From Acholeplasmataceae bacterium (GTDB lineage: Bacteria; Bacillota_I; Bacilli_A; Acholeplasmatales; Acholeplasmataceae): a stretch of DNA of 64,000 nucleotides. The notes under the pieces were generated by a model. The model saw only the letters and a list, made by a program, of their open reading frames with translations, was not told where the DNA came from and did no database searches. Position 1 is the first letter of the stretch; the number at the start of each line of letters is the position of its first letter. Positions 1-64,000 of the stretch are shown here, piece by piece. The stretch covers positions 542,019 to 606,018 of the forward strand of contig OY763415.1 in the NCBI GenBank assembly GCA_963667565.1, written 5' to 3'. The position numbers were made by a program, and so were the translations under genes.

Positions 1-60
1 TTTTATTATAAATATTTATTGTTTTATTGTCAATAAAATAATGAATTAGAAAGGATTAAA

Positions 61-951
61 ATGAGTTTAAAACCATATAAATTAGTCTTAGATACTTGGT
101 TAATAGCTAAAGAAAAACAGATTAAATCTTCAAGCTATTCTAATTATTATAGTATTATAAATAATCAAATCATTCCTTATTTTGGTCACTTGAGTGTAGA
201 TGACTTGGATCAAACTAAACTACATGAATATTGTGAAACACATCTTTTAAACAAATCCAATTCATATATTCTGGACATCCTAAATATTATGATTCAAAGT
301 TTGGAACCATATCCTTCAAAAAAAGATATGCTAATTCAATACATAAAAGAGAACATTAGTACGAATAGAAATAAAAATCAAAATGGTTATTTAGACAAAA
401 AGAACATTGAAAGAATGATATTTATTATTAAAAATAATAACATAAAATACAAATTAGGCTTTTTACTTCCAATCTTAACAGGTATGAGAATCGGTGAAGT
501 ATGTGCCCTAAAGTATAAAAATGTTGATTATAGAAATAAATATATCGAAGTAAATCATACTGTTTATAGAATAAAAGATGGTGCCAATACTAAGTTAAAA
601 TTGCTTACTCCAAAGACCAGAAATAGTCAAAGAATTATTCCAATTCATGAAGAATTAATGCATCAATTAAATAATTACACTGACGAAAATGCATTTATAC
701 TAACAGGCAAACCTTATCCACTAGATCCTAGAATTTTGAGAAGACATTTTAATGTTTTTATCAATCACTATAAATTTCCAAAAATAAGATTTCATGACTT
801 AAGACATTCATTTGCAACGACATGTTTAGAAAATGGAATTGACTATAAAAGTTTAAGTGAACTTTTAGGACATTCTAGTGTTTCAACAACATTAAATATT
901 TATGTACATTCAAATAATGATAAAAAAAGAGCATTTATCAACAAAATTTGA
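61..951 (+). CDS. Tyrosine recombinase / phage-integrase family protein
   Basis: Catalytic set intact: GMRIGE (R), TPKT (K), HDLRH, LGH, IYVH (Y); N-terminal core-binding segment but no obvious arm-binding domain. Confidence 0.9.
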   Translation: MSLKPYKLVLDTWLIAKEKQIKSSSYSNYYSIINNQIIPYFGHLSVDDLDQTKLHEYCETHLLNKSNSYILDILNIMIQSLEPYPSKKDMLIQYIKENISTNRNKNQNGYLDKKNIERMIFIIKNNNIKYKLGFLLPILTGMRIGEVCALKYKNVDYRNKYIEVNHTVYRIKDGANTKLKLLTPKTRNSQRIIPIHEELMHQLNNYTDENAFILTGKPYPLDPRILRRHFNVFINHYKFPKIRFHDLRHSFATTCLENGIDYKSLSELLGHSSVSTTLNIYVHSNNDKKRAFINKI

Positions 952-956
952 TGAAA

Positions 957-982
957 AGTCCTTAAATACTACATTAAGGACT
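957..982. repeat. Perfect 9-bp inverted repeat with 8-bp spacer (AGTCCTTAA-atactaca-TTAAGGACT)
   Basis: Read directly, 5 bp after the integrase stop; no U-tract on the + strand. Confidence 0.7.
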
Positions 983-1002
983 AAACAATAGGAGGGGAAA
1001 CT

Positions 1003-1353
1003 ATGCACTGGATTGACGATTTAACAGATGAACAACGAAAGGAAATATATTTAAGATACAAGAGATTATGTGATCAGATTCTAAGTGTGATGTTTATATC
1101 ATTTTTTATGATGATTGTTTCAATGTATTATATAGTGACTAAAAATGATTATGCATTATTTATCGTCTCAATTACATCACATGGAATTCTTGGTGGTATT
1201 TTAATGATTTATGGGAATACCATATATGCAGTAAAATACAAAAAAAACAATTTGAAAAATAAGTATCGTATGATTGGATTATATTTTGGATTATATTTTA
1301 TACCTTTACTTTCATCATATATTATTGAACAAATAGCTACGATAAGAGAATAA
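1003..1353 (+). CDS. Small hypothetical membrane protein (about 3 TM segments)
   Basis: GGAGG RBS upstream; hydrophobic stretches; followed by terminator. Confidence 0.75.
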   Translation: MHWIDDLTDEQRKEIYLRYKRLCDQILSVMFISFFMMIVSMYYIVTKNDYALFIVSITSHGILGGILMIYGNTIYAVKYKKNNLKNKYRMIGLYFGLYFIPLLSSYIIEQIATIRE

Positions 1354-1385
1354 AAAAGCCTTTCTAAAAAGGCTTTATCTTTTTT
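1352..1385. terminator. Bidirectional intrinsic terminator
   Basis: AAAGCCTTT-ctaa-AAAGGCTTT hairpin with A/T flanks between convergent genes. Confidence 0.7.
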
Positions 1386-2616
1386 TATGTTTTAATTTAT
1401 CCAATTGCTCGAGTCTATCAGCTAAAGCTTTTTCATAACTAGACTCTTTTTTTGGTATGTAATAAACATGTGATTGAATTTTTTCTGGTAAATACTGTTG
1501 TTCGTTGATGCTATTTTCATCAGCATGAGGGTATTTATAAATTTCAGGATTTTTAGCAATTTCACGATTACTTGCTTGTGGAGGAATAGCTCCACAGTCT
1601 TCATTTTGATAAACTTCCATAGCTTTGTCTAAAGCAAGATACCCAGTATTAGATTTAGGAGATAATGCCATATCTACAACAATGACTGACAATATAATTC
1701 TTGCTTCTGGCAATCCTACTTTTAATGCACTTTCACAAGCACTTGCTACTTTAACACCCATCATGGGATTTGCAAGCCCAATATCTTCATATGCAATCAC
1801 TAAAAGTCGTCTGATAATGGATTGAAGATCTTCTAAAGTAATCAGTCTTGCTAAATAATGAACACTTGCATCTACATCAGAACCTCTAATGGATTTTTGT
1901 AATGCAGATAATAAGTCATAAAAATTATCTTGATTTTTATCTAAATCATGATGAACTTTACCACTGACTCTATAAACAACATCTGAAGTTAATAAGTCTC
2001 CATCTTCTAAAAGAAGAGATGAGCTTTCAAGAATGTTTAATGCAGTTCTAATTTCATGATTTGATAGTCTTACAATAGCATCTAATGCACTTTGATCAAT
2101 TCTAATATCTACATCTAATTCTTTTAATGCTTTTTTAATCGCTAAACCAATAGATGCTTCATCTAATTTCTTTACTTCATATAAATGGCATCTAGAGCGA
2201 ATCGCCATATTAATACTTTGATATGGGTTTAATGTCGTCAATCCTATAATAGTGACATGACCGTTTTCAAGAAATGGTAGCAAATAATCTTGGATATCAG
2301 TTTTCATTCGATGGATTTCATCGATGATTAATAAAACATCATGATAAGCAGTCATATCGATGATATCTTTAAGCTTTGCTTTGTTATCCGTTGATGCATT
2401 ATAAAAATATGTATCTAATTTAGATTGAGCTGCAAAGATACTTGCGATGGTAGTTTTTCCTGTTCCAGGAGGACCGTAAAGTATAAAAGACATCAGTTTA
2501 TGCTTTTTAAGCATAACATTTAAAACACCTTCATGTCCAATGAGGTGGTCTTGTCCAAATATATCTTCAAATTGAGTGGGTCTCATGCGATATGCTAGAG
2601 GTATCATTATTATCAC
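1375..2616 (-). CDS. rarA: Replication-associated recombination protein A (RarA/MgsA AAA+ ATPase)
   Basis: PLAYRMRP, GPPGTGKTT, DEIHR, SALQKSIRGSD, EDIGLA motifs. Confidence 0.95.
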   Translation of the reverse strand: MIIMIPLAYRMRPTQFEDIFGQDHLIGHEGVLNVMLKKHKLMSFILYGPPGTGKTTIASIFAAQSKLDTYFYNASTDNKAKLKDIIDMTAYHDVLLIIDEIHRMKTDIQDYLLPFLENGHVTIIGLTTLNPYQSINMAIRSRCHLYEVKKLDEASIGLAIKKALKELDVDIRIDQSALDAIVRLSNHEIRTALNILESSSLLLEDGDLLTSDVVYRVSGKVHHDLDKNQDNFYDLLSALQKSIRGSDVDASVHYLARLITLEDLQSIIRRLLVIAYEDIGLANPMMGVKVASACESALKVGLPEARIILSVIVVDMALSPKSNTGYLALDKAMEVYQNEDCGAIPPQASNREIAKNPEIYKYPHADENSINEQQYLPEKIQSHVYYIPKKESSYEKALADRLEQLDKLKHKKR

Positions 2617-2709
2617 CTACACTCATTATAGCATACTTGATAAAAGATAAAATAATATGGTAGAATAATATAGTATTATTAATACTATGATTGGCTTTGG
2701 AGGCTTAAA

Positions 2710-3222
2710 ATGGACTTAAAAAAATATATTGCAGATGTGCCAGATTTTCCAAAAGAAGGGATTTTATTTAGAGATATAACACCATTGATGTTAGATGGTG
2801 ATGCATATAGATATGCAGCTGATGAATTTACGAAATTTGCAAAGGAAAGAAATGCAAATGTGATCGTAGGTCCTGAAGCAAGAGGTTTTATTTTTGGTTG
2901 CCCAGTTGCAACTAATTTAGGTGTAGGATTTGCACCGGTTAGAAAACCTAATAAATTACCAAGAGAAACTGTAACTGAAGCTTATGATTTAGAATATGGT
3001 TCAAATGAATTATCAATTCATGCAGATTCTATTAAACCTGGAGACAAAGTCTTAATCATTGATGACCTACTCGCAACAGGCGGTACAATGGCTGCAACCA
3101 TTAAACTTGTAGAAAAATTAGGTGGAGAAGTTGTTGGATTAGCATTCTTAATTGAACTTGCTGATTTAGATGGAAGAGATAAATTAGGTAATTATGATAT
3201 ACTTACATTAATTACTTATTAG
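2710..3222 (+). CDS. apt: Adenine phosphoribosyltransferase
   Basis: [32 protein letters not shown]. Confidence 0.97.
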
Positions 3223-3233
3223 GAAGTGTTTAA

Positions 3234-5414
3234 ATGCAAGATTTATTATTTGATTCTTTAGCTGAAGGTTTTTCTTCATACATTCATAACGAACACGATA
3301 TTGAACAAATAAGAAAAGCTTATCAAATCGCTAAAGACAAGCATACGGGTCAGATGAGAAAAACAGGTGATCCGTATATTACACATCCGATTGCAGTTGC
3401 AAAAATATTAACTGAACTAACTGCAGGCCCAGCAACGATTATTGCCGCACTTCTTCATGATACTGTTGAAGATACAGACTACACATTAGAAGAAGTTGAA
3501 AAAGAGTTTGGTTCAGATGTTGCAGCAATGGTTGATGGTGTAACAAAAATTGGTAAATTGTCTTTTAATACTGTCGCTTCACAAGCAGATAACCATCAAA
3601 AAATGTTATTAGCTATGGCGAAAGATATTCGTGTTGTCTTAATAAAGATAGCCGATAGATTACACAATATTAGAACGCTACAATCAATGACACCTGAAAA
3701 ACAATATCGGATTGCAAGTGAAACTTTAGAAATTTATGCACCCTTGGCTCATCGCCTAGGGATTTTTAGAATAAAAGCAGAATTAGAGGATAAATCATTA
3801 AGATATACGGATCCTCCAATGTACTATAGAGTCTCAAATATGATTCAAGCTAAAAAAGAAGAAAGAGAAGCATCTATTGGACAAATAATTGATAAAGTTC
3901 AAGAGTTGTTTGTCCATAATGATTTAGTTGAGTATGAAATTAAGGGACGTATCAAAAATATTTATAGTATTTACAAAAAAATGGTTAGAGATAATCGAGC
4001 TTTTGAAGATATATATGACTTATTAGCAGTAAGAATTATCGTAGATAAAGTAGAGCAATGTTATCAAGCATTAGGTCTTATTCACGCTAATTTTACGCCA
4101 ATTCCAAGACGCTTTAAAGATTATATAGCCGTACCTAAACCGAACATGTATCAGTCGCTTCATACGACTGTTTTATCAGAAGATGGAACATTGTTTGAAG
4201 TCCAAATTCGTACACATGAAATGGATCAAATTGCTGAATATGGGATTGCTGCTCACTGGGCATACAAAGAAAATAAAACATACTCAAAAGAAAGAGAACA
4301 ATTTGAAATTGCTCAAAAACTTAAATGGTATGGAGATTTGCTTAAAATGAGTGAGGATAGTGATGAAACTGAAGCAGGTGCTAAGGAGTTTGTATCCACA
4401 ATTAAAGGTGATATTCTTGATGCTAATGTCTATGTGTTTACACCAAAAGGTGAAGTCATAGAATTACCAAAAGGTGCTACACCAATCGACTTTGCATATC
4501 GCATTCATACTGATGTTGGAAATAAAATGGTAGGTGCAATTGTAAACAATCGTATCGTCACGCTTGATTATGAACTTGCGACTGGTGATATTGTAAGTGT
4601 TAAGACAAATAAAAATCAAGAAGGACCAAGTGAAGATTGGTTAAAGATTGCTAAATCATCTCATGCTAAACATAAAATTAAGAGTCATTTAAATAAACAA
4701 AATCGCGATCAACTTATTCAAATTGGAGAATCTTTATTAGATAAAGAAATTACATCTCAAAAGATTGATCATACCAAAATCGATGATGCTTTTGTCAAGA
4801 AAAACTTTGAGAAAAACATGCTAGAAAATGTCATTGATCTCTATCTTGAAATAGGTAAAGGATTAATCAGTCCTAAAACAGTAGTTCAAAAAGTTTTAGG
4901 TCGTGAAGTTGATAGAGAACAAATGCTTCAACGACAAATGGAAAAAGCAGCAAGACAGTTAACTACTCATCATGAAACTGGTGTTGTTATTGATGGTTTA
5001 TCAAGTCCTCAAATTAAATTAGCAAATTGTTGTCTTCCTATTCCTGGAGATCCTATTTTAGGATTTGTGTCAAAAACTAGTGGTATTGTTATTCATAATG
5101 CTGCATGTCCAAATTGTAAGCAATTTGATGAAAATAGATTAATTGAAGTTTTTTGGTCAGACCAAATTGAAAGAAAATATCCTACAAGAATTAAAATTGT
5201 TGGAACAGCAAGACCAACTTTATTAACTGAAGTAGTCACTGCTGTTAATGCGATGAGTATTGCAATTGCGGAAGTTAACGCAATGACATCTTCAAATCTT
5301 GAGATGACGATAAAACTTAAAGTGTCGATTAATGATTTACAAACATTAAACAATGTCATGGTCAATATTAAAAAAGTAAGTGACATTACACTTGTTGAGC
5401 GTGATTTCCAATGA
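3234..5414 (+). CDS. relA: Bifunctional (p)ppGpp synthetase/hydrolase (long RSH)
   Basis: HD domain (ALLHDTVED), synthetase GRIKNIYSIY and YQSLHT, TGS and ACT domains; apt-rel-dtd order. Confidence 0.97.
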   Translation: MQDLLFDSLAEGFSSYIHNEHDIEQIRKAYQIAKDKHTGQMRKTGDPYITHPIAVAKILTELTAGPATIIAALLHDTVEDTDYTLEEVEKEFGSDVAAMVDGVTKIGKLSFNTVASQADNHQKMLLAMAKDIRVVLIKIADRLHNIRTLQSMTPEKQYRIASETLEIYAPLAHRLGIFRIKAELEDKSLRYTDPPMYYRVSNMIQAKKEEREASIGQIIDKVQELFVHNDLVEYEIKGRIKNIYSIYKKMVRDNRAFEDIYDLLAVRIIVDKVEQCYQALGLIHANFTPIPRRFKDYIAVPKPNMYQSLHTTVLSEDGTLFEVQIRTHEMDQIAEYGIAAHWAYKENKTYSKEREQFEIAQKLKWYGDLLKMSEDSDETEAGAKEFVSTIKGDILDANVYVFTPKGEVIELPKGATPIDFAYRIHTDVGNKMVGAIVNNRIVTLDYELATGDIVSVKTNKNQEGPSEDWLKIAKSSHAKHKIKSHLNKQNRDQLIQIGESLLDKEITSQKIDHTKIDDAFVKKNFEKNMLENVIDLYLEIGKGLISPKTVVQKVLGREVDREQMLQRQMEKAARQLTTHHETGVVIDGLSSPQIKLANCCLPIPGDPILGFVSKTSGIVIHNAACPNCKQFDENRLIEVFWSDQIERKYPTRIKIVGTARPTLLTEVVTAVNAMSIAIAEVNAMTSSNLEMTIKLKVSINDLQTLNNVMVNIKKVSDITLVERDFQ

Positions 5415-5845
5415 GAGTCGTTTGCCAAAGAGTCAGTGAAGCATCTGTTTTGGTGAATAAAGAAGTCGTCGGTCATATCAATTTAGGCTATTTACTTTAT
5501 GTTGGTTTTCACGAAGATGATACAAATATGCAAGTAAAAAAGATGGCAGATAAGATTTCAAAATTACGCATATTTGAAGATGAACAAGGCAAACTAAATT
5601 TAAACTTAAGTCAAGTTGGTGGAGAAATATTAGCTGTCTCACAATTTACCCTCTATGGTGATGTGAGTTCTAATCATAGACCCTCATTTACAAAAGCGTG
5701 TAAACCAGATCAAGCAGTCTTATTATATGAATTATTCATCAATGAATTAAGGTCATTATTTCATGTAGAGACTGGTATATTTCAAACGCATATGGAGGTT
5801 TCATCAGTTAACGATGGACCAGTCACCATTTTGATTGAATATTGA
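5411..5845 (+). CDS. dtd: D-aminoacyl-tRNA deacylase
   Basis: MRVVCQRV, SQFTL, NDGPVT motifs. Confidence 0.97.
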   Translation: MRVVCQRVSEASVLVNKEVVGHINLGYLLYVGFHEDDTNMQVKKMADKISKLRIFEDEQGKLNLNLSQVGGEILAVSQFTLYGDVSSNHRPSFTKACKPDQAVLLYELFINELRSLFHVETGIFQTHMEVSSVNDGPVTILIEY

Positions 5846-5874
5846 TTGACAAAAAGTATCAAAAAAGATAAAAT
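5846..5874 (+). promoter_or_regulatory. SigA-type promoter of the T-box/GNAT-hisS-aspS operon
   Basis: TTGACA (5846-5851), 17-bp spacer, TAAAAT (5869-5874). Confidence 0.75.
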
Positions 5875-5889
5875 GAATTTATAAATTGA

Positions 5890-6032
5890 ATCGCCTGTGA
5901 CAAAGGCATTTAACAGTTGTTAAATATGTGACACCTTTGGAGGCAAGTAAATCAATGAGGGCTAGAAGCAATTCTAGAACTAAGGTGGTACCGCGAATTT
6001 TCGTCCTTAGATTTTTTTAAGGACGTTTTTTT
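5890..6032 (+). ncRNA. T-box riboswitch (transcriptional), Asp (GAC) specifier
   Basis: T-box AAGGTGGTACCGCG at 5982-5995; terminator CGTCCTTA/TAAGGACG plus T-run at 6002-6032; GA/K-turn motif; GAC at 5930-5932 followed by A then closing stem; aspS downstream. Confidence 0.9.
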
Positions 6033-6044
6033 ATAGAGGTAGGT

Positions 6045-6620
6045 ATGAATTTACTAAAACAAATGCCAATTAAATATTTTGATCACTATATGTTAAGACC
6101 TATTAAAAAAAGTGATTATAAAGATATGTTTGAATATGGTAAAAGCAAAGAAGTTTGCCAATATTTGACATGGGGACCCATGTTTCATATAAGCGAAGCA
6201 AAAAAATCGATTAAATCTATTTTTCTGACTAGACCTAAAAAAGGGATTCCTGTTGGATATGCAATCGTGGATACACTTTTAGATAAAATGATTGGTACGA
6301 TCGATTTTCATACTAAAATCGAACATCAAAATGTTGTCGAGATTGGATATGTTTTAAATCAGTCTTATTGGAGTAAACATATTATGTCACAAGCACTTAA
6401 AATTGTTACAGAAGTAGGGTTTGAAGTATATCAGTATGATAAAATAATCATTAAACATTTAAAAAACAATACTGCAAGTGGCAAAGTGATTAAAAATAAT
6501 GGATATAAGTTTAAAAATAGTTATCCGTATCATTATGATAAGATAACACAGGTATTATCATCAGAAATGATGGTATATGAATTGACTAAGGAGAATTATG
6601 ATGAAAATAAATCGCGTTAA
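6045..6620 (+). CDS. RimJ/RimL-type GNAT N-acetyltransferase
   Basis: EIGYVLNQSYWSKHIMSQA acetyl-CoA-binding region, NTASGKV motif. Confidence 0.85.
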   Translation: MNLLKQMPIKYFDHYMLRPIKKSDYKDMFEYGKSKEVCQYLTWGPMFHISEAKKSIKSIFLTRPKKGIPVGYAIVDTLLDKMIGTIDFHTKIEHQNVVEIGYVLNQSYWSKHIMSQALKIVTEVGFEVYQYDKIIIKHLKNNTASGKVIKNNGYKFKNSYPYHYDKITQVLSSEMMVYELTKENYDENKSR

Positions 6621-7869
6621 AGGAACATATGATGTGCTCCCTCAAGAAAGTTATAAATGGCATACATTAGAATCAAAAATTAGAGAAATTACAGCGCTTT
6701 ATGGATTCCATGAGATAAGAACACCGATGATGGAATATTCAGAAGTATTTCATCGAGAAAACGACTTATCAGATATGGTAACTAAGGAAACTTACGATTT
6801 TTTTGATAGAAGTGATCGAAAATTAACGCTTCGACCTGAAGGTACCGCTGGTGTGATTAGAAGTTATGTTGAAAATAAGTTATATGCTGACTTATCACTT
6901 CAAAAATTATATTATGTGGGGCCTAATTTTAGATACGAAAGACCACAAAAAGGTAGATATAGACAGTTTTATCAATTTGGATTAGAAGCTGTTGGATCCA
7001 TGGATCCTAGGGTGGATGCTGAAGTGATTAGCCTATCATATGATTTTATTCAAAATCTTGGTTTAAAAGGTGTTAAAGTAAGAATTAATAGTCTTGGTGA
7101 TCAAACATCTAGAGATGCTTATCAAAGTGCTCTTAAATTACATTTTGAGCCACATAGAGCTGAACTTTGTGAGGATTGTCAAACAAGAATTGACAAAAAC
7201 CCACTAAGAATTCTTGATTGTAAAGTTGATCAAAATCATCAAGCACTTAAATCAGCACCGACACCGATTGAGTACTTAAATGAAGCATCTAAGACTTATT
7301 TTGAACAAGTCAAAGCATTTTTAGATGCACAAGGCGTTACATATGAAATAGCACCTAGATTGGTTAGAGGCTTAGATTATTATAGCCATACAGTATTTGA
7401 AGTTGAAGCGATGATTGAAGGTTTTGGTGCCCAAAATGTATTGGGTGGTGGAGGACGCTATCAACAACTTGTAGAAGAACTTGGTGGACCAGAAACACCT
7501 GGGATTGGTGTAGCATTTGGTATGGAAAGATTACTGATGGCCATTGATTATGAAAATCCAGAGTTATATCATACAGATGGATTGGATGCATATTTGATTA
7601 CATTTGGTGATTCTCTAAATAAAGAAGCAGCTAAATTAATTCACGATTTAAGATTGACTGGCTTAAAAGCAGATATGAATTACACTAACAAATCATTTAA
7701 AGGTCAATTAAAGGAAGCTTTAAGATATAACGCTAAATATATCATTTTCTTAGGCGAAGATGAGTATCAAAAAGGTATTATTGCAGTTAAAAATACAAAA
7801 ACAGAAATTCAAGAAGATGTGAAATCAGAAGAAGTGGTTTCATATTTAATCAAACAATGTGCGGAGTAG
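6598..7869 (+). CDS. hisS: Histidine--tRNA ligase
   Basis: LRPEGTA, RYERPQKGRYRQF, VRGLDYY, GGGRY motifs. Confidence 0.97.
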   Translation: MMKINRVKGTYDVLPQESYKWHTLESKIREITALYGFHEIRTPMMEYSEVFHRENDLSDMVTKETYDFFDRSDRKLTLRPEGTAGVIRSYVENKLYADLSLQKLYYVGPNFRYERPQKGRYRQFYQFGLEAVGSMDPRVDAEVISLSYDFIQNLGLKGVKVRINSLGDQTSRDAYQSALKLHFEPHRAELCEDCQTRIDKNPLRILDCKVDQNHQALKSAPTPIEYLNEASKTYFEQVKAFLDAQGVTYEIAPRLVRGLDYYSHTVFEVEAMIEGFGAQNVLGGGGRYQQLVEELGGPETPGIGVAFGMERLLMAIDYENPELYHTDGLDAYLITFGDSLNKEAAKLIHDLRLTGLKADMNYTNKSFKGQLKEALRYNAKYIIFLGEDEYQKGIIAVKNTKTEIQEDVKSEEVVSYLIKQCAE

Positions 7870-7873
7870 AACT

Positions 7874-9589
7874 ATGAAATATACACATCATAACAATGAA
7901 TTAACAATGAAACAAGTAGGTCAAGAAGTATTCTTAAAAGGTTGGGTACAAAAAGCCCGCAATTTAGGAGGACTCATTTTTGTTGACTTAAGAGATAGAA
8001 AAGGTATTACACAACTTGTTATTAGACCAGAAAATAATGCATATGAAACAGCACTTAAATTAAGAAGTGAATTTGTCATTGAAGCTAAAGGCATCGTCGT
8101 CGAAAGAGAAAGTAAAAATGCAAATATGCTTACAGGTGAAATTGAAATTGATGTTACACATCTTAACATCTTAAGCCAAGCATTAACACCACCAATTAGT
8201 GTGTTAAATGATAGTGATGCACTAGAAGAGACAAGATTAAAATATCGTTATTTAGATTTGAGAAGACCGATGATGCAAAATTATTTAATTCAAAGACATA
8301 AAATTGTTCAAGCCATTAGAAAAGTGTTGGTCAATGAAGAATTTTTAGAAATTGAAACACCTATCTTGGGAAAATCAACACCTGAAGGTGCAAGAGATTA
8401 TTTAGTTCCATCTCGTCTTTATGAAGGTCAATTTTATGCATTACCTCAATCACCTCAAATATATAAGCAATTATTTATGGTTGCAGGATTAGAAAAATAT
8501 TTCCAAATCGCGAAATGTTTTAGAGATGAAGATTTAAGAGCAGATAGACAGCCAGAATTCACACAAGTCGATATTGAGGCTTCTTTTGTTGAGCCTGAAG
8601 ATATTCAAGGCTTGGTTGAAAAAATCTTAAAACAAGCCTTTAAAGACGTTTTAGACGTTGATATCGCAACTCCGTTTGCTCATATGTCTTATAAAGAAGC
8701 TATGGAATCTTATGGTAGTGATAAACCTGATACAAGATATGGTATGCTTATTCAAGATTATAAAACTTTATTTGAAAGCATTGATCTTCCATTATTTAAT
8801 GGCAAAGATGAAATCAGAGGTTTACGCCTAGAAAATTCAAGTGATTTATCACGTAAACAAATAGATGCACTTACATTACATGTTAAGAAAAATCATGGTG
8901 AAGCACTTGCATTTTTGAAGAAACAAGATGGAGAAATTAAAGGAAGCATTTTAAAATTTGTTGATGAAAACATATTAAATACATTAAATATATTAGAAGG
9001 TGAAACGATATTCTTTGTTCCTGGTCGTTATCAAGATGTTTTAGATGCACTTGGAGCACTTAGAATTGAACTTGCAAATATGTATAATCTTATTGATCCT
9101 AATCAATATGCATTTTTATGGGTCGTTGATTGGCCACTTCTTGAATATAGCGAAGAAGAAGGAAGATTTTATGCTAAGCATCACCCATTTACTGCACCAG
9201 ATGATGTAGAAAAACTTAAAAATAATCCAAAAGATGCAATGGCAAAAGCATATGATATCGTCTTAAACGGTTATGAAATAGGTGGAGGATCAATTAGAAT
9301 CCATAATCAAGATGTTCAACAATTAATGTTTGAAACACTAGGATTAAGTGAAACAGATGTCAAAGAACGTTTTGGATTTTTTGTCGATGCACTAAAATAT
9401 GGAACACCTCCTCATGGTGGTCTAGCTTTAGGTTTGGACAGAATTGTTATGCTTATGACACATACAGCAAATATTAAAGATGTTGTGGCTTTTCCAAAAA
9501 CACAAAGTGCTAAAGACCAAATGATGCAAGCACCTTCCTTAGTTGAAGAAATTCAATTGGATGAATTACATTTAAAGGTTGGTGAATAG
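7874..9589 (+). CDS. aspS: Aspartate--tRNA ligase
   Basis: OB-fold N-terminus, PEGARDYLVPSR, ALPQSPQ, RADRQPEFTQ, PPHGG; start moved to ATG 7874. Confidence 0.96.
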   Translation: MKYTHHNNELTMKQVGQEVFLKGWVQKARNLGGLIFVDLRDRKGITQLVIRPENNAYETALKLRSEFVIEAKGIVVERESKNANMLTGEIEIDVTHLNILSQALTPPISVLNDSDALEETRLKYRYLDLRRPMMQNYLIQRHKIVQAIRKVLVNEEFLEIETPILGKSTPEGARDYLVPSRLYEGQFYALPQSPQIYKQLFMVAGLEKYFQIAKCFRDEDLRADRQPEFTQVDIEASFVEPEDIQGLVEKILKQAFKDVLDVDIATPFAHMSYKEAMESYGSDKPDTRYGMLIQDYKTLFESIDLPLFNGKDEIRGLRLENSSDLSRKQIDALTLHVKKNHGEALAFLKKQDGEIKGSILKFVDENILNTLNILEGETIFFVPGRYQDVLDALGALRIELANMYNLIDPNQYAFLWVVDWPLLEYSEEEGRFYAKHHPFTAPDDVEKLKNNPKDAMAKAYDIVLNGYEIGGGSIRIHNQDVQQLMFETLGLSETDVKERFGFFVDALKYGTPPHGGLALGLDRIVMLMTHTANIKDVVAFPKTQSAKDQMMQAPSLVEEIQLDELHLKVGE

Positions 9590-9590
9590 T

Positions 9591-10088
9591 ATGAACCATG
9601 TAATCTTAGCAGGTGGATGTTTTTGGGGTGTTGAAGCGTATTTTAAGGCATTAAAAGGCGTTTTAGAGACATCAGTAGGTTATATTGATGGGAATAAAAG
9701 AAATCCATCATATCAAGAAGTATGTCATGGCATAGCGACACATACAGAAGCTGTTGAATTATATTATGATGAAAAAAATATCACTTTAGAACAAATCTTA
9801 GAACACTTTTTACGATTTGTCGATCCATTTAGCATCAATAGACAAGGCCATGATATTGGTGCACAATATCGTAGTGGAGTTTATGTTGATCATGTAGAAG
9901 ATATGAATAGAGTCAATGATTTTTTTAAATCTTATTTTGGAAAAGATTATGACAAAGTGCAAATCAAAGTTAAAATTAAAAACGATTATGATTTAGCGGA
10001 AACTTATCATCAAAAATATTTAGATAAAAATCCAGGTGGTTATTGTCATGTTGACTTAAATCTAATCAAAGAGGATGAAAAAAAGTGA
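9591..10088 (+). CDS. msrA: Peptide-methionine (S)-S-oxide reductase
   Basis: GGCFWG active site, AETYHQKYL; start moved to ATG 9591. Confidence 0.95.
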   Translation: MNHVILAGGCFWGVEAYFKALKGVLETSVGYIDGNKRNPSYQEVCHGIATHTEAVELYYDEKNITLEQILEHFLRFVDPFSINRQGHDIGAQYRSGVYVDHVEDMNRVNDFFKSYFGKDYDKVQIKVKIKNDYDLAETYHQKYLDKNPGGYCHVDLNLIKEDEKK

Positions 10089-10564
10089 AAAGAGAAAAAT
10101 ATATTTCATGGGATCAATATTTCATGGGTGTTGCAAAGTTATCAGCACTAAGAAGTAAGGATCCTGATACACAAGTTGGTGCGTGCATCGTCAATCAAGA
10201 AAAACGTATTATTGGTATCGGTTATAATGGTTTCCCTCAAGGGTGTGATGACCACATTTTTCCATGGAAAAAAGAAGGAACACTAACTGAAACTAAATAT
10301 CCTTATGTTGTTCATGCAGAAGCAAACGCGATTTTAAATGCAACACAATCCTTAAAGGATTCAAAGATATTTGTTACTTTGTTTCCATGTAATGAATGTG
10401 CTAAATTAATCATCCAAAGTGGTATTAAAGAAATTATATTTGAATCAAATAAGTATGAACATACAGAAACACATCAAGCAGCAATTAAAATGCTCAATGC
10501 ATCTGGTGTTACATATAGACAAGTCAAAGCTGGCGAATTAGTATATGAAGAAATTTCTAAGTGA
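10085..10564 (+). CDS. dCMP deaminase family protein
   Basis: HAEANA and PCNEC zinc-binding deaminase motifs. Confidence 0.92.
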   Translation: MKREKYISWDQYFMGVAKLSALRSKDPDTQVGACIVNQEKRIIGIGYNGFPQGCDDHIFPWKKEGTLTETKYPYVVHAEANAILNATQSLKDSKIFVTLFPCNECAKLIIQSGIKEIIFESNKYEHTETHQAAIKMLNASGVTYRQVKAGELVYEEISK

Positions 10565-11531
10565 TCATCTAAAAATTGTAGTTAGCATTGTGATTATTTA
10601 TGTGATGCTATTGATCTTTTTTTGTACGCCTACAAATTATGCTATTATTGCTCCAGGTGGTGTCACAAATCTTAGTCAAGCATTTACGATAGATCAAGTT
10701 GAAATGGATGACCATTTCTATTCGATTTATGTGTATTCACAAGATCCAATTACGCTTTTTCAATATGTTCTACTAAGAAATAATCCAAATTATGAAATAT
10801 CCTTAATGACAACTAGACAAACAGATACATCAATTCTTGATGGTGTTGTACAAGGAAATATTTCTAAGATTGCATCATATCAAACATCATTGATTAAAGC
10901 TTATGAACTTGCACATATTAAAGACGAATTGATTACAATTGATTATGATTATTTAGGTTTAATCATTTATGACTTTCCTAGACGTATAAACGAAATTAGT
11001 ATTGGTGATTTAATTATAGGCGTAGATGGATATAACCTTAGTGAATCTAATTTTGAAGATTCAAAATCACTTGCATATCAAAGAGAAGTTGAATATACAA
11101 TCCAAAGAAGTGATGGTAGTATCTATACTTATACATATCAGTATCAGGAAGATGATGTCTTATTTTGGTTTTTTCCTTCTTATGATATCAAAGATGCAAA
11201 TCCAAGTTTCTCATATAGCAATTTCAATGTCATTGGAGGTTCAAGTGGCGGACTTATGCAAACATTGAATATTTATGTAAGTTTACTAAAACTAAACTTA
11301 ACACATGTAAAAATTGCAGGTACAGGGACGATTGAGATGGATGGAAGTATCGGAAAAATTGGCGGCATTAGAGAAAAAATTATTACTGCAGAACGCGAAA
11401 AAATGGATGTATTTTTCATTCCAGAATCACATATTGATGATATTACAGGGTTAAGTTATTCATATGAATTGGTTGTTGTAAATACCATAGATGAGGCGGT
11501 TAATTGGCTTTATGAAAACGTTATTCGGTAA
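10545..11531 (+). CDS. YlbL-like membrane-anchored Lon-type (S16) protease
   Basis: N-terminal TM helix; C-terminal GGSSGGLM (Ser), AGTGTI and IGGIREK (Lys) Lon-proteolytic motifs. Confidence 0.85.
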   Translation: MKKFLSDHLKIVVSIVIIYVMLLIFFCTPTNYAIIAPGGVTNLSQAFTIDQVEMDDHFYSIYVYSQDPITLFQYVLLRNNPNYEISLMTTRQTDTSILDGVVQGNISKIASYQTSLIKAYELAHIKDELITIDYDYLGLIIYDFPRRINEISIGDLIIGVDGYNLSESNFEDSKSLAYQREVEYTIQRSDGSIYTYTYQYQEDDVLFWFFPSYDIKDANPSFSYSNFNVIGGSSGGLMQTLNIYVSLLKLNLTHVKIAGTGTIEMDGSIGKIGGIREKIITAEREKMDVFFIPESHIDDITGLSYSYELVVVNTIDEAVNWLYENVIR

Positions 11532-11898
11532 ATTAACACTACTTTATCAAAGATATAAAGTGACCAATAAAAGATTACATCAAATCATTGATGGTAAAAC
11601 CGCACTTAAAGCAACTTTATATGCGATTATCATGAGCATATTTGTCATCAGTTTGCCGATGGCGATCGTCATTAATATGTTTATATTTACTAAACTTGCA
11701 ATTTTTTTATCAATTTTAATTGTAGTTTTAATATTATTATGGGTTCTCTTATACTATAAGTTTTATTTTATCTTACTTAGAAATTATAATGATAAGGTCA
11801 ATGATGTAAACACAGTCTATATATTTTGGGTAGAAACAAGTTTTATTAATTTTATCTTAATATGGATTTCTATCATCGTTATCTCAATTCTTATTTAA
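11512..11898 (+). CDS. Hypothetical membrane protein
   Basis: Three hydrophobic segments, in-operon position; start chosen at ATG 11512 behind GAGGCGG. Confidence 0.7.
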   Translation: MKTLFGKLTLLYQRYKVTNKRLHQIIDGKTALKATLYAIIMSIFVISLPMAIVINMFIFTKLAIFLSILIVVLILLWVLLYYKFYFILLRNYNDKVNDVNTVYIFWVETSFINFILIWISIIVISILI

Positions 11899-11908
11899 AG
11901 GAGTTATT

Positions 11909-12475
11909 ATGAACAAATTGAAAACATTTTTAAGCAACAAATATATCTTTGGTGGCATACTCATAGTTTTATTTATTTTACTAGATCAAATAACTAAAGC
12001 AATTGCATTTGCATATCAAACAAGCCTATCGATGAGTAATGTTGTTTTTATTAAGTATATACTTGAATTTTCATATACAGAAAACCCTGATGCATCCTTA
12101 GGTTTATTAGGCAATTTTGAACACAAGGAATTAGCATTTGTTATCGTAACTATTTTCGCATTAGGTCTATTTGGATATTTTTATAAAGATATCGATTTTA
12201 AGAAGAAGAAAGTGTATAGTATTGCTATGGTGTTTTTCATCGCTGGTACATTAGGGAATGCAATTGATAGATTATTTAGAGGTTTTGTTATTGATTTTCT
12301 ACATTTTCCATTCTTCAACTTTTTGTATTATGTGGGATTAAGCAATTTTGATAACAACATTGCAGATATTTTATTGACATTTGCAATTATATTATTTGCA
12401 GTTGAACTGTTCATATTAGAACCGATTGCTCATAAGAAAGAAAAGGCAATAGAACAAAATGAAGCAGATCATTAA
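11909..12475 (+). CDS. lspA: Lipoprotein signal peptidase II
   Basis: LDQITK, GNAIDRL, VIDF, NIAD motifs; lspA-rluD order. Confidence 0.93.
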   Translation: MNKLKTFLSNKYIFGGILIVLFILLDQITKAIAFAYQTSLSMSNVVFIKYILEFSYTENPDASLGLLGNFEHKELAFVIVTIFALGLFGYFYKDIDFKKKKVYSIAMVFFIAGTLGNAIDRLFRGFVIDFLHFPFFNFLYYVGLSNFDNNIADILLTFAIILFAVELFILEPIAHKKEKAIEQNEADH

Positions 12476-13364
12476 TATTGATACAATTGAAGAAAAAACA
12501 AGACTTGATAATTATCTCAATGATCAAGTTTTTTCTGATAAATCTAGAAGTTATGTTCAAAATTTAATTAAAAAAGGTCTCGTTCTTGTTAATCACTTAG
12601 AAGTTAAAACGGGCTATATATTAAAAATTCATGACCAAATTACAATAGAATCATATGAACCTGAAGTCTTAGATTTAAAACCAGTTGACTTAAAGTTAGA
12701 TATTGTATTTGAGGATGATGATATCGCAGTCATAAACAAACCACAGGGGTTAGTCGTACATCCAGCAAGTAGCTACAAAGATGCAACTTTAGTTCATGGG
12801 TTATTACACCAAATGGATAATCTAAGTGAGATTAATGGTGTAATAAGACCAGGTATAGTCCATAGAATTGATAAAGATACATCAGGTTTGCTTGTGGTTG
12901 CAAAGCATGATAGAGCGCATCAAATATTAAGTGATATGCTAAAAAATCATGAAATCAAACGTACATATATGGCCATTGTTTATGGGCACTTTAATGAGCA
13001 AAAAGCAACTATTGATGCACCCATTGGCAGAAGCCCTAAAAATCGATTAAAGATGGCAGTCATCAAAGATGGTAAGCATGCAATCACACATTTTGAAGTG
13101 ATTGAACAATTTGATCAATATGCACTCATTAAATGTCAACTTGAGACTGGAAGAACGCATCAAATTAGAGTTCATCTAGCATATATTAATCATCCAATTC
13201 TTGGAGATCCAATATATGGACCTAAAAAAGTCTATGGCGATACAGGTCAATATTTACATGCATATCAATTAGAGTTTGATCATCCAATAAAAAAAGAACA
13301 TCTCACATTTAAAGTGGAGATGCCTTCTAAATTTAATGATTTTTTAAATAAAAATTTAAAATAG
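12459..13364 (+). CDS. rluD: RluA/RluD-family pseudouridine synthase
   Basis: S4 domain, HRIDKDTSG catalytic Asp, GRTHQIRVH. Confidence 0.93.
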   Translation: MKQIINIDTIEEKTRLDNYLNDQVFSDKSRSYVQNLIKKGLVLVNHLEVKTGYILKIHDQITIESYEPEVLDLKPVDLKLDIVFEDDDIAVINKPQGLVVHPASSYKDATLVHGLLHQMDNLSEINGVIRPGIVHRIDKDTSGLLVVAKHDRAHQILSDMLKNHEIKRTYMAIVYGHFNEQKATIDAPIGRSPKNRLKMAVIKDGKHAITHFEVIEQFDQYALIKCQLETGRTHQIRVHLAYINHPILGDPIYGPKKVYGDTGQYLHAYQLEFDHPIKKEHLTFKVEMPSKFNDFLNKNLK

Positions 13365-14213
13365 ATTTTGTTTAGTGATATTTTTATAATTCATTTTTGC
13401 AATTAAAGGCAGCTGTGTTAATCCAATTTTTTGGTAAACATCTTTAATTTGATGATCAACTTCTTTGCTAGCACCTTTTAATAATGAAATGCCTAATTTT
13501 TTACTATACTGATCCAATTTAACTAAAAATGCATAACGTGCAATAATAGAAGCAGCAGCAACACTTAAGTGAACTTGTTCAGCTTTTGTATGAAATTCTA
13601 TATCTCTATAAATCTCAGTTTCATCTTTTAAATAATTAAAATAAAGCTGAGGTGTACAAAATTGATCAACAATAACTGGCACTTGATGTCCGACTTTTTC
13701 AAAAGTCTTTACAATAGCTTGATTATGTAATAAAGCCTTCATTTTATTTAGATTATAGCCTTTTGCTACTAAATTGTTATACTTTTGAGGCGATAATATA
13801 ATAAGTGAGTGCTTTATTATTTTGGCAATTTTAGGACCAATTTCAATGATTTTTTTATCACTGATGTTTTTAGAATCTCTGACACCTAGTTGCTCAAGAT
13901 ATGGAATATCAGTTTTTGATGCGTATGCAGAGCATACAACAATAGGACCAAAGACATCACCTGTACCGACTTCATCTGAACCAATGGCTTCATAGTCTTC
14001 TCGACCAAGCAGTTTTTTGATTAAAATGATCTCATGTGTGATTTCTTTACCTTGAAGCACGATTTTACCAGTTTTATAACCGAAAATATTGATTGAGTGA
14101 TGAATTGCATGAAATTCTAAGTAAGGATTATCACTTGTGATACAATGGTTATGGTATATTTTATGTAATTTTAGTAATTCTTCATTGCTGACTGACAGGG
14201 TAAAATGTTTCAT
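13356..14213 (-). CDS. rnhC: Ribonuclease HIII
   Basis: IGSDEVGTGD, DSK, VAAASIIAR; N-terminal TBP-like domain. Confidence 0.95.
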   Translation of the reverse strand: MKHFTLSVSNEELLKLHKIYHNHCITSDNPYLEFHAIHHSINIFGYKTGKIVLQGKEITHEIILIKKLLGREDYEAIGSDEVGTGDVFGPIVVCSAYASKTDIPYLEQLGVRDSKNISDKKIIEIGPKIAKIIKHSLIILSPQKYNNLVAKGYNLNKMKALLHNQAIVKTFEKVGHQVPVIVDQFCTPQLYFNYLKDETEIYRDIEFHTKAEQVHLSVAAASIIARYAFLVKLDQYSKKLGISLLKGASKEVDHQIKDVYQKIGLTQLPLIAKMNYKNITKQNLF

Positions 14214-14270
14214 AATTTGCTCCTTATTTACTTGATTATACCATATTTTATTAAGAAAAGGTGGATTTTT

Positions 14271-16595
14271 ATGCGATTTATGACTAAAACTCTTGAGTTT
14301 CCAGAGATTTTAAAGCGTGTAGAGAAATATGCACATACGGATTCTACTAGAGAAAAAATTAATCTATTGACACCACAAGTTGAACTATTTGATATCGAAC
14401 AATCACTTCGTGAAACAAGCGATTTTTTAAGTATTGTTTATCGTGTTAGTCGTATACCTTTTGTTGATGATTTTGACATCGTACAATTATTTTCATATGG
14501 AGAAAAACAGTTAAGTTATTCCATTTATGAACTTTTGCAGATCAAATTGTTTTTAGCGATGGAAAAAGATGTTTTTACTTATATAAAAAATCTAAAAAAA
14601 TTGAACATTGAGCAAGGATCGATAAAACCTTATTTTGAACAAGTTGAATCACATTATCATTTATATGATAAGTTGATAAATATGATTGATCCTGAAGGTT
14701 TTTTCCTAGATGATGCATCAATTAGACTATCTCAAATTAGAAATGATTTAAGAAGATTTGAGCATCAATTACAAGATAGATTAAATAAATTAGTCGTCGA
14801 TTATCAATCATATTTGTCAGAGCAAGTGATTGTGATTCGAAATGATCGTTTTTGCCTATGTGTCAAAGAAGCATTCAAGCATAAGATTAAAGGGATTACA
14901 CATGACATATCAGCAAGTGGACAAACCATTTATATCGAGCCTGAACAATCAAGACAAATCACTGCTCAAATTGAAACCTTAAAAGCAGAAGAAAAAAATG
15001 AGATTGATCACATTTTGCGATCATTAAGTTCTCAAATCCAGTTAGAAGAAGAAAGTTTACTTTCAAATTTAAATCTTTTTGTACTCATGGATTTTATGCA
15101 ATCTAAAGCTTTATATGCTAAGGAAATAGATGCAATTAAACCACATATTAATCAATTAGGCAAAACATATCTCGTGAATGCTAAGCATCCATTACTTGAC
15201 CAAAAAATAGCTGTACCCATCAGTTTAAAAATTGATGAACAATATAAAATATTATTGATCACAGGACCAAATACAGGTGGAAAGACTGTAGCATTAAAAA
15301 CATTGGGATTATTAACACTAATGACTCAATCAGGACTACTGATTCCTGCTTCGGAACAAACTGAAATCGCAATTTTTAATCAAATTTTTGCAGATATCGG
15401 TGATGAGCAATCCATTGAACAATCGTTATCTACATTTTCATCACATTTGACCAAAATAATTGGTATGTTAAAAGATGTCGATGATCAAACTTTAATCATT
15501 TTAGATGAAATTGGTAGTGGTACTGATCCAAATGAAGGTGTTTCTTTAGCGATTGCGATTTTAAATGCCTTTAAGATACATGACGTTAGAATGCTAGTCA
15601 CTACCCATTATTCTGAATTGAAACATTATGCGTTTGAGCAACCTGATATTCAAACCGCTAGTGTTGCATTTGACCAAAGTTCATTAAAACCATTATATTA
15701 TATTCAAATGGGAATGACTGGATCATCACAAGCATTTTTGATTGCGCAACGTTTAGGGTTACCTAAAGAAGTCATTGAAGAAGCTCAAGATTTATATCAA
15801 AACAAACAAACTGATGTTGCAAAAATGATGGATAAACTCAACACGATGATGGCTAATTATGAACAAGAAGAGAAGAAACTCATCGATCAAAATAATGATT
15901 TATCTAAAAAAATAAAGTCCTATGAAGATTTAAAACATGAACTTATTAAAAAACAAGACATTGCTATAGAACAAGTTAAGAAACAAGAATCAGATAAATG
16001 GGAACAATTAAAATCTGATGCACTTACGATCATCAAAGAATTAGAAGGTAAAAATAGTTTAAGTAAACCTGAATCTGCAGAGTATAAATTTCAGTTAAAA
16101 AATAATGGTGAAAATAAACGTATTTATCAGTTAGAAGATGACATAAAAAAAGGTGATTCTGTCTTTATTAAACCTTATCAACAATATGGTATCGTTACAA
16201 AGATAAAAAATGAACGCTATTTAGTTAAATTTGGAAAGTTCGAATTAGAATTTGATCTCATTGATTTAATCAAAGATAAAGATGATAAGAAAACGCCTAA
16301 AAAGACTGAAAGAAAAGCTAAAATCGCATCAAATGATGCACCTATGAGAAAAGGTTTAATGACACTGGATCTTAGAGGTTTTCGATTTGAAGACGTTTAT
16401 GAAGCCATCGATCAAGCAGTTGATCAAGCATTATATACTGGTCTTCATGAACTAACAATCATTCATGGATTTGGTACAGGTGCAGTTAAGAAAGCAGTCT
16501 ATGATTATATCAAACAATCTAAACTCATTAAGTCACATCGATTTGGTGGTGAAGGTGAAGGATTAAATGGTGTAACAATTTTGACTTTAAAATAA
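14271..16595 (+). CDS. mutS2: Endonuclease MutS2
   Basis: TGPNTGGKT, QSLSTFSSH, LDEIGSGTDP, C-terminal Smr domain (IIHGFGTG); start moved to ATG 14271. Confidence 0.95.
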   Translation: MRFMTKTLEFPEILKRVEKYAHTDSTREKINLLTPQVELFDIEQSLRETSDFLSIVYRVSRIPFVDDFDIVQLFSYGEKQLSYSIYELLQIKLFLAMEKDVFTYIKNLKKLNIEQGSIKPYFEQVESHYHLYDKLINMIDPEGFFLDDASIRLSQIRNDLRRFEHQLQDRLNKLVVDYQSYLSEQVIVIRNDRFCLCVKEAFKHKIKGITHDISASGQTIYIEPEQSRQITAQIETLKAEEKNEIDHILRSLSSQIQLEEESLLSNLNLFVLMDFMQSKALYAKEIDAIKPHINQLGKTYLVNAKHPLLDQKIAVPISLKIDEQYKILLITGPNTGGKTVALKTLGLLTLMTQSGLLIPASEQTEIAIFNQIFADIGDEQSIEQSLSTFSSHLTKIIGMLKDVDDQTLIILDEIGSGTDPNEGVSLAIAILNAFKIHDVRMLVTTHYSELKHYAFEQPDIQTASVAFDQSSLKPLYYIQMGMTGSSQAFLIAQRLGLPKEVIEEAQDLYQNKQTDVAKMMDKLNTMMANYEQEEKKLIDQNNDLSKKIKSYEDLKHELIKKQDIAIEQVKKQESDKWEQLKSDALTIIKELEGKNSLSKPESAEYKFQLKNNGENKRIYQLEDDIKKGDSVFIKPYQQYGIVTKIKNERYLVKFGKFELEFDLIDLIKDKDDKKTPKKTERKAKIASNDAPMRKGLMTLDLRGFRFEDVYEAIDQAVDQALYTGLHELTIIHGFGTGAVKKAVYDYIKQSKLIKSHRFGGEGEGLNGVTILTLK

Positions 16596-16672
16596 GCAAG
16601 ATACTTGAATTATTTATAATAAAAATATATAATTATGATATAAAATTTGATTAAGAAATGAGGATTTTTTAA

Positions 16673-16981
16673 ATGATTGATTATCAAGGACAACCATATG
16701 AACAAGTCATTGGACGTCAAGGTGTTGTAGTTGTACAATACTTTGCTACATGGTGTGGACCATGTAAAATGTTAAAACCAGTATTAGAAGCTTTAAGTAC
16801 AGAAATGACTGATGTAGCATTCTTCAGATCAGATATCGACTTATACAGAAATCAAGCAATTGAAGCTGGTATTAGAAGTGTTCCAACTGTTGTAGTTTAC
16901 AAAGATGGAGAAGAAGTTGATCGTCAAAGTGGTTACCAACCAAAAGAAAGAGTAGCTGCTTGGTTAAATCAATATCGCTAG
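16673..16981 (+). CDS. trxA: Thioredoxin
   Basis: WCGPC active site. Confidence 0.95.
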   Translation: MIDYQGQPYEQVIGRQGVVVVQYFATWCGPCKMLKPVLEALSTEMTDVAFFRSDIDLYRNQAIEAGIRSVPTVVVYKDGEEVDRQSGYQPKERVAAWLNQYR

Positions 16982-16988
16982 TAAAATG

Positions 16989-17010
16989 AGCACGCAAGTG
17001 CTTTTTTTAT
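16989..17010 (+). terminator. Intrinsic terminator after trxA
   Basis: AGCAC-gcaa-GTGCT hairpin followed by T-run. Confidence 0.65.
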
Positions 17011-17045
17011 GCGCCAATTTTATGTATAATAAATGTGGTGATTAA

Positions 17046-17891
17046 ATGGATGGATTTGTATTAATTGATAAACCGGTTGGTATTTCAAGCCATGATGTTG
17101 TTTATCAAGTCAAAAAGAAATTAAAAGTAAATAAAGTAGGACATACAGGTACGCTTGATCCATTTGCAAGTGGTCTTTTGATTTTATGCATTGGTAAAGC
17201 GACGAAACTAGCACAACTATTCTCAGATTTAGATAAATCATATTCGGGTACTATCTTATTTAATAAACTCTATGATACTTATGATGTGACAGGAAAATTG
17301 ATTGATGAAAAGCAAGTTGAATTATCAAGTGACCTGATCAAATCAAAATCCAAAGAGATGATTGGTACTTATAATCAATTGCCACCCATGTATTCTGCAA
17401 TAAAAATTGATGGTAAAAAACTCTATGATTTAGCAAGACAAGGTATTGAACTAGAAAGACCTAAAAGAAAAGTATCTATTTTTGATTTTATAATTCATGA
17501 TTTTAAAGATGATAAATCAACATTTTTTGCTCATGTATCAAAAGGCACTTATATTAGAAGTTTAGCCGTTGATTTTGCCCAAAAATTAGGAACAATTGCA
17601 GTATTAGAAACGCTTAGAAGAGAATCTGTAGGTTCTTATGATGTCAAAGATGCAATCTCAATTCAAGAAGTAGAAAAAGATGATATTATAAGTGTAGAAT
17701 CATACTTTAGAAATCATCAGAAATTAACATTAAGTGATTATTTAATCCATTTAGTTAAAAATGGTGTTTATTTAGACGAACGACAAATTGAAACTGAACA
17801 ACCATTTATTGTTGTTGATCAACAAAATCAAATGATTGCATATTATGAAGTCATTGATAAAAATAAGTATAAACCAGTTTATATATTTTAG
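17046..17891 (+). CDS. truB: tRNA pseudouridine(55) synthase
   Basis: GHTGTLDPFASG, PPMYSAIK, SKGTYIRSL. Confidence 0.96.
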   Translation: MDGFVLIDKPVGISSHDVVYQVKKKLKVNKVGHTGTLDPFASGLLILCIGKATKLAQLFSDLDKSYSGTILFNKLYDTYDVTGKLIDEKQVELSSDLIKSKSKEMIGTYNQLPPMYSAIKIDGKKLYDLARQGIELERPKRKVSIFDFIIHDFKDDKSTFFAHVSKGTYIRSLAVDFAQKLGTIAVLETLRRESVGSYDVKDAISIQEVEKDDIISVESYFRNHQKLTLSDYLIHLVKNGVYLDERQIETEQPFIVVDQQNQMIAYYEVIDKNKYKPVYIF

Positions 17892-17900
17892 GAGAATGCT

Positions 17901-18794
17901 ATGAAAATCATTTTTGATGAATATCAAAATATGAATAATAAAGATCAATTAACCATCACATTAGGTAATTTTGATGGTGTACATATTGGTCATCAACGAT
18001 TAATTGATCGCGTTTTAAGTTATTCAGATACAAAACATGCAGTTTTGACATTTGATCCACATCCAGCATCTGTATTAAGAAGACAAAACTTTTCTACTTT
18101 AACACAAAAAAATGATAAAGTTACTTTCTTAAGAAAGTATCCTCTTGATTATATATTTATTGTTAAGTTTACTGAAGATTTTTCAAAACTTTCAGTTTCG
18201 GATTTTATCGCGTTTTTAAAAAATCTTAATGTGAAGCGTGTCATACTTGGAAGAGATGCAAGATTCGCATTTCGTGGACAAGGATCAAGTGAGGATTTAA
18301 AGAAGTACTTTTTTGTAGATGTACTTGATGACTTACTTTATAATCAAATGCGTGTCTCTACAACCTATATTAAAGATTTTTTGAGACAAGGACAATTAGA
18401 TTTAGCAAGAAAATTACTTAATAAGCACTATGAAATTCATGGTAATGTCGTTTATGGAAACCAAATTGGTAAACAACTCGGATTTCCAACTGCCAATATT
18501 GATTATGGTAATTATTTCTTACCTAAAAATGGTGTTTATTACGTGCATATAACGATAGACCAAAAGACATATCCAGGTATTGCTAATATTGGATATAACC
18601 CAACGCTTAATTATTCTCAAACCAAAAAATTAGAGGTTTTTATCCTTGATTTTGATGGAAGTATTTATAAAAAAGCAGTTACAGTTGAATTTTTATATTA
18701 CTTAAGAGAGGAACAAAAATTCAAAGATCGTGATGCACTTATTCATCAAATAAAAGAAGATGAAGAACAGGTTAGAAGGCTATTAAAACATTAA
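17901..18794 (+). CDS. ribF: Bifunctional riboflavin kinase/FAD synthetase
   Basis: GNFDGVHIGH, GFPTAN motifs; truB-ribF order. Confidence 0.95.
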   Translation: MKIIFDEYQNMNNKDQLTITLGNFDGVHIGHQRLIDRVLSYSDTKHAVLTFDPHPASVLRRQNFSTLTQKNDKVTFLRKYPLDYIFIVKFTEDFSKLSVSDFIAFLKNLNVKRVILGRDARFAFRGQGSSEDLKKYFFVDVLDDLLYNQMRVSTTYIKDFLRQGQLDLARKLLNKHYEIHGNVVYGNQIGKQLGFPTANIDYGNYFLPKNGVYYVHITIDQKTYPGIANIGYNPTLNYSQTKKLEVFILDFDGSIYKKAVTVEFLYYLREEQKFKDRDALIHQIKEDEEQVRRLLKH

Positions 18795-18830
18795 AAATAT
18801 GTTATAATTATATATATAAGAGGTGATCTC

Positions 18831-19154
18831 ATGAAACTAATTGTAGCAATTGTATCAAATGATGATGCAAACAAAGTTCAAAAAGCATTAGTAAAAGAAA
18901 AGTTTTTCTCAACACGCCTATCAACAACCGGTGGTTTTTTAAGAGCTGGAAATGTGACATTTATGATTGGTACCAATGATGAGAAAATTCCAAGAGTTTT
19001 AGAAATCATAGAAACTCACAGTAAGAAACGCTCAAAGCTTGTGCCTAACACAATTGTCAATGAGTTTGGGTCTTTTACAGCACTACCAATTGAAGTTGAA
19101 GTTGGTGGAGCAACTGTATTTGTCATTAACGTTGATCAATTCATCAAAATATAA
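18831..19154 (+). CDS. darA: PII-like cyclic-di-AMP receptor (DarA/PstA family)
   Basis: MKLIVAIV, TRLSTTGGFLRAGN, EVGGATVFV family motifs. Confidence 0.9.
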   Translation: MKLIVAIVSNDDANKVQKALVKEKFFSTRLSTTGGFLRAGNVTFMIGTNDEKIPRVLEIIETHSKKRSKLVPNTIVNEFGSFTALPIEVEVGGATVFVINVDQFIKI

Positions 19155-19197
19155 ATTAAATGATTGCATTTTTATAAAAAAATGTTAAAATAAAAAA

Positions 19198-19259
19198 GGC
19201 GGTAACAAGGTATTTAGAAAGCCAACTGATACTTTAGTTATTCGAGAAAGGAAATAGAC
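19198..19259 (+). promoter_or_regulatory. Structured rpsO 5' leader (candidate S15 autoregulatory RNA)
   Basis: Long imperfect hairpin TAAC-AAGGTA-TTAG...CTGA-TACTTT-AGTTA between an extended -10 (TGtTAAAAT, 19183-19191) and the RBS; S15 leaders are established in Bacillota. Confidence 0.45.
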
Positions 19260-19529
19260 ATGGCAATTTCAAAGGCAAGAAAACAAGAAATCATCAAAGC
19301 ATACGCAACTAAAGAAGGAGATACAGGTTCTCCAGAAGTACAAGTTGCAGTGTTAACAGAAGAAATTAACACTTTAAATGGACATTTACAAGTACACATT
19401 CATGATTTTCATTCAAGACGTGGACTTTATAAGATGATTGGACAAAGACGTCGTTTACTTAATTACTTACGTAACAATGATGTAAATCGTTACCAAGAAT
19501 TAATTGCAAAATTAGGATTACGTCGATAA
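19260..19529 (+). CDS. rpsO: 30S ribosomal protein S15
   Basis: [24 protein letters not shown]. Confidence 0.98.
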
Positions 19530-19556
19530 AAGATTGCCTAGCAATCTTTTTTTTTG
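19530..19556 (+). terminator. Intrinsic terminator after rpsO
   Basis: AAAGATTGC-cta-GCAATCTTT plus T-run. Confidence 0.8.
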
Positions 19557-19655
19557 ATTATTCCCCACAAATCACGTGTTTTGTGGTAAGATATATAAGG
19601 TTATAAAAAAAGAAAATAGAAGCGAAAAGCGTATATAAAATGAAGGAGATTTTAT

Positions 19656-21785
19656 ATGAATGAAAAAAAAGTTTTTGAGACGACCTTAGGTGATAGACCT
19701 TTAGTTGTCGAAATTGGAGAAGTTGCAAAACAAGCAAATGGTGCAGCTTTAGTTAGATATGGTGATTCTGTTGTTTTAAGTGTTGTTACTGCAAAAACAG
19801 AACCATCAAATGGAGATTTCTTCCCATTAATGGTTATTTATCAAGAAAAGCTTTATGCTGCTGGTAAAATACCTGGAGGATTCTTAAGAAGAGAAGGTAG
19901 ACCTTCTGAACATGAAACATTAACATCAAGATTAATTGACAGACCACTTCGTCCAATGTTTCCTGAAGGATTTAAAAACGAAGTACAAGTTGTAAATACA
20001 GTATTAAGCAGTGATCCAAAATGCACACCTGAAATGGCATCTATGTTTGGTTCATCACTTGTATTAGGTATTTCAAACATTCCATTTAATGGACCAGTTG
20101 CTGGTGTTCAAGTGGGTAGAGTTAATGGTGAATACATCATCAATCCGACACCTGAACAACAATTACTAAGCGATATTGACTTAACATTAGCTGGAACTAA
20201 AGTTGCAATCAACATGGTTGAAGCTGGTGCTAAACAAGTGTCGGAAGCTGACATGTTAGGTGCTATTTTATTTGGTCATAATGCAATCAAAGCGTTAGTT
20301 GCATTCCAAGAAAAGATTATTGCTGAATTAAATCCACAAAAAATGGATTATGAAGTACTTGAAATTCCGGAAGATCTTAAAAAAGCCGTTTATGATGTTT
20401 GCTATGATGAGTTAGTCGCTGCTGTATCTATCTTTGATAAATTAGAAAGATATAGAAAAATTGATGAAATCATTGAAAAGACTAAAGATCAATTTGGTGA
20501 TAAAGCGTTCTTCAAAGTCATTGAAGGTAAAGATGTCTTTGATCAAAAAGCCTATACACATTATTTGAATCAATTAGATGCTATTCTTAATGGTATTGTA
20601 ACGCATGAAGTTAGAAGATTAATCACTGAAGATAAAGTAAGACCTGATGGACGTAAAGTCGATGAAATCAGACCATTATCTTCACGTGTAGATTTATTAC
20701 CTCGTGCGCATGGATCATCACTATTTACAAGAGGTCAAACACAAGCATTAGGTACAGTAACATTAGGCGCGTTAGGTGAAAACCAAATTATTGATGGTCT
20801 TTCTGAAGAAGACACAAAACGCTTTATGTTACATTACAATTTCCCACCATTTTCAGTTGGTGAAACTGGACGTTATGGTTCACCAGGAAGAAGAGAAATT
20901 GGACATGGTGCTTTAGGAGAAAGAGCATTACTACAAGTGTTACCAGACGAAGAAGCTTTCCCATATTCAATTCGTGTTGTATCTGAGATTTTAGAATCCA
21001 ATGGTTCTAGTTCACAAGCTACAATTTGTGCAGGTTCAATGGCTTTAATGGCTGCAGGGGTACCCATTTTATCACCTGTTGCAGGTATTGCTATGGGTCT
21101 TATTATGGAAGGCGACAACTATACAATCTTAAGTGATATCCAAGGTATGGAAGATCATGAAGGTGATATGGACTTTAAAGTTGCTGGTACTAAAGATGGT
21201 ATTACTGCATTACAAATGGATATTAAGATTTCAGGTATTACTAAAGAAATCTTAGAAGAAGCATTAGAACAAGCAAGAAAATCAAGATTACATATTTTAG
21301 ATCATATGAACCAAACGATTAGTCAACCAAGAGAAGAATTATCAGATTATGCTCCAAAAGTTAAGATGATAAAAATCAATCCTGATAAGATTAGAGACGT
21401 TATTGGTGCAGGTGGTAAAATTATTACTCAAATTATCGAAGATAATGACAATGTCAAGATTGATATCGAACAAGATGGACGTGTATTCTTAATGCACAGT
21501 AATTCTAAAGTTATCGATAAAGTTGCGCAATATATTCAAGATTTAGTTAAAGTTGCTGAAGTTGGAAAAATCTATGAAGGTAAAGTAACTAGAGTTGAAA
21601 AATTCGGATGCTTTGTTGAATTATGGCCAGGTGCTGAAGGTTTAGTGCATATTTCAAGACTTGCTAAAGAAAGAGTTGAAAAAACTGAAGATGTTGTTTC
21701 AGTTGGAGATCAAATTTTAGTTAAATGTATTGGTATTGATGATAAAGGTAGAATTGATTTATCAAGAAAAGATGCATTAAAGTAA
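19656..21785 (+). CDS. pnp: Polyribonucleotide nucleotidyltransferase (PNPase)
   Basis: Two RNase PH domains ([26 protein letters not shown]), KH and S1 domains. Confidence 0.98.
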
Positions 21786-21816
21786 TTTGATTTAAAAAAT
21801 TAGTGATAAAATATAG

Positions 21817-22165
21817 TTGTTGGTGGAAGGTGACCGAGCCTTATAAAGGTTAGGAAAGTCCATGCTAGCACATTCTGAGATGAATGTAGTGTTTGTGCCT
21901 AAGGAAAACATAACTTAGGGTATGAGTATTCATAACGGCATCTGATGACCTAAGGGAAACTATGGTCTTAAGATAAAACGTGCCACAGAAACGAGTTATT
22001 TAGAAATAAATAAATGAAACGCGGTAAACCCCTCAAGCTAGCAACCCAAAATATGGTAGGGGCACATGTATGGATGAAATGAAAGAAATACATGCTACTT
22101 GTAGAGATAAATGGTCACAACCTATCTTTGATAGGATACAGAACATGGCTTATGCACACTAACAA
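21817..22165 (+). ncRNA. rnpB: RNase P RNA (bacterial type B)
   Basis: GGAAAGTCCATGC (21853 onward), GTGCCACAGAAAC, GCGGTAAACCCC, ACAGAACATGGCTTA; P1 TTGTTGGTG pairs with CACTAACAA; extended -10 upstream, terminator downstream. Confidence 0.95.
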
Positions 22166-22168
22166 ATT

Positions 22169-22197
22169 AAAGGTCCTCATTTGAGGACCTTTTCTTT
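22169..22197 (+). terminator. Intrinsic terminator after rnpB
   Basis: AAAGGTCCTC-attt-GAGGACCTTT plus T-run. Confidence 0.85.
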
Positions 22198-22229
22198 TTA
22201 TATGATATAATAAATATAAATAATATGAG

Positions 22230-22883
22230 GTGAAAAGTATGATTGCACATGTAAATGGTATTGATATATATTATGAAATCATTGGCTCAGGTAAGCCACT
22301 TGTATTACTTCATGGTAATGGTGAAGACCATCATACATTTGATCAATTAGCTGATGTTATGAAAGAAAATTATCAAGTTATTTTAATTGATTCTAGATGT
22401 CATGGACTTAGTGAAAAAAACATAGAGATCACATTTGATTTGATGGCAATGGATGTGATTGCATTATTAGAGTATTTAAACATAAAAGATGTCACATTAT
22501 TAGGTTTTTCAGATGGTGGAATCGTTGGCTTAAAGATTGCTACTATGCGTGAATATCTTTTGAACAAACTGATTTTATGTGGTGTTAATTTTCATCCTAA
22601 AGGTGTTAAAAAAGAATTCTATAAACAACTTAAAGGATGGTATAAAAAAAATAAAAGTCCTCTCATCAAATTAATGATGAAAGAACCTAAATTTAAGATT
22701 AAAGATTTAAAACAAATCACTGTTGATACAACAATTATAGTTGGTGAGCATGATTTAATTGACATTGACCATACCTATAAATTACATCAATATATCTATG
22801 ATAGCTCGCTTTATGTATTAAATGATGAAAATCATGAAAGTTACGTCATGCATCAAACAAAATTAAAGGATTTTATTTTATAA
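22230..22883 (+). CDS. Alpha/beta hydrolase
   Basis: LLHGNG, DSRCHG, GFSDGG nucleophile elbow. Confidence 0.88.
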   Translation: MKSMIAHVNGIDIYYEIIGSGKPLVLLHGNGEDHHTFDQLADVMKENYQVILIDSRCHGLSEKNIEITFDLMAMDVIALLEYLNIKDVTLLGFSDGGIVGLKIATMREYLLNKLILCGVNFHPKGVKKEFYKQLKGWYKKNKSPLIKLMMKEPKFKIKDLKQITVDTTIIVGEHDLIDIDHTYKLHQYIYDSSLYVLNDENHESYVMHQTKLKDFIL

Positions 22884-23873
22884 AATACCAAAAGTTCTTA
22901 AAATGATGTATGCAATATAAGTGACATAAATAAATAATAATGTGTAACCAAATGGTTTTTTAAGTGTTTTAGTAAAGACACTCATTAAGAATACAATAAC
23001 TGTAATACCAAGTGCAATAAATAAATCAATGGCAACGCCAGATGAAATACCAAGTGGTGTTACAATACCTGATAGACCGACAATAAGAAGTGTATTAAAG
23101 ACATTTGAGCCAATCACATTTCCAAGTGCAATATCACTTTCACCTTTTTTAGCTGCAACGATTGAAGTAACAAGTTCTGGAAGTGATGTTCCAAGTGCAA
23201 CTACACTTAAGCCTATAAATGCTTGCGCATTAGAACGTGCAACATTAAATCCATCAGTTAATAACGTAACTGCTAAGTATTCAGCTGTGTTTGTAACAAG
23301 CATGCCACCTGCAGTGACACCAATGATACCGATAACTAATAAAATGATTGCTTTTTTTGTATCAATGACATGGATTTCTTCAACTGGAACTTCATCTTTA
23401 TCAGTTTTTAGCATCATGTACATATATATAGCAAATAATAGAAGTAAAATTAGTGCTTCTAATTGTGAAATTTGATGATCTGCTTGAAATAATACACCAA
23501 ATAATGCAATGACTAATGTAATGATGATAAGGAATGGAAATTCTCTTCTTAATAAAGTTTTTTTAACAGCTATTGGCATCATGACTGCACTGGCACCTAA
23601 AATCAGTGTTAAATTAGCAATATTTGAACCAATAACATTTCCCATTGCAATATCTGCGGTCGTTCCAGCTGTTTTAGCAGCTAAGGATGCAGTAAAACTT
23701 ACGGCAAGTTCTGGTAGTGATGTCCCAAACGCAACAAGTGTTAAACCAATCACAATCGTTGGAACTTTTAGTTTTTTAGCAATTGAGCTAGAGGAGTCTA
23801 CGAAAAAGTCAGCACCTTTAATAAGTAAAATAAAACCTAGAATTAATCCTAAAATATTTAAAAAAATCTGCAT
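22878..23873 (-). CDS. Calcium/sodium antiporter (CaCA, YrbG-like)
   Basis: Two alpha-repeats GTSLPEL...GNVIGSN. Confidence 0.93.
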   Translation of the reverse strand: MQIFLNILGLILGFILLIKGADFFVDSSSSIAKKLKVPTIVIGLTLVAFGTSLPELAVSFTASLAAKTAGTTADIAMGNVIGSNIANLTLILGASAVMMPIAVKKTLLRREFPFLIIITLVIALFGVLFQADHQISQLEALILLLLFAIYMYMMLKTDKDEVPVEEIHVIDTKKAIILLVIGIIGVTAGGMLVTNTAEYLAVTLLTDGFNVARSNAQAFIGLSVVALGTSLPELVTSIVAAKKGESDIALGNVIGSNVFNTLLIVGLSGIVTPLGISSGVAIDLFIALGITVIVFLMSVFTKTLKKPFGYTLLFIYVTYIAYIILRTFGIL

Positions 23874-23993
23874 GATTGACGATCCTCTATTCTTGATGTT
23901 TGTTAATAACTAACTAGTTATCATTTTAGCATAAATGACGACTTATAACAAGGTAAAACGATTGTTAAAATCATGCATAAAAATATACAATCA

Positions 23994-24022
23994 TTGACTT
24001 TTTACATAAAAAATAGTAATAT
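23994..24022 (+). promoter_or_regulatory. Candidate promoter for the tandem CorC genes
   Basis: TTGACT (23994-23999), 17-bp spacer, TAATAT (24017-24022). Confidence 0.55.
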
Positions 24023-24060
24023 AATATCATCATAGATTCATGGAGGAATCAATTACTTTA

Positions 24061-24183
24061 ATGGAAGATTGCAGTAGTAGGATCGAAGATCCCATATATC
24101 AGATACTCAAAGACATTGAACAAACATCTTTTTTTGGTGTCTTTTTTTGTTGTATAAAGGGGGCATATCATGATACTTTCTAG
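24061..24183 (+). other. Candidate leader ORF (40 aa, MEDCSSRIEDP...) with embedded terminator-like hairpin, overlapping the CorC start
   Basis: Open frame read by hand (in-frame ATG also at 24040); GGAGG upstream; AAAGACAT/GTGTCTTT stem followed by T-run at about 24109-24148. Confidence 0.4.
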
Positions 24184-25468
24184 TATAATTGTTTTAGTTT
24201 TTGTATTGATCACTGCCATTTTAAGTAGTGCTCAAGTGGCACTTGTTGCTGTAAGTAATTTACAAGTTGAAGAAGATGTTGATCAAAAACAAAAACAAGC
24301 TAAAAAAGTGCTTAAGATTATTGATGAACCAGGTAACTATTTAGTTACTATTCAAACACATATTTCACTACTTACCATTATTTCAAGTGCGTTAACATTT
24401 ACTTATATTTATCAAGGCGCACTATCTTGGTTTAACAATCCTAATACGTATGTTAAATTATTGACACTCATCATTATTGGATTTTTGTTATTACTCATAC
24501 AAGTTGTTTTTGGAAGAATGATTCCTAAAAGAATGGCAAATAAGTTCCCAAAAAGAATTGCATACAATGTTGCAGGATTTGTTATTTTCTTATCTTATTT
24601 GACAAAACCACTTGAATATCTATTTACTAAAATTTCTATTATATTTGGTCATTTGTTTGGTCTATCTGCAAAAGATGGAGAGCGTTTAATGACTGAAGAA
24701 GAAATTAGAAATATCGTTGAAGAAAGTTCTAAGAGCGGTGAGATTGAGGCTTCAGAAAGCGAAATGATTCAAAATATTTTTGATTTCAGTGATACGCTTG
24801 TTGAAGAAATTATGACACATAGAACTGAAATAGCAGCACTAAATATTAAATCAACTAAAAAGCAAGTTTTAGCATATATGCAGGATGAACATTACACAAG
24901 ATATCCAGTATATGAAAAAGATTTAGATCACATTATAGGTACTGTTCATGTTAAAGATTTATTAAAATACACAGATACTGAGGAGCGCTTCTCACTTAAA
25001 GATATTTTAAGACAACCTATATTTATTCCAGACTCTAAAAAAACGAGTGAATTGTTTAAAGAAATGCAAAAAGAAAAAAACCATATTGCTATCGTTTTAG
25101 ATGAATATGGTGGTACAGCTGGTTTAGTGACAATTGAAGATTTAATTGAAGAAATTGTTGGAAATATCTTTGATGAATATGATGAAGTTGAAGAAGATAT
25201 TCATCAACTTGATGAACACACATATATTGTTAATGGATTATCTAACATTGATGATGTTGAAGATGATTTGGATTTAGATTTACCAGTTGATGATTATGAT
25301 ACTGTTAGTGGTTTTATTTTAGGGCAACTTGGACGTCTTCCAGAGGAGGATGAACATATCGAATTCACTTATGAAGGTCATGAATATCAAGTATTAGAAA
25401 TTGAGCAAAATGTTATTAAAAAAGTAAAAATTATTAAAAATGATATCAATGAGGAAGATGAGGACTAA
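24170..25468 (+). CDS. HlyC/CorC (CNNM) family Mg/Co efflux protein, paralog 1
   Basis: DUF21 TM domain, tandem CBS (YTRYPVY, LDEYGGTAGLVTIED), C-terminal CorC domain. Confidence 0.92.
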   Translation: MILSSIIVLVFVLITAILSSAQVALVAVSNLQVEEDVDQKQKQAKKVLKIIDEPGNYLVTIQTHISLLTIISSALTFTYIYQGALSWFNNPNTYVKLLTLIIIGFLLLLIQVVFGRMIPKRMANKFPKRIAYNVAGFVIFLSYLTKPLEYLFTKISIIFGHLFGLSAKDGERLMTEEEIRNIVEESSKSGEIEASESEMIQNIFDFSDTLVEEIMTHRTEIAALNIKSTKKQVLAYMQDEHYTRYPVYEKDLDHIIGTVHVKDLLKYTDTEERFSLKDILRQPIFIPDSKKTSELFKEMQKEKNHIAIVLDEYGGTAGLVTIEDLIEEIVGNIFDEYDEVEEDIHQLDEHTYIVNGLSNIDDVEDDLDLDLPVDDYDTVSGFILGQLGRLPEEDEHIEFTYEGHEYQVLEIEQNVIKKVKIIKNDINEEDED

Positions 25469-26736
25469 TGGGGCCGCAGGATTATATACAAATTTCAGTT
25501 TTAGCCATATTAATTATTCTATCAGCATTTTTTTCATCAGCTGAAACTGCATTTTCATCTATCAATAATATAAAATTGAAGCATATGATTCAAAATGGAC
25601 ATAAAAAAGCAGAAAAAACATTAGAACTTTCTGAAAATTTTGAATCAGTTTTAACGACGCTTTTAATTGGAAATAATATTGTTAATATCTTAGCTGCATC
25701 AATTGCTACTATATTTTTTGTAAAACATATTAATGAGCAAGCAGGTCCAGCTATAGCAACTGCTGTCATGACAGTTTTAGTACTTATTTTTGGTGAGATT
25801 ACACCAAAAACATTTGCTAAACGTATTCCTGAAAAGTATTCTATTGCGATCACACCAATACTTGTTGGCTTCATGTTTATTTTAAAACCTTTAGCTATTA
25901 TATTTGGAACCATTCAAAAGATCATGAAGAAATCAATCAAAACAGAAGAATCTACGATTTCTGAAGATGAATTATTAACTTATGTAAGTGAAGTTCAAAA
26001 TGAAGGTGGCATTAATGAAAACGAGGAAGAACTCATTTCAAGAGTGATTGATTTTGATGATTTACTCGTTAAAGATATTTTAACACCTAGAATGCAAGTG
26101 ATTGCGATTAATGAACATGATGAAAATGATAAAATAATCATTGCATTTAAACGTTCTGGCTATTCAAGATTACCTGTTTATGATACAAATATTGATCATA
26201 TCATCGGCGTGATTAATCATAAAGACTTCTATAATCGAGTATTACTTGATAAACAACAACTAGATGATATAATTTTCCCAGCTGTCTTTGTCACCGAATA
26301 TATGAAAGTTGTTAACTTACTTGATTTATTTAGAGCTAATAAATCCCATATGGCGATTGTTAAAGATGAGTTTGGTGGAACTATTGGTATTGTTACGATG
26401 GAAGATATTTTAGAAGAACTTGTTGGTGACATTTGGGATGAGCATGATGAGATTGTAGAACAAGTCATTAAAGTCAATGATTTCGAATATAGGGTCAAAG
26501 GACATGCGGAAATTGATGTGTTATTCGAGCAATTGGGTGTTGAGATTGATCATGAATATGCGACTGTCAATGGATGGGTTGTTGATGAGTTTGGTCATAT
26601 TCCCTTTATTGGAGAATCATTTCAATTCAATAACTTGTTGATTACAGTGACATCTGCAGATACGAAAAAAGTACTTGAAGTTACGATTAAAATTCAAAAT
26701 ATTGAAGAAGAATTAACTGAAGAAGTTGATGAATAA
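25468..26736 (+). CDS. HlyC/CorC (CNNM) family protein, paralog 2
   Basis: SAFFSSAETA, GEITPKT, YSRLPVY, DEFGGTIGIVTMED. Confidence 0.93.
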   Translation: MGPQDYIQISVLAILIILSAFFSSAETAFSSINNIKLKHMIQNGHKKAEKTLELSENFESVLTTLLIGNNIVNILAASIATIFFVKHINEQAGPAIATAVMTVLVLIFGEITPKTFAKRIPEKYSIAITPILVGFMFILKPLAIIFGTIQKIMKKSIKTEESTISEDELLTYVSEVQNEGGINENEEELISRVIDFDDLLVKDILTPRMQVIAINEHDENDKIIIAFKRSGYSRLPVYDTNIDHIIGVINHKDFYNRVLLDKQQLDDIIFPAVFVTEYMKVVNLLDLFRANKSHMAIVKDEFGGTIGIVTMEDILEELVGDIWDEHDEIVEQVIKVNDFEYRVKGHAEIDVLFEQLGVEIDHEYATVNGWVVDEFGHIPFIGESFQFNNLLITVTSADTKKVLEVTIKIQNIEEELTEEVDE

Positions 26737-26760
26737 ATAGGTAGAAGTACCTATTTTTTA
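26736..26760. terminator. Intrinsic terminator after CorC paralog 2
   Basis: AATAGGTA-gaag-TACCTATT plus T-run. Confidence 0.75.
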
Positions 26761-26783
26761 TTAAAAAAAAGAATGAATATTTT

Positions 26784-26930
26784 TTAGTTTGAAAATGCAT
26801 TTGATGCTTGTTCAAATACAAAGTAGAAATCTATAGTATCAATGGTAGCTGATTCTAAAGCATCATCACTACATGCTACTAGCGCAAAAGCAAGTAATAC
26901 CACGACTCGTAGTAAACTTCACTTTCTCAT
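26784..26930 (-). pseudogene. Lipoprotein gene remnant with TGA at codon 4
   Basis: GGAGG RBS then ATG AGA AAG TGA, continuing in frame as SLLRVVVLLAFALVAC-SDDALES...AFSN*; hydrophobic signal with lipobox LVAC. Confidence 0.55.
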
Positions 26931-27129
26931 TATTTAGTTACCTCCAAGAATTATATCTTATACCGTGATTATACATAAAAAAACGATCGAACAAGCAATA
27001 TTATAAATGGTTTAGATAATTATTTTATTCAATAAAAAAAAACACTTTTTTTAGCAATAAACGCTTAATTCGCTTTATTTAAATGCTAATAAATGTTAAA
27101 ATACTTTAGGAAAGGTTTGATTGATATTA

Positions 27130-28953
27130 ATGAAACATAACACATTAAATGACAGACAAAAGAAAATAAGAAACTTTTCTATCATAGCACATATTGACCA
27201 CGGTAAATCAACGCTTGCTGATCGTATATTAGAAAAAACAAATACGGTATCACAACGTGAAATGAAAGAACAACTTCTAGATTCAATGGATTTAGAAAGA
27301 GAACGTGGTATTACAATTAAACTAAATGCAGTTGAATTAGAATATTTAGCTAAAGATGGACAAACATATATCATGCACCTTATAGATACACCTGGTCATG
27401 TCGATTTCACTTATGAAGTCTCTAGATCACTTGCAGCTTGTGAAGGTGCTATTTTAGTCGTGGATGCGGCTCAGGGGATTGAAGCACAAACGCTCGCAAA
27501 TGTTTATTTGGCTATAGATAATGATTTAGAAATTATTCCAGTCATCAATAAAATTGATTTACCTAGTGCAGAACCTCAAAAAGTCATTAATGAGATAGAA
27601 GATGTGATTGGTATTCCAGCACAAGACGCTATCTTGGCATCTGCAAAATCAGGTATTGGTATTGAGGATATTCTTGAAAGAATTATAACAAGTGTACCAG
27701 CACCTACTGGAGATGCAAATGAGCCATTACAAGCATTAGTTTTTGATTCAGTTTTTGATGCATATAAAGGTGTTATTCCTTCAATTAGAGTCGTTAATGG
27801 TACGATCCAAAAGGGCGATATAATTGAATTTATGGCGACTAAAGCAAAATACGAAGTTGTTGAAGTTGGTGTTCATACACCTAAAATTGAAAAAAGAGAT
27901 ATTTTAGGACCTGGTGATGTTGGGTATATCAATGCTGCGATTAAAGATATTAATACAGTAAGTGTTGGAGATACCATCACACATGCAAATCAGAAAGCAG
28001 TAAAACCATTACCTGGATATCGTAAAATGAATTCAGTTGTTTTCTGTGGTATATACCCTATTGATTCTGATCAATATAATGATTTGAAAGATGCTTTAGA
28101 AAAGCTTAAATTAAATGATGCATCACTACTTTATGAACCTGAAACATCACAAGCTTTAGGTTTTGGATTTAGAACTGGTTTTCTTGGATTACTTCATATG
28201 GAAATTATTCAAGAGCGTATTAGAAGAGAGTTTGGTATTGAATTGATAGCGACTGCACCTTCAGTTGTTTATCATGTCTTTTTAACAGATGGATCAATGA
28301 TTGAAATTGATAATCCATCAAAATTACCTCAACCACAAGTCATTGATTATATTCAAGAACCTTTTGTTAAAGCAACCATCATGGCACCAAAAGATTATAT
28401 TGGTGCAGTCATGGATATTTCTCAGAAGAAACGCGGTATCTTTGGCGATATGAAATATATCGATAGTAATCGTGTGACAATCACTTATGACTTACCTTTA
28501 TCTGAAATTGTTTATGATTTCTTTGATAAATTAAAATCATCCACTAAAGGTTATGCTTCATTTGATTATGAAATGGCTGGATATAAAACATCTAAACTTC
28601 AAAAGATGGATATTTTATTAAATGGTGAAATCATTGATGCACTATCCTTAATTGTTCATAGAGATTTTGCTTATAATAGAGGAAAAGTAATCTGTGACAA
28701 AATGGTTGAATTAATTCCTCGTCAAATGTTTGAAATTCCTATTCAAGCTGCATTGGGCACTAAAATTATCGCAAGAACGAACATTAGAGCAATGCGTAAA
28801 GACGTTTTAGCTAAATGTTATGGTGGCGATATTTCAAGAAAGAAAAAATTATTAGAAAAACAAAAAGAAGGAAAGAAAAAGATGAAATCTATTGGTAGAG
28901 TTGATGTACCTCAAGAAGCTTTCATGGCAATTCTTTCTAATAGTGATGATTAA
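27130..28953 (+). CDS. lepA: Elongation factor 4
   Basis: [35 protein letters not shown]; start moved to ATG 27130. Confidence 0.98.
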
Positions 28954-29015
28954 AAAAGGTCATCACTTTTTTTATCTAAAGATAAAAGGTATAATATAGA
29001 TAAGGATGTGATTTC

Positions 29016-30107
29016 ATGAAAGGACTCTATGTCCATATTCCGTTTTGTGAATATATCTGTCATTATTGTGATTTTGTTAAACGTATACCAAAAGATCAAG
29101 AAATGATGAAAACTTATGTTGATAAATTAATTCAAGAAATCAATCTGTACAAAGATCATTTTGAAACGATTGATACGATATATATTGGTGGTGGAACACC
29201 AAGTATGTTATCTATAGATTTACTTGAGAAATTATTTATCGCTTTAAAAGAAATAAAACCTATTGAATATACGATTGAACTAAATCCTGATAGTTATTCG
29301 CATGAAAAAGGATTGTTATTTAAGTTATATGGTATTAATAGAGTCAGCATTGGCGTTCAAACATTTAATGAATCACTGCTTCATTATTTAAATAGAAAAC
29401 ACTCAAATGAACAAGTCATCTATACAGTCAAAGACTTAGAACAAATTGGTATCCCTTATTTAAGTGTTGATTTAATTTTCGCGATTCCTGGACAAACCAT
29501 GGCTGATTTAAGAAATGATTTAAAACAAATCATTGACTTAGGGATCACGCATGTCTCATGTTATTCTTTAATTTTGGAAGAAAAAACTTATTTTTATCAT
29601 CAATATCTTAAAGGTAATTTTGAGCAAATGGATGAGGATCAAGAAGCACTCATGTATGAAGAAGTCATTAAATATTTATCACATCATGGTTTTAAACAAT
29701 ATGAGATTTCTAATTTTAGTAAAAATGGTCATATCTCACACCATAATCAAATCTATTGGACACTAGATCCATATATCGGTGTTGGTTTAGGTGCGCATGG
29801 TTTTATTGATGGATATCGAACCTATAATGAACGTATCCTTGATCTATACTATGATCACTTCCAAAAAGAAAAAACACTACAAACAAAAGAAATGTTATTA
29901 CAAGATGATTTGATTTTTGGGTTAAGAAAAACAGAAGGTGTTCATATCAAATCGATTGAAGAACGGTATCAAATTAATTTGTTTGAGACTTATCCTAAAC
30001 TTAATGAACAACTCAAGATTGGACTTATAACAATAGAAAATGATTATTTGAAACTCACGAAGAAAGGGACATTATTAGGCAATCAAGTCTTTATGGTATT
30101 TATATGA
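29016..30107 (+). CDS. hemW: Radical SAM heme chaperone HemW
   Basis: YVHIPFCEYICHYCDF (HemW-type H..PFC/CxxCxF), GGGTPS; lepA-hemW order. Confidence 0.9.
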   Translation: MKGLYVHIPFCEYICHYCDFVKRIPKDQEMMKTYVDKLIQEINLYKDHFETIDTIYIGGGTPSMLSIDLLEKLFIALKEIKPIEYTIELNPDSYSHEKGLLFKLYGINRVSIGVQTFNESLLHYLNRKHSNEQVIYTVKDLEQIGIPYLSVDLIFAIPGQTMADLRNDLKQIIDLGITHVSCYSLILEEKTYFYHQYLKGNFEQMDEDQEALMYEEVIKYLSHHGFKQYEISNFSKNGHISHHNQIYWTLDPYIGVGLGAHGFIDGYRTYNERILDLYYDHFQKEKTLQTKEMLLQDDLIFGLRKTEGVHIKSIEERYQINLFETYPKLNEQLKIGLITIENDYLKLTKKGTLLGNQVFMVFI

Positions 30108-31003
30108 AATATTTGTTAAAGGACTATGAATATTATTTAAAACAAGAAAAAGGAAGAAGCCAAAATACTGTCCAAGCATATATGAAGGACTTACTTCAAT
30201 ATCAACTTTTTTTAAAGAAATACTATGATATTTCAAAACCAAAATACATCGAGAAAAAGCATATTGAAGGATACTTAAAAAGCTTATCTAGAAATTTGTC
30301 TAGCAGAAGTGTTGCAAGAAAACTTACTGCAATCAAATCATTTCATCATTTTTTGATGATTGAAAAGGAAGTAGAAAGCGATGTGTCAAAAACATTTCAA
30401 ACACCTAAAAGTGTTAAAACACTTCCCAAGGTTTTATCAGTTGATGAAGTTGTAGCTATTCTTGAGATGGTTGATAAATCAGATCCATTAGGACTTAGAA
30501 ATAAAGCTTTATTAGAACTTATATATGGTTCTGGACTTAGAGTTTCTGAATTACTCAGTGTCAAAATTGAGGATGTTCATCTCAATCAATCATATATTTT
30601 AGTCCATGGAAAAGGACAAAAAGAAAGAATTGTACCTATCTCAGATATGGCTGTGCTTGCTATTAGGAAGTATCTAATAGATGGTAGAGAGCAGTTACTT
30701 AAAGATCAACATCATGCGTATGTGTTTATTAATAATCAAGGGCATGTATTATCACGACAAGGATTTTTCAAACTATTGAAGAAACTTGCGTTAGATGCAG
30801 GTGTTGAAACTGAATGTTCACCACATACATTAAGACATTCGTTTGCGACACATTTATTAGAAAATGGTATGGACTTAAGAACACTCCAAACACTCTTAGG
30901 TCATGAAGATATTTCAACAACTCAGATTTATACTCATATCAGTCAAAAACATATTAAAGAAGTATATTTAAATGCACATCCACGTGCAAAAAAGGAGGAA
31001 TAA
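30104..31003 (+). CDS. xerD: Site-specific tyrosine recombinase XerD-like
   Basis: GLRVSEL, GKGQKER, PHTLRHSFATHLLENG, LGHEDISTTQIYTH. Confidence 0.9.
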   Translation: MKYLLKDYEYYLKQEKGRSQNTVQAYMKDLLQYQLFLKKYYDISKPKYIEKKHIEGYLKSLSRNLSSRSVARKLTAIKSFHHFLMIEKEVESDVSKTFQTPKSVKTLPKVLSVDEVVAILEMVDKSDPLGLRNKALLELIYGSGLRVSELLSVKIEDVHLNQSYILVHGKGQKERIVPISDMAVLAIRKYLIDGREQLLKDQHHAYVFINNQGHVLSRQGFFKLLKKLALDAGVETECSPHTLRHSFATHLLENGMDLRTLQTLLGHEDISTTQIYTHISQKHIKEVYLNAHPRAKKEE

Positions 31004-31006
31004 AGG

Positions 31007-32185
31007 ATGATATTTAAAAGAGTATTTTTAATTGTCATGGATAGTTTAGGTATTGGAGAAGCACCAGATGCAGAGAAATATAATGATCTCGGTGCAAATA
31101 CAATTGGGCACATTGCGGAAAGAATGGATTTAAAATGTCCAAATTTAAAAGCAATGGGTTATGGTAATATTGCTCCAATTAGAAACATTGAACCAGTTGA
31201 TCATCCAAAAGCTTTTTATACTAAAATGCAAGAAGCTTCACTTGGAAAAGATACGATGACTGGACATTGGGAAATGATGGGAATGTATATTACAAAACCA
31301 TTTCAAACATTTACAGACACAGGATTCCCTAAAGAATTAATTGATTTATTAGAAGAAAGAACAGGGAGAAAAGTGATTGGTAACATCTCTGCATCAGGTA
31401 CAGATATATTGAGAGATTTAGGTGAAGAACACTTAAGAACAGGTGATTTAATTGTGTATACTTCAGCTGATTCAGTATTACAAATAGCGATGCATGAAGG
31501 TATTATTCCAATTGAAGAACAATATCGTATTTGTGAAATCGCAAGAGAAATTACTATGAAACCCGAATGGAAAGTTGGCCGTGTTATCGCAAGACCATTT
31601 GTTGGTGATAATAAAGATAACTTTACACGCACACCAAATCGTCATGATTATGCATTAAAACCACACACAAAAACTTCATTAAACTATTTGAGCGAAGCTG
31701 GATTTGATGTGATCGCACTTGGTAAAATAAATGATATTTTTGATGGCTATGGTATAACAGAATTTAGTAAAACAAAATCGAATGATGATGGTATGAGACA
31801 AATTACTGAAGTAGCTAAAAAAGATTTTACTGGATTATGTTTCTTAAATTTAGTTGATTTTGATGCGTTATATGGGCATCGTAGAAACCCAATTGGATAT
31901 GGTAAAGCCATAGAAGATTTTGATGGGCAATTACCATTATTTATAGAACAATTAAGTGAGGATGATCTTGTGTTGATTACTGCAGATCATGGGAATGATC
32001 CAATACATCACGGCACAGATCACACTAGAGAATATGTTCCGTTACTCGCATTTTCAAAACGATTTAATGAAGGTAAACAATTGCCATTGTTAAAAACTTT
32101 TGCAGATTTAGGTTATACAATCAATGATAATTTCAAAACTGAACTTCCAGAATTTGGATCATCATTTTTAGGACTTCTTAAATAA
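31007..32185 (+). CDS. deoB: Phosphopentomutase
   Basis: [31 protein letters not shown]; xerD-deoB order as in Bacillota. Confidence 0.96.
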
Positions 32186-32192
32186 AATAAAT

Positions 32193-32224
32193 AAAACGCA
32201 TCTTATAATAGATGCGTTTTTTTA
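32193..32224. terminator. Bidirectional intrinsic terminator
   Basis: AAAACGCATCT-tataat-AGATGCGTTTT plus T-run between convergent genes. Confidence 0.85.
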
Positions 32225-32227
32225 TGC

Positions 32228-32881
32228 TTAAATTTTTTGATTAATGTAGAGTTTAAGTTTCATCAAAATGATTGATAATAATAAAGCGATAGGCATAATC
32301 ACTAAAATCATTAATGTGAAAATACCGATAAATCCATGATCAAAATTTGAAGGATTAAAGAACGGATAGATGTATGGCATGTTTGGACTATCTGGATAAT
32401 AGGTACTTATTAACTCTCCAAAAATAGGGTTAAAGATAAGATAAACTGAAGCAAAATAAATCAGTGGATATATCATCGCTAGATATACTTTTTTTAGTGG
32501 TAAGGATTCTTTAAGATAGAACATAAAGTATATCATAAATAGGATTGGAACGATCGTGTGAAGTATCATTTGAAGCAGTTCGAAAGGGCTAAAATATGAT
32601 CGCAAAAAGATGTGAAATAAAGACGCTGTAATTACGATATTGATTAATGAGATAAGATATAAAATCTCATGCCATTTCTTATGCAATTTTTTTAGTGATA
32701 GCAGAGTTGAAACCGTCACTAAAAAATTTGATTGATTCGTAAAATAAGTTGCTATAACTAAAGAAGAAACAAAGAAGAAACCAGAAGAGAGTACTCTTTG
32801 TATTTGTAGTATAAAAGCAACCAACTCAAATAGAATAATTAAAACAATGAGTAGATATTTAATTGCTTGTTTTAATTTCAT
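32228..32881 (-). CDS. Pr6Pr-like integral membrane protein
   Basis: Multi-TM; YFTNQSN and LHTIVP motifs recalled for this family. Confidence 0.6.
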   Translation of the reverse strand: MKLKQAIKYLLIVLIILFELVAFILQIQRVLSSGFFFVSSLVIATYFTNQSNFLVTVSTLLSLKKLHKKWHEILYLISLINIVITASLFHIFLRSYFSPFELLQMILHTIVPILFMIYFMFYLKESLPLKKVYLAMIYPLIYFASVYLIFNPIFGELISTYYPDSPNMPYIYPFFNPSNFDHGFIGIFTLMILVIMPIALLLSIILMKLKLYINQKI

Positions 32882-32895
32882 TTGAAACCCTCCCC

Positions 32896-33870
32896 TTAAA
32901 ATAATGTTTTTATGACATCAACTTTTTGAGTAAGACCAAGTGCTAGCATCAATTGAATTCTTGCTTTTTGTCCATTGAGACTTTGAGTAAAAATTACACC
33001 AAGTGATTGAAGATGATGACCTCCACCTTCATATCCATAGTTATCTAATACGCGACCTATTGGACATCTAGAAGTCAGTAGCACAGGAATGTTTAACTCA
33101 ATTGCACGTGTGATACCTGATACCATTTGAGGTGGAACATTGCCACGACCAAGTGCTTCAATGACAAAACCTTTGGCACCATTGTCAATGAGTAAGTTTA
33201 GTAATTCTGAACCCATCCCCGCTGCAACTTTTATTAGATGTACTTGACTTTCAATAGATTCAGGGCGAAGAGCTGCAACTCGTAAAGAAGGATTTCTTGT
33301 GTAAATCACATTGTCTTGCTCAACAATACCAATAGGACCAAACTCTAAAGACTTAAAAGTATCCAATGCTAAAGTGTGTGATTTAGTCACTTCACGTGCT
33401 GTATTAATTTCATCGTTAAGACAGACAAGCACTCCTTTACCAATTGAGTCTGGATGTGCTGCAACTAGTATTGATGATAGTAAGTTGCTAAGTCCATCAA
33501 AACCAATATCTGAATAACTGCGCATTGAACCTGTAAATACAACAGGTTTTTTGTGTAGTAAAAATAAATCTAAAAAATAAGAAGTCTCCTCAAGCGTATC
33601 AGTACCATGCGTAATGACTACGCCATCAATGATAGGATCATCAAGAAAACTTTGTGCAAGTTTAGCTAATTGAAGCATATCATCAGGCGTCATTGAAGGC
33701 GATGGCTTTAATGAGAATTCATGTGTGCGAATCTCGATTTGCGAGAGTTCGCCTTGTATATCATCAATGAGATTATTTCGATTGTCTACAATATTTGATT
33801 GTTTTTGTTGTGGGTTTCTTTGCATCGAAATTGTCCCACCAGTAAATATAATTTGTATAGTTTTTTTCAT
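32896..33870 (-). CDS. ansA: L-asparaginase (type I-like)
   Basis: TGGTISM and HGTDTLEET catalytic Thr motifs; start moved to ATG 33870. Confidence 0.92.
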   Translation of the reverse strand: MKKTIQIIFTGGTISMQRNPQQKQSNIVDNRNNLIDDIQGELSQIEIRTHEFSLKPSPSMTPDDMLQLAKLAQSFLDDPIIDGVVITHGTDTLEETSYFLDLFLLHKKPVVFTGSMRSYSDIGFDGLSNLLSSILVAAHPDSIGKGVLVCLNDEINTAREVTKSHTLALDTFKSLEFGPIGIVEQDNVIYTRNPSLRVAALRPESIESQVHLIKVAAGMGSELLNLLIDNGAKGFVIEALGRGNVPPQMVSGITRAIELNIPVLLTSRCPIGRVLDNYGYEGGGHHLQSLGVIFTQSLNGQKARIQLMLALGLTQKVDVIKTLF

Positions 33871-34044
33871 TTTTATCACCATTTTTATTGTATCACGAAA
33901 GAATGAGAAATATATACGTATAAAATGACAAAAATCGATGGTTTATATGAAAAGTAGAAACATAACACCGAAATTTATAGTTATCAACAATAACAACATT
34001 TCCACACGAAATCGATTGATAGCACAGTAAAGCGGTCAATATAT

Positions 34045-34072
34045 GGTTTACATAATATATATTATACGAACA
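34045..34072 (-). other. dif-like chromosome dimer resolution site
   Basis: Minus strand TGTTCGTATAA-TATATA-TTATGTAAACC, versus recalled B. subtilis dif ACTTCCTAGAA-TATATA-TTATGTAAACT; lies at the gene-orientation switch and near xerD. Confidence 0.85.
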
Positions 34073-34189
34073 AATATAGAATAAAAATAATAAGGTATTC
34101 AAGTTTTAATACAGTTATAATTATATTAATCATATAATAAAAAGCAAATATTCATCAAATACTTCTACTAAATACATTCATAATATGTA

Positions 34190-34830
34190 TATGAGTATAA
34201 TAAAAATGTTCGAGAGTAGTTTTTGAGCGGTTTTTATCTTCTTAGCTGTATAAATGTATGTCTTGGGTTCTCATATAGCATTAGAGTGCGTTTTAGGTAT
34301 TTTTAGGGTATTATTGATAGATTCAATTATAGGGTCAGTTTTAAGTTTTACTTCTTCTACTTTTATACATATACATGTCATCATTTTTTAAGATTTTGTA
34401 TGATCTTATTATTAATGGTTTTTTAGGATCTTTGCTTACTCTTTAAAACGAGGAAGGTATTTCTATGACTTTCAATTTCTCGATTGCTTAAAACGCGTCT
34501 AGTATTTACACATACTTTTCTAACCAATTTTTAAATCATAAGTTTTCATCTATATGAGTTAAAAAATAATATATGGTGTTTTAAGTAGTATACACAATTA
34601 TAGATTCGTATCGATCTTTCGTTCTTGATCTGTCTTAGTCTTAATATATCATTTTAGCTAATTTCTTATTTCTTAAATTCTAGATGTTTACTATGATCTA
34701 TTTTTTATGATTCATGCTTATGCTAAACACTCATTCACTTTTAATGTTCTTTGTATATTTTTTCATCCATTCATTTAGTTTCTTTAATGCTCTTTATATG
34801 ACATGTGATCACGCTTGATTTTTAGGATGT
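34190..34830 (-). mobile_element. Heavily decayed ISL3-like transposase relic
   Basis: Broken minus-strand frames give D-H-(fs)-HVI*RALKKL, IEIPSSF*RVSK...IIRSY and DPIIESINNTLK, in the order of ISL3 motifs D.FHV, ...W...I.NSF and NG..E..NN.IK; many stops and frameshifts. Confidence 0.5.
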
Positions 34831-34974
34831 TGTCTTATTTTAAAATTAATTATAGATTCATAAACTAAATTTTTATTTTATTTAACAATTTTATAAATAA
34901 AGATTTTTGGGCATAAAGTTTAGATATAGTAAACTTACATTTTTATCATATTTTTTTCTTACAAAATTTCAATT

Positions 34975-35017
34975 AAAAAAGGACTTCAAATTCAAGGAGG
35001 AATTAACGAAGTCCTTT
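34975..35017 (-). terminator. Terminator closing the catabolic operon
   Basis: AAGGACTTC...GAAGTCCTT stem followed by T-run on the minus strand. Confidence 0.7.
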
Positions 35018-35035
35018 AACAGGTTTAATACATAT

Positions 35036-35926
35036 TTATTTGATATTTAAGAATTCCTTGATATCTTCTGCCAATTGATCTGGTACATCCACTAAAGGAG
35101 AATGCCCACAATTTTCATAGACTATCAGTTTAGATTGTTTTTGTAATGCATTGTAATTTTCTAATACCATATACTCAGGAACAGTGATATCTTGTCTACC
35201 CCATGTGTGGAGAATTTCTGCTTTTACTTTTGAAATTTGATTCGTACCTGCATTGTAGAAGTTGTGTACATTTGACATGTTCTGATTAGCAAGTGCCCAA
35301 TCTGCATCAATTAAATTTCTTTGTTTAAGGGATTCATTGATCCATAACTTGTTTTCTTCTTTTGAAGGATGATTAACTGTATAAATCGTCTTTTCAAATA
35401 TAAAACTAATGAGGTCAAAATTACCGTTTTTTTGAGCTTCTAGTAAAGGTTTGACCTGGACTGCATCTTCTCCCATTTCTTCTGGAGAAAGGTATGCAAA
35501 ACCGACTTGTGGCAATCCCTTTTCATCTTTCTTAAAGATAGGATATCCACGATGTGTAGATGCATTTATTAATACGCATTTTCCAAGTGATTCTGGATGA
35601 CTTGCTGCAAACTCGAGTGCAACACTTCCTCCTAGTGACCAACCGATTAAATCGGCTTTTTCTATCCCTTTAGCTTGCATGAATAAGTAAATGTCTTCAG
35701 CTAAATCTGCAAGACTTTTAATACGTCTATAGTATGTAGAATCTCCATACCCTCTTAAGTCTGGTGCAAGCACTTTAACATCTCTTGGTAATCTTGAAAG
35801 TAATGGTGTATAAAATAAACTTGATGAAAAATTACCATGTATTAAGATAAGTGTTCTTTGACCTTGTCCTTGTTCTAAATAATGATAGACTTCTCCATTT
35901 TTTAAAACTACTTGTCTTTTTTCCAT
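35036..35926 (-). CDS. Alpha/beta hydrolase, Bacillus intracellular PHB depolymerase (PhaZ)-like, paralog B
   Basis: LIHGNFSSS, DLRGYG, GWSLGG, GYPIFKKD, DPVQV-like segment, GHSP; start moved to ATG 35926. Confidence 0.75.
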   Translation of the reverse strand: MEKRQVVLKNGEVYHYLEQGQGQRTLILIHGNFSSSLFYTPLLSRLPRDVKVLAPDLRGYGDSTYYRRIKSLADLAEDIYLFMQAKGIEKADLIGWSLGGSVALEFAASHPESLGKCVLINASTHRGYPIFKKDEKGLPQVGFAYLSPEEMGEDAVQVKPLLEAQKNGNFDLISFIFEKTIYTVNHPSKEENKLWINESLKQRNLIDADWALANQNMSNVHNFYNAGTNQISKVKAEILHTWGRQDITVPEYMVLENYNALQKQSKLIVYENCGHSPLVDVPDQLAEDIKEFLNIK

Positions 35927-35941
35927 GTGATAACCCCTCAA

Positions 35942-36763
35942 TTAAATATTATATTTTGTTTCTAATGCGTTGATGAATCCTAATATCATTGTAACAAATA
36001 ATAATGGTTTTTCATACATTGATGCATGTCCAGCACCAGGGATGATAACCATATTTGAATCTTTAATGTGTTCATGTAAATATTTTTGATTTTGAATTGG
36101 AGTTAAATAATCTTCATCAGCAGCAATAATTAATGTTGGTGCTGTAATCTTATTTAATTCATCTCTTACATCATATCCTTCAGCACTGTTGGTCAAGCGT
36201 TCCATTGCATCCAAAAACTCAGGATTTGAGAATACAGGAATTAAGACTTGTTCTCTTTTCTTCATCCAATCTAATCTTTGTTCATAATAGCTTGGTGAAT
36301 AAATAATTGGAATAGCTGCTTGATAATAGTTTTGACCATTTCTAGTTTTTCCAATTGCATTCCAAGAGTATCCAATTTCTGCAAGCCAAGGAGAGGTGTT
36401 TGGTGTTGTATTAAATAACACTAATCGCTCTACTTTATTTGGATGTTTAATGGCGAATTGTAATGCGACTTCACCACCATATGAAATACCAACCACATTG
36501 ACTTTAGTCAAGCTTAATTCTTTTAACAAATAATCTAAGACATCGACTTGAATCGATTGTGTATAAGCACTGTTTAATAACTTATCACTTTGTCCTTGAT
36601 CAATAAAATCAACTCTAATGAACATATTGTTTTCTGATAGAGTTTTAACAAAAGGTTCCCATGATTTTGTAGACATCATAATGCCGTTTAAAATCAATAT
36701 AGGTTTGCCCTCACCTTTAACGTCGTAATAGATGGAACGTCCTTTAAAATCTAAATATGCCAT
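35942..36763 (-). CDS. Alpha/beta hydrolase (esterase/enol-lactonase-like)
   Basis: LNGIMM oxyanion region, GISYGG, AGHAS. Confidence 0.85.
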   Translation of the reverse strand: MAYLDFKGRSIYYDVKGEGKPILILNGIMMSTKSWEPFVKTLSENNMFIRVDFIDQGQSDKLLNSAYTQSIQVDVLDYLLKELSLTKVNVVGISYGGEVALQFAIKHPNKVERLVLFNTTPNTSPWLAEIGYSWNAIGKTRNGQNYYQAAIPIIYSPSYYEQRLDWMKKREQVLIPVFSNPEFLDAMERLTNSAEGYDVRDELNKITAPTLIIAADEDYLTPIQNQKYLHEHIKDSNMVIIPGAGHASMYEKPLLFVTMILGFINALETKYNI

Positions 36764-36764
36764 G

Positions 36765-38072
36765 TTAGAAAATCAACTCCAATTTCTTTGCTTCTTCCAT
36801 AAGTTCATCTCTAAACTTAGGATGTGCAATACTAATTAATAATTGTACACGTTCACTAATTGATGTACCTCGAAGTGAAACGCACCCATATTCAGTAACA
36901 ACATAATCAACATCATTTCTAGATAATGAGACACCAGCACCTGGTTTTAAGATAGGAACAATTTTAGATATTTCTTCTCGTTCTCCAGTTTCTGGGTTTT
37001 TAACATTTGCAGTTGAATAAAGTGTAATGAAACTCATACCACCTTTAGAATTTTGTGCACCAATTGCTGTATCAGATTGGCCACCAGTTCCTGAGAATTG
37101 TTTATGACCAAGAGACTCAGATGCACATTGTCCTGTTAAATCAATTTCAATGGTTGTATTAATTGATATTTGATTATCATTTAAACCAATCACTGCAGGA
37201 TCATTGACATAGTTTCCATTTAGGATTTGTACACTTGGATTGTTATCAATAAAGTCATATAACTCTTGTGTACCTAATGCAAAGCAGCATACATGTTTTC
37301 CAACATGTGTTTGTTTCTTAAGACCAGTGACTGCACCTGCTTTAATTAAGTGCATGAATCCAGTGGTTAACATTTCAGTGTGAATACCTAAATCTTTTTT
37401 ACCCATAAGTGCATGTGCGACTGCATTTGGAATACCACCTATACCAAGTTGTAGTGTAGCTCCATCTTCAATCTTATCTGCGATAAATCCACCAATCTTT
37501 AAATCTTTTTCATTTGGTTCAGCATCTGGTAATATGGGTGCTTTATAATCTACTTCAATCATATAATCAATATTTGATACATGAAGTTCGACATCTCCAA
37601 ATGTTCTAGGAAAATTAGGATTAATCTCAAGGATGACAATATCAGCTGCTCGACATGCTTCAATTTCATAAACATTAGATAAAGAAAGTGAAACAAATCC
37701 GTGTTGATCAGGAGGTGTTGCAGTACCTACAAACATATTTGGTTTGACATGTTCGAAACGTTTACGACCAGCAAGGTGTAAATGATTAGGAATAAATGTA
37801 ATATTACCGTTTTGATGAGCTTTTCTTAGAGAGCCCGAATAAAACCAGCTGTCAACTGAAAATGATGATTTATAAGCTGGATTAACAAAAAATTCAGCAT
37901 TTTCAAATGGTAAACAATTTGTCACACGTACACCGCTGACTTGACCAGCGACTTCGTGTAATTTTGATAAAAATAATTTTGGTTCTGCGCCAGCCATCCC
38001 AGATACGATGACATCGTTATCTTTAACGAGTTTTAAGGCTTCTTCAACTGAGATAATTTTATGTTCTTTCAT
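36765..38072 (-). CDS. Acetyl-CoA hydrolase/transferase family CoA-transferase (Cat2/AbfT-like)
   Basis: LQLGIGGIPNAV, GIHTEM (catalytic Glu), GTGGQSD, VVTEYG. Confidence 0.92.
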   Translation of the reverse strand: MKEHKIISVEEALKLVKDNDVIVSGMAGAEPKLFLSKLHEVAGQVSGVRVTNCLPFENAEFFVNPAYKSSFSVDSWFYSGSLRKAHQNGNITFIPNHLHLAGRKRFEHVKPNMFVGTATPPDQHGFVSLSLSNVYEIEACRAADIVILEINPNFPRTFGDVELHVSNIDYMIEVDYKAPILPDAEPNEKDLKIGGFIADKIEDGATLQLGIGGIPNAVAHALMGKKDLGIHTEMLTTGFMHLIKAGAVTGLKKQTHVGKHVCCFALGTQELYDFIDNNPSVQILNGNYVNDPAVIGLNDNQISINTTIEIDLTGQCASESLGHKQFSGTGGQSDTAIGAQNSKGGMSFITLYSTANVKNPETGEREEISKIVPILKPGAGVSLSRNDVDYVVTEYGCVSLRGTSISERVQLLISIAHPKFRDELMEEAKKLELIF

Positions 38073-38099
38073 AATACCCTTCCTTTTTAAAGATATTAT

Positions 38100-38138
38100 C
38101 TTGACTGAAGGGGAGCAATCTCTTACTCCCCTTAGTCA
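38100..38138 (-). terminator. Strong intercistronic hairpin after the substrate-binding gene
   Basis: GACTGAAGGGGAG / CTCCCCTTAGTC imperfect inverted repeat, no clear U-tract. Confidence 0.5.
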
Positions 38139-38259
38139 ACAATAATAGTTAAAATTTACTTATATTAATTTTAAAGGTGCTCTAACTATAAGCATACTGC
38201 ATTTAAATCTTGTAGTCAACTTTAGTTAGGCGATCTTTTTTAGTGTTGTAAATAAATGA

Positions 38260-39606
38260 TTATTTAGCAACAACTGTAGAAATTGATTCAAGACCAATAA
38301 TCTTCTTGAAAGATACTGTTGGTGAATATTGTAATTGGTTTAATGCTAATGTAGATAAACCAGTTCTATTACCATTTGCCCAGTCAATTGATCCAGCCAT
38401 TGGAAGATCTACAGGTGCAGACTCTGCAGCAGCAATAAATGATTCCCAAGTTACTGAGTCTAAGTCAACTCTTTCTAATAAAGTAACAAATGTTTGAGCA
38501 GCAATGTAACCAGCGATTGCATAAGCGTTTGCCCATAATGATTTAGCTGTTGTGTCGCCATCAACACGGTCAGATGAATTCATGTCATGAACAAATGTAT
38601 CCCAATATTCAGCTGTAAAACCAGCAAGATATGAGAAGTCTAATGTCCAACCAGAAAGTGTGCCATCACCACCGATTTGTGCAGCAGTTGGAGCAGCACC
38701 GTTAGCATCAGAAATGTCTACCCATGCATTTGCATAAACTTCGAATGGAAGTGGTGTAGTAGCATCAACCATAGCAGGTGTGAATACTGAAGCACCATTT
38801 ACATAACTTGATAATACAGGAACTGTACTTTCAGCAACTCTTAATGCAGTAGTCATTGCAGTTGCAGGAGCTTGGTTAGCTGATAATAAGAATACATCAG
38901 GATTTAAACCTAAAGCAACTGATGCAACAGCACTTGCAGTTGCAGCACTAAATGGTAAATAAGTAACATTGTCACCAACGCCTTCAGTAGCAACTTGATC
39001 AGTGATACCTAATTTAATTGATTGTCCAGCATCATCATCTGAATAAAGAACAACAATTTTAGCACCTTCTGGTAATTTAGCATCTTTGTTAGCGCCAAAG
39101 ATACTTTCATGAAGTGCTCTTGCGACTAACATTTGACCTTCAGTACGATAGATAGGTTGAACTGATAAGATGTTATTACCAGGTTCGTTAGTGTAATATA
39201 ATGAGTTAACACCAGTTACACCATATACCATAGGTACGCCTGATTCTAATAAGTAGTCCATAGTCGCGTTAACTGTATTAGTTCCAAAATGACCAACTAA
39301 AGCAAATACGTTGTCTTCTTCAACTAATTTTTTAGTATAAGCTAAACCTTGAGCTCCATCAAAACCATCATCATAATGTACAAATTTAATATCTCTACCT
39401 TCATGTGTAGCATTGTATTCATCAAATACAACTTGCATTGCTAAGTTAAAAGGTACACCAACACCAGCAAATAAACCTGATGTAGCTGCTGTATTACCAA
39501 TAACGATTTCAGTATCAGTAATACCTGGAGTTCCTGATTCAGTTTGGCAAGCCATTAAACCAAAGCCAGCAACTAATACAAGTAATAATAAATAAAACTT
39601 TTTCAT
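38260..39606 (-). CDS. HAAT/Liv-type ABC transporter substrate-binding lipoprotein
   Basis: Signal with lipobox LMAC; IVIGNTAATSG, YDDGFD, LVEEDNVFALVG of the LivJ/K fold. Confidence 0.9.
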   Translation of the reverse strand: MKKFYLLLLVLVAGFGLMACQTESGTPGITDTEIVIGNTAATSGLFAGVGVPFNLAMQVVFDEYNATHEGRDIKFVHYDDGFDGAQGLAYTKKLVEEDNVFALVGHFGTNTVNATMDYLLESGVPMVYGVTGVNSLYYTNEPGNNILSVQPIYRTEGQMLVARALHESIFGANKDAKLPEGAKIVVLYSDDDAGQSIKLGITDQVATEGVGDNVTYLPFSAATASAVASVALGLNPDVFLLSANQAPATAMTTALRVAESTVPVLSSYVNGASVFTPAMVDATTPLPFEVYANAWVDISDANGAAPTAAQIGGDGTLSGWTLDFSYLAGFTAEYWDTFVHDMNSSDRVDGDTTAKSLWANAYAIAGYIAAQTFVTLLERVDLDSVTWESFIAAAESAPVDLPMAGSIDWANGNRTGLSTLALNQLQYSPTVSFKKIIGLESISTVVAK

Positions 39607-39657
39607 TCTTTTTCTCCTTTTATTTTGTTGTGCGTTTGCACTATTTTTACCAATCTT

Positions 39658-40422
39658 TTATTCATCAGTGGATCCTAAATAGGCACTGATTAAATCTTTA
39701 TCATTGAGAAGATCTTTTGCTAGTCCTTCAGCTTTGATTTTCCCAATTTCTAAAACATACCCATAGTCAGCAATCTTTAAGGTTTGTCTTGCATTTTGTT
39801 CAACAATTAAGATTGTTCTACCATCTTCTTTAATTTTTTTAATGATGTTAAAAATATCTTTGATGATGAGTGGTGCAAGTCCTAATGAAGGTTCATCTAG
39901 TAATAATAATTCAGGTGCACCCATTAAAGCACGACCGATCGCTAACATTTGTTGTTCACCACCAGAGAGGGTTGAAGCTTGCTGTTTGCGTCTTTCGGAT
40001 AGAATAGGAAAATAACCGTATACTTCATTCAGCAAAGCTTTAACTCTTTCTTTTCGTGAAACTTTTATACCATCTTCATTAACTTTTGAGTTAATTGAAT
40101 AAGCGCCAACTAATAAATTTTCTTCAACAGTTAAATCATTTAAAATCATACGTCCTTCTGGTGATTGCATAATGCCTTTAGATACAATTTTAAATGAGTG
40201 TTGATTTTGGATTTCTTCACCGTTATAAAGAATTTGGCCTTCTTTGATTTTAGTCAAACCAGAGATAGAACGAATGGTTGAAGTTTTACCAGCACCATTT
40301 GCTCCAAGGATTGCAACAATTGAACCCTTTGGAACATTCATACTTACACCTTTAACGGCTTTAACGATACCATAGTCGATTTCGACATTTTTAAGTTCTA
40401 AAATATTACTCATCATCATCAT
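39658..40422 (-). CDS. Liv-type ABC ATPase (LivF-like)
   Basis: GANGAGKT, LSGGEQQMLAIGRAL, LDEPSLGLAP. Confidence 0.95.
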   Translation of the reverse strand: MMMMSNILELKNVEIDYGIVKAVKGVSMNVPKGSIVAILGANGAGKTSTIRSISGLTKIKEGQILYNGEEIQNQHSFKIVSKGIMQSPEGRMILNDLTVEENLLVGAYSINSKVNEDGIKVSRKERVKALLNEVYGYFPILSERRKQQASTLSGGEQQMLAIGRALMGAPELLLLDEPSLGLAPLIIKDIFNIIKKIKEDGRTILIVEQNARQTLKIADYGYVLEIGKIKAEGLAKDLLNDKDLISAYLGSTDE

Positions 40423-41983
40423 CTCCTAGGTATGCTTTTCTTACATCTGGATTTTGTTGAATTTCTTTAGGTGTTCCTAGTCCAATACGTTTACCAAATG
40501 AAATCGCACAAATTCGATCACAAATTGACATAACAAGTCCCATATCATGTTCTACTAAGAAAATAGTCACGCCATATTCTTTATTGATTTTCTTAATCAC
40601 TTTTGCTAAGTCTTGAGTTTCTGCATCATTAAGTCCTGCTGCTGGTTCATCAAGAATAATTAAGGATGGATCTGTCATTAATGTTCTTGCTAGTTCTACT
40701 TTCTTTAAGACACCATAAGGAAGTCCATAAGGTGATCTAAAAGCATATTCTTCAATACCGAGGTTTTGTAAGATTTGATAACCTTTAGTTCTTATCACTT
40801 TATCTTCTCTTAAAAGTTTTTGTGTATGTGCCATATGATCAAGGAATGAAGTGATTAAGAGTGAGTGTGCAGCAACCATTAAGTTATCTAACACTGTTAA
40901 TTCCCAAATAAGTTCAACATTTTGGAAACTTCTAGCAATCCCTTCTGAAATCATGTCATGTGTTTTATAGTCATATAAATCAACGATATGATTTTCTTTA
41001 TTTCTTAAGATCATATTACCTGAAGTTGCTTTGTAAAATTGAGTGATACAATTAAATACCGTCGTTTTACCAGCACCATTAGGTCCAATAAGTCCAAAGA
41101 CTTCGCCTTTTTTTACATCAAAAGTTAAATCGTTAACTGCTTTTACACCACCAAAATACATTTTTAAATTTTGAATGGAAAGATGAATTTGATCATCTTC
41201 TAACATATTCATGACAGTTTTAATTTTGCCAACTTCTGCTTCTAGTCTATCGATTTGTTTTTCATTAACGATGTTTCCAGAAGCTTGAAGTGACTTTAAA
41301 TTGATGAGCTGTGGCTCATATTGCTTTAATAACTTACCATCTTCTTCATGACGTTTTTCGTTATATTTCATGATTGATGCCATAATTGATTTGTTTTTAC
41401 TTGTTTTGGATTCAATAGATGCTAAATTACGTTTCAAGAATTGTTCAGTTCTTGATTTTAATCTTTGACCTTTGATTTCCATTGCATCAAGTTGTTTTTG
41501 TTTTTTAAGATCTAAAGCTTCGATTTGCTTATTGATCTTTATTAATTGATTAGGATCAATGGATTGATGAGGTAAGCTTTGTTCTAATTGTTTTTCAAAT
41601 TGATCTCTTTTAGCCTTTTCTTTGATATCCCATGATTTTAAAAGTGCATCAATATCATTTTTTTGATCAGATTTCAAAATTGATGTTTTATATTTTCTTC
41701 TTGCCCAATATGCTTTTTCATCAAACTTTTTAAGTTTTAATGCACGCTTTTGGTCATTTTTTGTTAAACCATCTCTTAGTGCAATAAGGGGTGTGATATC
41801 TTCTTGGTAATAGTTTTCAATAAGTGTTGCTTCCTTTTTCATGAAAGCATCATATTTCTTACTAAACTCAATGGATAAGCCTTTTAAATAATTAATCTTA
41901 AGTAATAACTTACGATGTTTTTTAACATTGTTTTGATTTATATATCTTTCCAAGAAAGTTCCTGGTTTATTCTTCAGTGCCAT
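40406..41983 (-). CDS. Liv-type ABC ATPase (LivG-like) with long charged N-terminal extension
   Basis: C-terminal [26 protein letters not shown]; about 265 Lys/Glu/Gln-rich residues before it. Confidence 0.92.
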
Positions 41984-43004
41984 AAACTTTCTCCTTTACG
42001 TTTGCAGAAATTTTCTTAACAAGTTTCTTAATATCTCCAAATAGCTGAATAAGACCACCTGGATAAAACATGACGACAATGATAATGAGTAATCCATTAA
42101 TAATGATAGAGTAACTACCTAAGTTAAGAGGTTGTAAGACTGCAAGATTTAATCCAAAAATAACAAATGTTCCAAGTAAAATACCCCAAATTGATTTTGT
42201 TCCACCTATAACAACGGCAGCTAATATGTTTAATGCAAATGCTAAACCAACGGATGAGACATCACCATTTCTAACAAACATTAAACTTAAAATCCCTGCA
42301 AGTGTTCCAAAAATACCTGATATTGTAAATGCGAACAAGCGATACTTAATTAAACTGATACCCATGGTTTGCGCTGCTGTTTCACTATTTTTCATTGATA
42401 AGAGTGCACGACCTGTAGGTGAATTGATCAAGTTATATGTGACAATCATCCCTAAGACAACAAAGAATGCTATAAAGTATAGTGTTGAATTCGATGCAAA
42501 TTCGATACCCAGGAAAGCAAGTGGTCTTCTTGGACCACCTGATAAGAATCCACCAGTGGTTCCTGATGCATATTCAGGAATATTTTTTATAATTTCAATA
42601 ACGATTTGTGATAAACCCATAGTTACAATCGCTAAATACATACCAGCAATTCTAAGAGATACAAATCCAAATAGCATTGAAACGGCGATAGCAACAATAA
42701 TTGCACCAACTATAGAAACCGTTAAAGGTAGTGTCATATATCTATATAGATAATGCAGTGTAAATGCACCAATACCTACAAATGCGCCAGTACCAAGTGA
42801 TGCAAGTCCACCATAACCAAGTAATAATGCAAAGCCTAAACCTGCTAAATAATAATATGAGGTAGTCACTACAGCACCAAATAAATCTGGAGGAATAACA
42901 CCTGATAAAAATCTTAAAATGACTAATACTAATCCAACAATAACGAAAGCAAATTTTGGATTCTTTAAGAATGGTTTAAATTTTTCTCTGTAAAATCTTC
43001 TCAT
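41967..43004 (-). CDS. Liv-type ABC permease (LivM-like)
   Basis: GLASLGTGAF, LRIAGMYLAIVT, SPTGRAL, VVIGG. Confidence 0.92.
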   Translation of the reverse strand: MRRFYREKFKPFLKNPKFAFVIVGLVLVILRFLSGVIPPDLFGAVVTTSYYYLAGLGFALLLGYGGLASLGTGAFVGIGAFTLHYLYRYMTLPLTVSIVGAIIVAIAVSMLFGFVSLRIAGMYLAIVTMGLSQIVIEIIKNIPEYASGTTGGFLSGGPRRPLAFLGIEFASNSTLYFIAFFVVLGMIVTYNLINSPTGRALLSMKNSETAAQTMGISLIKYRLFAFTISGIFGTLAGILSLMFVRNGDVSSVGLAFALNILAAVVIGGTKSIWGILLGTFVIFGLNLAVLQPLNLGSYSIIINGLLIIIVVMFYPGGLIQLFGDIKKLVKKISANVKEKVYGTEE

Positions 43005-43006
43005 GA

Positions 43007-43948
43007 TTACACCTTCTTAACAACTTTCTTTCCAAATAATCCTACAGGTTTAATCAAAATGGCAATCATAATTGATAAATACAAAATTGTATTACTCCAT
43101 TGTGTTAAATCCCAATTGACTAAGATTTTTGGGAATAATGTTTGACCGGTCGTTAATATGAATGCACCTGCAAGTGGACCATAGAATGTAGAAAAACCAC
43201 CTAGGATTGATGCATAAAATGCATTAACTTGCATGTCAATCATTGAAGATGATCCAAGTGTACCAATAGCTGCAGTATAAGTAATTGCTGATAATGCACC
43301 AAGTGCACCAGCGATTGCCCAGCTTAATGCATTAACAAAATCTGTATTTACACCCATAAGACCAGCAACTTTTTCATTAGATGCAACAGATCTAACACCT
43401 AAACCCCATTTTGTATATTTAAGCAAAATGAAGATAGCTGTAATAATGATTGTTGCAAGTCCTAAAGTCACAAGATTGTGAATGGGAAGGACCATACCTA
43501 AAATACTTACTGTTTCTTTTGAAAATGGGAAACTAACTCTAGTTACAGTAGATCCAAAAACGATTGGAATAATACCAGTAATGATGATAACGAGACCCAT
43601 TGTGATAATTTGTTTTGTTGCAACATTTGTATACTTAGCATTTTTGAAGATAACTGCATGAATTAAATATCCAGCAATAAATGAAATGAGTATACCTGCA
43701 AGCATAGGTAAGATAATTTGAGTGACAGAAGAAATGACAACGCTTGGCATTCCTAATAAGTCATTTACACCTTGCTTGTCAATAAAATAACTCGTTGCGT
43801 AAGCACCAATAATCCCTAGTGATCCTTGAGCAAAGTTTGTTGTCGAGCTTGTTTTAAAGATTAATACAATCCCAAATGTAGCAAGCGACAAGAAACTAAA
43901 AGCGATCAGTGAGTTCATAATGACACTAATAATATCTGAACCTAACAT
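43007..43948 (-). CDS. Liv-type ABC permease (LivH-like)
   Basis: NFAQG, TKWGLGVR, AGLMGVN, ILGGF. Confidence 0.92.
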   Translation of the reverse strand: MLGSDIISVIMNSLIAFSFLSLATFGIVLIFKTSSTTNFAQGSLGIIGAYATSYFIDKQGVNDLLGMPSVVISSVTQIILPMLAGILISFIAGYLIHAVIFKNAKYTNVATKQIITMGLVIIITGIIPIVFGSTVTRVSFPFSKETVSILGMVLPIHNLVTLGLATIIITAIFILLKYTKWGLGVRSVASNEKVAGLMGVNTDFVNALSWAIAGALGALSAITYTAAIGTLGSSSMIDMQVNAFYASILGGFSTFYGPLAGAFILTTGQTLFPKILVNWDLTQWSNTILYLSIMIAILIKPVGLFGKKVVKKV

Positions 43949-43991
43949 AATTTACCTCTCTTCATAAATACAATCATGTATTTAATAGTTT

Positions 43992-45017
43992 TTATCCCCA
44001 TTTGATGATGTTTGCTGCCCATACATAACCTATGCCTGCAGCTAACATACATACAACCGTACCATCTTTAACTTGTCCTGATTGTAATGCTAAATGAAGT
44101 GATAATATTTGATCGATTTGACCTATATGGCCATAATTTTCTAGATAAATAGATTGATCTTCAGAAAGTCCAAGTTCTTCTAACATAGATAAATGTCCTG
44201 AACGTTTCATATGAAGAATATCTAAAAATCCAATATCTTTACGTTCTAAATTTGATTTTCTTAAAGATTCATCAATACATTTGTACCAATTAATCATCGA
44301 TACTTCATTGAGTCTATCTTTCATTTTTTGACCATCTAATAGACGTAATGATTTTTTTGATTCTTCTAAATTTTCTAATGTAAGTGGATTGCATTGTCCA
44401 CCAATTTCAACACCTGCAGTTCTTGCAAGTGATCCATCACCAATCATGTGTGAGCCTAAAAGTAAGTTTTTACCATAATTTTTCTTTAAAATGATGGCTC
44501 CACCACCTGCACCTAGGTCATACATCATTGACATACTCTTATCAGCATAATCCACAAAATCGCCATTACGGTAACCACCAACAACCATGACAACATTGAC
44601 TTCATCATCAGCGATGAGCATGTCTTTTGCCATTTTTAAGGCTGAAACAGTTGTACAGCAACGGTTTTGTACATCAATACCCCAAGCATTAATTGCACCA
44701 ATACGATCTTGAATGTATAGTGCTGAAGTCGTTAGTGGATATTCTTTCCACTCTTCAGTGACACTTAAGATCACATCAATTTCTTTTGGATCTATACCTG
44801 TGTTCTTTAGAGCATCTAATGCCGCTAAAGCACCCATTTCTTGTGATCCATCTTCTGGTAATTGCGTTGGAATAACTTTTTGAACAATCCCTAATTTTTC
44901 AATTACTGCTTCTTCAGCCCAAACACCTTTTGTTTGTTCGCTGATTTCTTTTGCAGTCATTCTACCTTTAGGTAAGTAAATACCAGTTCCAACTATACCA
45001 ACATTTGTTTTTTCCAT
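43992..45017 (-). CDS. 3-oxoacyl-ACP synthase III (FabH)-fold enzyme, atypical active site
   Basis: GTGIYLP, NRCC catalytic Cys, LHMK His, NYGHIG (His where FabH has Asn), AAGIGY. Confidence 0.85.
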   Translation of the reverse strand: MEKTNVGIVGTGIYLPKGRMTAKEISEQTKGVWAEEAVIEKLGIVQKVIPTQLPEDGSQEMGALAALDALKNTGIDPKEIDVILSVTEEWKEYPLTTSALYIQDRIGAINAWGIDVQNRCCTTVSALKMAKDMLIADDEVNVVMVVGGYRNGDFVDYADKSMSMMYDLGAGGGAIILKKNYGKNLLLGSHMIGDGSLARTAGVEIGGQCNPLTLENLEESKKSLRLLDGQKMKDRLNEVSMINWYKCIDESLRKSNLERKDIGFLDILHMKRSGHLSMLEELGLSEDQSIYLENYGHIGQIDQILSLHLALQSGQVKDGTVVCMLAAGIGYVWAANIIKWG

Positions 45018-45047
45018 GTTGGACCTTCTTTCTATTTTTATGTAATG

Positions 45048-45938
45048 TTATAAATATTTTTTAAGTGTTTTAATAAATAAATCTAGATTATCAGTTAAAA
45101 CTGAATGTCCAGCTTCTTCAAATTTCACTAAAATAGCGCGATCTTTAAAGTATGCTTTCATTTCTTCAGCAAAACTCATAGGTACAACTAAATCTCTAAC
45201 ACCATGGAAAATAACAATCGGTGCAGTGATTAAATCCATACGACCAGTTCCTGGTTCAACACCATTAGAATCTTTTGTCATATTAAAATGTACTAAACTA
45301 TAATCAACATCTACTAAATTTCTTTGTTTAAAAATGGCATCTAAATAAAGTTCATAATCCTCAGGTGAAGGTTGTTTTTGATTGTATATAACAGCATTCC
45401 AAATCGCTCTAAGTATATCTCTATTGTTTGTTTGATATGCATATAATATTGGAGCAACTTGAACTTTATCATTTGCGATGTCTTCTCTTGAAGATAATTG
45501 TTCAGTTAGGATAGGTTGACCATTTTCATCTTTTTTAAACATTGGATAACCTTTAATGCCTACTGAATCAAGTAAAATTACTTTTTTAATGCGTTTTTGG
45601 AAGTCTGCTGCGACTTCTAATACAATACCACCACCTGTTGACCAACCAACAAGTGTAAGGTTATCCAAGTTCAAAGCGTTAATGAATAATTCGACATCAA
45701 CTGCAAAATCATGTAGTGAATTAAGTGGTTTAGTATAACTTGAATCTCCAAATCCTCTTAAATCTAAGGCATATACTTGATATTCTTGTTCTAACTCTTC
45801 AATCGCAACTTGCCAATGAACAGATGAACTCATATTTCCATGAACTAATAAGATGATATCTCCTTTAGTCCCTGATTTACGATACGCAATTGTTTCACCA
45901 TTTTCAAGATTAATAAATTGAACTGGATAATGTTTCAT
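45048..45938 (-). CDS. Bacillus intracellular PHB depolymerase (PhaZ)-like alpha/beta hydrolase, paralog A
   Basis: NGETIAY, VHGNMSSS.HW, DLRGFG, GWSTGG, GYPMFKKDENGQP, DKVQVAP, QRNLVDV, closely resembling B. thuringiensis PhaZ as I recall it. Confidence 0.8.
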   Translation of the reverse strand: MKHYPVQFINLENGETIAYRKSGTKGDIILLVHGNMSSSVHWQVAIEELEQEYQVYALDLRGFGDSSYTKPLNSLHDFAVDVELFINALNLDNLTLVGWSTGGGIVLEVAADFQKRIKKVILLDSVGIKGYPMFKKDENGQPILTEQLSSREDIANDKVQVAPILYAYQTNNRDILRAIWNAVIYNQKQPSPEDYELYLDAIFKQRNLVDVDYSLVHFNMTKDSNGVEPGTGRMDLITAPIVIFHGVRDLVVPMSFAEEMKAYFKDRAILVKFEEAGHSVLTDNLDLFIKTLKKYL

Positions 45939-46657
45939 AGTCTCATGCCACCATCAACACTTAGAGTTTGACCTGTAATATATGATGATTCTTCTGATGC
46001 TAAGAATAGGGCAGCATTTGCAATTTCATGTGGTTGACCTAAACGTTTTAACATCGTTAAAGCTGCAAATTGATCAAGTAAATCTTGAGGTACAGTCTTT
46101 AACATATCTGTCATTGTGTAACCTGGAGCAATCGCGTTTACTCTAACATTTGCACCTTTTCTAGCAAATTCTTTAGCCCATGTTTTAGTCAAACCAATCA
46201 CACCAGCTTTAGTTGCTGCATAATTTGCTTGTCCAATATTACCAAAAACTCCAACCACTGAACTGATGTTTATGATTGAACCATAATTGTTAGCTTCCAT
46301 AAGTGGTCCAAATAAACGTGTTAAGTTAAATACGCCTTTTAAATTGACATCTATGACTAAATTCCATTGATCATCAGTCATTTTGCGAGTCATTGAATCT
46401 CTTGTGATCCCTGCGTTGTTTACTAAAATATCAACTTTACCATATTTTTCAACTACGAAGTCAAAGAATTTTTGAACTGCTTCAACATCAGTGATGTTTA
46501 ATTCATAACCTTCGACATTTTCTGCTTCATATGATAATGCCATCATATCAACAGCGATAACCTTCGCACCTTCTTTAGAAAATGTTTCAGCCATTGATTG
46601 TCCTAAACCTCTTGCACCGCCTGTAACGACAGCGACTTTATCTTGTAATCGTTTCAT
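45935..46657 (-). CDS. SDR oxidoreductase, acetoacetyl-CoA reductase (PhaB)/FabG-like
   Basis: TGGARGLG, NNAGITRD, GQANYAATK; Asp at the end of beta-2 (AVDM). Confidence 0.88.
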   Translation of the reverse strand: MKRLQDKVAVVTGGARGLGQSMAETFSKEGAKVIAVDMMALSYEAENVEGYELNITDVEAVQKFFDFVVEKYGKVDILVNNAGITRDSMTRKMTDDQWNLVIDVNLKGVFNLTRLFGPLMEANNYGSIINISSVVGVFGNIGQANYAATKAGVIGLTKTWAKEFARKGANVRVNAIAPGYTMTDMLKTVPQDLLDQFAALTMLKRLGQPHEIANAALFLASEESSYITGQTLSVDGGMRL

Positions 46658-46677
46658 GATTTCTTCTCCTTAATGAT

Positions 46678-47886
46678 TTATTTAACTTTCTTTAAGATGA
46701 CAGCAGTTCCCATACCGCCACCGATACATAAACTTGCTAATCCTAAATTTAGATCACGTTTCATCATTTCATAAATGAGTGTAACAATGATTCTATTTCC
46801 ACTTGCTCCAACTGGATGTCCAAGTGCGATAGCACCGCCATTAACGTTACATTTTTCTAGAATTTCTTCTTTTGTAATATCAAATGCATCAGTTAATTCT
46901 TTAATGACACCTAATGACTGTGCAGCAAATGCTTCATTTAATTCAAAGAGTTCAATATCTTTGATGCTCATGTTCGCATGTGCTAATGCTTGTTTAATTG
47001 CAGGTGTAGGTCCTAAACCCATCACTGATGGATCCACGCCACCTTGACCAATACCAATTAATTCGAATAAAGGGGTTAATTGATACTTCTTAACTGCATC
47101 TTCACTTGCTAAGATGATGAAACTTGCACCATCGTTAATGCCAGATGAGCTACCAGCAGTTACTGAACCATCTTTTTTAAATACTGTTTTAAGCGTAGCT
47201 AATTTTTCTAATGATGTAGAACGATTGATATATTCATCTTTATCAAAAATGAGATCACCTTTTCTAGTTTTAATGGTAATTGGTGCGATTTCAGCATCAA
47301 ATTTACCTTCATCTTGTGCTTTAGCTGCTCTTTGTTGTGATTCAAAAGAAAATGCATCTTGTTCTTCTCTTGTGATTTGATATTTTTCTGCAATGTTTTC
47401 AGCAGTGACACCCATATGATAACCATTGAATGCATCAGTTAATGCATCATAAATCATATGATCTTGAAGTTTTTGTTCACCCATCTTAATACCAGTTCTA
47501 ACATTACCAGTAACTAAGTATGGTGCACCACTCATTGATTCTGCACCACCAGCAACAACAACTTCATGAATACCAAGTGCAATATTTGCATATCCATTCA
47601 TAAGTGTTTTCATACCACTACCACATACCATATTAATACCATATGCAGGTACGCTTGTAGGTATACCTGATTTTATTGAAATTTGTCTTGCTAAACCTTG
47701 ACCAAGTCCTGCTGGTAAAATATTACCAACTAAAACTTCATTAATTGATTGAGGATCAACCTTAGATTCCTCTAGTAATTGTTTTAAGACCTGTGATCCA
47801 AAATCACTTGGATGGACACCACTAAGTGTACCCATGAATGAACCGATTGCACTACGTTTAGCACCGACTACATAAACTTTTTTCAT
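46678..47886 (-). CDS. Acetyl-CoA C-acetyltransferase (thiolase)
   Basis: VCGSG, NEAFA, GAIALGHPVGASG, LCIGGG. Confidence 0.96.
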   Translation of the reverse strand: MKKVYVVGAKRSAIGSFMGTLSGVHPSDFGSQVLKQLLEESKVDPQSINEVLVGNILPAGLGQGLARQISIKSGIPTSVPAYGINMVCGSGMKTLMNGYANIALGIHEVVVAGGAESMSGAPYLVTGNVRTGIKMGEQKLQDHMIYDALTDAFNGYHMGVTAENIAEKYQITREEQDAFSFESQQRAAKAQDEGKFDAEIAPITIKTRKGDLIFDKDEYINRSTSLEKLATLKTVFKKDGSVTAGSSSGINDGASFIILASEDAVKKYQLTPLFELIGIGQGGVDPSVMGLGPTPAIKQALAHANMSIKDIELFELNEAFAAQSLGVIKELTDAFDITKEEILEKCNVNGGAIALGHPVGASGNRIIVTLIYEMMKRDLNLGLASLCIGGGMGTAVILKKVK

Positions 47887-47901
47887 TTTAATCTCCTTCT
47901 T

Positions 47902-47915
47902 TAAAAGCGTTTACA
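47902..47915 (-). promoter_or_regulatory. cre-like (CcpA/LacI) site next to the thiolase RBS
   Basis: TGTAAACGCTTTTA versus cre consensus TGWAANCGNTNWCA (one mismatch). Confidence 0.4.
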
Positions 47916-48006
47916 ATAATTTGGAAAAAACGAAGTAACACAAGTATAAACAGCCATTAACGCTTTTGTTAGGCTGATAACACTCAATATTACTTATAAA
48001 ATTAAC

Positions 48007-48022
48007 GTGAATAACTATTCAT
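48007..48022. promoter_or_regulatory. Candidate TetR operator 1
   Basis: GTGAATAACTATTCAT quasi-palindrome just downstream of the thiolase-operon promoter. Confidence 0.6.
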
Positions 48023-48034
48023 AATTACACTTTT

Positions 48035-48063
48035 ATATTATCATATAGTAAAACGGTTGTCAA
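48035..48063 (-). promoter_or_regulatory. SigA-type promoter of the thiolase-transporter-hydrolase operon
   Basis: TTGACA (48063-48058), 17 bp, extended -10 TGaTAATAT (to 48035). Confidence 0.75.
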
Positions 48064-48103
48064 CAAGTGTATGTGCGATTTTATAAAAATGTAAAGCGGT
48101 TAC

Positions 48104-48130
48104 AAAAAAAGGCATTTGGAATGCCTTTTT
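48104..48130 (-). terminator. Terminator after etfA
   Basis: AAAAGGCATT-tgg-AATGCCTTTT with T-run on the minus strand. Confidence 0.8.
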
Positions 48131-48158
48131 AAGGGAAAAAGAACTGCATGTATTTAAA

Positions 48159-49151
48159 CTATTGATGGAGGGCTCTAATTGCTTCTACTTCTTCTTCAAG
48201 AAGTGGAAGTACTTTGTTTGCATCAGCAATAATGGATACATCTGCGATATTAAAGATGAGTGCATTAGGATCTGTGTTAATTGCAATAATAAGCTCTGAT
48301 TTATCCATACCAGCGATATGTTGAATAGCGCCACTAATTCCAGATGCGACGTAAACAGAAGGTCTAACAGTTGACCCTGTTTGTCCTACAAGTCTGTCTT
48401 TTGGCTGTATTTGTGAATCAACTACTGCTCTTGAAGCAGCAACTTCACCACCTGTTAATTCTGCTATTTTTTTAAGTGTTTTAAACATGGTAGCGACACC
48501 ACGTCCACCTGAAATGATAAGTTTCGCTTTTGTTAAATCTACATGTTTGCTTTCAGCAATTTTAACATCTAAAACTTTAACTTTTGATTTTTTTTCAAAT
48601 TTAACTTCGAAAGGGGATATTTTAGCTACATTTTTGGAATCAATTGCGATACTAAACACTCCAGGACGGACTGTTGCCATTTGAGGTTTTGTGTTTGGAC
48701 AAATGATTGTTGCAAATAAGTTACCACCAAGCGCAGGTCTTGTTGCAAATAAATCTAGGCTTTGTTCATTTTCTTCAAATTCTAGAATTGTTGCGTCAGC
48801 TGTTAATCCTGTATTTAGTCTTGCTGATAATCTTGGACCTAAGTCTCTACCAAGAAGAGTAGATCCAATTAAAAATACATCAAAATCATTTGCTTTAATG
48901 ACTTGTGTAAGTGCATCTGAATAGTAGGTAGTATCATATACTGTTAGTTGTTCATCTTCAATGACAATAATTTCATGAGCACCACAACTAGAGATGGCTT
49001 TCAAGTCTTCTTCTTTTTTATTTCCAGTTGCATAAATTGCAACAATATGAACTCTGTTATCTAATAATCTTTTAGCTTCGCTAAGTAATTCTAAACCGAC
49101 AGAGCAAACTTTTTCATTTCTTTGTTCGATAAATACGGCACAAGTTCTCAT
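48159..49151 (-). CDS. etfA: Electron transfer flavoprotein subunit alpha
   Basis: IISGGRG, VGQTG, GISGAIQH, AINTDP. Confidence 0.95.
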   Translation of the reverse strand: MRTCAVFIEQRNEKVCSVGLELLSEAKRLLDNRVHIVAIYATGNKKEEDLKAISSCGAHEIIVIEDEQLTVYDTTYYSDALTQVIKANDFDVFLIGSTLLGRDLGPRLSARLNTGLTADATILEFEENEQSLDLFATRPALGGNLFATIICPNTKPQMATVRPGVFSIAIDSKNVAKISPFEVKFEKKSKVKVLDVKIAESKHVDLTKAKLIISGGRGVATMFKTLKKIAELTGGEVAASRAVVDSQIQPKDRLVGQTGSTVRPSVYVASGISGAIQHIAGMDKSELIIAINTDPNALIFNIADVSIIADANKVLPLLEEEVEAIRALHQ

Positions 49152-49939
49152 GAATTTGATACCTCCATATAGGGATAGATCAGTTGTGCAATTTTTTTAG
49201 CTGCAGCTTCTGGTTCCATCACTTCTTTAGGTGCTTTTTGTAATACTGGTTTTGTATATGTTTTTTTAACTCTTGTTGGAGATCCGTTAAGACCAATAGT
49301 TTGTTGATCAATACCCAAATCATCAAAAGTTACCATATCAAATGGTTTATCAAAACATGTCCAAATATCAAATGCACTCATGTATCTTGGTTGATTCATA
49401 GTTCTTGTTGTAGTAATGAGCGCAGGAAGTTCAACACTTAAAGTATATATTTCATTTTCAAATGATTTTTCAACAATGAGATCATTTTCTTTTTGTTCAA
49501 TAATTTTAGAGACATGTGTAATTTGTGGTATATCTAAAAATTCAGCAACTTGAGGACCAACTTGAGCAGTATCGCCATCAATAGCCTGATAACCAGCAAT
49601 AATTAAGTCATATTCAAGTGTTTTAATGAATGTTGATAATATTCTTGAAGTTGCCCATGTATCTGAACCTGCAAATTTACGATCTGATAAGAGATAAGCA
49701 TGATCAACACCACGAGCATATAATTCTCTAATCATTTTTTCAGCTTGAAGTGGACCCATCGTTACTGTGCTAACAGTACCACCATAAATTTCTTTTAATT
49801 TTAATGCTTCTTCTACACCTGCTAAATCATCTGGGTTGATAATGGATTTGACACCTGCTCGAATTAAAGTGTTTGTTTCTTTATCAATTTTGATTTCAGT
49901 TGTATCTGGCACTTGTTTGACTAAGACGAGAATTTTCAT
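49148..49939 (-). CDS. etfB: Electron transfer flavoprotein subunit beta
   Basis: KQVPDT, INPDD, FAGSDTWAT, IDGDTAQVGP, GLNGSPT. Confidence 0.95.
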   Translation of the reverse strand: MKILVLVKQVPDTTEIKIDKETNTLIRAGVKSIINPDDLAGVEEALKLKEIYGGTVSTVTMGPLQAEKMIRELYARGVDHAYLLSDRKFAGSDTWATSRILSTFIKTLEYDLIIAGYQAIDGDTAQVGPQVAEFLDIPQITHVSKIIEQKENDLIVEKSFENEIYTLSVELPALITTTRTMNQPRYMSAFDIWTCFDKPFDMVTFDDLGIDQQTIGLNGSPTRVKKTYTKPVLQKAPKEVMEPEAAAKKIAQLIYPYMEVSNS

Positions 49940-51060
49940 TATCTAAGCACCTTCCCTGCAATAACCATACGCTGAACTTCTGATGTACCTTCATAGATTT
50001 CAGTGATTTTAGCATCTCTATAAAATCTTTCCATTTCATAGTCTCTAATAAAACCATATCCACCCATAAGTTGAATTGCATCATCAGTAACTTCAACAGC
50101 AATTCTAGAGCAATATAATTTAGCCATTGCTGCTGATTCACTATAGTTTTTGTTATTATCTTTGTCACTAACTGCTTGATCAAGTAATAACTTAGCAGCT
50201 GTAACCTTTGTTTTCATATCTGCAATTTTAAATTGTGTATTTTGGAAACTTGCAATTGATTTACCAAATTGTTTACGTGTTTTGATATAATCAACGACAC
50301 GTTCAAATGCACCTTCAGCAATCCCTAATGCTTGTGCAGCAATACCAATTCTTCCACCATCAAGTGTCATCATAGCAATTTTAAAACCTTCATTGACTTT
50401 ACCTAAAAGATTTGCTTTAGGTACTTTAATCTTTTGCATGATAAGCTCACATGTTGATGATGCATGAATACCCATTTTCTTTTCTTTAGGCCCAACAGTA
50501 AAACCTTCCATATCTTTTTCTATAATGAAAGCGGAAATACCCTTTAATCCTAATTCGGGATTGGTCATCGCAAAAATCACATAAATATCGGCATAGCCTG
50601 CGTTGGTTATAAATATTTTATTTCCAGTGATTTCATAATAGTCACCAAAATCGATTGCTTTTGTTTGTTGACTAGCGGCATCTGTACCAGCAGATGGTTC
50701 AGTTAGACCAAACGCGCCTAAATACTCACCTTTATTTAACTTAGTTAAGTATTTAGCTTTTTGTTCTTCTGACCCAAATTGGTAAATTGGCCATGCACAT
50801 AAAGATGTATGTGCTGATAAAATAACGCCAGTTGTTGCACAATATTTAGATAATGTTCTTACTGTATCAATGTATGCTTTGTTATCAGCACCAACACCAC
50901 CATATTGTGTAGGAAATGGAATACCAAGTAATCCATACCTTCCCATCTTTTCAACGGTTTCTACTGGAAATCTTTCTTCTTCATCAATTTCTCTTGCGAG
51001 TGGCTTAACAACTTCTAGGCTAAATTGTTCAACCATTTCTTGTAATAATTCGTGTCTCAT
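49939..51060 (-). CDS. bcd: Butyryl-CoA-type acyl-CoA dehydrogenase
   Basis: FGLTEPSAGTD, GNKIFITN, LDGGRIGIA, KITEIYEGTSEVQ; adjacent etfBA. Confidence 0.88.
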   Translation of the reverse strand: MRHELLQEMVEQFSLEVVKPLAREIDEEERFPVETVEKMGRYGLLGIPFPTQYGGVGADNKAYIDTVRTLSKYCATTGVILSAHTSLCAWPIYQFGSEEQKAKYLTKLNKGEYLGAFGLTEPSAGTDAASQQTKAIDFGDYYEITGNKIFITNAGYADIYVIFAMTNPELGLKGISAFIIEKDMEGFTVGPKEKKMGIHASSTCELIMQKIKVPKANLLGKVNEGFKIAMMTLDGGRIGIAAQALGIAEGAFERVVDYIKTRKQFGKSIASFQNTQFKIADMKTKVTAAKLLLDQAVSDKDNNKNYSESAAMAKLYCSRIAVEVTDDAIQLMGGYGFIRDYEMERFYRDAKITEIYEGTSEVQRMVIAGKVLR

Positions 51061-51473
51061 TTTGGGGGCATAACCGTAGCAACACCTGTAATCACAACTT
51101 CATCATGTTGATTGTATGCGATTGTTTCAAGGATCACTCGATTTTTCTCCTCTATAATTTCACTGACTGTACAAACTGCCTTAATGGTATCGCCTATAAA
51201 TACCGGTTTGACAAATTTTGAATCTTGACGCAAGTAAATAGTTCCACATCCTGGTAATTGAGTACCTAAAACTGTAGAAAATAATGCGCTCACGAGTCCG
51301 CCATGTACGATTCTTTTACCAAACATCGTATTACATGCGTAACCATCATTAATGTGCACAGGATTTTGATCACCTGATACACCAGCAAATAAGATCACAT
51401 CAGCATCTGTCATCGTTTTTTGAAAATATGCAGTGTCACCAACATGAAGATCAGTCATCGTTTTGCCTTTCAC
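51057..51473 (-). CDS. MaoC/PhaJ-type (R)-specific enoyl-CoA hydratase
   Basis: SGDQNPVH (D/H dyad), IVHG, PVFIGDT; start moved to GTG 51473 behind GAAGGAAG. Confidence 0.88.
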   Translation of the reverse strand: MKGKTMTDLHVGDTAYFQKTMTDADVILFAGVSGDQNPVHINDGYACNTMFGKRIVHGGLVSALFSTVLGTQLPGCGTIYLRQDSKFVKPVFIGDTIKAVCTVSEIIEEKNRVILETIAYNQHDEVVITGVATVMPPK

Positions 51474-51507
51474 TTTGCTTCCTTCTTTCGTATTAAATTT
51501 TTGTAAC

Positions 51508-51523
51508 ATGAATAAACGTTCAC
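51508..51523. promoter_or_regulatory. Candidate TetR operator 2
   Basis: ATGAATAAACGTTCAC; its reverse complement GTGAACGTTTATTCAT matches operator 1 at 12 of 16 positions. Confidence 0.6.
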
Positions 51524-51532
51524 TTTAACTCA

Positions 51533-51561
51533 ATCTTATGCCTTTTTAATTTGTTTGTCAA
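51533..51561 (-). promoter_or_regulatory. SigA-type promoter of the maoC-bcd-etfBA operon
   Basis: TTGACA (51561-51556), 17 bp, TAAGAT (51538-51533). Confidence 0.7.
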
Positions 51562-51624
51562 TAGCTAAAAATTTTTTTATTGTCTTTTATCATCTTTTAG
51601 GTTACACTTATATTAGGTGATTGT

Positions 51625-52236
51625 ATGAATGAAGTAAATTATCGTTTACCAAAACGAAAAGATGGTCAAAAGACATTTGACCAAATCATTGAAGCAGCTA
51701 AAAAGTTATTTTCTAAAAAAGGATATTTGGCGACTTCAATTAATGAAATTATTGAAAAATCAGGAATAGCTACTGGAACATTTTATTTATATTTTGATGA
51801 TAAATTCGCATTATACTCATACATTTTAGGAAAATATAGAAAAAGTATAAGAAAAAATATCAGTGATGCAATCAAAGATGTACACACAAGATATGAAAAA
51901 GAAAGATTGGGTTTAAAAGCCTTCTTAAAGTTTGCTTGGGATGATCCACTTGCTTATCGTATCATTTGGGAATCTATGTTTGTTGATCATGATTTGTTTA
52001 AAGAGTATTATCAGACATTTAGTGATAACTATATTAGACAACTATCTCACTCTGTCGAAGAAGGTGAAGTTAGAGATGATGTGGATTTAGAAACACTAAG
52101 TTATGTATTGATGGGTATTTCCAACTTTGTTGGTATTCAAGTTATGTTTAGGGATACATTAACAGAACAAAAACTTGATTTTATCGTTGATCAAGTCATG
52201 CTTGTTTTAAAAGATGGTATGTTTGTAACTAAATAA
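51625..52236 (+). CDS. TetR/AcrR family transcriptional regulator
   Basis: N-terminal HTH (ATSINEIIEKSGIATGTFYLYF); divergent from maoC. Confidence 0.93.
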   Translation: MNEVNYRLPKRKDGQKTFDQIIEAAKKLFSKKGYLATSINEIIEKSGIATGTFYLYFDDKFALYSYILGKYRKSIRKNISDAIKDVHTRYEKERLGLKAFLKFAWDDPLAYRIIWESMFVDHDLFKEYYQTFSDNYIRQLSHSVEEGEVRDDVDLETLSYVLMGISNFVGIQVMFRDTLTEQKLDFIVDQVMLVLKDGMFVTK

Positions 52237-52272
52237 AAAAGCTTATCTTTTTAAAGATAGGCTTCTTTTTTT
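52237..52272. terminator. Bidirectional terminator
   Basis: AAGCTTATCTTT-tt-AAAGATAGGCTT plus T-run between convergent genes. Confidence 0.75.
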
Positions 52273-53124
52273 TAATAGATTGGCATCACTGTAATTTTTG
52301 AACCATCACAAGGAATATCTAAGCGACAGTTCAGTTTATTATCGATACCTTGACCAAGTTCAAATTTATAAAAATCAACAACATTTGCGTTATTTTCTTT
52401 TAGGAATGCATCGACACTTAAATTGGGATTTTTGAAAGTATGGTTGATCCAGTAATGATATGCTTTTCACATGTTGAATAAATAGGGTTTCATCAAAGTT
52501 TTGATGTTCTTTTTCATACATGAACTTCTCATAATTAATCGTATCTGGATCAATTAAATCATATGATAAATATTGTGCTTGATTCGCGACCACTTGAAGC
52601 GCAAGTGTGTTTGCAATATCTTTCTTATCTTCATTTAAAACAACCAGTGAAGCGATTCTTCCTTGATTGTGAGTATAGGTTCCAAAAGATTGTTTATCAG
52701 ATTTTCTAACACGATAGAATCTTCTAAAATTAAGATTTTCTTTGGTTAAGCCTGACAACTGTGTGACAAGTTCAGAAATCGTCTTATCGCCAACCAATAG
52801 AGCTAATGCTTGTTTTGGATTTGCAATATCACTTAAGATCAGTGGTTCTTTAATGCGCTCAATAAAATCAATAAAATGTGGATTTTTGACCAAAAAGTCT
52901 GTTTCACCATTGACTTCAAATAAGATGGCATCATTATCTTTTTCATAGACAACAACAATACCTTTGGAAGCAACTCTGTCGTTTCCTTTTTCTTTTACTT
53001 GATGTTCATCGATATAAGCTAATGATTTTTGATAGTCATCATTGGTATGTTCTAATGCTTGTTTACACAAAAGAAAACTTGCACCTGTTTCATCTCTTAA
53101 TTGTTTTAATAGTTTTGGATTCAT
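52272..53124 (-). pseudogene. tsf: Divergent elongation factor Ts paralog with a single-base frameshift near 52429-52440
   Basis: UBA-like N-terminus, EVNGETDF, YTHNQGRI; the +1 frame continues KNPNLSVDAFLKENNANVVDFYKFELGQG to TAA at 52272; span is 853 nt (3n+1). Confidence 0.8.
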
Positions 53125-53217
53125 ACGTTCACCTCATCAACATATATATTAACACAAAATAAGCAAAGATAGTTAAAATAAAGCATAAAATAAACAAAAA
53201 AGGTACAATAATGTACC

Positions 53218-54279
53218 TTATGATTCGTCATCATCAAAAAGTGATAATTGTGATGTTGATAGTTTTTGATGACCAGTAATAATTCTTTGCCAATTTGTAC
53301 TTCTACCCTTACCGAGAGGTCTAATTTTATCCTCATCTTTTAGGCGTTTAAGCGTACGATCAATAGTGGCATCACTTACATTTGGATGTCGTTTCCTTAA
53401 ATCATTTTTAGTAAAAATATCAGGCATTTTTAATATACTATTTTCTAAATTGTCAGATTTATTCAAACCTTTCTCAAAATCATATTCATGTGCGAATTGA
53501 TCAAGTTCATCATAAGCATCAATAAGTAAATGTATGAGTAAGCGATGAAGCATATCAGTTTGTGCAAATCCTTGACTCCAGTAATAGCTTGCTGTGACGG
53601 TGGCTTGTTTCCAAGCATCATAAATTTTATAAAAATATTTAAAGAAACTTACATATTTAAACACCGAAAAGTCTCTAATAATTAATGCATATAACAAGAT
53701 GAGTGATACGAGATCACCATGACTGTTTACCAAATCACTATTTTCCATGTCGACATATAAATTAATCATAAGTTGAGTGAGTTCAACTTTTTGAGATTTA
53801 AGTGTTTTTTGATAGAGTTCAAAGAGTTTTTCAAGATCTTCTTTTTTAGAGTGCTTCTTCATCTTTAATAAGCCATCATCTAATGCTTCATAAGTATTAA
53901 ATGTGATGGATTCATATTGATGAGATAAGAGTTTGATTAAATTACCAACTTCATTAACTAAAAGTTCAAAATCATCTGGATTTTTCTTTAGTTGAATATA
54001 AGCAGTTTTTAGATTATTAAACAAATACTCATCTTTTGTACGCGCACTCATTTTTTTCTTACTAAATAACTTTAAACGAGCATCTGTCATTTGTAAATTA
54101 AGACATTTACCTAAATAATAAAGATCAACAGCTTGTGTTTGACGGAAGTACACACTTTGATCGCGACTAAAAAGATCATCATAATAAAATGATTTACCTT
54201 TGTTTTCATAAAGTGATAATAATAGCATAATCACTTCATTAGTCATTTGAATGCGATCAATATTTTTAAGTGCGTTCAT
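53218..54279 (-). CDS. Fic-like protein with degenerate catalytic loop and C-terminal winged-HTH
   Basis: C-terminal FTKNDLRKRHPNVSDATIDRTLKRLKDEDKIRPLGKGRS resembles the tail of Bacillota Fic proteins; no HPFxDGNGR motif. Confidence 0.55.
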   Translation of the reverse strand: MNALKNIDRIQMTNEVIMLLLSLYENKGKSFYYDDLFSRDQSVYFRQTQAVDLYYLGKCLNLQMTDARLKLFSKKKMSARTKDEYLFNNLKTAYIQLKKNPDDFELLVNEVGNLIKLLSHQYESITFNTYEALDDGLLKMKKHSKKEDLEKLFELYQKTLKSQKVELTQLMINLYVDMENSDLVNSHGDLVSLILLYALIIRDFSVFKYVSFFKYFYKIYDAWKQATVTASYYWSQGFAQTDMLHRLLIHLLIDAYDELDQFAHEYDFEKGLNKSDNLENSILKMPDIFTKNDLRKRHPNVSDATIDRTLKRLKDEDKIRPLGKGRSTNWQRIITGHQKLSTSQLSLFDDDES

Positions 54280-54287
54280 CTTATCTC

Positions 54288-55928
54288 CTATTCTCTAAAG
54301 CAGCTATCTCCAATAAATTCTCTTAATAATGAGTTATTTGGAACCAATTCATCATCAATATCTTTAATGTACTTTAAGAATTTTAATAATCTATTTGCAG
54401 TAATGAAATGTTCATTATCTCTATCGATATCTTCTAATTGTTTAACGGCATGTTTCTTTAAGACAGCAAGTTCATAAGTAAGTTCTGAGTTAAAGACATA
54501 ATCTGCTTCATTTTGGAATGGATAAATCCATTTAAATTCACCTTTTCTAACATTTGACCACATATCCATGGTCATCGCTGCTGAAGAGTTACGATATTTT
54601 TGATCTCTAACAATTCTTCTTAATAATCTAAGTTCTGTAATGCTTATTGGATTTAGGTCATCAATATGTAATTGTGTTTGAGGTGCAATATAGATTTTAT
54701 ATTTTTGATGTTTAGGAATACTATAGGTTAATCGTTCATTTAATGCATGAATACCTTCAATGATAATAGGTGTATCATGTTGTAATTTAACGACATGTCC
54801 TGCTTCTCTTAAACCTGTTTTAAAATTAAATTTAGGAAGTGTAACAGTTTCACCTTGAATGAGTTTTAACATATCATGATTAAATAATTCTAAATCAAGT
54901 GCTTCAACATGTTCTAAATCAGGTTGTCCAAAATCATCTTTAGGTGCAAACTCTTTTCCTAAATAGTAATCATCAATTGAAATCATCACTGGTTTAATAC
55001 CTCTTGACATGAGTTCAATTCTTAATCTATTTGAGAAAGTAGTTTTACCACTTGATGATGGACCTGCAATACCGATTAATTTGATACTATCAATATTAAA
55101 TTCAATTTGATCACCAAGTTCATGAAGCATATGTGAATGTTTTGATTCACACATATTGACAAAATCAGTTGCTGATTTTTTGTTTAATGCATACTGATTC
55201 ATTTTAGCAATGGTATTACCATCAATGATTTTACCCCATTTGGCAACATCTTTTAAAGCGCGTCCAAAATTAGGCTCATCAATAAATGTAGGGATTTCTC
55301 CATTTAATTCAGCTCTTGGATATTGGATGATAAATCCTGGATAATATAAAAACATATTAAATGACTTTAAATAACCAGTACTTGGTAGCATATAGCCAAA
55401 CATATAGTTAATATATTCATCGCAAGCATAGTAGTTTACATCCTTATCTTCACGATATTTTAAGATGTCTACTTTATCTTCCATACCAAATGAATCATAT
55501 AATTTGATGGCTTTATCTAGCGCCATCGTGTGTCTTTCTATTTTATAGTCTGCATCAACAATCTTTTGAACTTCATCATTGATTTGACTGACAATTTTAG
55601 GTGATAATAAATGTTTAAAATTTTCAAATGTTGCTAAAATTGCTCTAGAAATTGAATAACTAAATTTCAATTTAACATTTGGATATAAATGCTGAACTGC
55701 CATAGCAACCACATATCTTAGTGTGGATTCATAAATCTTAATGGCATCAGGATCATCCATGGTTAAATATTCGATATCACAATCTTTTTTAATACAATAT
55801 GTCAACTCTCTAAGTCTGCCATCGACTTTCGCTGCTAACACATGTTCTAACTGAAGTTTTTGACTGATACTTTCTAATGTTTGTTCTTTTTCAAAAACTT
55901 CCTTTTTTCCATTTACTACTATATTCAT
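54288..55928 (-). CDS. Uridine kinase-family protein with ThrRS-like (TGS) N-terminal region
   Basis: N-terminal LAAKVDGRLREL TGS-like segment; P-loop GPSSSGKTT, IIIEGIHAL, RRIVRD. Confidence 0.85.
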   Translation of the reverse strand: MNIVVNGKKEVFEKEQTLESISQKLQLEHVLAAKVDGRLRELTYCIKKDCDIEYLTMDDPDAIKIYESTLRYVVAMAVQHLYPNVKLKFSYSISRAILATFENFKHLLSPKIVSQINDEVQKIVDADYKIERHTMALDKAIKLYDSFGMEDKVDILKYREDKDVNYYACDEYINYMFGYMLPSTGYLKSFNMFLYYPGFIIQYPRAELNGEIPTFIDEPNFGRALKDVAKWGKIIDGNTIAKMNQYALNKKSATDFVNMCESKHSHMLHELGDQIEFNIDSIKLIGIAGPSSSGKTTFSNRLRIELMSRGIKPVMISIDDYYLGKEFAPKDDFGQPDLEHVEALDLELFNHDMLKLIQGETVTLPKFNFKTGLREAGHVVKLQHDTPIIIEGIHALNERLTYSIPKHQKYKIYIAPQTQLHIDDLNPISITELRLLRRIVRDQKYRNSSAAMTMDMWSNVRKGEFKWIYPFQNEADYVFNSELTYELAVLKKHAVKQLEDIDRDNEHFITANRLLKFLKYIKDIDDELVPNNSLLREFIGDSCFRE

Positions 55929-55948
55929 ATTTTTCTCCTTAACAATGA

Positions 55949-58540
55949 TTAATCCTCATCATCAAACAAATCAAAACGCGATATCGTTATTTTCTTATGA
56001 TCTTTTGTTTCAACTGCTTCTTCTTTAACAGCTTTTAAGATATCTTGTACTTCTTTTGATTGTTCAGTTGGTTTTTTAGGTTTAACTTTTACCGCTTCAT
56101 CATGTGTTGCATTGTCAATGTATATTTTTATCGCATCGCCAACTTTTGATGGATCAATCATTTTCTTTCCAAATTTATTATAATTTCCTTTCAAATCAGA
56201 TGCAGTCGTCAGTAAACAACTTGTCTTACTAATAATTCTAACTTTAACATCTTCTTTGATTTGTGCACGTGATAAACGTGCTAAATCTACACCCTCATGT
56301 GGATTAGATTTTAAGTGGTCAATGATTAAAATACCTCGTCTATTTCGATTGTATAAAGGTATTTCATTGACGACATCAGTAATGATATGTCCTCTTGATG
56401 TTAGACATGCTAATTCATCGCTTTCATATGCATAACGTGATGCTACTAAGCCATCTGAATCACTGATTGACATACCTTTAACACCACCAGCTTGCAAGCC
56501 GTATGTAGGTAGGTCATCTGTTTTCATTCTAAGTAGATATCCTTTTTTAGATAAAGAAATAATATTGTCCTTCTCGCCTAAGTCAACAGATATTAATTCA
56601 TCATCATCTTGAAGTTTCATAGCTCTTACTGGTTTTGTAAAACGACTCACTTCAAAATCTTGTAGTTTTGCTTGTTTCATCATGCCGCTCTTTGAAGCAA
56701 GTAAGAAATAAGTGTCTTCATTAAATTTAGGGATACTATAAACATCAACTAATCTTTCATCTGATTCAATAGGTGTGATGTTTCCCATATATATACCAAG
56801 ATCTTTCCATTTTTGTTCATCGATTTTATACACGGGTAAGTATATATAATTACCTTTACTGGTAAATAATAAAAGTGTGTCTAATGTACTTGTTTCCTTT
56901 TCATAGACTAAGACATCATCTTGTTTTAATCCAGGTTCAGGTGTCGCTTGATAACTTCTTAAACTAGAACGTTTGACGTAGCCTTCTTTAGAAATACCAA
57001 TCATCACCATTTCTTCTGACACTAAATCTTTTTCATCAATTTTAATGGTTTCAATTTCATCTTCGATAATTGTTTTACGATCATCACCAATCAGTTTAAC
57101 AACATCAAGTAACTCTTTCTTTATGACTTTCTTTAAGACCGATTCACTTGATAAAATTTTGTTGAGTTCTTCTATTTTATCACTTAAATCTTGACTTTCA
57201 TTCTGTAAAGCTAAAATGTCTGTATTTGAAAGTCTGTAAAGTTGTAAAGTCACAATCGCTTCAGCTTGTAAATCTGTAAACCCAAAAGCGCTCATGATGT
57301 TTTCTTTGGCGTCTTTCTTATTGTTTGAAGAACGAATGATTTTAACAATTTCTTCAACAACAGATACCATCTTAATTAAACCTTCAACGATATGCTGACG
57401 TTTCATTGCTTTTTCTAATTCATAATTTGAACGATTTGTAATCACATCTTTTTGATGATCAACATACGCTTTAATAATAGGTAGTGCACCAACTAAGACT
57501 GGTCTATGATTCATAATTGCGACCATGTTATAGTTGTATGAAACTTGCAAGTCAGTTGATTTATATAATAAGTTAAGCATTAATGATGCATCTGCACCTT
57601 TTTTTAGGTCAATCGCGATTCTTAAACCTTCTTGGTCACTCTCATCACGAATTTCTAAGATATCATCAATATTTTTATCAATTCTTAAAGTATCCATTGC
57701 TCTGACTAAATCAGCTTTATTGACTTCATAAGGAATTTCAGTGATAACGATACGTTCTTGTGATTTCGAGATTTCCTCAAATTCAGCTTTTGCTCTAATC
57801 ATCATCTTTCCTGAACCCGTGGTTAGTGCATCTTTAATACCATCTTTTCCTTGGACAATACCACCTGTAGGAAAATCAGGACCATGAATAATATTTAAAA
57901 TCTCGTCGATTGAAATGTTTTCGTTATCTATATATGCTATGGATGCATGAATGACTTCAGTTAAGTTGTGTGGCGGAATCTTAGTTGCATACCCAGCAGA
58001 AATTCCAGTTGCTCCATTAACAAGTAAATTAGGGAATTTAGCTGGTAAAACAGTAGGTTCTAATTCTTCATCATCGAAATTAGGGATAAAAGGAACTGTT
58101 CTTTTTTCAATATCTTGAAGTAATAGCTCTGAGGCAAGTGATAATCTAGCTTCTGTATAACGCATTGCAGCTGCTGAATCACCATCAATTGAACCATTAT
58201 TTCCATGCATATCAATGAGAATTTGTCTCATTTTAAAGTCTTGTGAAAGTCTAACCATTGCTTCATAAATTGATGAATCACCATGTGGATGATATTTACC
58301 CATAACTTCACCAGCAATTCTTGCTGATTTTTTATAAGGTTTATTATGAAACATACCTAATTGTTGCATCGCATATAAAATTCGGCGTTGTACTGGCTTT
58401 AGGCCATCTCTAGCATCGGGCAATGCACGGTCTTGGATAATATATTTAGAATATTTACCAAATCGATCAGAGACAATTTCTTCAAGTGGTGTTGCAATAA
58501 TATTTTCAATAAATGTATCTATCTTCTTAGAAACAGACAT
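55949..58540 (-). CDS. parC: DNA topoisomerase IV subunit A
   Basis: [24 protein letters not shown] (catalytic Tyr); follows parE next to plsY. Confidence 0.93.
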
Positions 58541-60501
58541 TATTCTCCACCCCTTTCAAGATCAAAGTCATCAGACATTTCAAAATCGACATTTTCTTCG
58601 ATCCATTCACGTCTAGGTTCAACCTTATCACCCATGAGTGTTGAAATTCTACGATCAGATGAACTCACATCATCAATTCTTACTTGAATTAATGAACGTG
58701 ACTGAGGATCCATCGTTGTTTCCCATAATTGATTTGCGTTCATTTCACCTAATCCTTTGTATCTTTGAATGGTATAAGGATTACCATTAATGTATGAGCG
58801 AAGTTCTTCATCGCTCCATGCATAAAATGATTCGTCTTTACGACCATTTTTTCTTGTTATTTTATAAAGTGGTGGTTGTGCAATATATAAACGTCCATCT
58901 TCAATGAGTGGTCTCATAAATCTAAAGAAGAAAGTTAATAATAATACTTGGATATGAGCACCATCAGTGTCAGCATCCGTCATAATAATAACTTTATTAT
59001 AATTGCATTTCTTTAAATTAAAGTCAGGGCCAAAATCAGCGCCAATCGTATAGATCATTGTCGAAATTTCTTCATTTTTAAGAATTTGATCTAAACTTGC
59101 TTTTTCAGTATTAATAACCTTACCACGAAGTGGCAGTATGGCTTGAAATCTTCGGTTTCTACCTTGTTTTGCTGAACCTCCTGCAGAATCCCCTTCCACT
59201 AAGAAAAGTTCATTAACAGACTTATCTTTACCTTGTGCAGGCGATAATTTCCCACTTAAGGAGATTTCTTTTTTATTTTTAGTTTTTCCATTTCTTGCTT
59301 CTTCACGTGCTTTTCTTGCAGCTTCTCTCGCTTTTTGAGCATTTTGAGATCTTTGGATAATTTCTTGTGCAACTTTCTTGTTTTCTTCAAGATAAGTCGT
59401 CATATTTTCATAGAGCACATTATCTGTAGCATTTCTTGCTTCAGGTGTACCAAGTTTTCCTTTAGTTTGACCTTCAAATTCAAGGACTTCTTCAGGGATT
59501 CTTAGCGATATGATTGCTGTTAAACCTTCTCTGATATCTGAACCATCAAGATTTGGGTCTTTATCTTTAATCATTGAATATTTTCTAGCATAATCATTAA
59601 CTGATCTAGTCATTGCTGATCTAAAACCAGTCTCATGTGTTCCGCCATCTCTAGTTCTTACATTATTTACAAATGAGATGATATTTTCCGTGTATGTTGC
59701 GCTAAATTGAAATGAAATATCAACCTCAATAGATTTCTTCTTGTTATGCTCTAAAGGAAACTCTTGTTCGATTAAAACAACATCATTTAAAGTCTTTTTA
59801 TTTTCATTGAGTAAATCAATATATGCTTTTATACCTTCTTCATATTGAAAGACTTCTTTTTGCTTATGTCTTTGGTCACTTAAAACCATCTTTAATCCTT
59901 TGATTAAAAATGCGGATTCTCTTAATCTTTCTTTAATAAGATCATATGAAAATAAAGTCGTAGAAAACATTTTAGGATCTGGTTTAAATAAGACGGTTGT
60001 TCCTGTTTTCTTAGTTTCACCGATTTTCTTTAAGGGTTCGATTTTTCTACCACCATTAGAGAAACGTTGTTGCCAAATGCCTTGGTCTCTATAGATAGTG
60101 ACTTCTAAGAATTGAGAAAGTGCATTAACAACACTTGAACCTACACCATGAAGACCACCGGATACTTTGTATCCGCTTTGATCAGAGAACTTACCACCTG
60201 CATGTAGAACAGTAAAAATCACTTCTGTGGTAGGTTTACCAGAAGCGTGCATTTTATAAGGCATTCCACGACCATTATCAATGACTTCAATACTGTTATC
60301 AGGTTTAATTGTCACTATAATTTCATTCGCGTATCCACCAAGTGCTTCATCAATTGCATTATCTACAATTTCCCAAACTAAATGGTGTAGTCCTCTTTGA
60401 TCGGTAGAACCGATATACATACCAGGACGTTTTCGTACTGCCTCTAATCCTTCAAGGATTTGTATGGATTGTTCATCATAATTTTTGACTGTCTTATTCA
60501 C
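58540..60501 (-). CDS. parE: DNA topoisomerase IV subunit B
   Basis: [48 protein letters not shown]. Confidence 0.93.
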
Positions 60502-60632
60502 ATGATCACCAACTTAATATTATGTATTAATTATATCAAAAAACATAGTCATAAACAATCTTTGAATATGTTTTATATATAGATGAATTTTTAAACAAAC
60601 AATGTTATAATAAATCGTAATGAGGTGAAAGT

Positions 60633-61271
60633 ATGACTTATTTATACATTGGGTTGCTACTTATTGTATCATATCTTATTGGATCTATACAAAGTGGTTT
60701 AATTATAGGAAAAGTTTTTAAAAAAGTAGATATCAGGGAACACGGTTCTAAAAACACTGGAGCAACAAACGCAATTAGAGTTTTAGGATTTAAATATGGC
60801 ATATGGGCATTTTTATTTGATACGATTAAAGGTGCTTTAATGATCTCAGTTCTAAAATATACACATGCAACAGATTTTTATATGATCAACCAGTTAAATT
60901 TTATTTCTATCTATGGATTTGTCGCTGTTCTAGGTCATGTATTTTCAGTGTTTAATCATTTTAAAGGCGGTAAAGCAGTTGCAACTTCTCTTGGTGCTAT
61001 TCTTGCTATTGAGCCAATAATCGCTATCATCATCGGTATTGTTTTCTTAACAGTATTCTTAATCACTAGATATGTATCATTAGGTTCAACTTTTGCTGCT
61101 ATAACGACTATAGTCGGATTTATAATCCGTTTGTTCATACCTATTAAAGATATGAATATAGAATCAAAAATATTTGAGATTGTTGTTTTTATTTTATTAG
61201 CTTCGCTTATTTTTATAAAGCATAAAGCAAATTATCAAAGATTAAAAACAGGCACCGAACATAAAATGTAA
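60633..61271 (+). CDS. plsY: Glycerol-3-phosphate acyltransferase
   Basis: GSKNTGATN, LGHVF, FKGGKAVAT, KHKAN; divergent from parE. Confidence 0.95.
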   Translation: MTYLYIGLLLIVSYLIGSIQSGLIIGKVFKKVDIREHGSKNTGATNAIRVLGFKYGIWAFLFDTIKGALMISVLKYTHATDFYMINQLNFISIYGFVAVLGHVFSVFNHFKGGKAVATSLGAILAIEPIIAIIIGIVFLTVFLITRYVSLGSTFAAITTIVGFIIRLFIPIKDMNIESKIFEIVVFILLASLIFIKHKANYQRLKTGTEHKM

Positions 61272-61296
61272 AAAAAAAAGACATTCTTGAAATGTC

Positions 61297-61521
61297 TTAT
61301 TTATATTGGTTCATTGAACTAAGTATTTGTCTGACTTGTTTTTCAGATGGTGTACGTCCCATTTGACGCATCATTTCACGAATCATTTGTTCATTGACTG
61401 GTGGATTCTTTTTCAAGTAACGTTGGAACCATGCTCTAGCGCCAAAGAAACCAGCAACCCCACCAACTAGTAAGACACCAACCAATAATAATATATCTCC
61501 TAATAATGAAAACCCTGGCAT
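61297..61521 (-). CDS. YneF/UPF0154 family small membrane protein
   Basis: TM helix then [27 protein letters not shown]. Confidence 0.92.
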
Positions 61522-61621
61522 ATGCTCACACTCCTATCATATCTATTCTACTTGATTAAAATTAAAATTACAAGAATAATATGATAAGATATAAATTTGA
61601 TGAAATAGAGGTCTTAAATAA

Positions 61622-62485
61622 ATGGAATTTTTTAATTTTCTACTCGATTTTTTATCGTATATCATGTTATCATATTTTATTTTTCAAATTTTTGGTAGAA
61701 AAAGATATATATCCTTAATCGTATTTGCCATCTTAATTATTTCATCACTTGTCAATTTGGTGAGTGTAATTTATACAGGTTATGGTATTCTAGCGATTTT
61801 ATATACATTTATTGTTGATCCACTTCCTATTATCTTAGCGTTATTTGTCTATTTGTACCTAACTAGATCTTATCGTGTTAGAATACGTGAGAAAAAGCCA
61901 AAAGGATTAAAATTAAAAAATATCTATACGACGGTTTTTCCTACCAAATATATTTTTAGATTATCGTTATTTGGTAGTATTTTATCAGGGCTTGTCATCA
62001 TCTTAATCTTAGTTAATTATTATCTTGATTATACATATATGAGCACACTTGTATTTACTGGTTCTCTCATTTTATCAGGACTTATTATGTTATTTTCTAT
62101 TTATCAGTTATATAGTGTTAAACAAATTGACTATGATCGTTTTATAGTCTATATTGGTAAACATAAAGAAAAGTGTTATGCTTATGATTTAAAAGAAATG
62201 ACACATCCACTTCAGATGTCTGATGTATTTACAAATCAAGATTATTTATGTGATGAAGTTGGAGTGATTAAAGTATATCAAGGTTATAAACTGATTGAAA
62301 AAAATTATTTATATTGGATTGCCACTTCACAAGACGTTGAAATCAAGATCGAAGGGTTTCATATAACTTCAAATGTATTTAAACCCTTTGTTGAGGATAT
62401 ATCCAAATATCAAAAGGTAAAAATCAAGCTACAACTTGAACATGGACAATATATCATAGATCCAAAAAATAATGGTGCCAATTAG
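61622..62485 (+). CDS. Hypothetical membrane protein (multi-TM N-terminus, soluble C-terminus)
   Basis: Long ORF with own promoter-like upstream region and downstream hairpin. Confidence 0.7.
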   Translation: MEFFNFLLDFLSYIMLSYFIFQIFGRKRYISLIVFAILIISSLVNLVSVIYTGYGILAILYTFIVDPLPIILALFVYLYLTRSYRVRIREKKPKGLKLKNIYTTVFPTKYIFRLSLFGSILSGLVIILILVNYYLDYTYMSTLVFTGSLILSGLIMLFSIYQLYSVKQIDYDRFIVYIGKHKEKCYAYDLKEMTHPLQMSDVFTNQDYLCDEVGVIKVYQGYKLIEKNYLYWIATSQDVEIKIEGFHITSNVFKPFVEDISKYQKVKIKLQLEHGQYIIDPKNNGAN

Positions 62486-62495
62486 GCACCATTTT

Positions 62496-63842
62496 TTATA
62501 TAATTGGTAAGTATTTATCTAATTCAAATTGTGTGACTTTAGATCTATATTCGCCCCATTCTCTTTCTTTGGCTTCAATGAGTTTACGATAAAGTTCATA
62601 ACCAATCGCTTCTTTCATCAATTTTGATGAACTAAAATAATCAAGTGCTTCTTTTAATGATCCTGGAAGACTTACAATTCCATGTTTTTTTCTTTCACTG
62701 TCGGTCATTTTGAATAAGTTTTTCTTGATAGATGGAACAGCTACAAGTTCATCCTTAATACCATCTAGACCAGAAGCTAGAATTGCGCTAATGGCTAAAT
62801 AAGGGTTTGCTGATGGATCAACTGATCTAATTTCTATTCTTGTAGCGTTTCCTCTTGCTGCAGGGATTCTAATCATTGCAGATCGATTTGAATCACTCCA
62901 AGAAATGTATGAAGGTGCTTCATATCCTGGTATTAATCGTTTAAATGAATTTACTGTAGGATTAGTTGCTAAACAAAATTCTCTTGCGTGCTTCATCACA
63001 CCAGCAATAAACTCGTGTGCAATTTTAGATAATAAGTTTTCTGATCTTTCATCATAAAATAAGTTTTTGCCTTCTTTATCCGAGATTGAACAATTGGTGT
63101 GCATACCAGAACCATTAATGCCTTCTACAGGTTTTGGCATAAATGTTGCATGATATCCATGTCGTTTTGCGACATTTTTAACCAAAATTTTAAATGTTTG
63201 AATATTATCACAAGCTTCTAATGCATTATCAAATTTAAAATTGATTTCATGTTGTCCATATGCAACTTCATGATGAGAAACTTCCATTTCAAATCCCATT
63301 TTCTCAAGTTCAAGTACAATATCTCTTCTGACATCTTCAGATCCATCCATGGGTGATAAATCAAAGTAGCCACCTTTATCTGAAAACTCCATGGTTGGTT
63401 TTCCTGATTGATCGAGTTTAAATAAAAAGAATTCAGGCTCAACGCCAACATTAAATTTGTCAAATCCTAAACCTAATGCTTTCATTTCATTTAAGTTTCT
63501 TTTCAAAATATATCTAGGATCTCCTTCAAAAGGTATATGATCACTTGTATATATATCACATATGAGTCTAGCGACTTTACCATTTGGAATTTCTTCCCAT
63601 TCTAATATAAGCCAAGTTGATAAATCAGGATACAAATACATGTCGGCTTCATCAATTCTGACGAAACCTTCAATGGATGATCCATCAAACATTACTTCAT
63701 TAGCTAATGCTTTTTCTAAATTAGTTACTGGTATTTCAACATTTTTAACGATGCCTAGCATATCAGTAAATTGTAATCTGATATATTTAACATGGTTTTC
63801 TTTTGCTGAAGCAATAACATCCATTCTTGTGTAATTTTTCAT
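62496..63842 (-). CDS. glnA: Glutamine synthetase type I
   Basis: [36 protein letters not shown]. Confidence 0.97.
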
Positions 63843-64000
63843 ATAAATCCCCTTTTTTAATAGATATTTTACATAATTGATAGCACATAAGTCAATGTTT
63901 CTGTAAATTATATATAAAATTTTACATTAATAATAAAAAAAGAACAGTTATTGTTCTTTTTTGTATATGCTTATTTTCTTAATGCCATATGTTTTTTCTT

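Follow-up and report, generated by a model that had tools for sequence, protein, structure and literature searches.

A candidate two-operon system for the catabolism of exogenous (R)-3-hydroxybutyrate units in an Acholeplasmataceae bacterium

Described systems and the organisation of the locus

Ilyobacter species are known to ferment 3-hydroxybutyrate (3HB) to acetate and butyrate (PMC10096456). The overall chemistry that we propose here matches that of I. delafieldii and I. polytropus (PMC10096456, citing Janssen & Schink 1993), with CoA activation followed by an oxidative branch through acetoacetyl-CoA to acetyl-CoA and a reductive one through crotonyl-CoA to butyrate. A further described relative is the clostridial butyrate pathway (Thl-Hbd-Crt-Bcd/EtfAB, then Ptb-Buk or a butyryl-CoA:acetate CoA-transferase), in which Hbd and Crt are (S)-specific. 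Another is the Bacillus-type intracellular depolymerase PhaZ (B. thuringiensis, B. megaterium), which mobilises the cell's own polyhydroxybutyrate (PHB) granules in a genome with a class IV PhaC.

The locus lies in a window of 64,000 nt, the whole stretch of DNA that was analysed, from Acholeplasmataceae bacterium GCA_963667565.1 (contig OY763415.1, positions 542,019-606,018 of the forward strand). A cluster of 17 genes occupies window positions 35036-52236; 16 genes are on the minus strand, as are all other features below, and the gene for a TetR-family regulator (51625-52236; TetR_N, 52 bits) is on the plus strand, divergent from the MaoC operon. The original prediction of two co-oriented operons and a divergent TetR was borne out, with all of its named genes found in place. 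Operon 1 is MaoC-Bcd-EtfBA, and operon 2 has 12 genes: thiolase, SDR, PhaZ, a KAS III-like enzyme, LivHMGF with a substrate-binding protein (SBP), CoA-transferase, an esterase and a second PhaZ. Promoter-like sites precede operon 1 (51533-51561; TTGACA-17-TAAGAT, a match to consensus only) and operon 2 (48035-48063; TTGACA-17-TAATAT with an extended TG). A hairpin with a U-run resembling an intrinsic terminator lies 3' of EtfA (48104-48130; RNAfold, -11.3 kcal/mol), and another, found by RNAfold of the downstream sequence, closes operon 2 after the last hydrolase gene (34972-35017). An operator-like motif, TGAAnnnTTATTCA, is present at both promoters, and relatives keep it at the same two places. 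The copy TGAACGTTTATTCA lies between the -10 element and MaoC (51509-51522), and an identical 14-mer occurs at the equivalent place in 10 related loci; the second copy, TGAATAGTTATTCA (48008-48021), has a related motif at the equivalent place in relatives. These elements, together with overlaps of 1-17 nt between many of the cluster genes, point to two transcription units.

We assign a probability of roughly 0.55 to the reading that this cluster is a TetR-controlled catabolic system for exogenous (R)-3HB units. It draws on curated PhaZ matches, on matches to PhaJ, Bcd, Etf and CoA-transferase, on the absence of PhaC and on the conserved importer and regulator. The most likely substrate would be small soluble 3HB oligomers or esters from the PHB breakdown of other microbes, with free 3HB acid possibly an additional one, and overall 3HB would be dismutated into acetate and butyrate. 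Each reaction of the route is predicted from family membership, and we infer the identity of the substrate, as well as what is said below of the KAS III-like reaction.

Conservation was counted in 44 related loci with full flanks around the KAS III-like gene. The SDR and esterase genes occur with it in all 44, CoA-transferase in 43, thiolase and Liv genes in 42 each and TetR in 41, a grouping far beyond chance. MaoC-Bcd-Etf adjoins in 11 of these loci, and in most of the 44 a hydratase is absent near the SDR and thiolase genes. The core (thiolase, SDR, KAS III-like enzyme, Liv importer, CoA-transferase, esterase and regulator) was found in Mycoplasmatota, several Bacillota classes and one Chloroflexota genome; its carriers include Acholeplasma laidlawii and many cultured and uncultured anaerobes. 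Mariniplasma anaerobium, Peloplasma aerotolerans, Proteiniclasticum ruminis, Clostridium amylolyticum and strain zrk7 are among the cultured ones. A sigma-54/PAS activator replaces TetR in Tissierellia and Clostridium amylolyticum, and the Tissierellia versions also have an MCP-signalling gene, a combination usual where the use of an external substrate is inducible. PhaC was found in 0 of 38 carrier genomes, in a search whose positive control, Bacillus, gave 458 bits; Bacillus with a lone PhaZ does carry PhaC. No published description of the gene unit was found in the literature. The unit, for which the original prediction knew of no description in Acholeplasmatales, is not specific to that order and recurs in several phyla.

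Hydrolases, import and CoA activation

PhaZ-like hydrolases had been predicted, and two of the three hydrolases pass the cut-off (300 bits) of NF050089, the NCBI curated equivalog model for the Bacillus-type intracellular PHB depolymerase. The first (45048-45938; 384.6 bits), a serine esterase of the Bacillus-type intracellular scl-PHA depolymerase family, matches the crystallised PHB depolymerase 8YNV over its full length (306 bits, 47% identity over 290 residues). Its catalytic Ser, in the lipase box GWS100TG, aligns with the residue mutated in 8YNW, and D249 and H278 complete the triad. The second (35036-35941; 325 bits; GWS102LG) is 35% identical to the first; its TTG start as listed is uncertain, Met6 being an alternative. 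In every PhaZ-type copy, position x1 of GxSxG is Trp, a mark of the family (PMC2666664). The resemblance to the Bacillus enzymes extends to fold, length, Ser-Asp-His triad and GWSxG box, and a signal peptide and a separate binding domain are missing from both. However, the cluster PhaZ gene sits among importer, CoA-transferase and KAS III-like genes, in carriers without PhaC.

The third hydrolase (35942-36763; 273 aa; GIS94YG) is a serine esterase of the MGS-M2 type, which aligns full length with PDB 4Q3L ('MGS-M2'; 294 bits) and shares its nucleophile motif GISYG; after this, enol-lactonases are the best-scoring families, with about 100 bits. MGS-M2 is a metagenomic carboxylesterase of solved structure, an orphan esterase that came from activity screening. 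It is this hydrolase that is constant through all versions of the cluster (44/44 full-flank loci). Of 26 further genomes, at least 20 have a PhaZ gene passing NF050089 within the cluster or adjoining it. The core is also kept in two Christensenellales genomes that lack any PhaZ-type gene, and the PhaZ match in Proteiniclasticum is only weak; hence, the core is not strictly dependent on PhaZ.

No signal peptide was found in any of the three hydrolases, and the extracellular PHB depolymerase family PF10503 is absent from the whole genome. Imported soluble oligomers or monomer are thus the only plausible substrates, with the polymer itself out of reach, and the 'poly' part of the original substrate claim has to be given up. 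I. delafieldii uses a secreted depolymerase, whereas here an ABC importer is coupled to cytoplasmic esterases. The permease/ATPase set of this HAAT-family importer consists of LivH (43007-43948), LivM (41967-43004), LivG (40406-41983, with a 260-aa N-terminal extension) and LivF (39658-40422). Together with the lipoprotein SBP (38260-39606; Peripla_BP_6, 102 bits; lipobox LMAC20), it would take up the substrate, and the three cytoplasmic esterases would cleave its ester bonds to give (R)-3HB. A Family-I CoA-transferase of the 4-hydroxybutyrate (4HB)/butyryl-CoA:acetate type (36765-38072; AcetylCoA_hyd_C, 201 bits) would then form (R)-3HB-CoA, spending acetyl-CoA or butyryl-CoA.

The predicted Liv-type importer and CoA-transferase are both present, the latter as the 4HB type. 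Against the 4HB CoA-transferases 3EH7, 3D3U and 3GK7 it reaches about 300 bits, and against TIGR03948 306 bits, under the cut-off of 674.8; that the nearest characterised enzymes act on 4-hydroxybutyrate or butyrate counts against the 3HB reading. The AF2 model of the SBP (pLDDT 90) resembles organic-acid binders more closely than amino-acid binders: 4N03, a 'fatty acid ABC transporter SBP', heads its fold matches, and proteins that bind aromatic acids or 2-oxo acids come next, with identities of just 13-17%. Since 3HB dismutation yields little ATP, ABC uptake would be expensive by comparison, which speaks against the monomer being the main substrate.

The fold matches of the SBP and the 4HB relatives of the CoA-transferase would also suit the import and degradation of another small substrate, with the PhaZ-type enzymes having drifted to its ester. 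Candidates would be other short acids of the 3-hydroxy or 3-oxo kind, lactones and hydroxyacyl conjugates, as well as fatty acids of short or medium chain length and their esters. Consistent with this, the constant hydrolase is of the MGS-M2 type, with enol-lactonases next, rather than PhaZ; the PhaZ-type gene is missing from some carriers; and MaoC, SDR, thiolase and the acyl-CoA dehydrogenase (ACAD) make up a complete (R)-specific beta-oxidation set. We consider another substrate possible but unlikely, because the PhaZ-type genes exceed a curated equivalog cut-off, one of them with 47% identity to 8YNV, and most genomes have the PhaZ gene linked to the cluster. Furthermore, SDR and thiolase without a hydratase, as at most loci, suit a ready-made C4 3-hydroxyacyl unit, and the oxidation of saturated fatty acids is, on established thermodynamics, infeasible as a fermentation here.

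Oxidative and reductive branches

In the favoured route from exogenous (R)-3HB units, the FabG/PhaB-like SDR (45935-46657; FabG models, 270-283 bits; acetoacetyl-CoA reductase model, 247 bits) would act as an (R)-3-hydroxybutyryl-CoA dehydrogenase/acetoacetyl-CoA reductase and yield acetoacetyl-CoA, which the acetyl-CoA acetyltransferase (thiolase; 46678-47886; Thiolase_N and Thiolase_C; TIGR01930, 465.8 bits) would convert to two acetyl-CoA. Both genes of the predicted oxidative branch are thus in place, and the housekeeping FabG is a different gene, in the fab cluster at C1:325.7-326.5 kb. ATP would come from a phosphotransacylase and AckA. The genome does hold AckA, but its single PTA_PTB-family gene is Ptb-like, which counts against this route.

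In the reductive branch, a MaoC-fold, PhaJ-like (R)-specific enoyl-CoA hydratase (51057-51509; MaoC_dehydratas, 74.6 bits; the true start may be Met18) would give crotonyl-CoA; among solved structures, the enzyme is nearest to the (R)-specific enoyl-CoA hydratases 5CPG and 1IQ6. Butyryl-CoA would then be formed by the acyl-CoA dehydrogenase Bcd (49939-51060; 490.9 bits to PDB 5OL2 chain C, with further matches to the butyryl-CoA dehydrogenases 9W60, 4L1F and 1BUC) with EtfB (49148-49939) and EtfA (48159-49151; ETF and ETF_alpha domains). EtfB is nearest to subunits of bifurcating complexes (246.6 bits to 5OL2_B; also CarD, 6FAH; LctB, 7QH2; and 4KPU), compared with only about 90 bits to the non-bifurcating human and Paracoccus Etf, and on sequence Bcd and Etf form a bifurcating-type pair. 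Reduced ferredoxin would probably pass to Rnf or to a HydABC-type hydrogenase, and butyrate would leave through the CoA-transferase or Ptb-Buk. Elsewhere the genome holds Ptb-Buk, PFOR, RnfC/D and a group-A6 FeFe hydrogenase of the bifurcating (HydABC) type.

PhaC, noted before as missing from the window, is absent from the entire genome, which also has no crotonase-family gene (Crt) and no real 3HCDH/Hbd gene (best matches of 22 bits or less). As a consequence, the (R)-route is the sole link between acetoacetyl-CoA and crotonyl-CoA and the only route in the genome from acetyl-CoA to butyrate, and the proposal that an (R)-specific PhaB/PhaJ pair stands in for Hbd and Crt holds genome-wide. The likeness to the clostridial pathway lies in the thiolase, the Bcd-EtfAB nearest to 5OL2, the CoA-transferase and Ptb-Buk; the difference is the (R)-type SDR and PhaJ-like hydratase.

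The predicted reductive branch, although present, is accessory to the unit (11/44 loci), and a role in general butyrate fermentation is equally possible for it. The cluster as a whole might even be mainly an ordinary butyrate branch, which would turn acetyl-CoA into butyrate by way of (R)-3HB-CoA and take up electrons from the fermentation of sugar or pyruvate, with the importer and esterases as add-ons. Its status as the genome's sole route to butyryl-CoA would fit, as would the presence of Ptb-Buk, PFOR, Rnf and the bifurcating-type hydrogenase, the position of ackA between the two operons in the Erysipelotrichaceae version, and the match of the MaoC and Ptb-like proteins to the two halves of the fusion family PRK08190. 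We think this rather improbable, since importer, esterase and CoA-transferase are near-universal at loci of which only a quarter have MaoC-Bcd-Etf nearby, and since a repressor-type or sigma-54/PAS regulator with an embedded importer suggests an inducible external substrate. It would also leave three esterases and the KAS III-like enzyme unexplained.

The KAS III-like enzyme

The signature gene of the unit, and the most conserved, encodes a KAS III (FabH)-fold enzyme (43992-45017; NF005308/PRK06840, 471.6 bits, cut-off 315). Read against FabH structures, its triad is Cys120-His269-His297, and 20 orthologues of 55-88% identity all keep this Cys-His-His set. FabH is the top fold match of its AF2 model, at 21-23% identity, and fold, catalytic Cys and first His are shared; however, the catalytic Asn of FabH is replaced by His, as in KAS I/II. 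The gene has its own NCBIfam model (PRK06840) and lies outside the fab cluster, which has a true FabH. As that FAS II cluster is separate and complete, neither the KAS III-like gene nor the SDR gene is housekeeping. The original prediction claimed to cover every step and left this enzyme out; it is part of the unit but falls outside the proposed scheme, and this counts against the scheme.

An internal polyester or oligo-3HB cycle would give the enzyme a role, as an unconventional synthase supplied with (R)-3HB-CoA by thiolase and SDR, the product being mobilised by the PhaZ-type enzymes. PhaA-, PhaB- and PhaZ-like genes do lie beside an acyl-enzyme-forming Cys enzyme in carriers without PhaC. 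Some KAS III-fold enzymes make esters, e.g., CerJ, which is among the weak matches of the cluster enzyme. Such a cycle is nevertheless very unlikely: importer, CoA-transferase, catabolic-type regulators and a chemotaxis-type gene are ill-suited to storage, the cluster has no phasin or PhaR-like gene, and retention of the His-His pair suggests chemistry by a carbanion rather than simple acyl transfer. Even less credence is given to an Ole-like or other biosynthetic module for a beta-lactone, olefin or other secondary lipid, in which the KAS III-like enzyme, a hydrolase and the SDR would correspond to OleA, OleB and OleD, respectively. OleA structures do appear in the fold list, but from rank 26 onward, under about 25 FabH entries and at 15-16% identity. 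This reading is disfavoured, as OleC is absent, the SDR is FabG-like, PhaZ and MGS-M2 match the hydrolases with far higher scores than dehalogenase-like families do, and importer and CoA-transferase genes are near-universal beside the KAS III-like gene (42/44 and 43/44).

If our reading of a catabolic system for exogenous (R)-3HB units is true, a wall-less anaerobe without PHB synthesis of its own would ferment fragments of the PHB of other microbes, by means of a unit common to many anaerobes and not peculiar to Acholeplasmatales.

Organization of the cluster and its proposed function

The 17 genes within window interval 35036-52236 are most economically read as a cluster for the inducible uptake and fermentation of exogenous (R)-3-hydroxybutyrate (3HB) units, a reading to which we assign a probability of roughly 55% and in which every reaction step is deduced from family membership. 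Operon 1, on the minus strand, encodes in order a MaoC hydratase, an acyl-CoA dehydrogenase (Bcd), EtfB and EtfA. A gap of 272 nt separates EtfA from the thiolase that opens operon 2, also on the minus strand, where it is followed by an SDR, an alpha/beta hydrolase and a KAS III-like protein (43992-45017) and then by LivH, LivM, LivG, LivF, a Peripla_BP_6 substrate-binding protein (SBP), a CoA-transferase and two further alpha/beta hydrolases. The TetR gene is divergent relative to MaoC, and overlaps or abutting ends are common between adjacent genes of the cluster.

Both operons are preceded by a promoter-like site with a good match on the minus strand (51561-51533 for operon 1 and 48063-48035 for operon 2), and both carry a hairpin with a U-run at the 3' end. 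At each promoter the motif TGAAnnnTTATTCA lies directly downstream of the -10 element. Within the window alone this operator-like motif is statistically unremarkable (2 matches versus 1.1 expected); its support comes from the conservation of its position in relatives, as ten related loci have an identical 14-mer at the same position ahead of MaoC, and a similar motif is present ahead of thiolase. Two operons in the same orientation plus a divergent TetR, as originally predicted, are therefore borne out by gene order and by the separate promoter-like sites, terminator-like hairpins and conserved motif that mark each block. Two start codons are doubtful. The TTG listed for the last hydrolase abuts the preceding stop codon, with Met6 as the alternative (35926-35941), and Met18 is a possible start for MaoC (51458-51509), as family alignments begin at residues 13 to 20.

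In the proposed scheme, the substrate would be imported into the cell and hydrolysed by cytoplasmic esterases, and CoA would be transferred onto the free acid. One part would then be oxidised via acetoacetyl-CoA to acetyl-CoA, yielding ATP through acetate kinase, and the other part would be reduced via crotonyl-CoA and Bcd-EtfAB to butyrate, with reduced ferredoxin passing to Rnf or a hydrogenase. In Ilyobacter, it is well established that 3HB is fermented to acetate and butyrate (PMC10096456). PHB and 3HB utilisation in general is already known; we found no description of this cluster in the literature.

Hydrolases, importer and the nature of the substrate

The two PhaZ-type hydrolases (45048-45938 and 35036-35941) score 384.6 and 325 bits, respectively, against NF050089, the NCBI curated equivalog model for intracellular short-chain-length PHA depolymerases of the lipase-box type, which has a cut-off of 300 bits. 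Over 290 residues the first shares 47% identity with the PHB depolymerase in PDB 8YNV; in the alignment, Ser100 falls on the position mutated in 8YNW, and the Asp and His are likewise matched. The lipase boxes read GWS100TG and GWS102LG, in a Ser-Asp-His triad with Trp at x1 of GxSxG, which is the mark of this depolymerase family according to the PHA Depolymerase Engineering Database paper (PMC2666664). A third PhaZ-family paralogue lies outside the window (G000:C1:1322807-1323667); it has a GWSTG box and, at 244.8 bits, falls below the NF050089 cut-off. This paralogue adjoins an alpha/beta hydrolase, an alpha-amylase-family gene and a GH35/42 gene, a context unrelated to the cluster.

Both PhaZ-type proteins have hydrophilic N-termini and, at 296 and 301 aa, the length of a catalytic domain, and no signal peptide was found in any of the three cluster hydrolases. 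The extracellular PHB depolymerase family PF10503 had no match in the genome holding the window or in 10 of 11 other genomes carrying the cluster, and the remaining one gave marginal matches only (22-25 bits). We therefore reject secreted polymer degradation. The polymer itself, which had been put forward as a direct substrate, is not borne out in that role because the esterases are intracellular and no known secreted depolymerase was found. Soluble oligomers or esters are the likely substrates, perhaps together with the monomer, which by our own estimate would be a poor substrate for a fermenter given the cost of ABC transport. The Bacillus-type intracellular PhaZ differs in that it mobilises PHB granules that the cell itself has formed. 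Here no PhaC of any class was found in the window's own genome or in 37 other carriers (0/11 and 0/26). Controls for the PhaC search were positive: a class IV PhaC scored 458 bits in a Bacillus whose PhaZ stands alone, and a Caulobacter control was detected as well. An internal polyester cycle in which the KAS III-like enzyme would act as the synthase is a poor fit, and we regard it as very unlikely.

The third hydrolase of the cluster (35942-36763) is an esterase of another type; its match to MGS-M2, an esterase of metagenomic origin (PDB 4Q3L), scores 294 bits. As MGS-M2 is a close homologue of the esterase that is constant in the cluster, this crystallised orphan itself probably stems from a cluster of this type, and the two esterases may share a natural substrate.

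The importer has the full five-component HAAT architecture (LivH, LivM, LivG, LivF and SBP). Its SBP bears a lipoprotein signal and matched no NCBIfam family; fold matches were led by a fatty-acid SBP, followed by organic-acid binders, with LivJ/K lower and all at 12-17% identity. This ranking, together with the observation that the hydrolase constant across clusters is not PhaZ, would fit import of some substrate other than 3HB units. We consider such a substrate unlikely, if well worth bearing in mind, and retain exogenous 3HB units as the preferred reading. LivG (40406-41983) is 525 aa long owing to a 260-aa N-terminal extension (41200-41983) that is Lys rich (17% K), probably helical and without a family match. 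Close relatives of the window share the extension; every other version of the cluster has a LivG of about 260-285 aa.

Proposed fermentative branches and the rest of the genome

The window falls within a single 1.75-Mb contig. PFOR, RnfC/D, acetate kinase and a group-A6 NADH-dependent FeFe hydrogenase with a NuoF-like partner were found in the genome, so that both Rnf and the hydrogenase are possible sinks for reduced ferredoxin. A butyrate kinase gene adjoins a Ptb-like gene, the only PTA_PTB-family member found in the genome. No crotonase-family member (Crt) and no real Hbd-type 3-hydroxyacyl-CoA dehydrogenase (3HCDH) was found genome-wide, which sets this organism apart from those with the classical (S)-route to butyrate. 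The original prediction had named phaC, hbd, crt, pta/ackA and rnf as genes that bear on it: the first three are all absent, ackA and RnfC/D are present, and the sole PTA_PTB-family gene is Ptb-like. From this set of present and absent genes we infer that the organism is a ferredoxin-based, butyrate-forming fermenter.

Against 5OL2_B, CarD and LctB, EtfB reaches 247, 220 and 182 bits, respectively, with human and Paracoccus Etf at about 90, and Bcd scores 491 bits to 5OL2_C; by these scores, Bcd-EtfAB is closest to subunits of bifurcating complexes rather than to respiratory Etf. The nearest solved relatives of the MaoC hydratase, a hot-dog-fold protein, are PhaJ enzymes (5CPG, 105.7 bits; 1IQ6, 92.1 bits), which makes it a predicted PhaJ-like, (R)-specific enoyl-CoA hydratase, and profile scores place the SDR as FabG/PhaB-like. 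This predicted (R)-type pair is the only link between acetoacetyl-CoA and crotonyl-CoA indicated by the gene content of the genome. The CoA-transferase, at 306 bits, fails the cut-off of 674.8 for TIGR03948 (butyryl-CoA:acetate CoA-transferase); it belongs to the wider 4HB/butyryl family and is nearest to 4-hydroxybutyrate CoA-transferases. The MaoC hydratase (51057-51509) and the Ptb-like phosphotransacylase (G000:C1:390720-391616) match the two halves of PRK08190 (137 and 271.7 bits, respectively), a known fusion family named 'bifunctional enoyl-CoA hydratase/phosphate acetyltransferase'. These half-matches hint at a functional link between the two proteins.

As Hbd and Crt are missing, the reductive branch probably also serves general butyrate formation. 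Rather improbable, in our view, is that the whole represents a purely housekeeping butyrate branch, which would leave the importer, the esterases and the regulators unexplained.

Distribution, the KAS III-like enzyme and implications

When the PhaZ-type protein served as query, all 17 genes were found in the same arrangement in four close relatives, one of them the cultured deep-sea strain zrk7; the core of the cluster was recovered from Erysipelotrichaceae, Tissierellia, Oscillospiraceae, Vallitaleaceae, Clostridium amylolyticum and a Flexilinea genome (Chloroflexota). The KAS III-like protein as query gave 80 loci, among them those of Acholeplasma laidlawii, A. granularum, Paracholeplasma vituli, Peloplasma aerotolerans, Proteiniclasticum ruminis and Izemoplasmatales. 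Of the 44 loci with full flanks, every one has the SDR and the MGS-M2-type esterase; 43 have the CoA-transferase, 42 have thiolase, 42 have Liv and 41 have TetR, whereas MaoC-Bcd-Etf is adjacent in just 11 of the 44. The reductive branch is thus an accessory module, a point on which we depart from the original prediction. At least 20 of 26 further genomes have a gene above the PhaZ cut-off within or directly beside the cluster, where it is often the last gene and just outside the 8-kb flank examined; two Christensenellales genomes among the 26 have no PhaZ-type gene. The Liv block occurs at two alternative positions and in two sequence subtypes, and the SBPs nonetheless share many invariant residues. 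A sigma-54-dependent PAS-domain activator replaces TetR in Tissierellia (loci L026 and L029), Clostridium amylolyticum (L034) and locus L028, and the two Tissierellia versions have a short MCP-signalling protein immediately ahead of the PhaZ gene. The KAS III-like protein of Flexilinea sp. (L025) is 68% identical to that of the window, which argues that the unit was transferred between phyla. The cluster is not peculiar to Acholeplasmatales; it is widespread across several phyla and appears to move between them.

The original prediction held that the genes cover every step, and it left the best-conserved of them, that of the KAS III-like protein, out of the scheme. This protein scores 471.6 bits to NF005308/PRK06840 (cut-off, 315) and has the catalytic residues Cys120-His269-His297, where FabH has Cys-His-Asn. 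Neither these residues nor long motifs such as EEWKEYPLTTS vary among 20 orthologues drawn from several phyla, for which mean column identity is 75%. A fold search with the predicted structure (pLDDT 84.6) yielded only generic FabH at 21-23% identity and no functional lead, and the more than 5000 family members at E<=1e-20 are all named merely '3-oxoacyl-ACP synthase'. The true FabH (398 bits) is encoded elsewhere, in a complete accCDA-fabH-fabK-fabD-fabG-fabF-fabZ cluster at 320.6-328.2 kb of the contig. The KAS III-like protein differs from FabH both in its triad and in lying outside the fatty-acid gene set, and, as a complete FAS II cluster with its own FabH and FabG exists, we reject the idea that the KAS III-like gene or the SDR serves fatty-acid synthesis. 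An Ole-like olefin or beta-lactone module fits poorly and is extremely unlikely: identity to OleA is 15-16%, no OleC was found and the hydrolases are far nearer to PhaZ and MGS-M2.

A speculative role, and one we would not bet on, is that the KAS III-like enzyme carries out CoA-dependent thiolysis of the oxygen-ester bonds in CoA-activated 3HB oligomers, directly giving (R)-3HB-CoA. If so, each ester bond would yield (R)-3HB-CoA instead of free 3HB, by a reaction new to the thiolase superfamily. No acetyl-CoA would then have to be spent on CoA transfer and the ATP yield would approximately double, which would explain how a fermenter affords ABC uptake of 3HB fragments and also why the gene is so strongly conserved beside thiolase, SDR and CoA-transferase.

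To our knowledge, the genes by which anaerobes consume PHB are poorly known. If the 3HB reading is correct, the cluster would be the genetic basis on which organisms that never themselves produce PHB scavenge its fragments anaerobically, with carriers spanning many Mycoplasmatota and Bacillota, one Chloroflexota genome and culturable species such as Acholeplasma laidlawii and Mariniplasma anaerobium. It would then serve as a survey marker for such scavenging in sediments, digesters and guts, and thousands of genes called '3-oxoacyl-ACP synthase' or 'branched-chain amino acid transporter' would need re-annotation. The cluster also points to a condensing-enzyme relative with an unusual active site as a new enzyme target, and its hydratase and reductase may represent a natural (R)-specific route to butyrate, standing in for Hbd and Crt.
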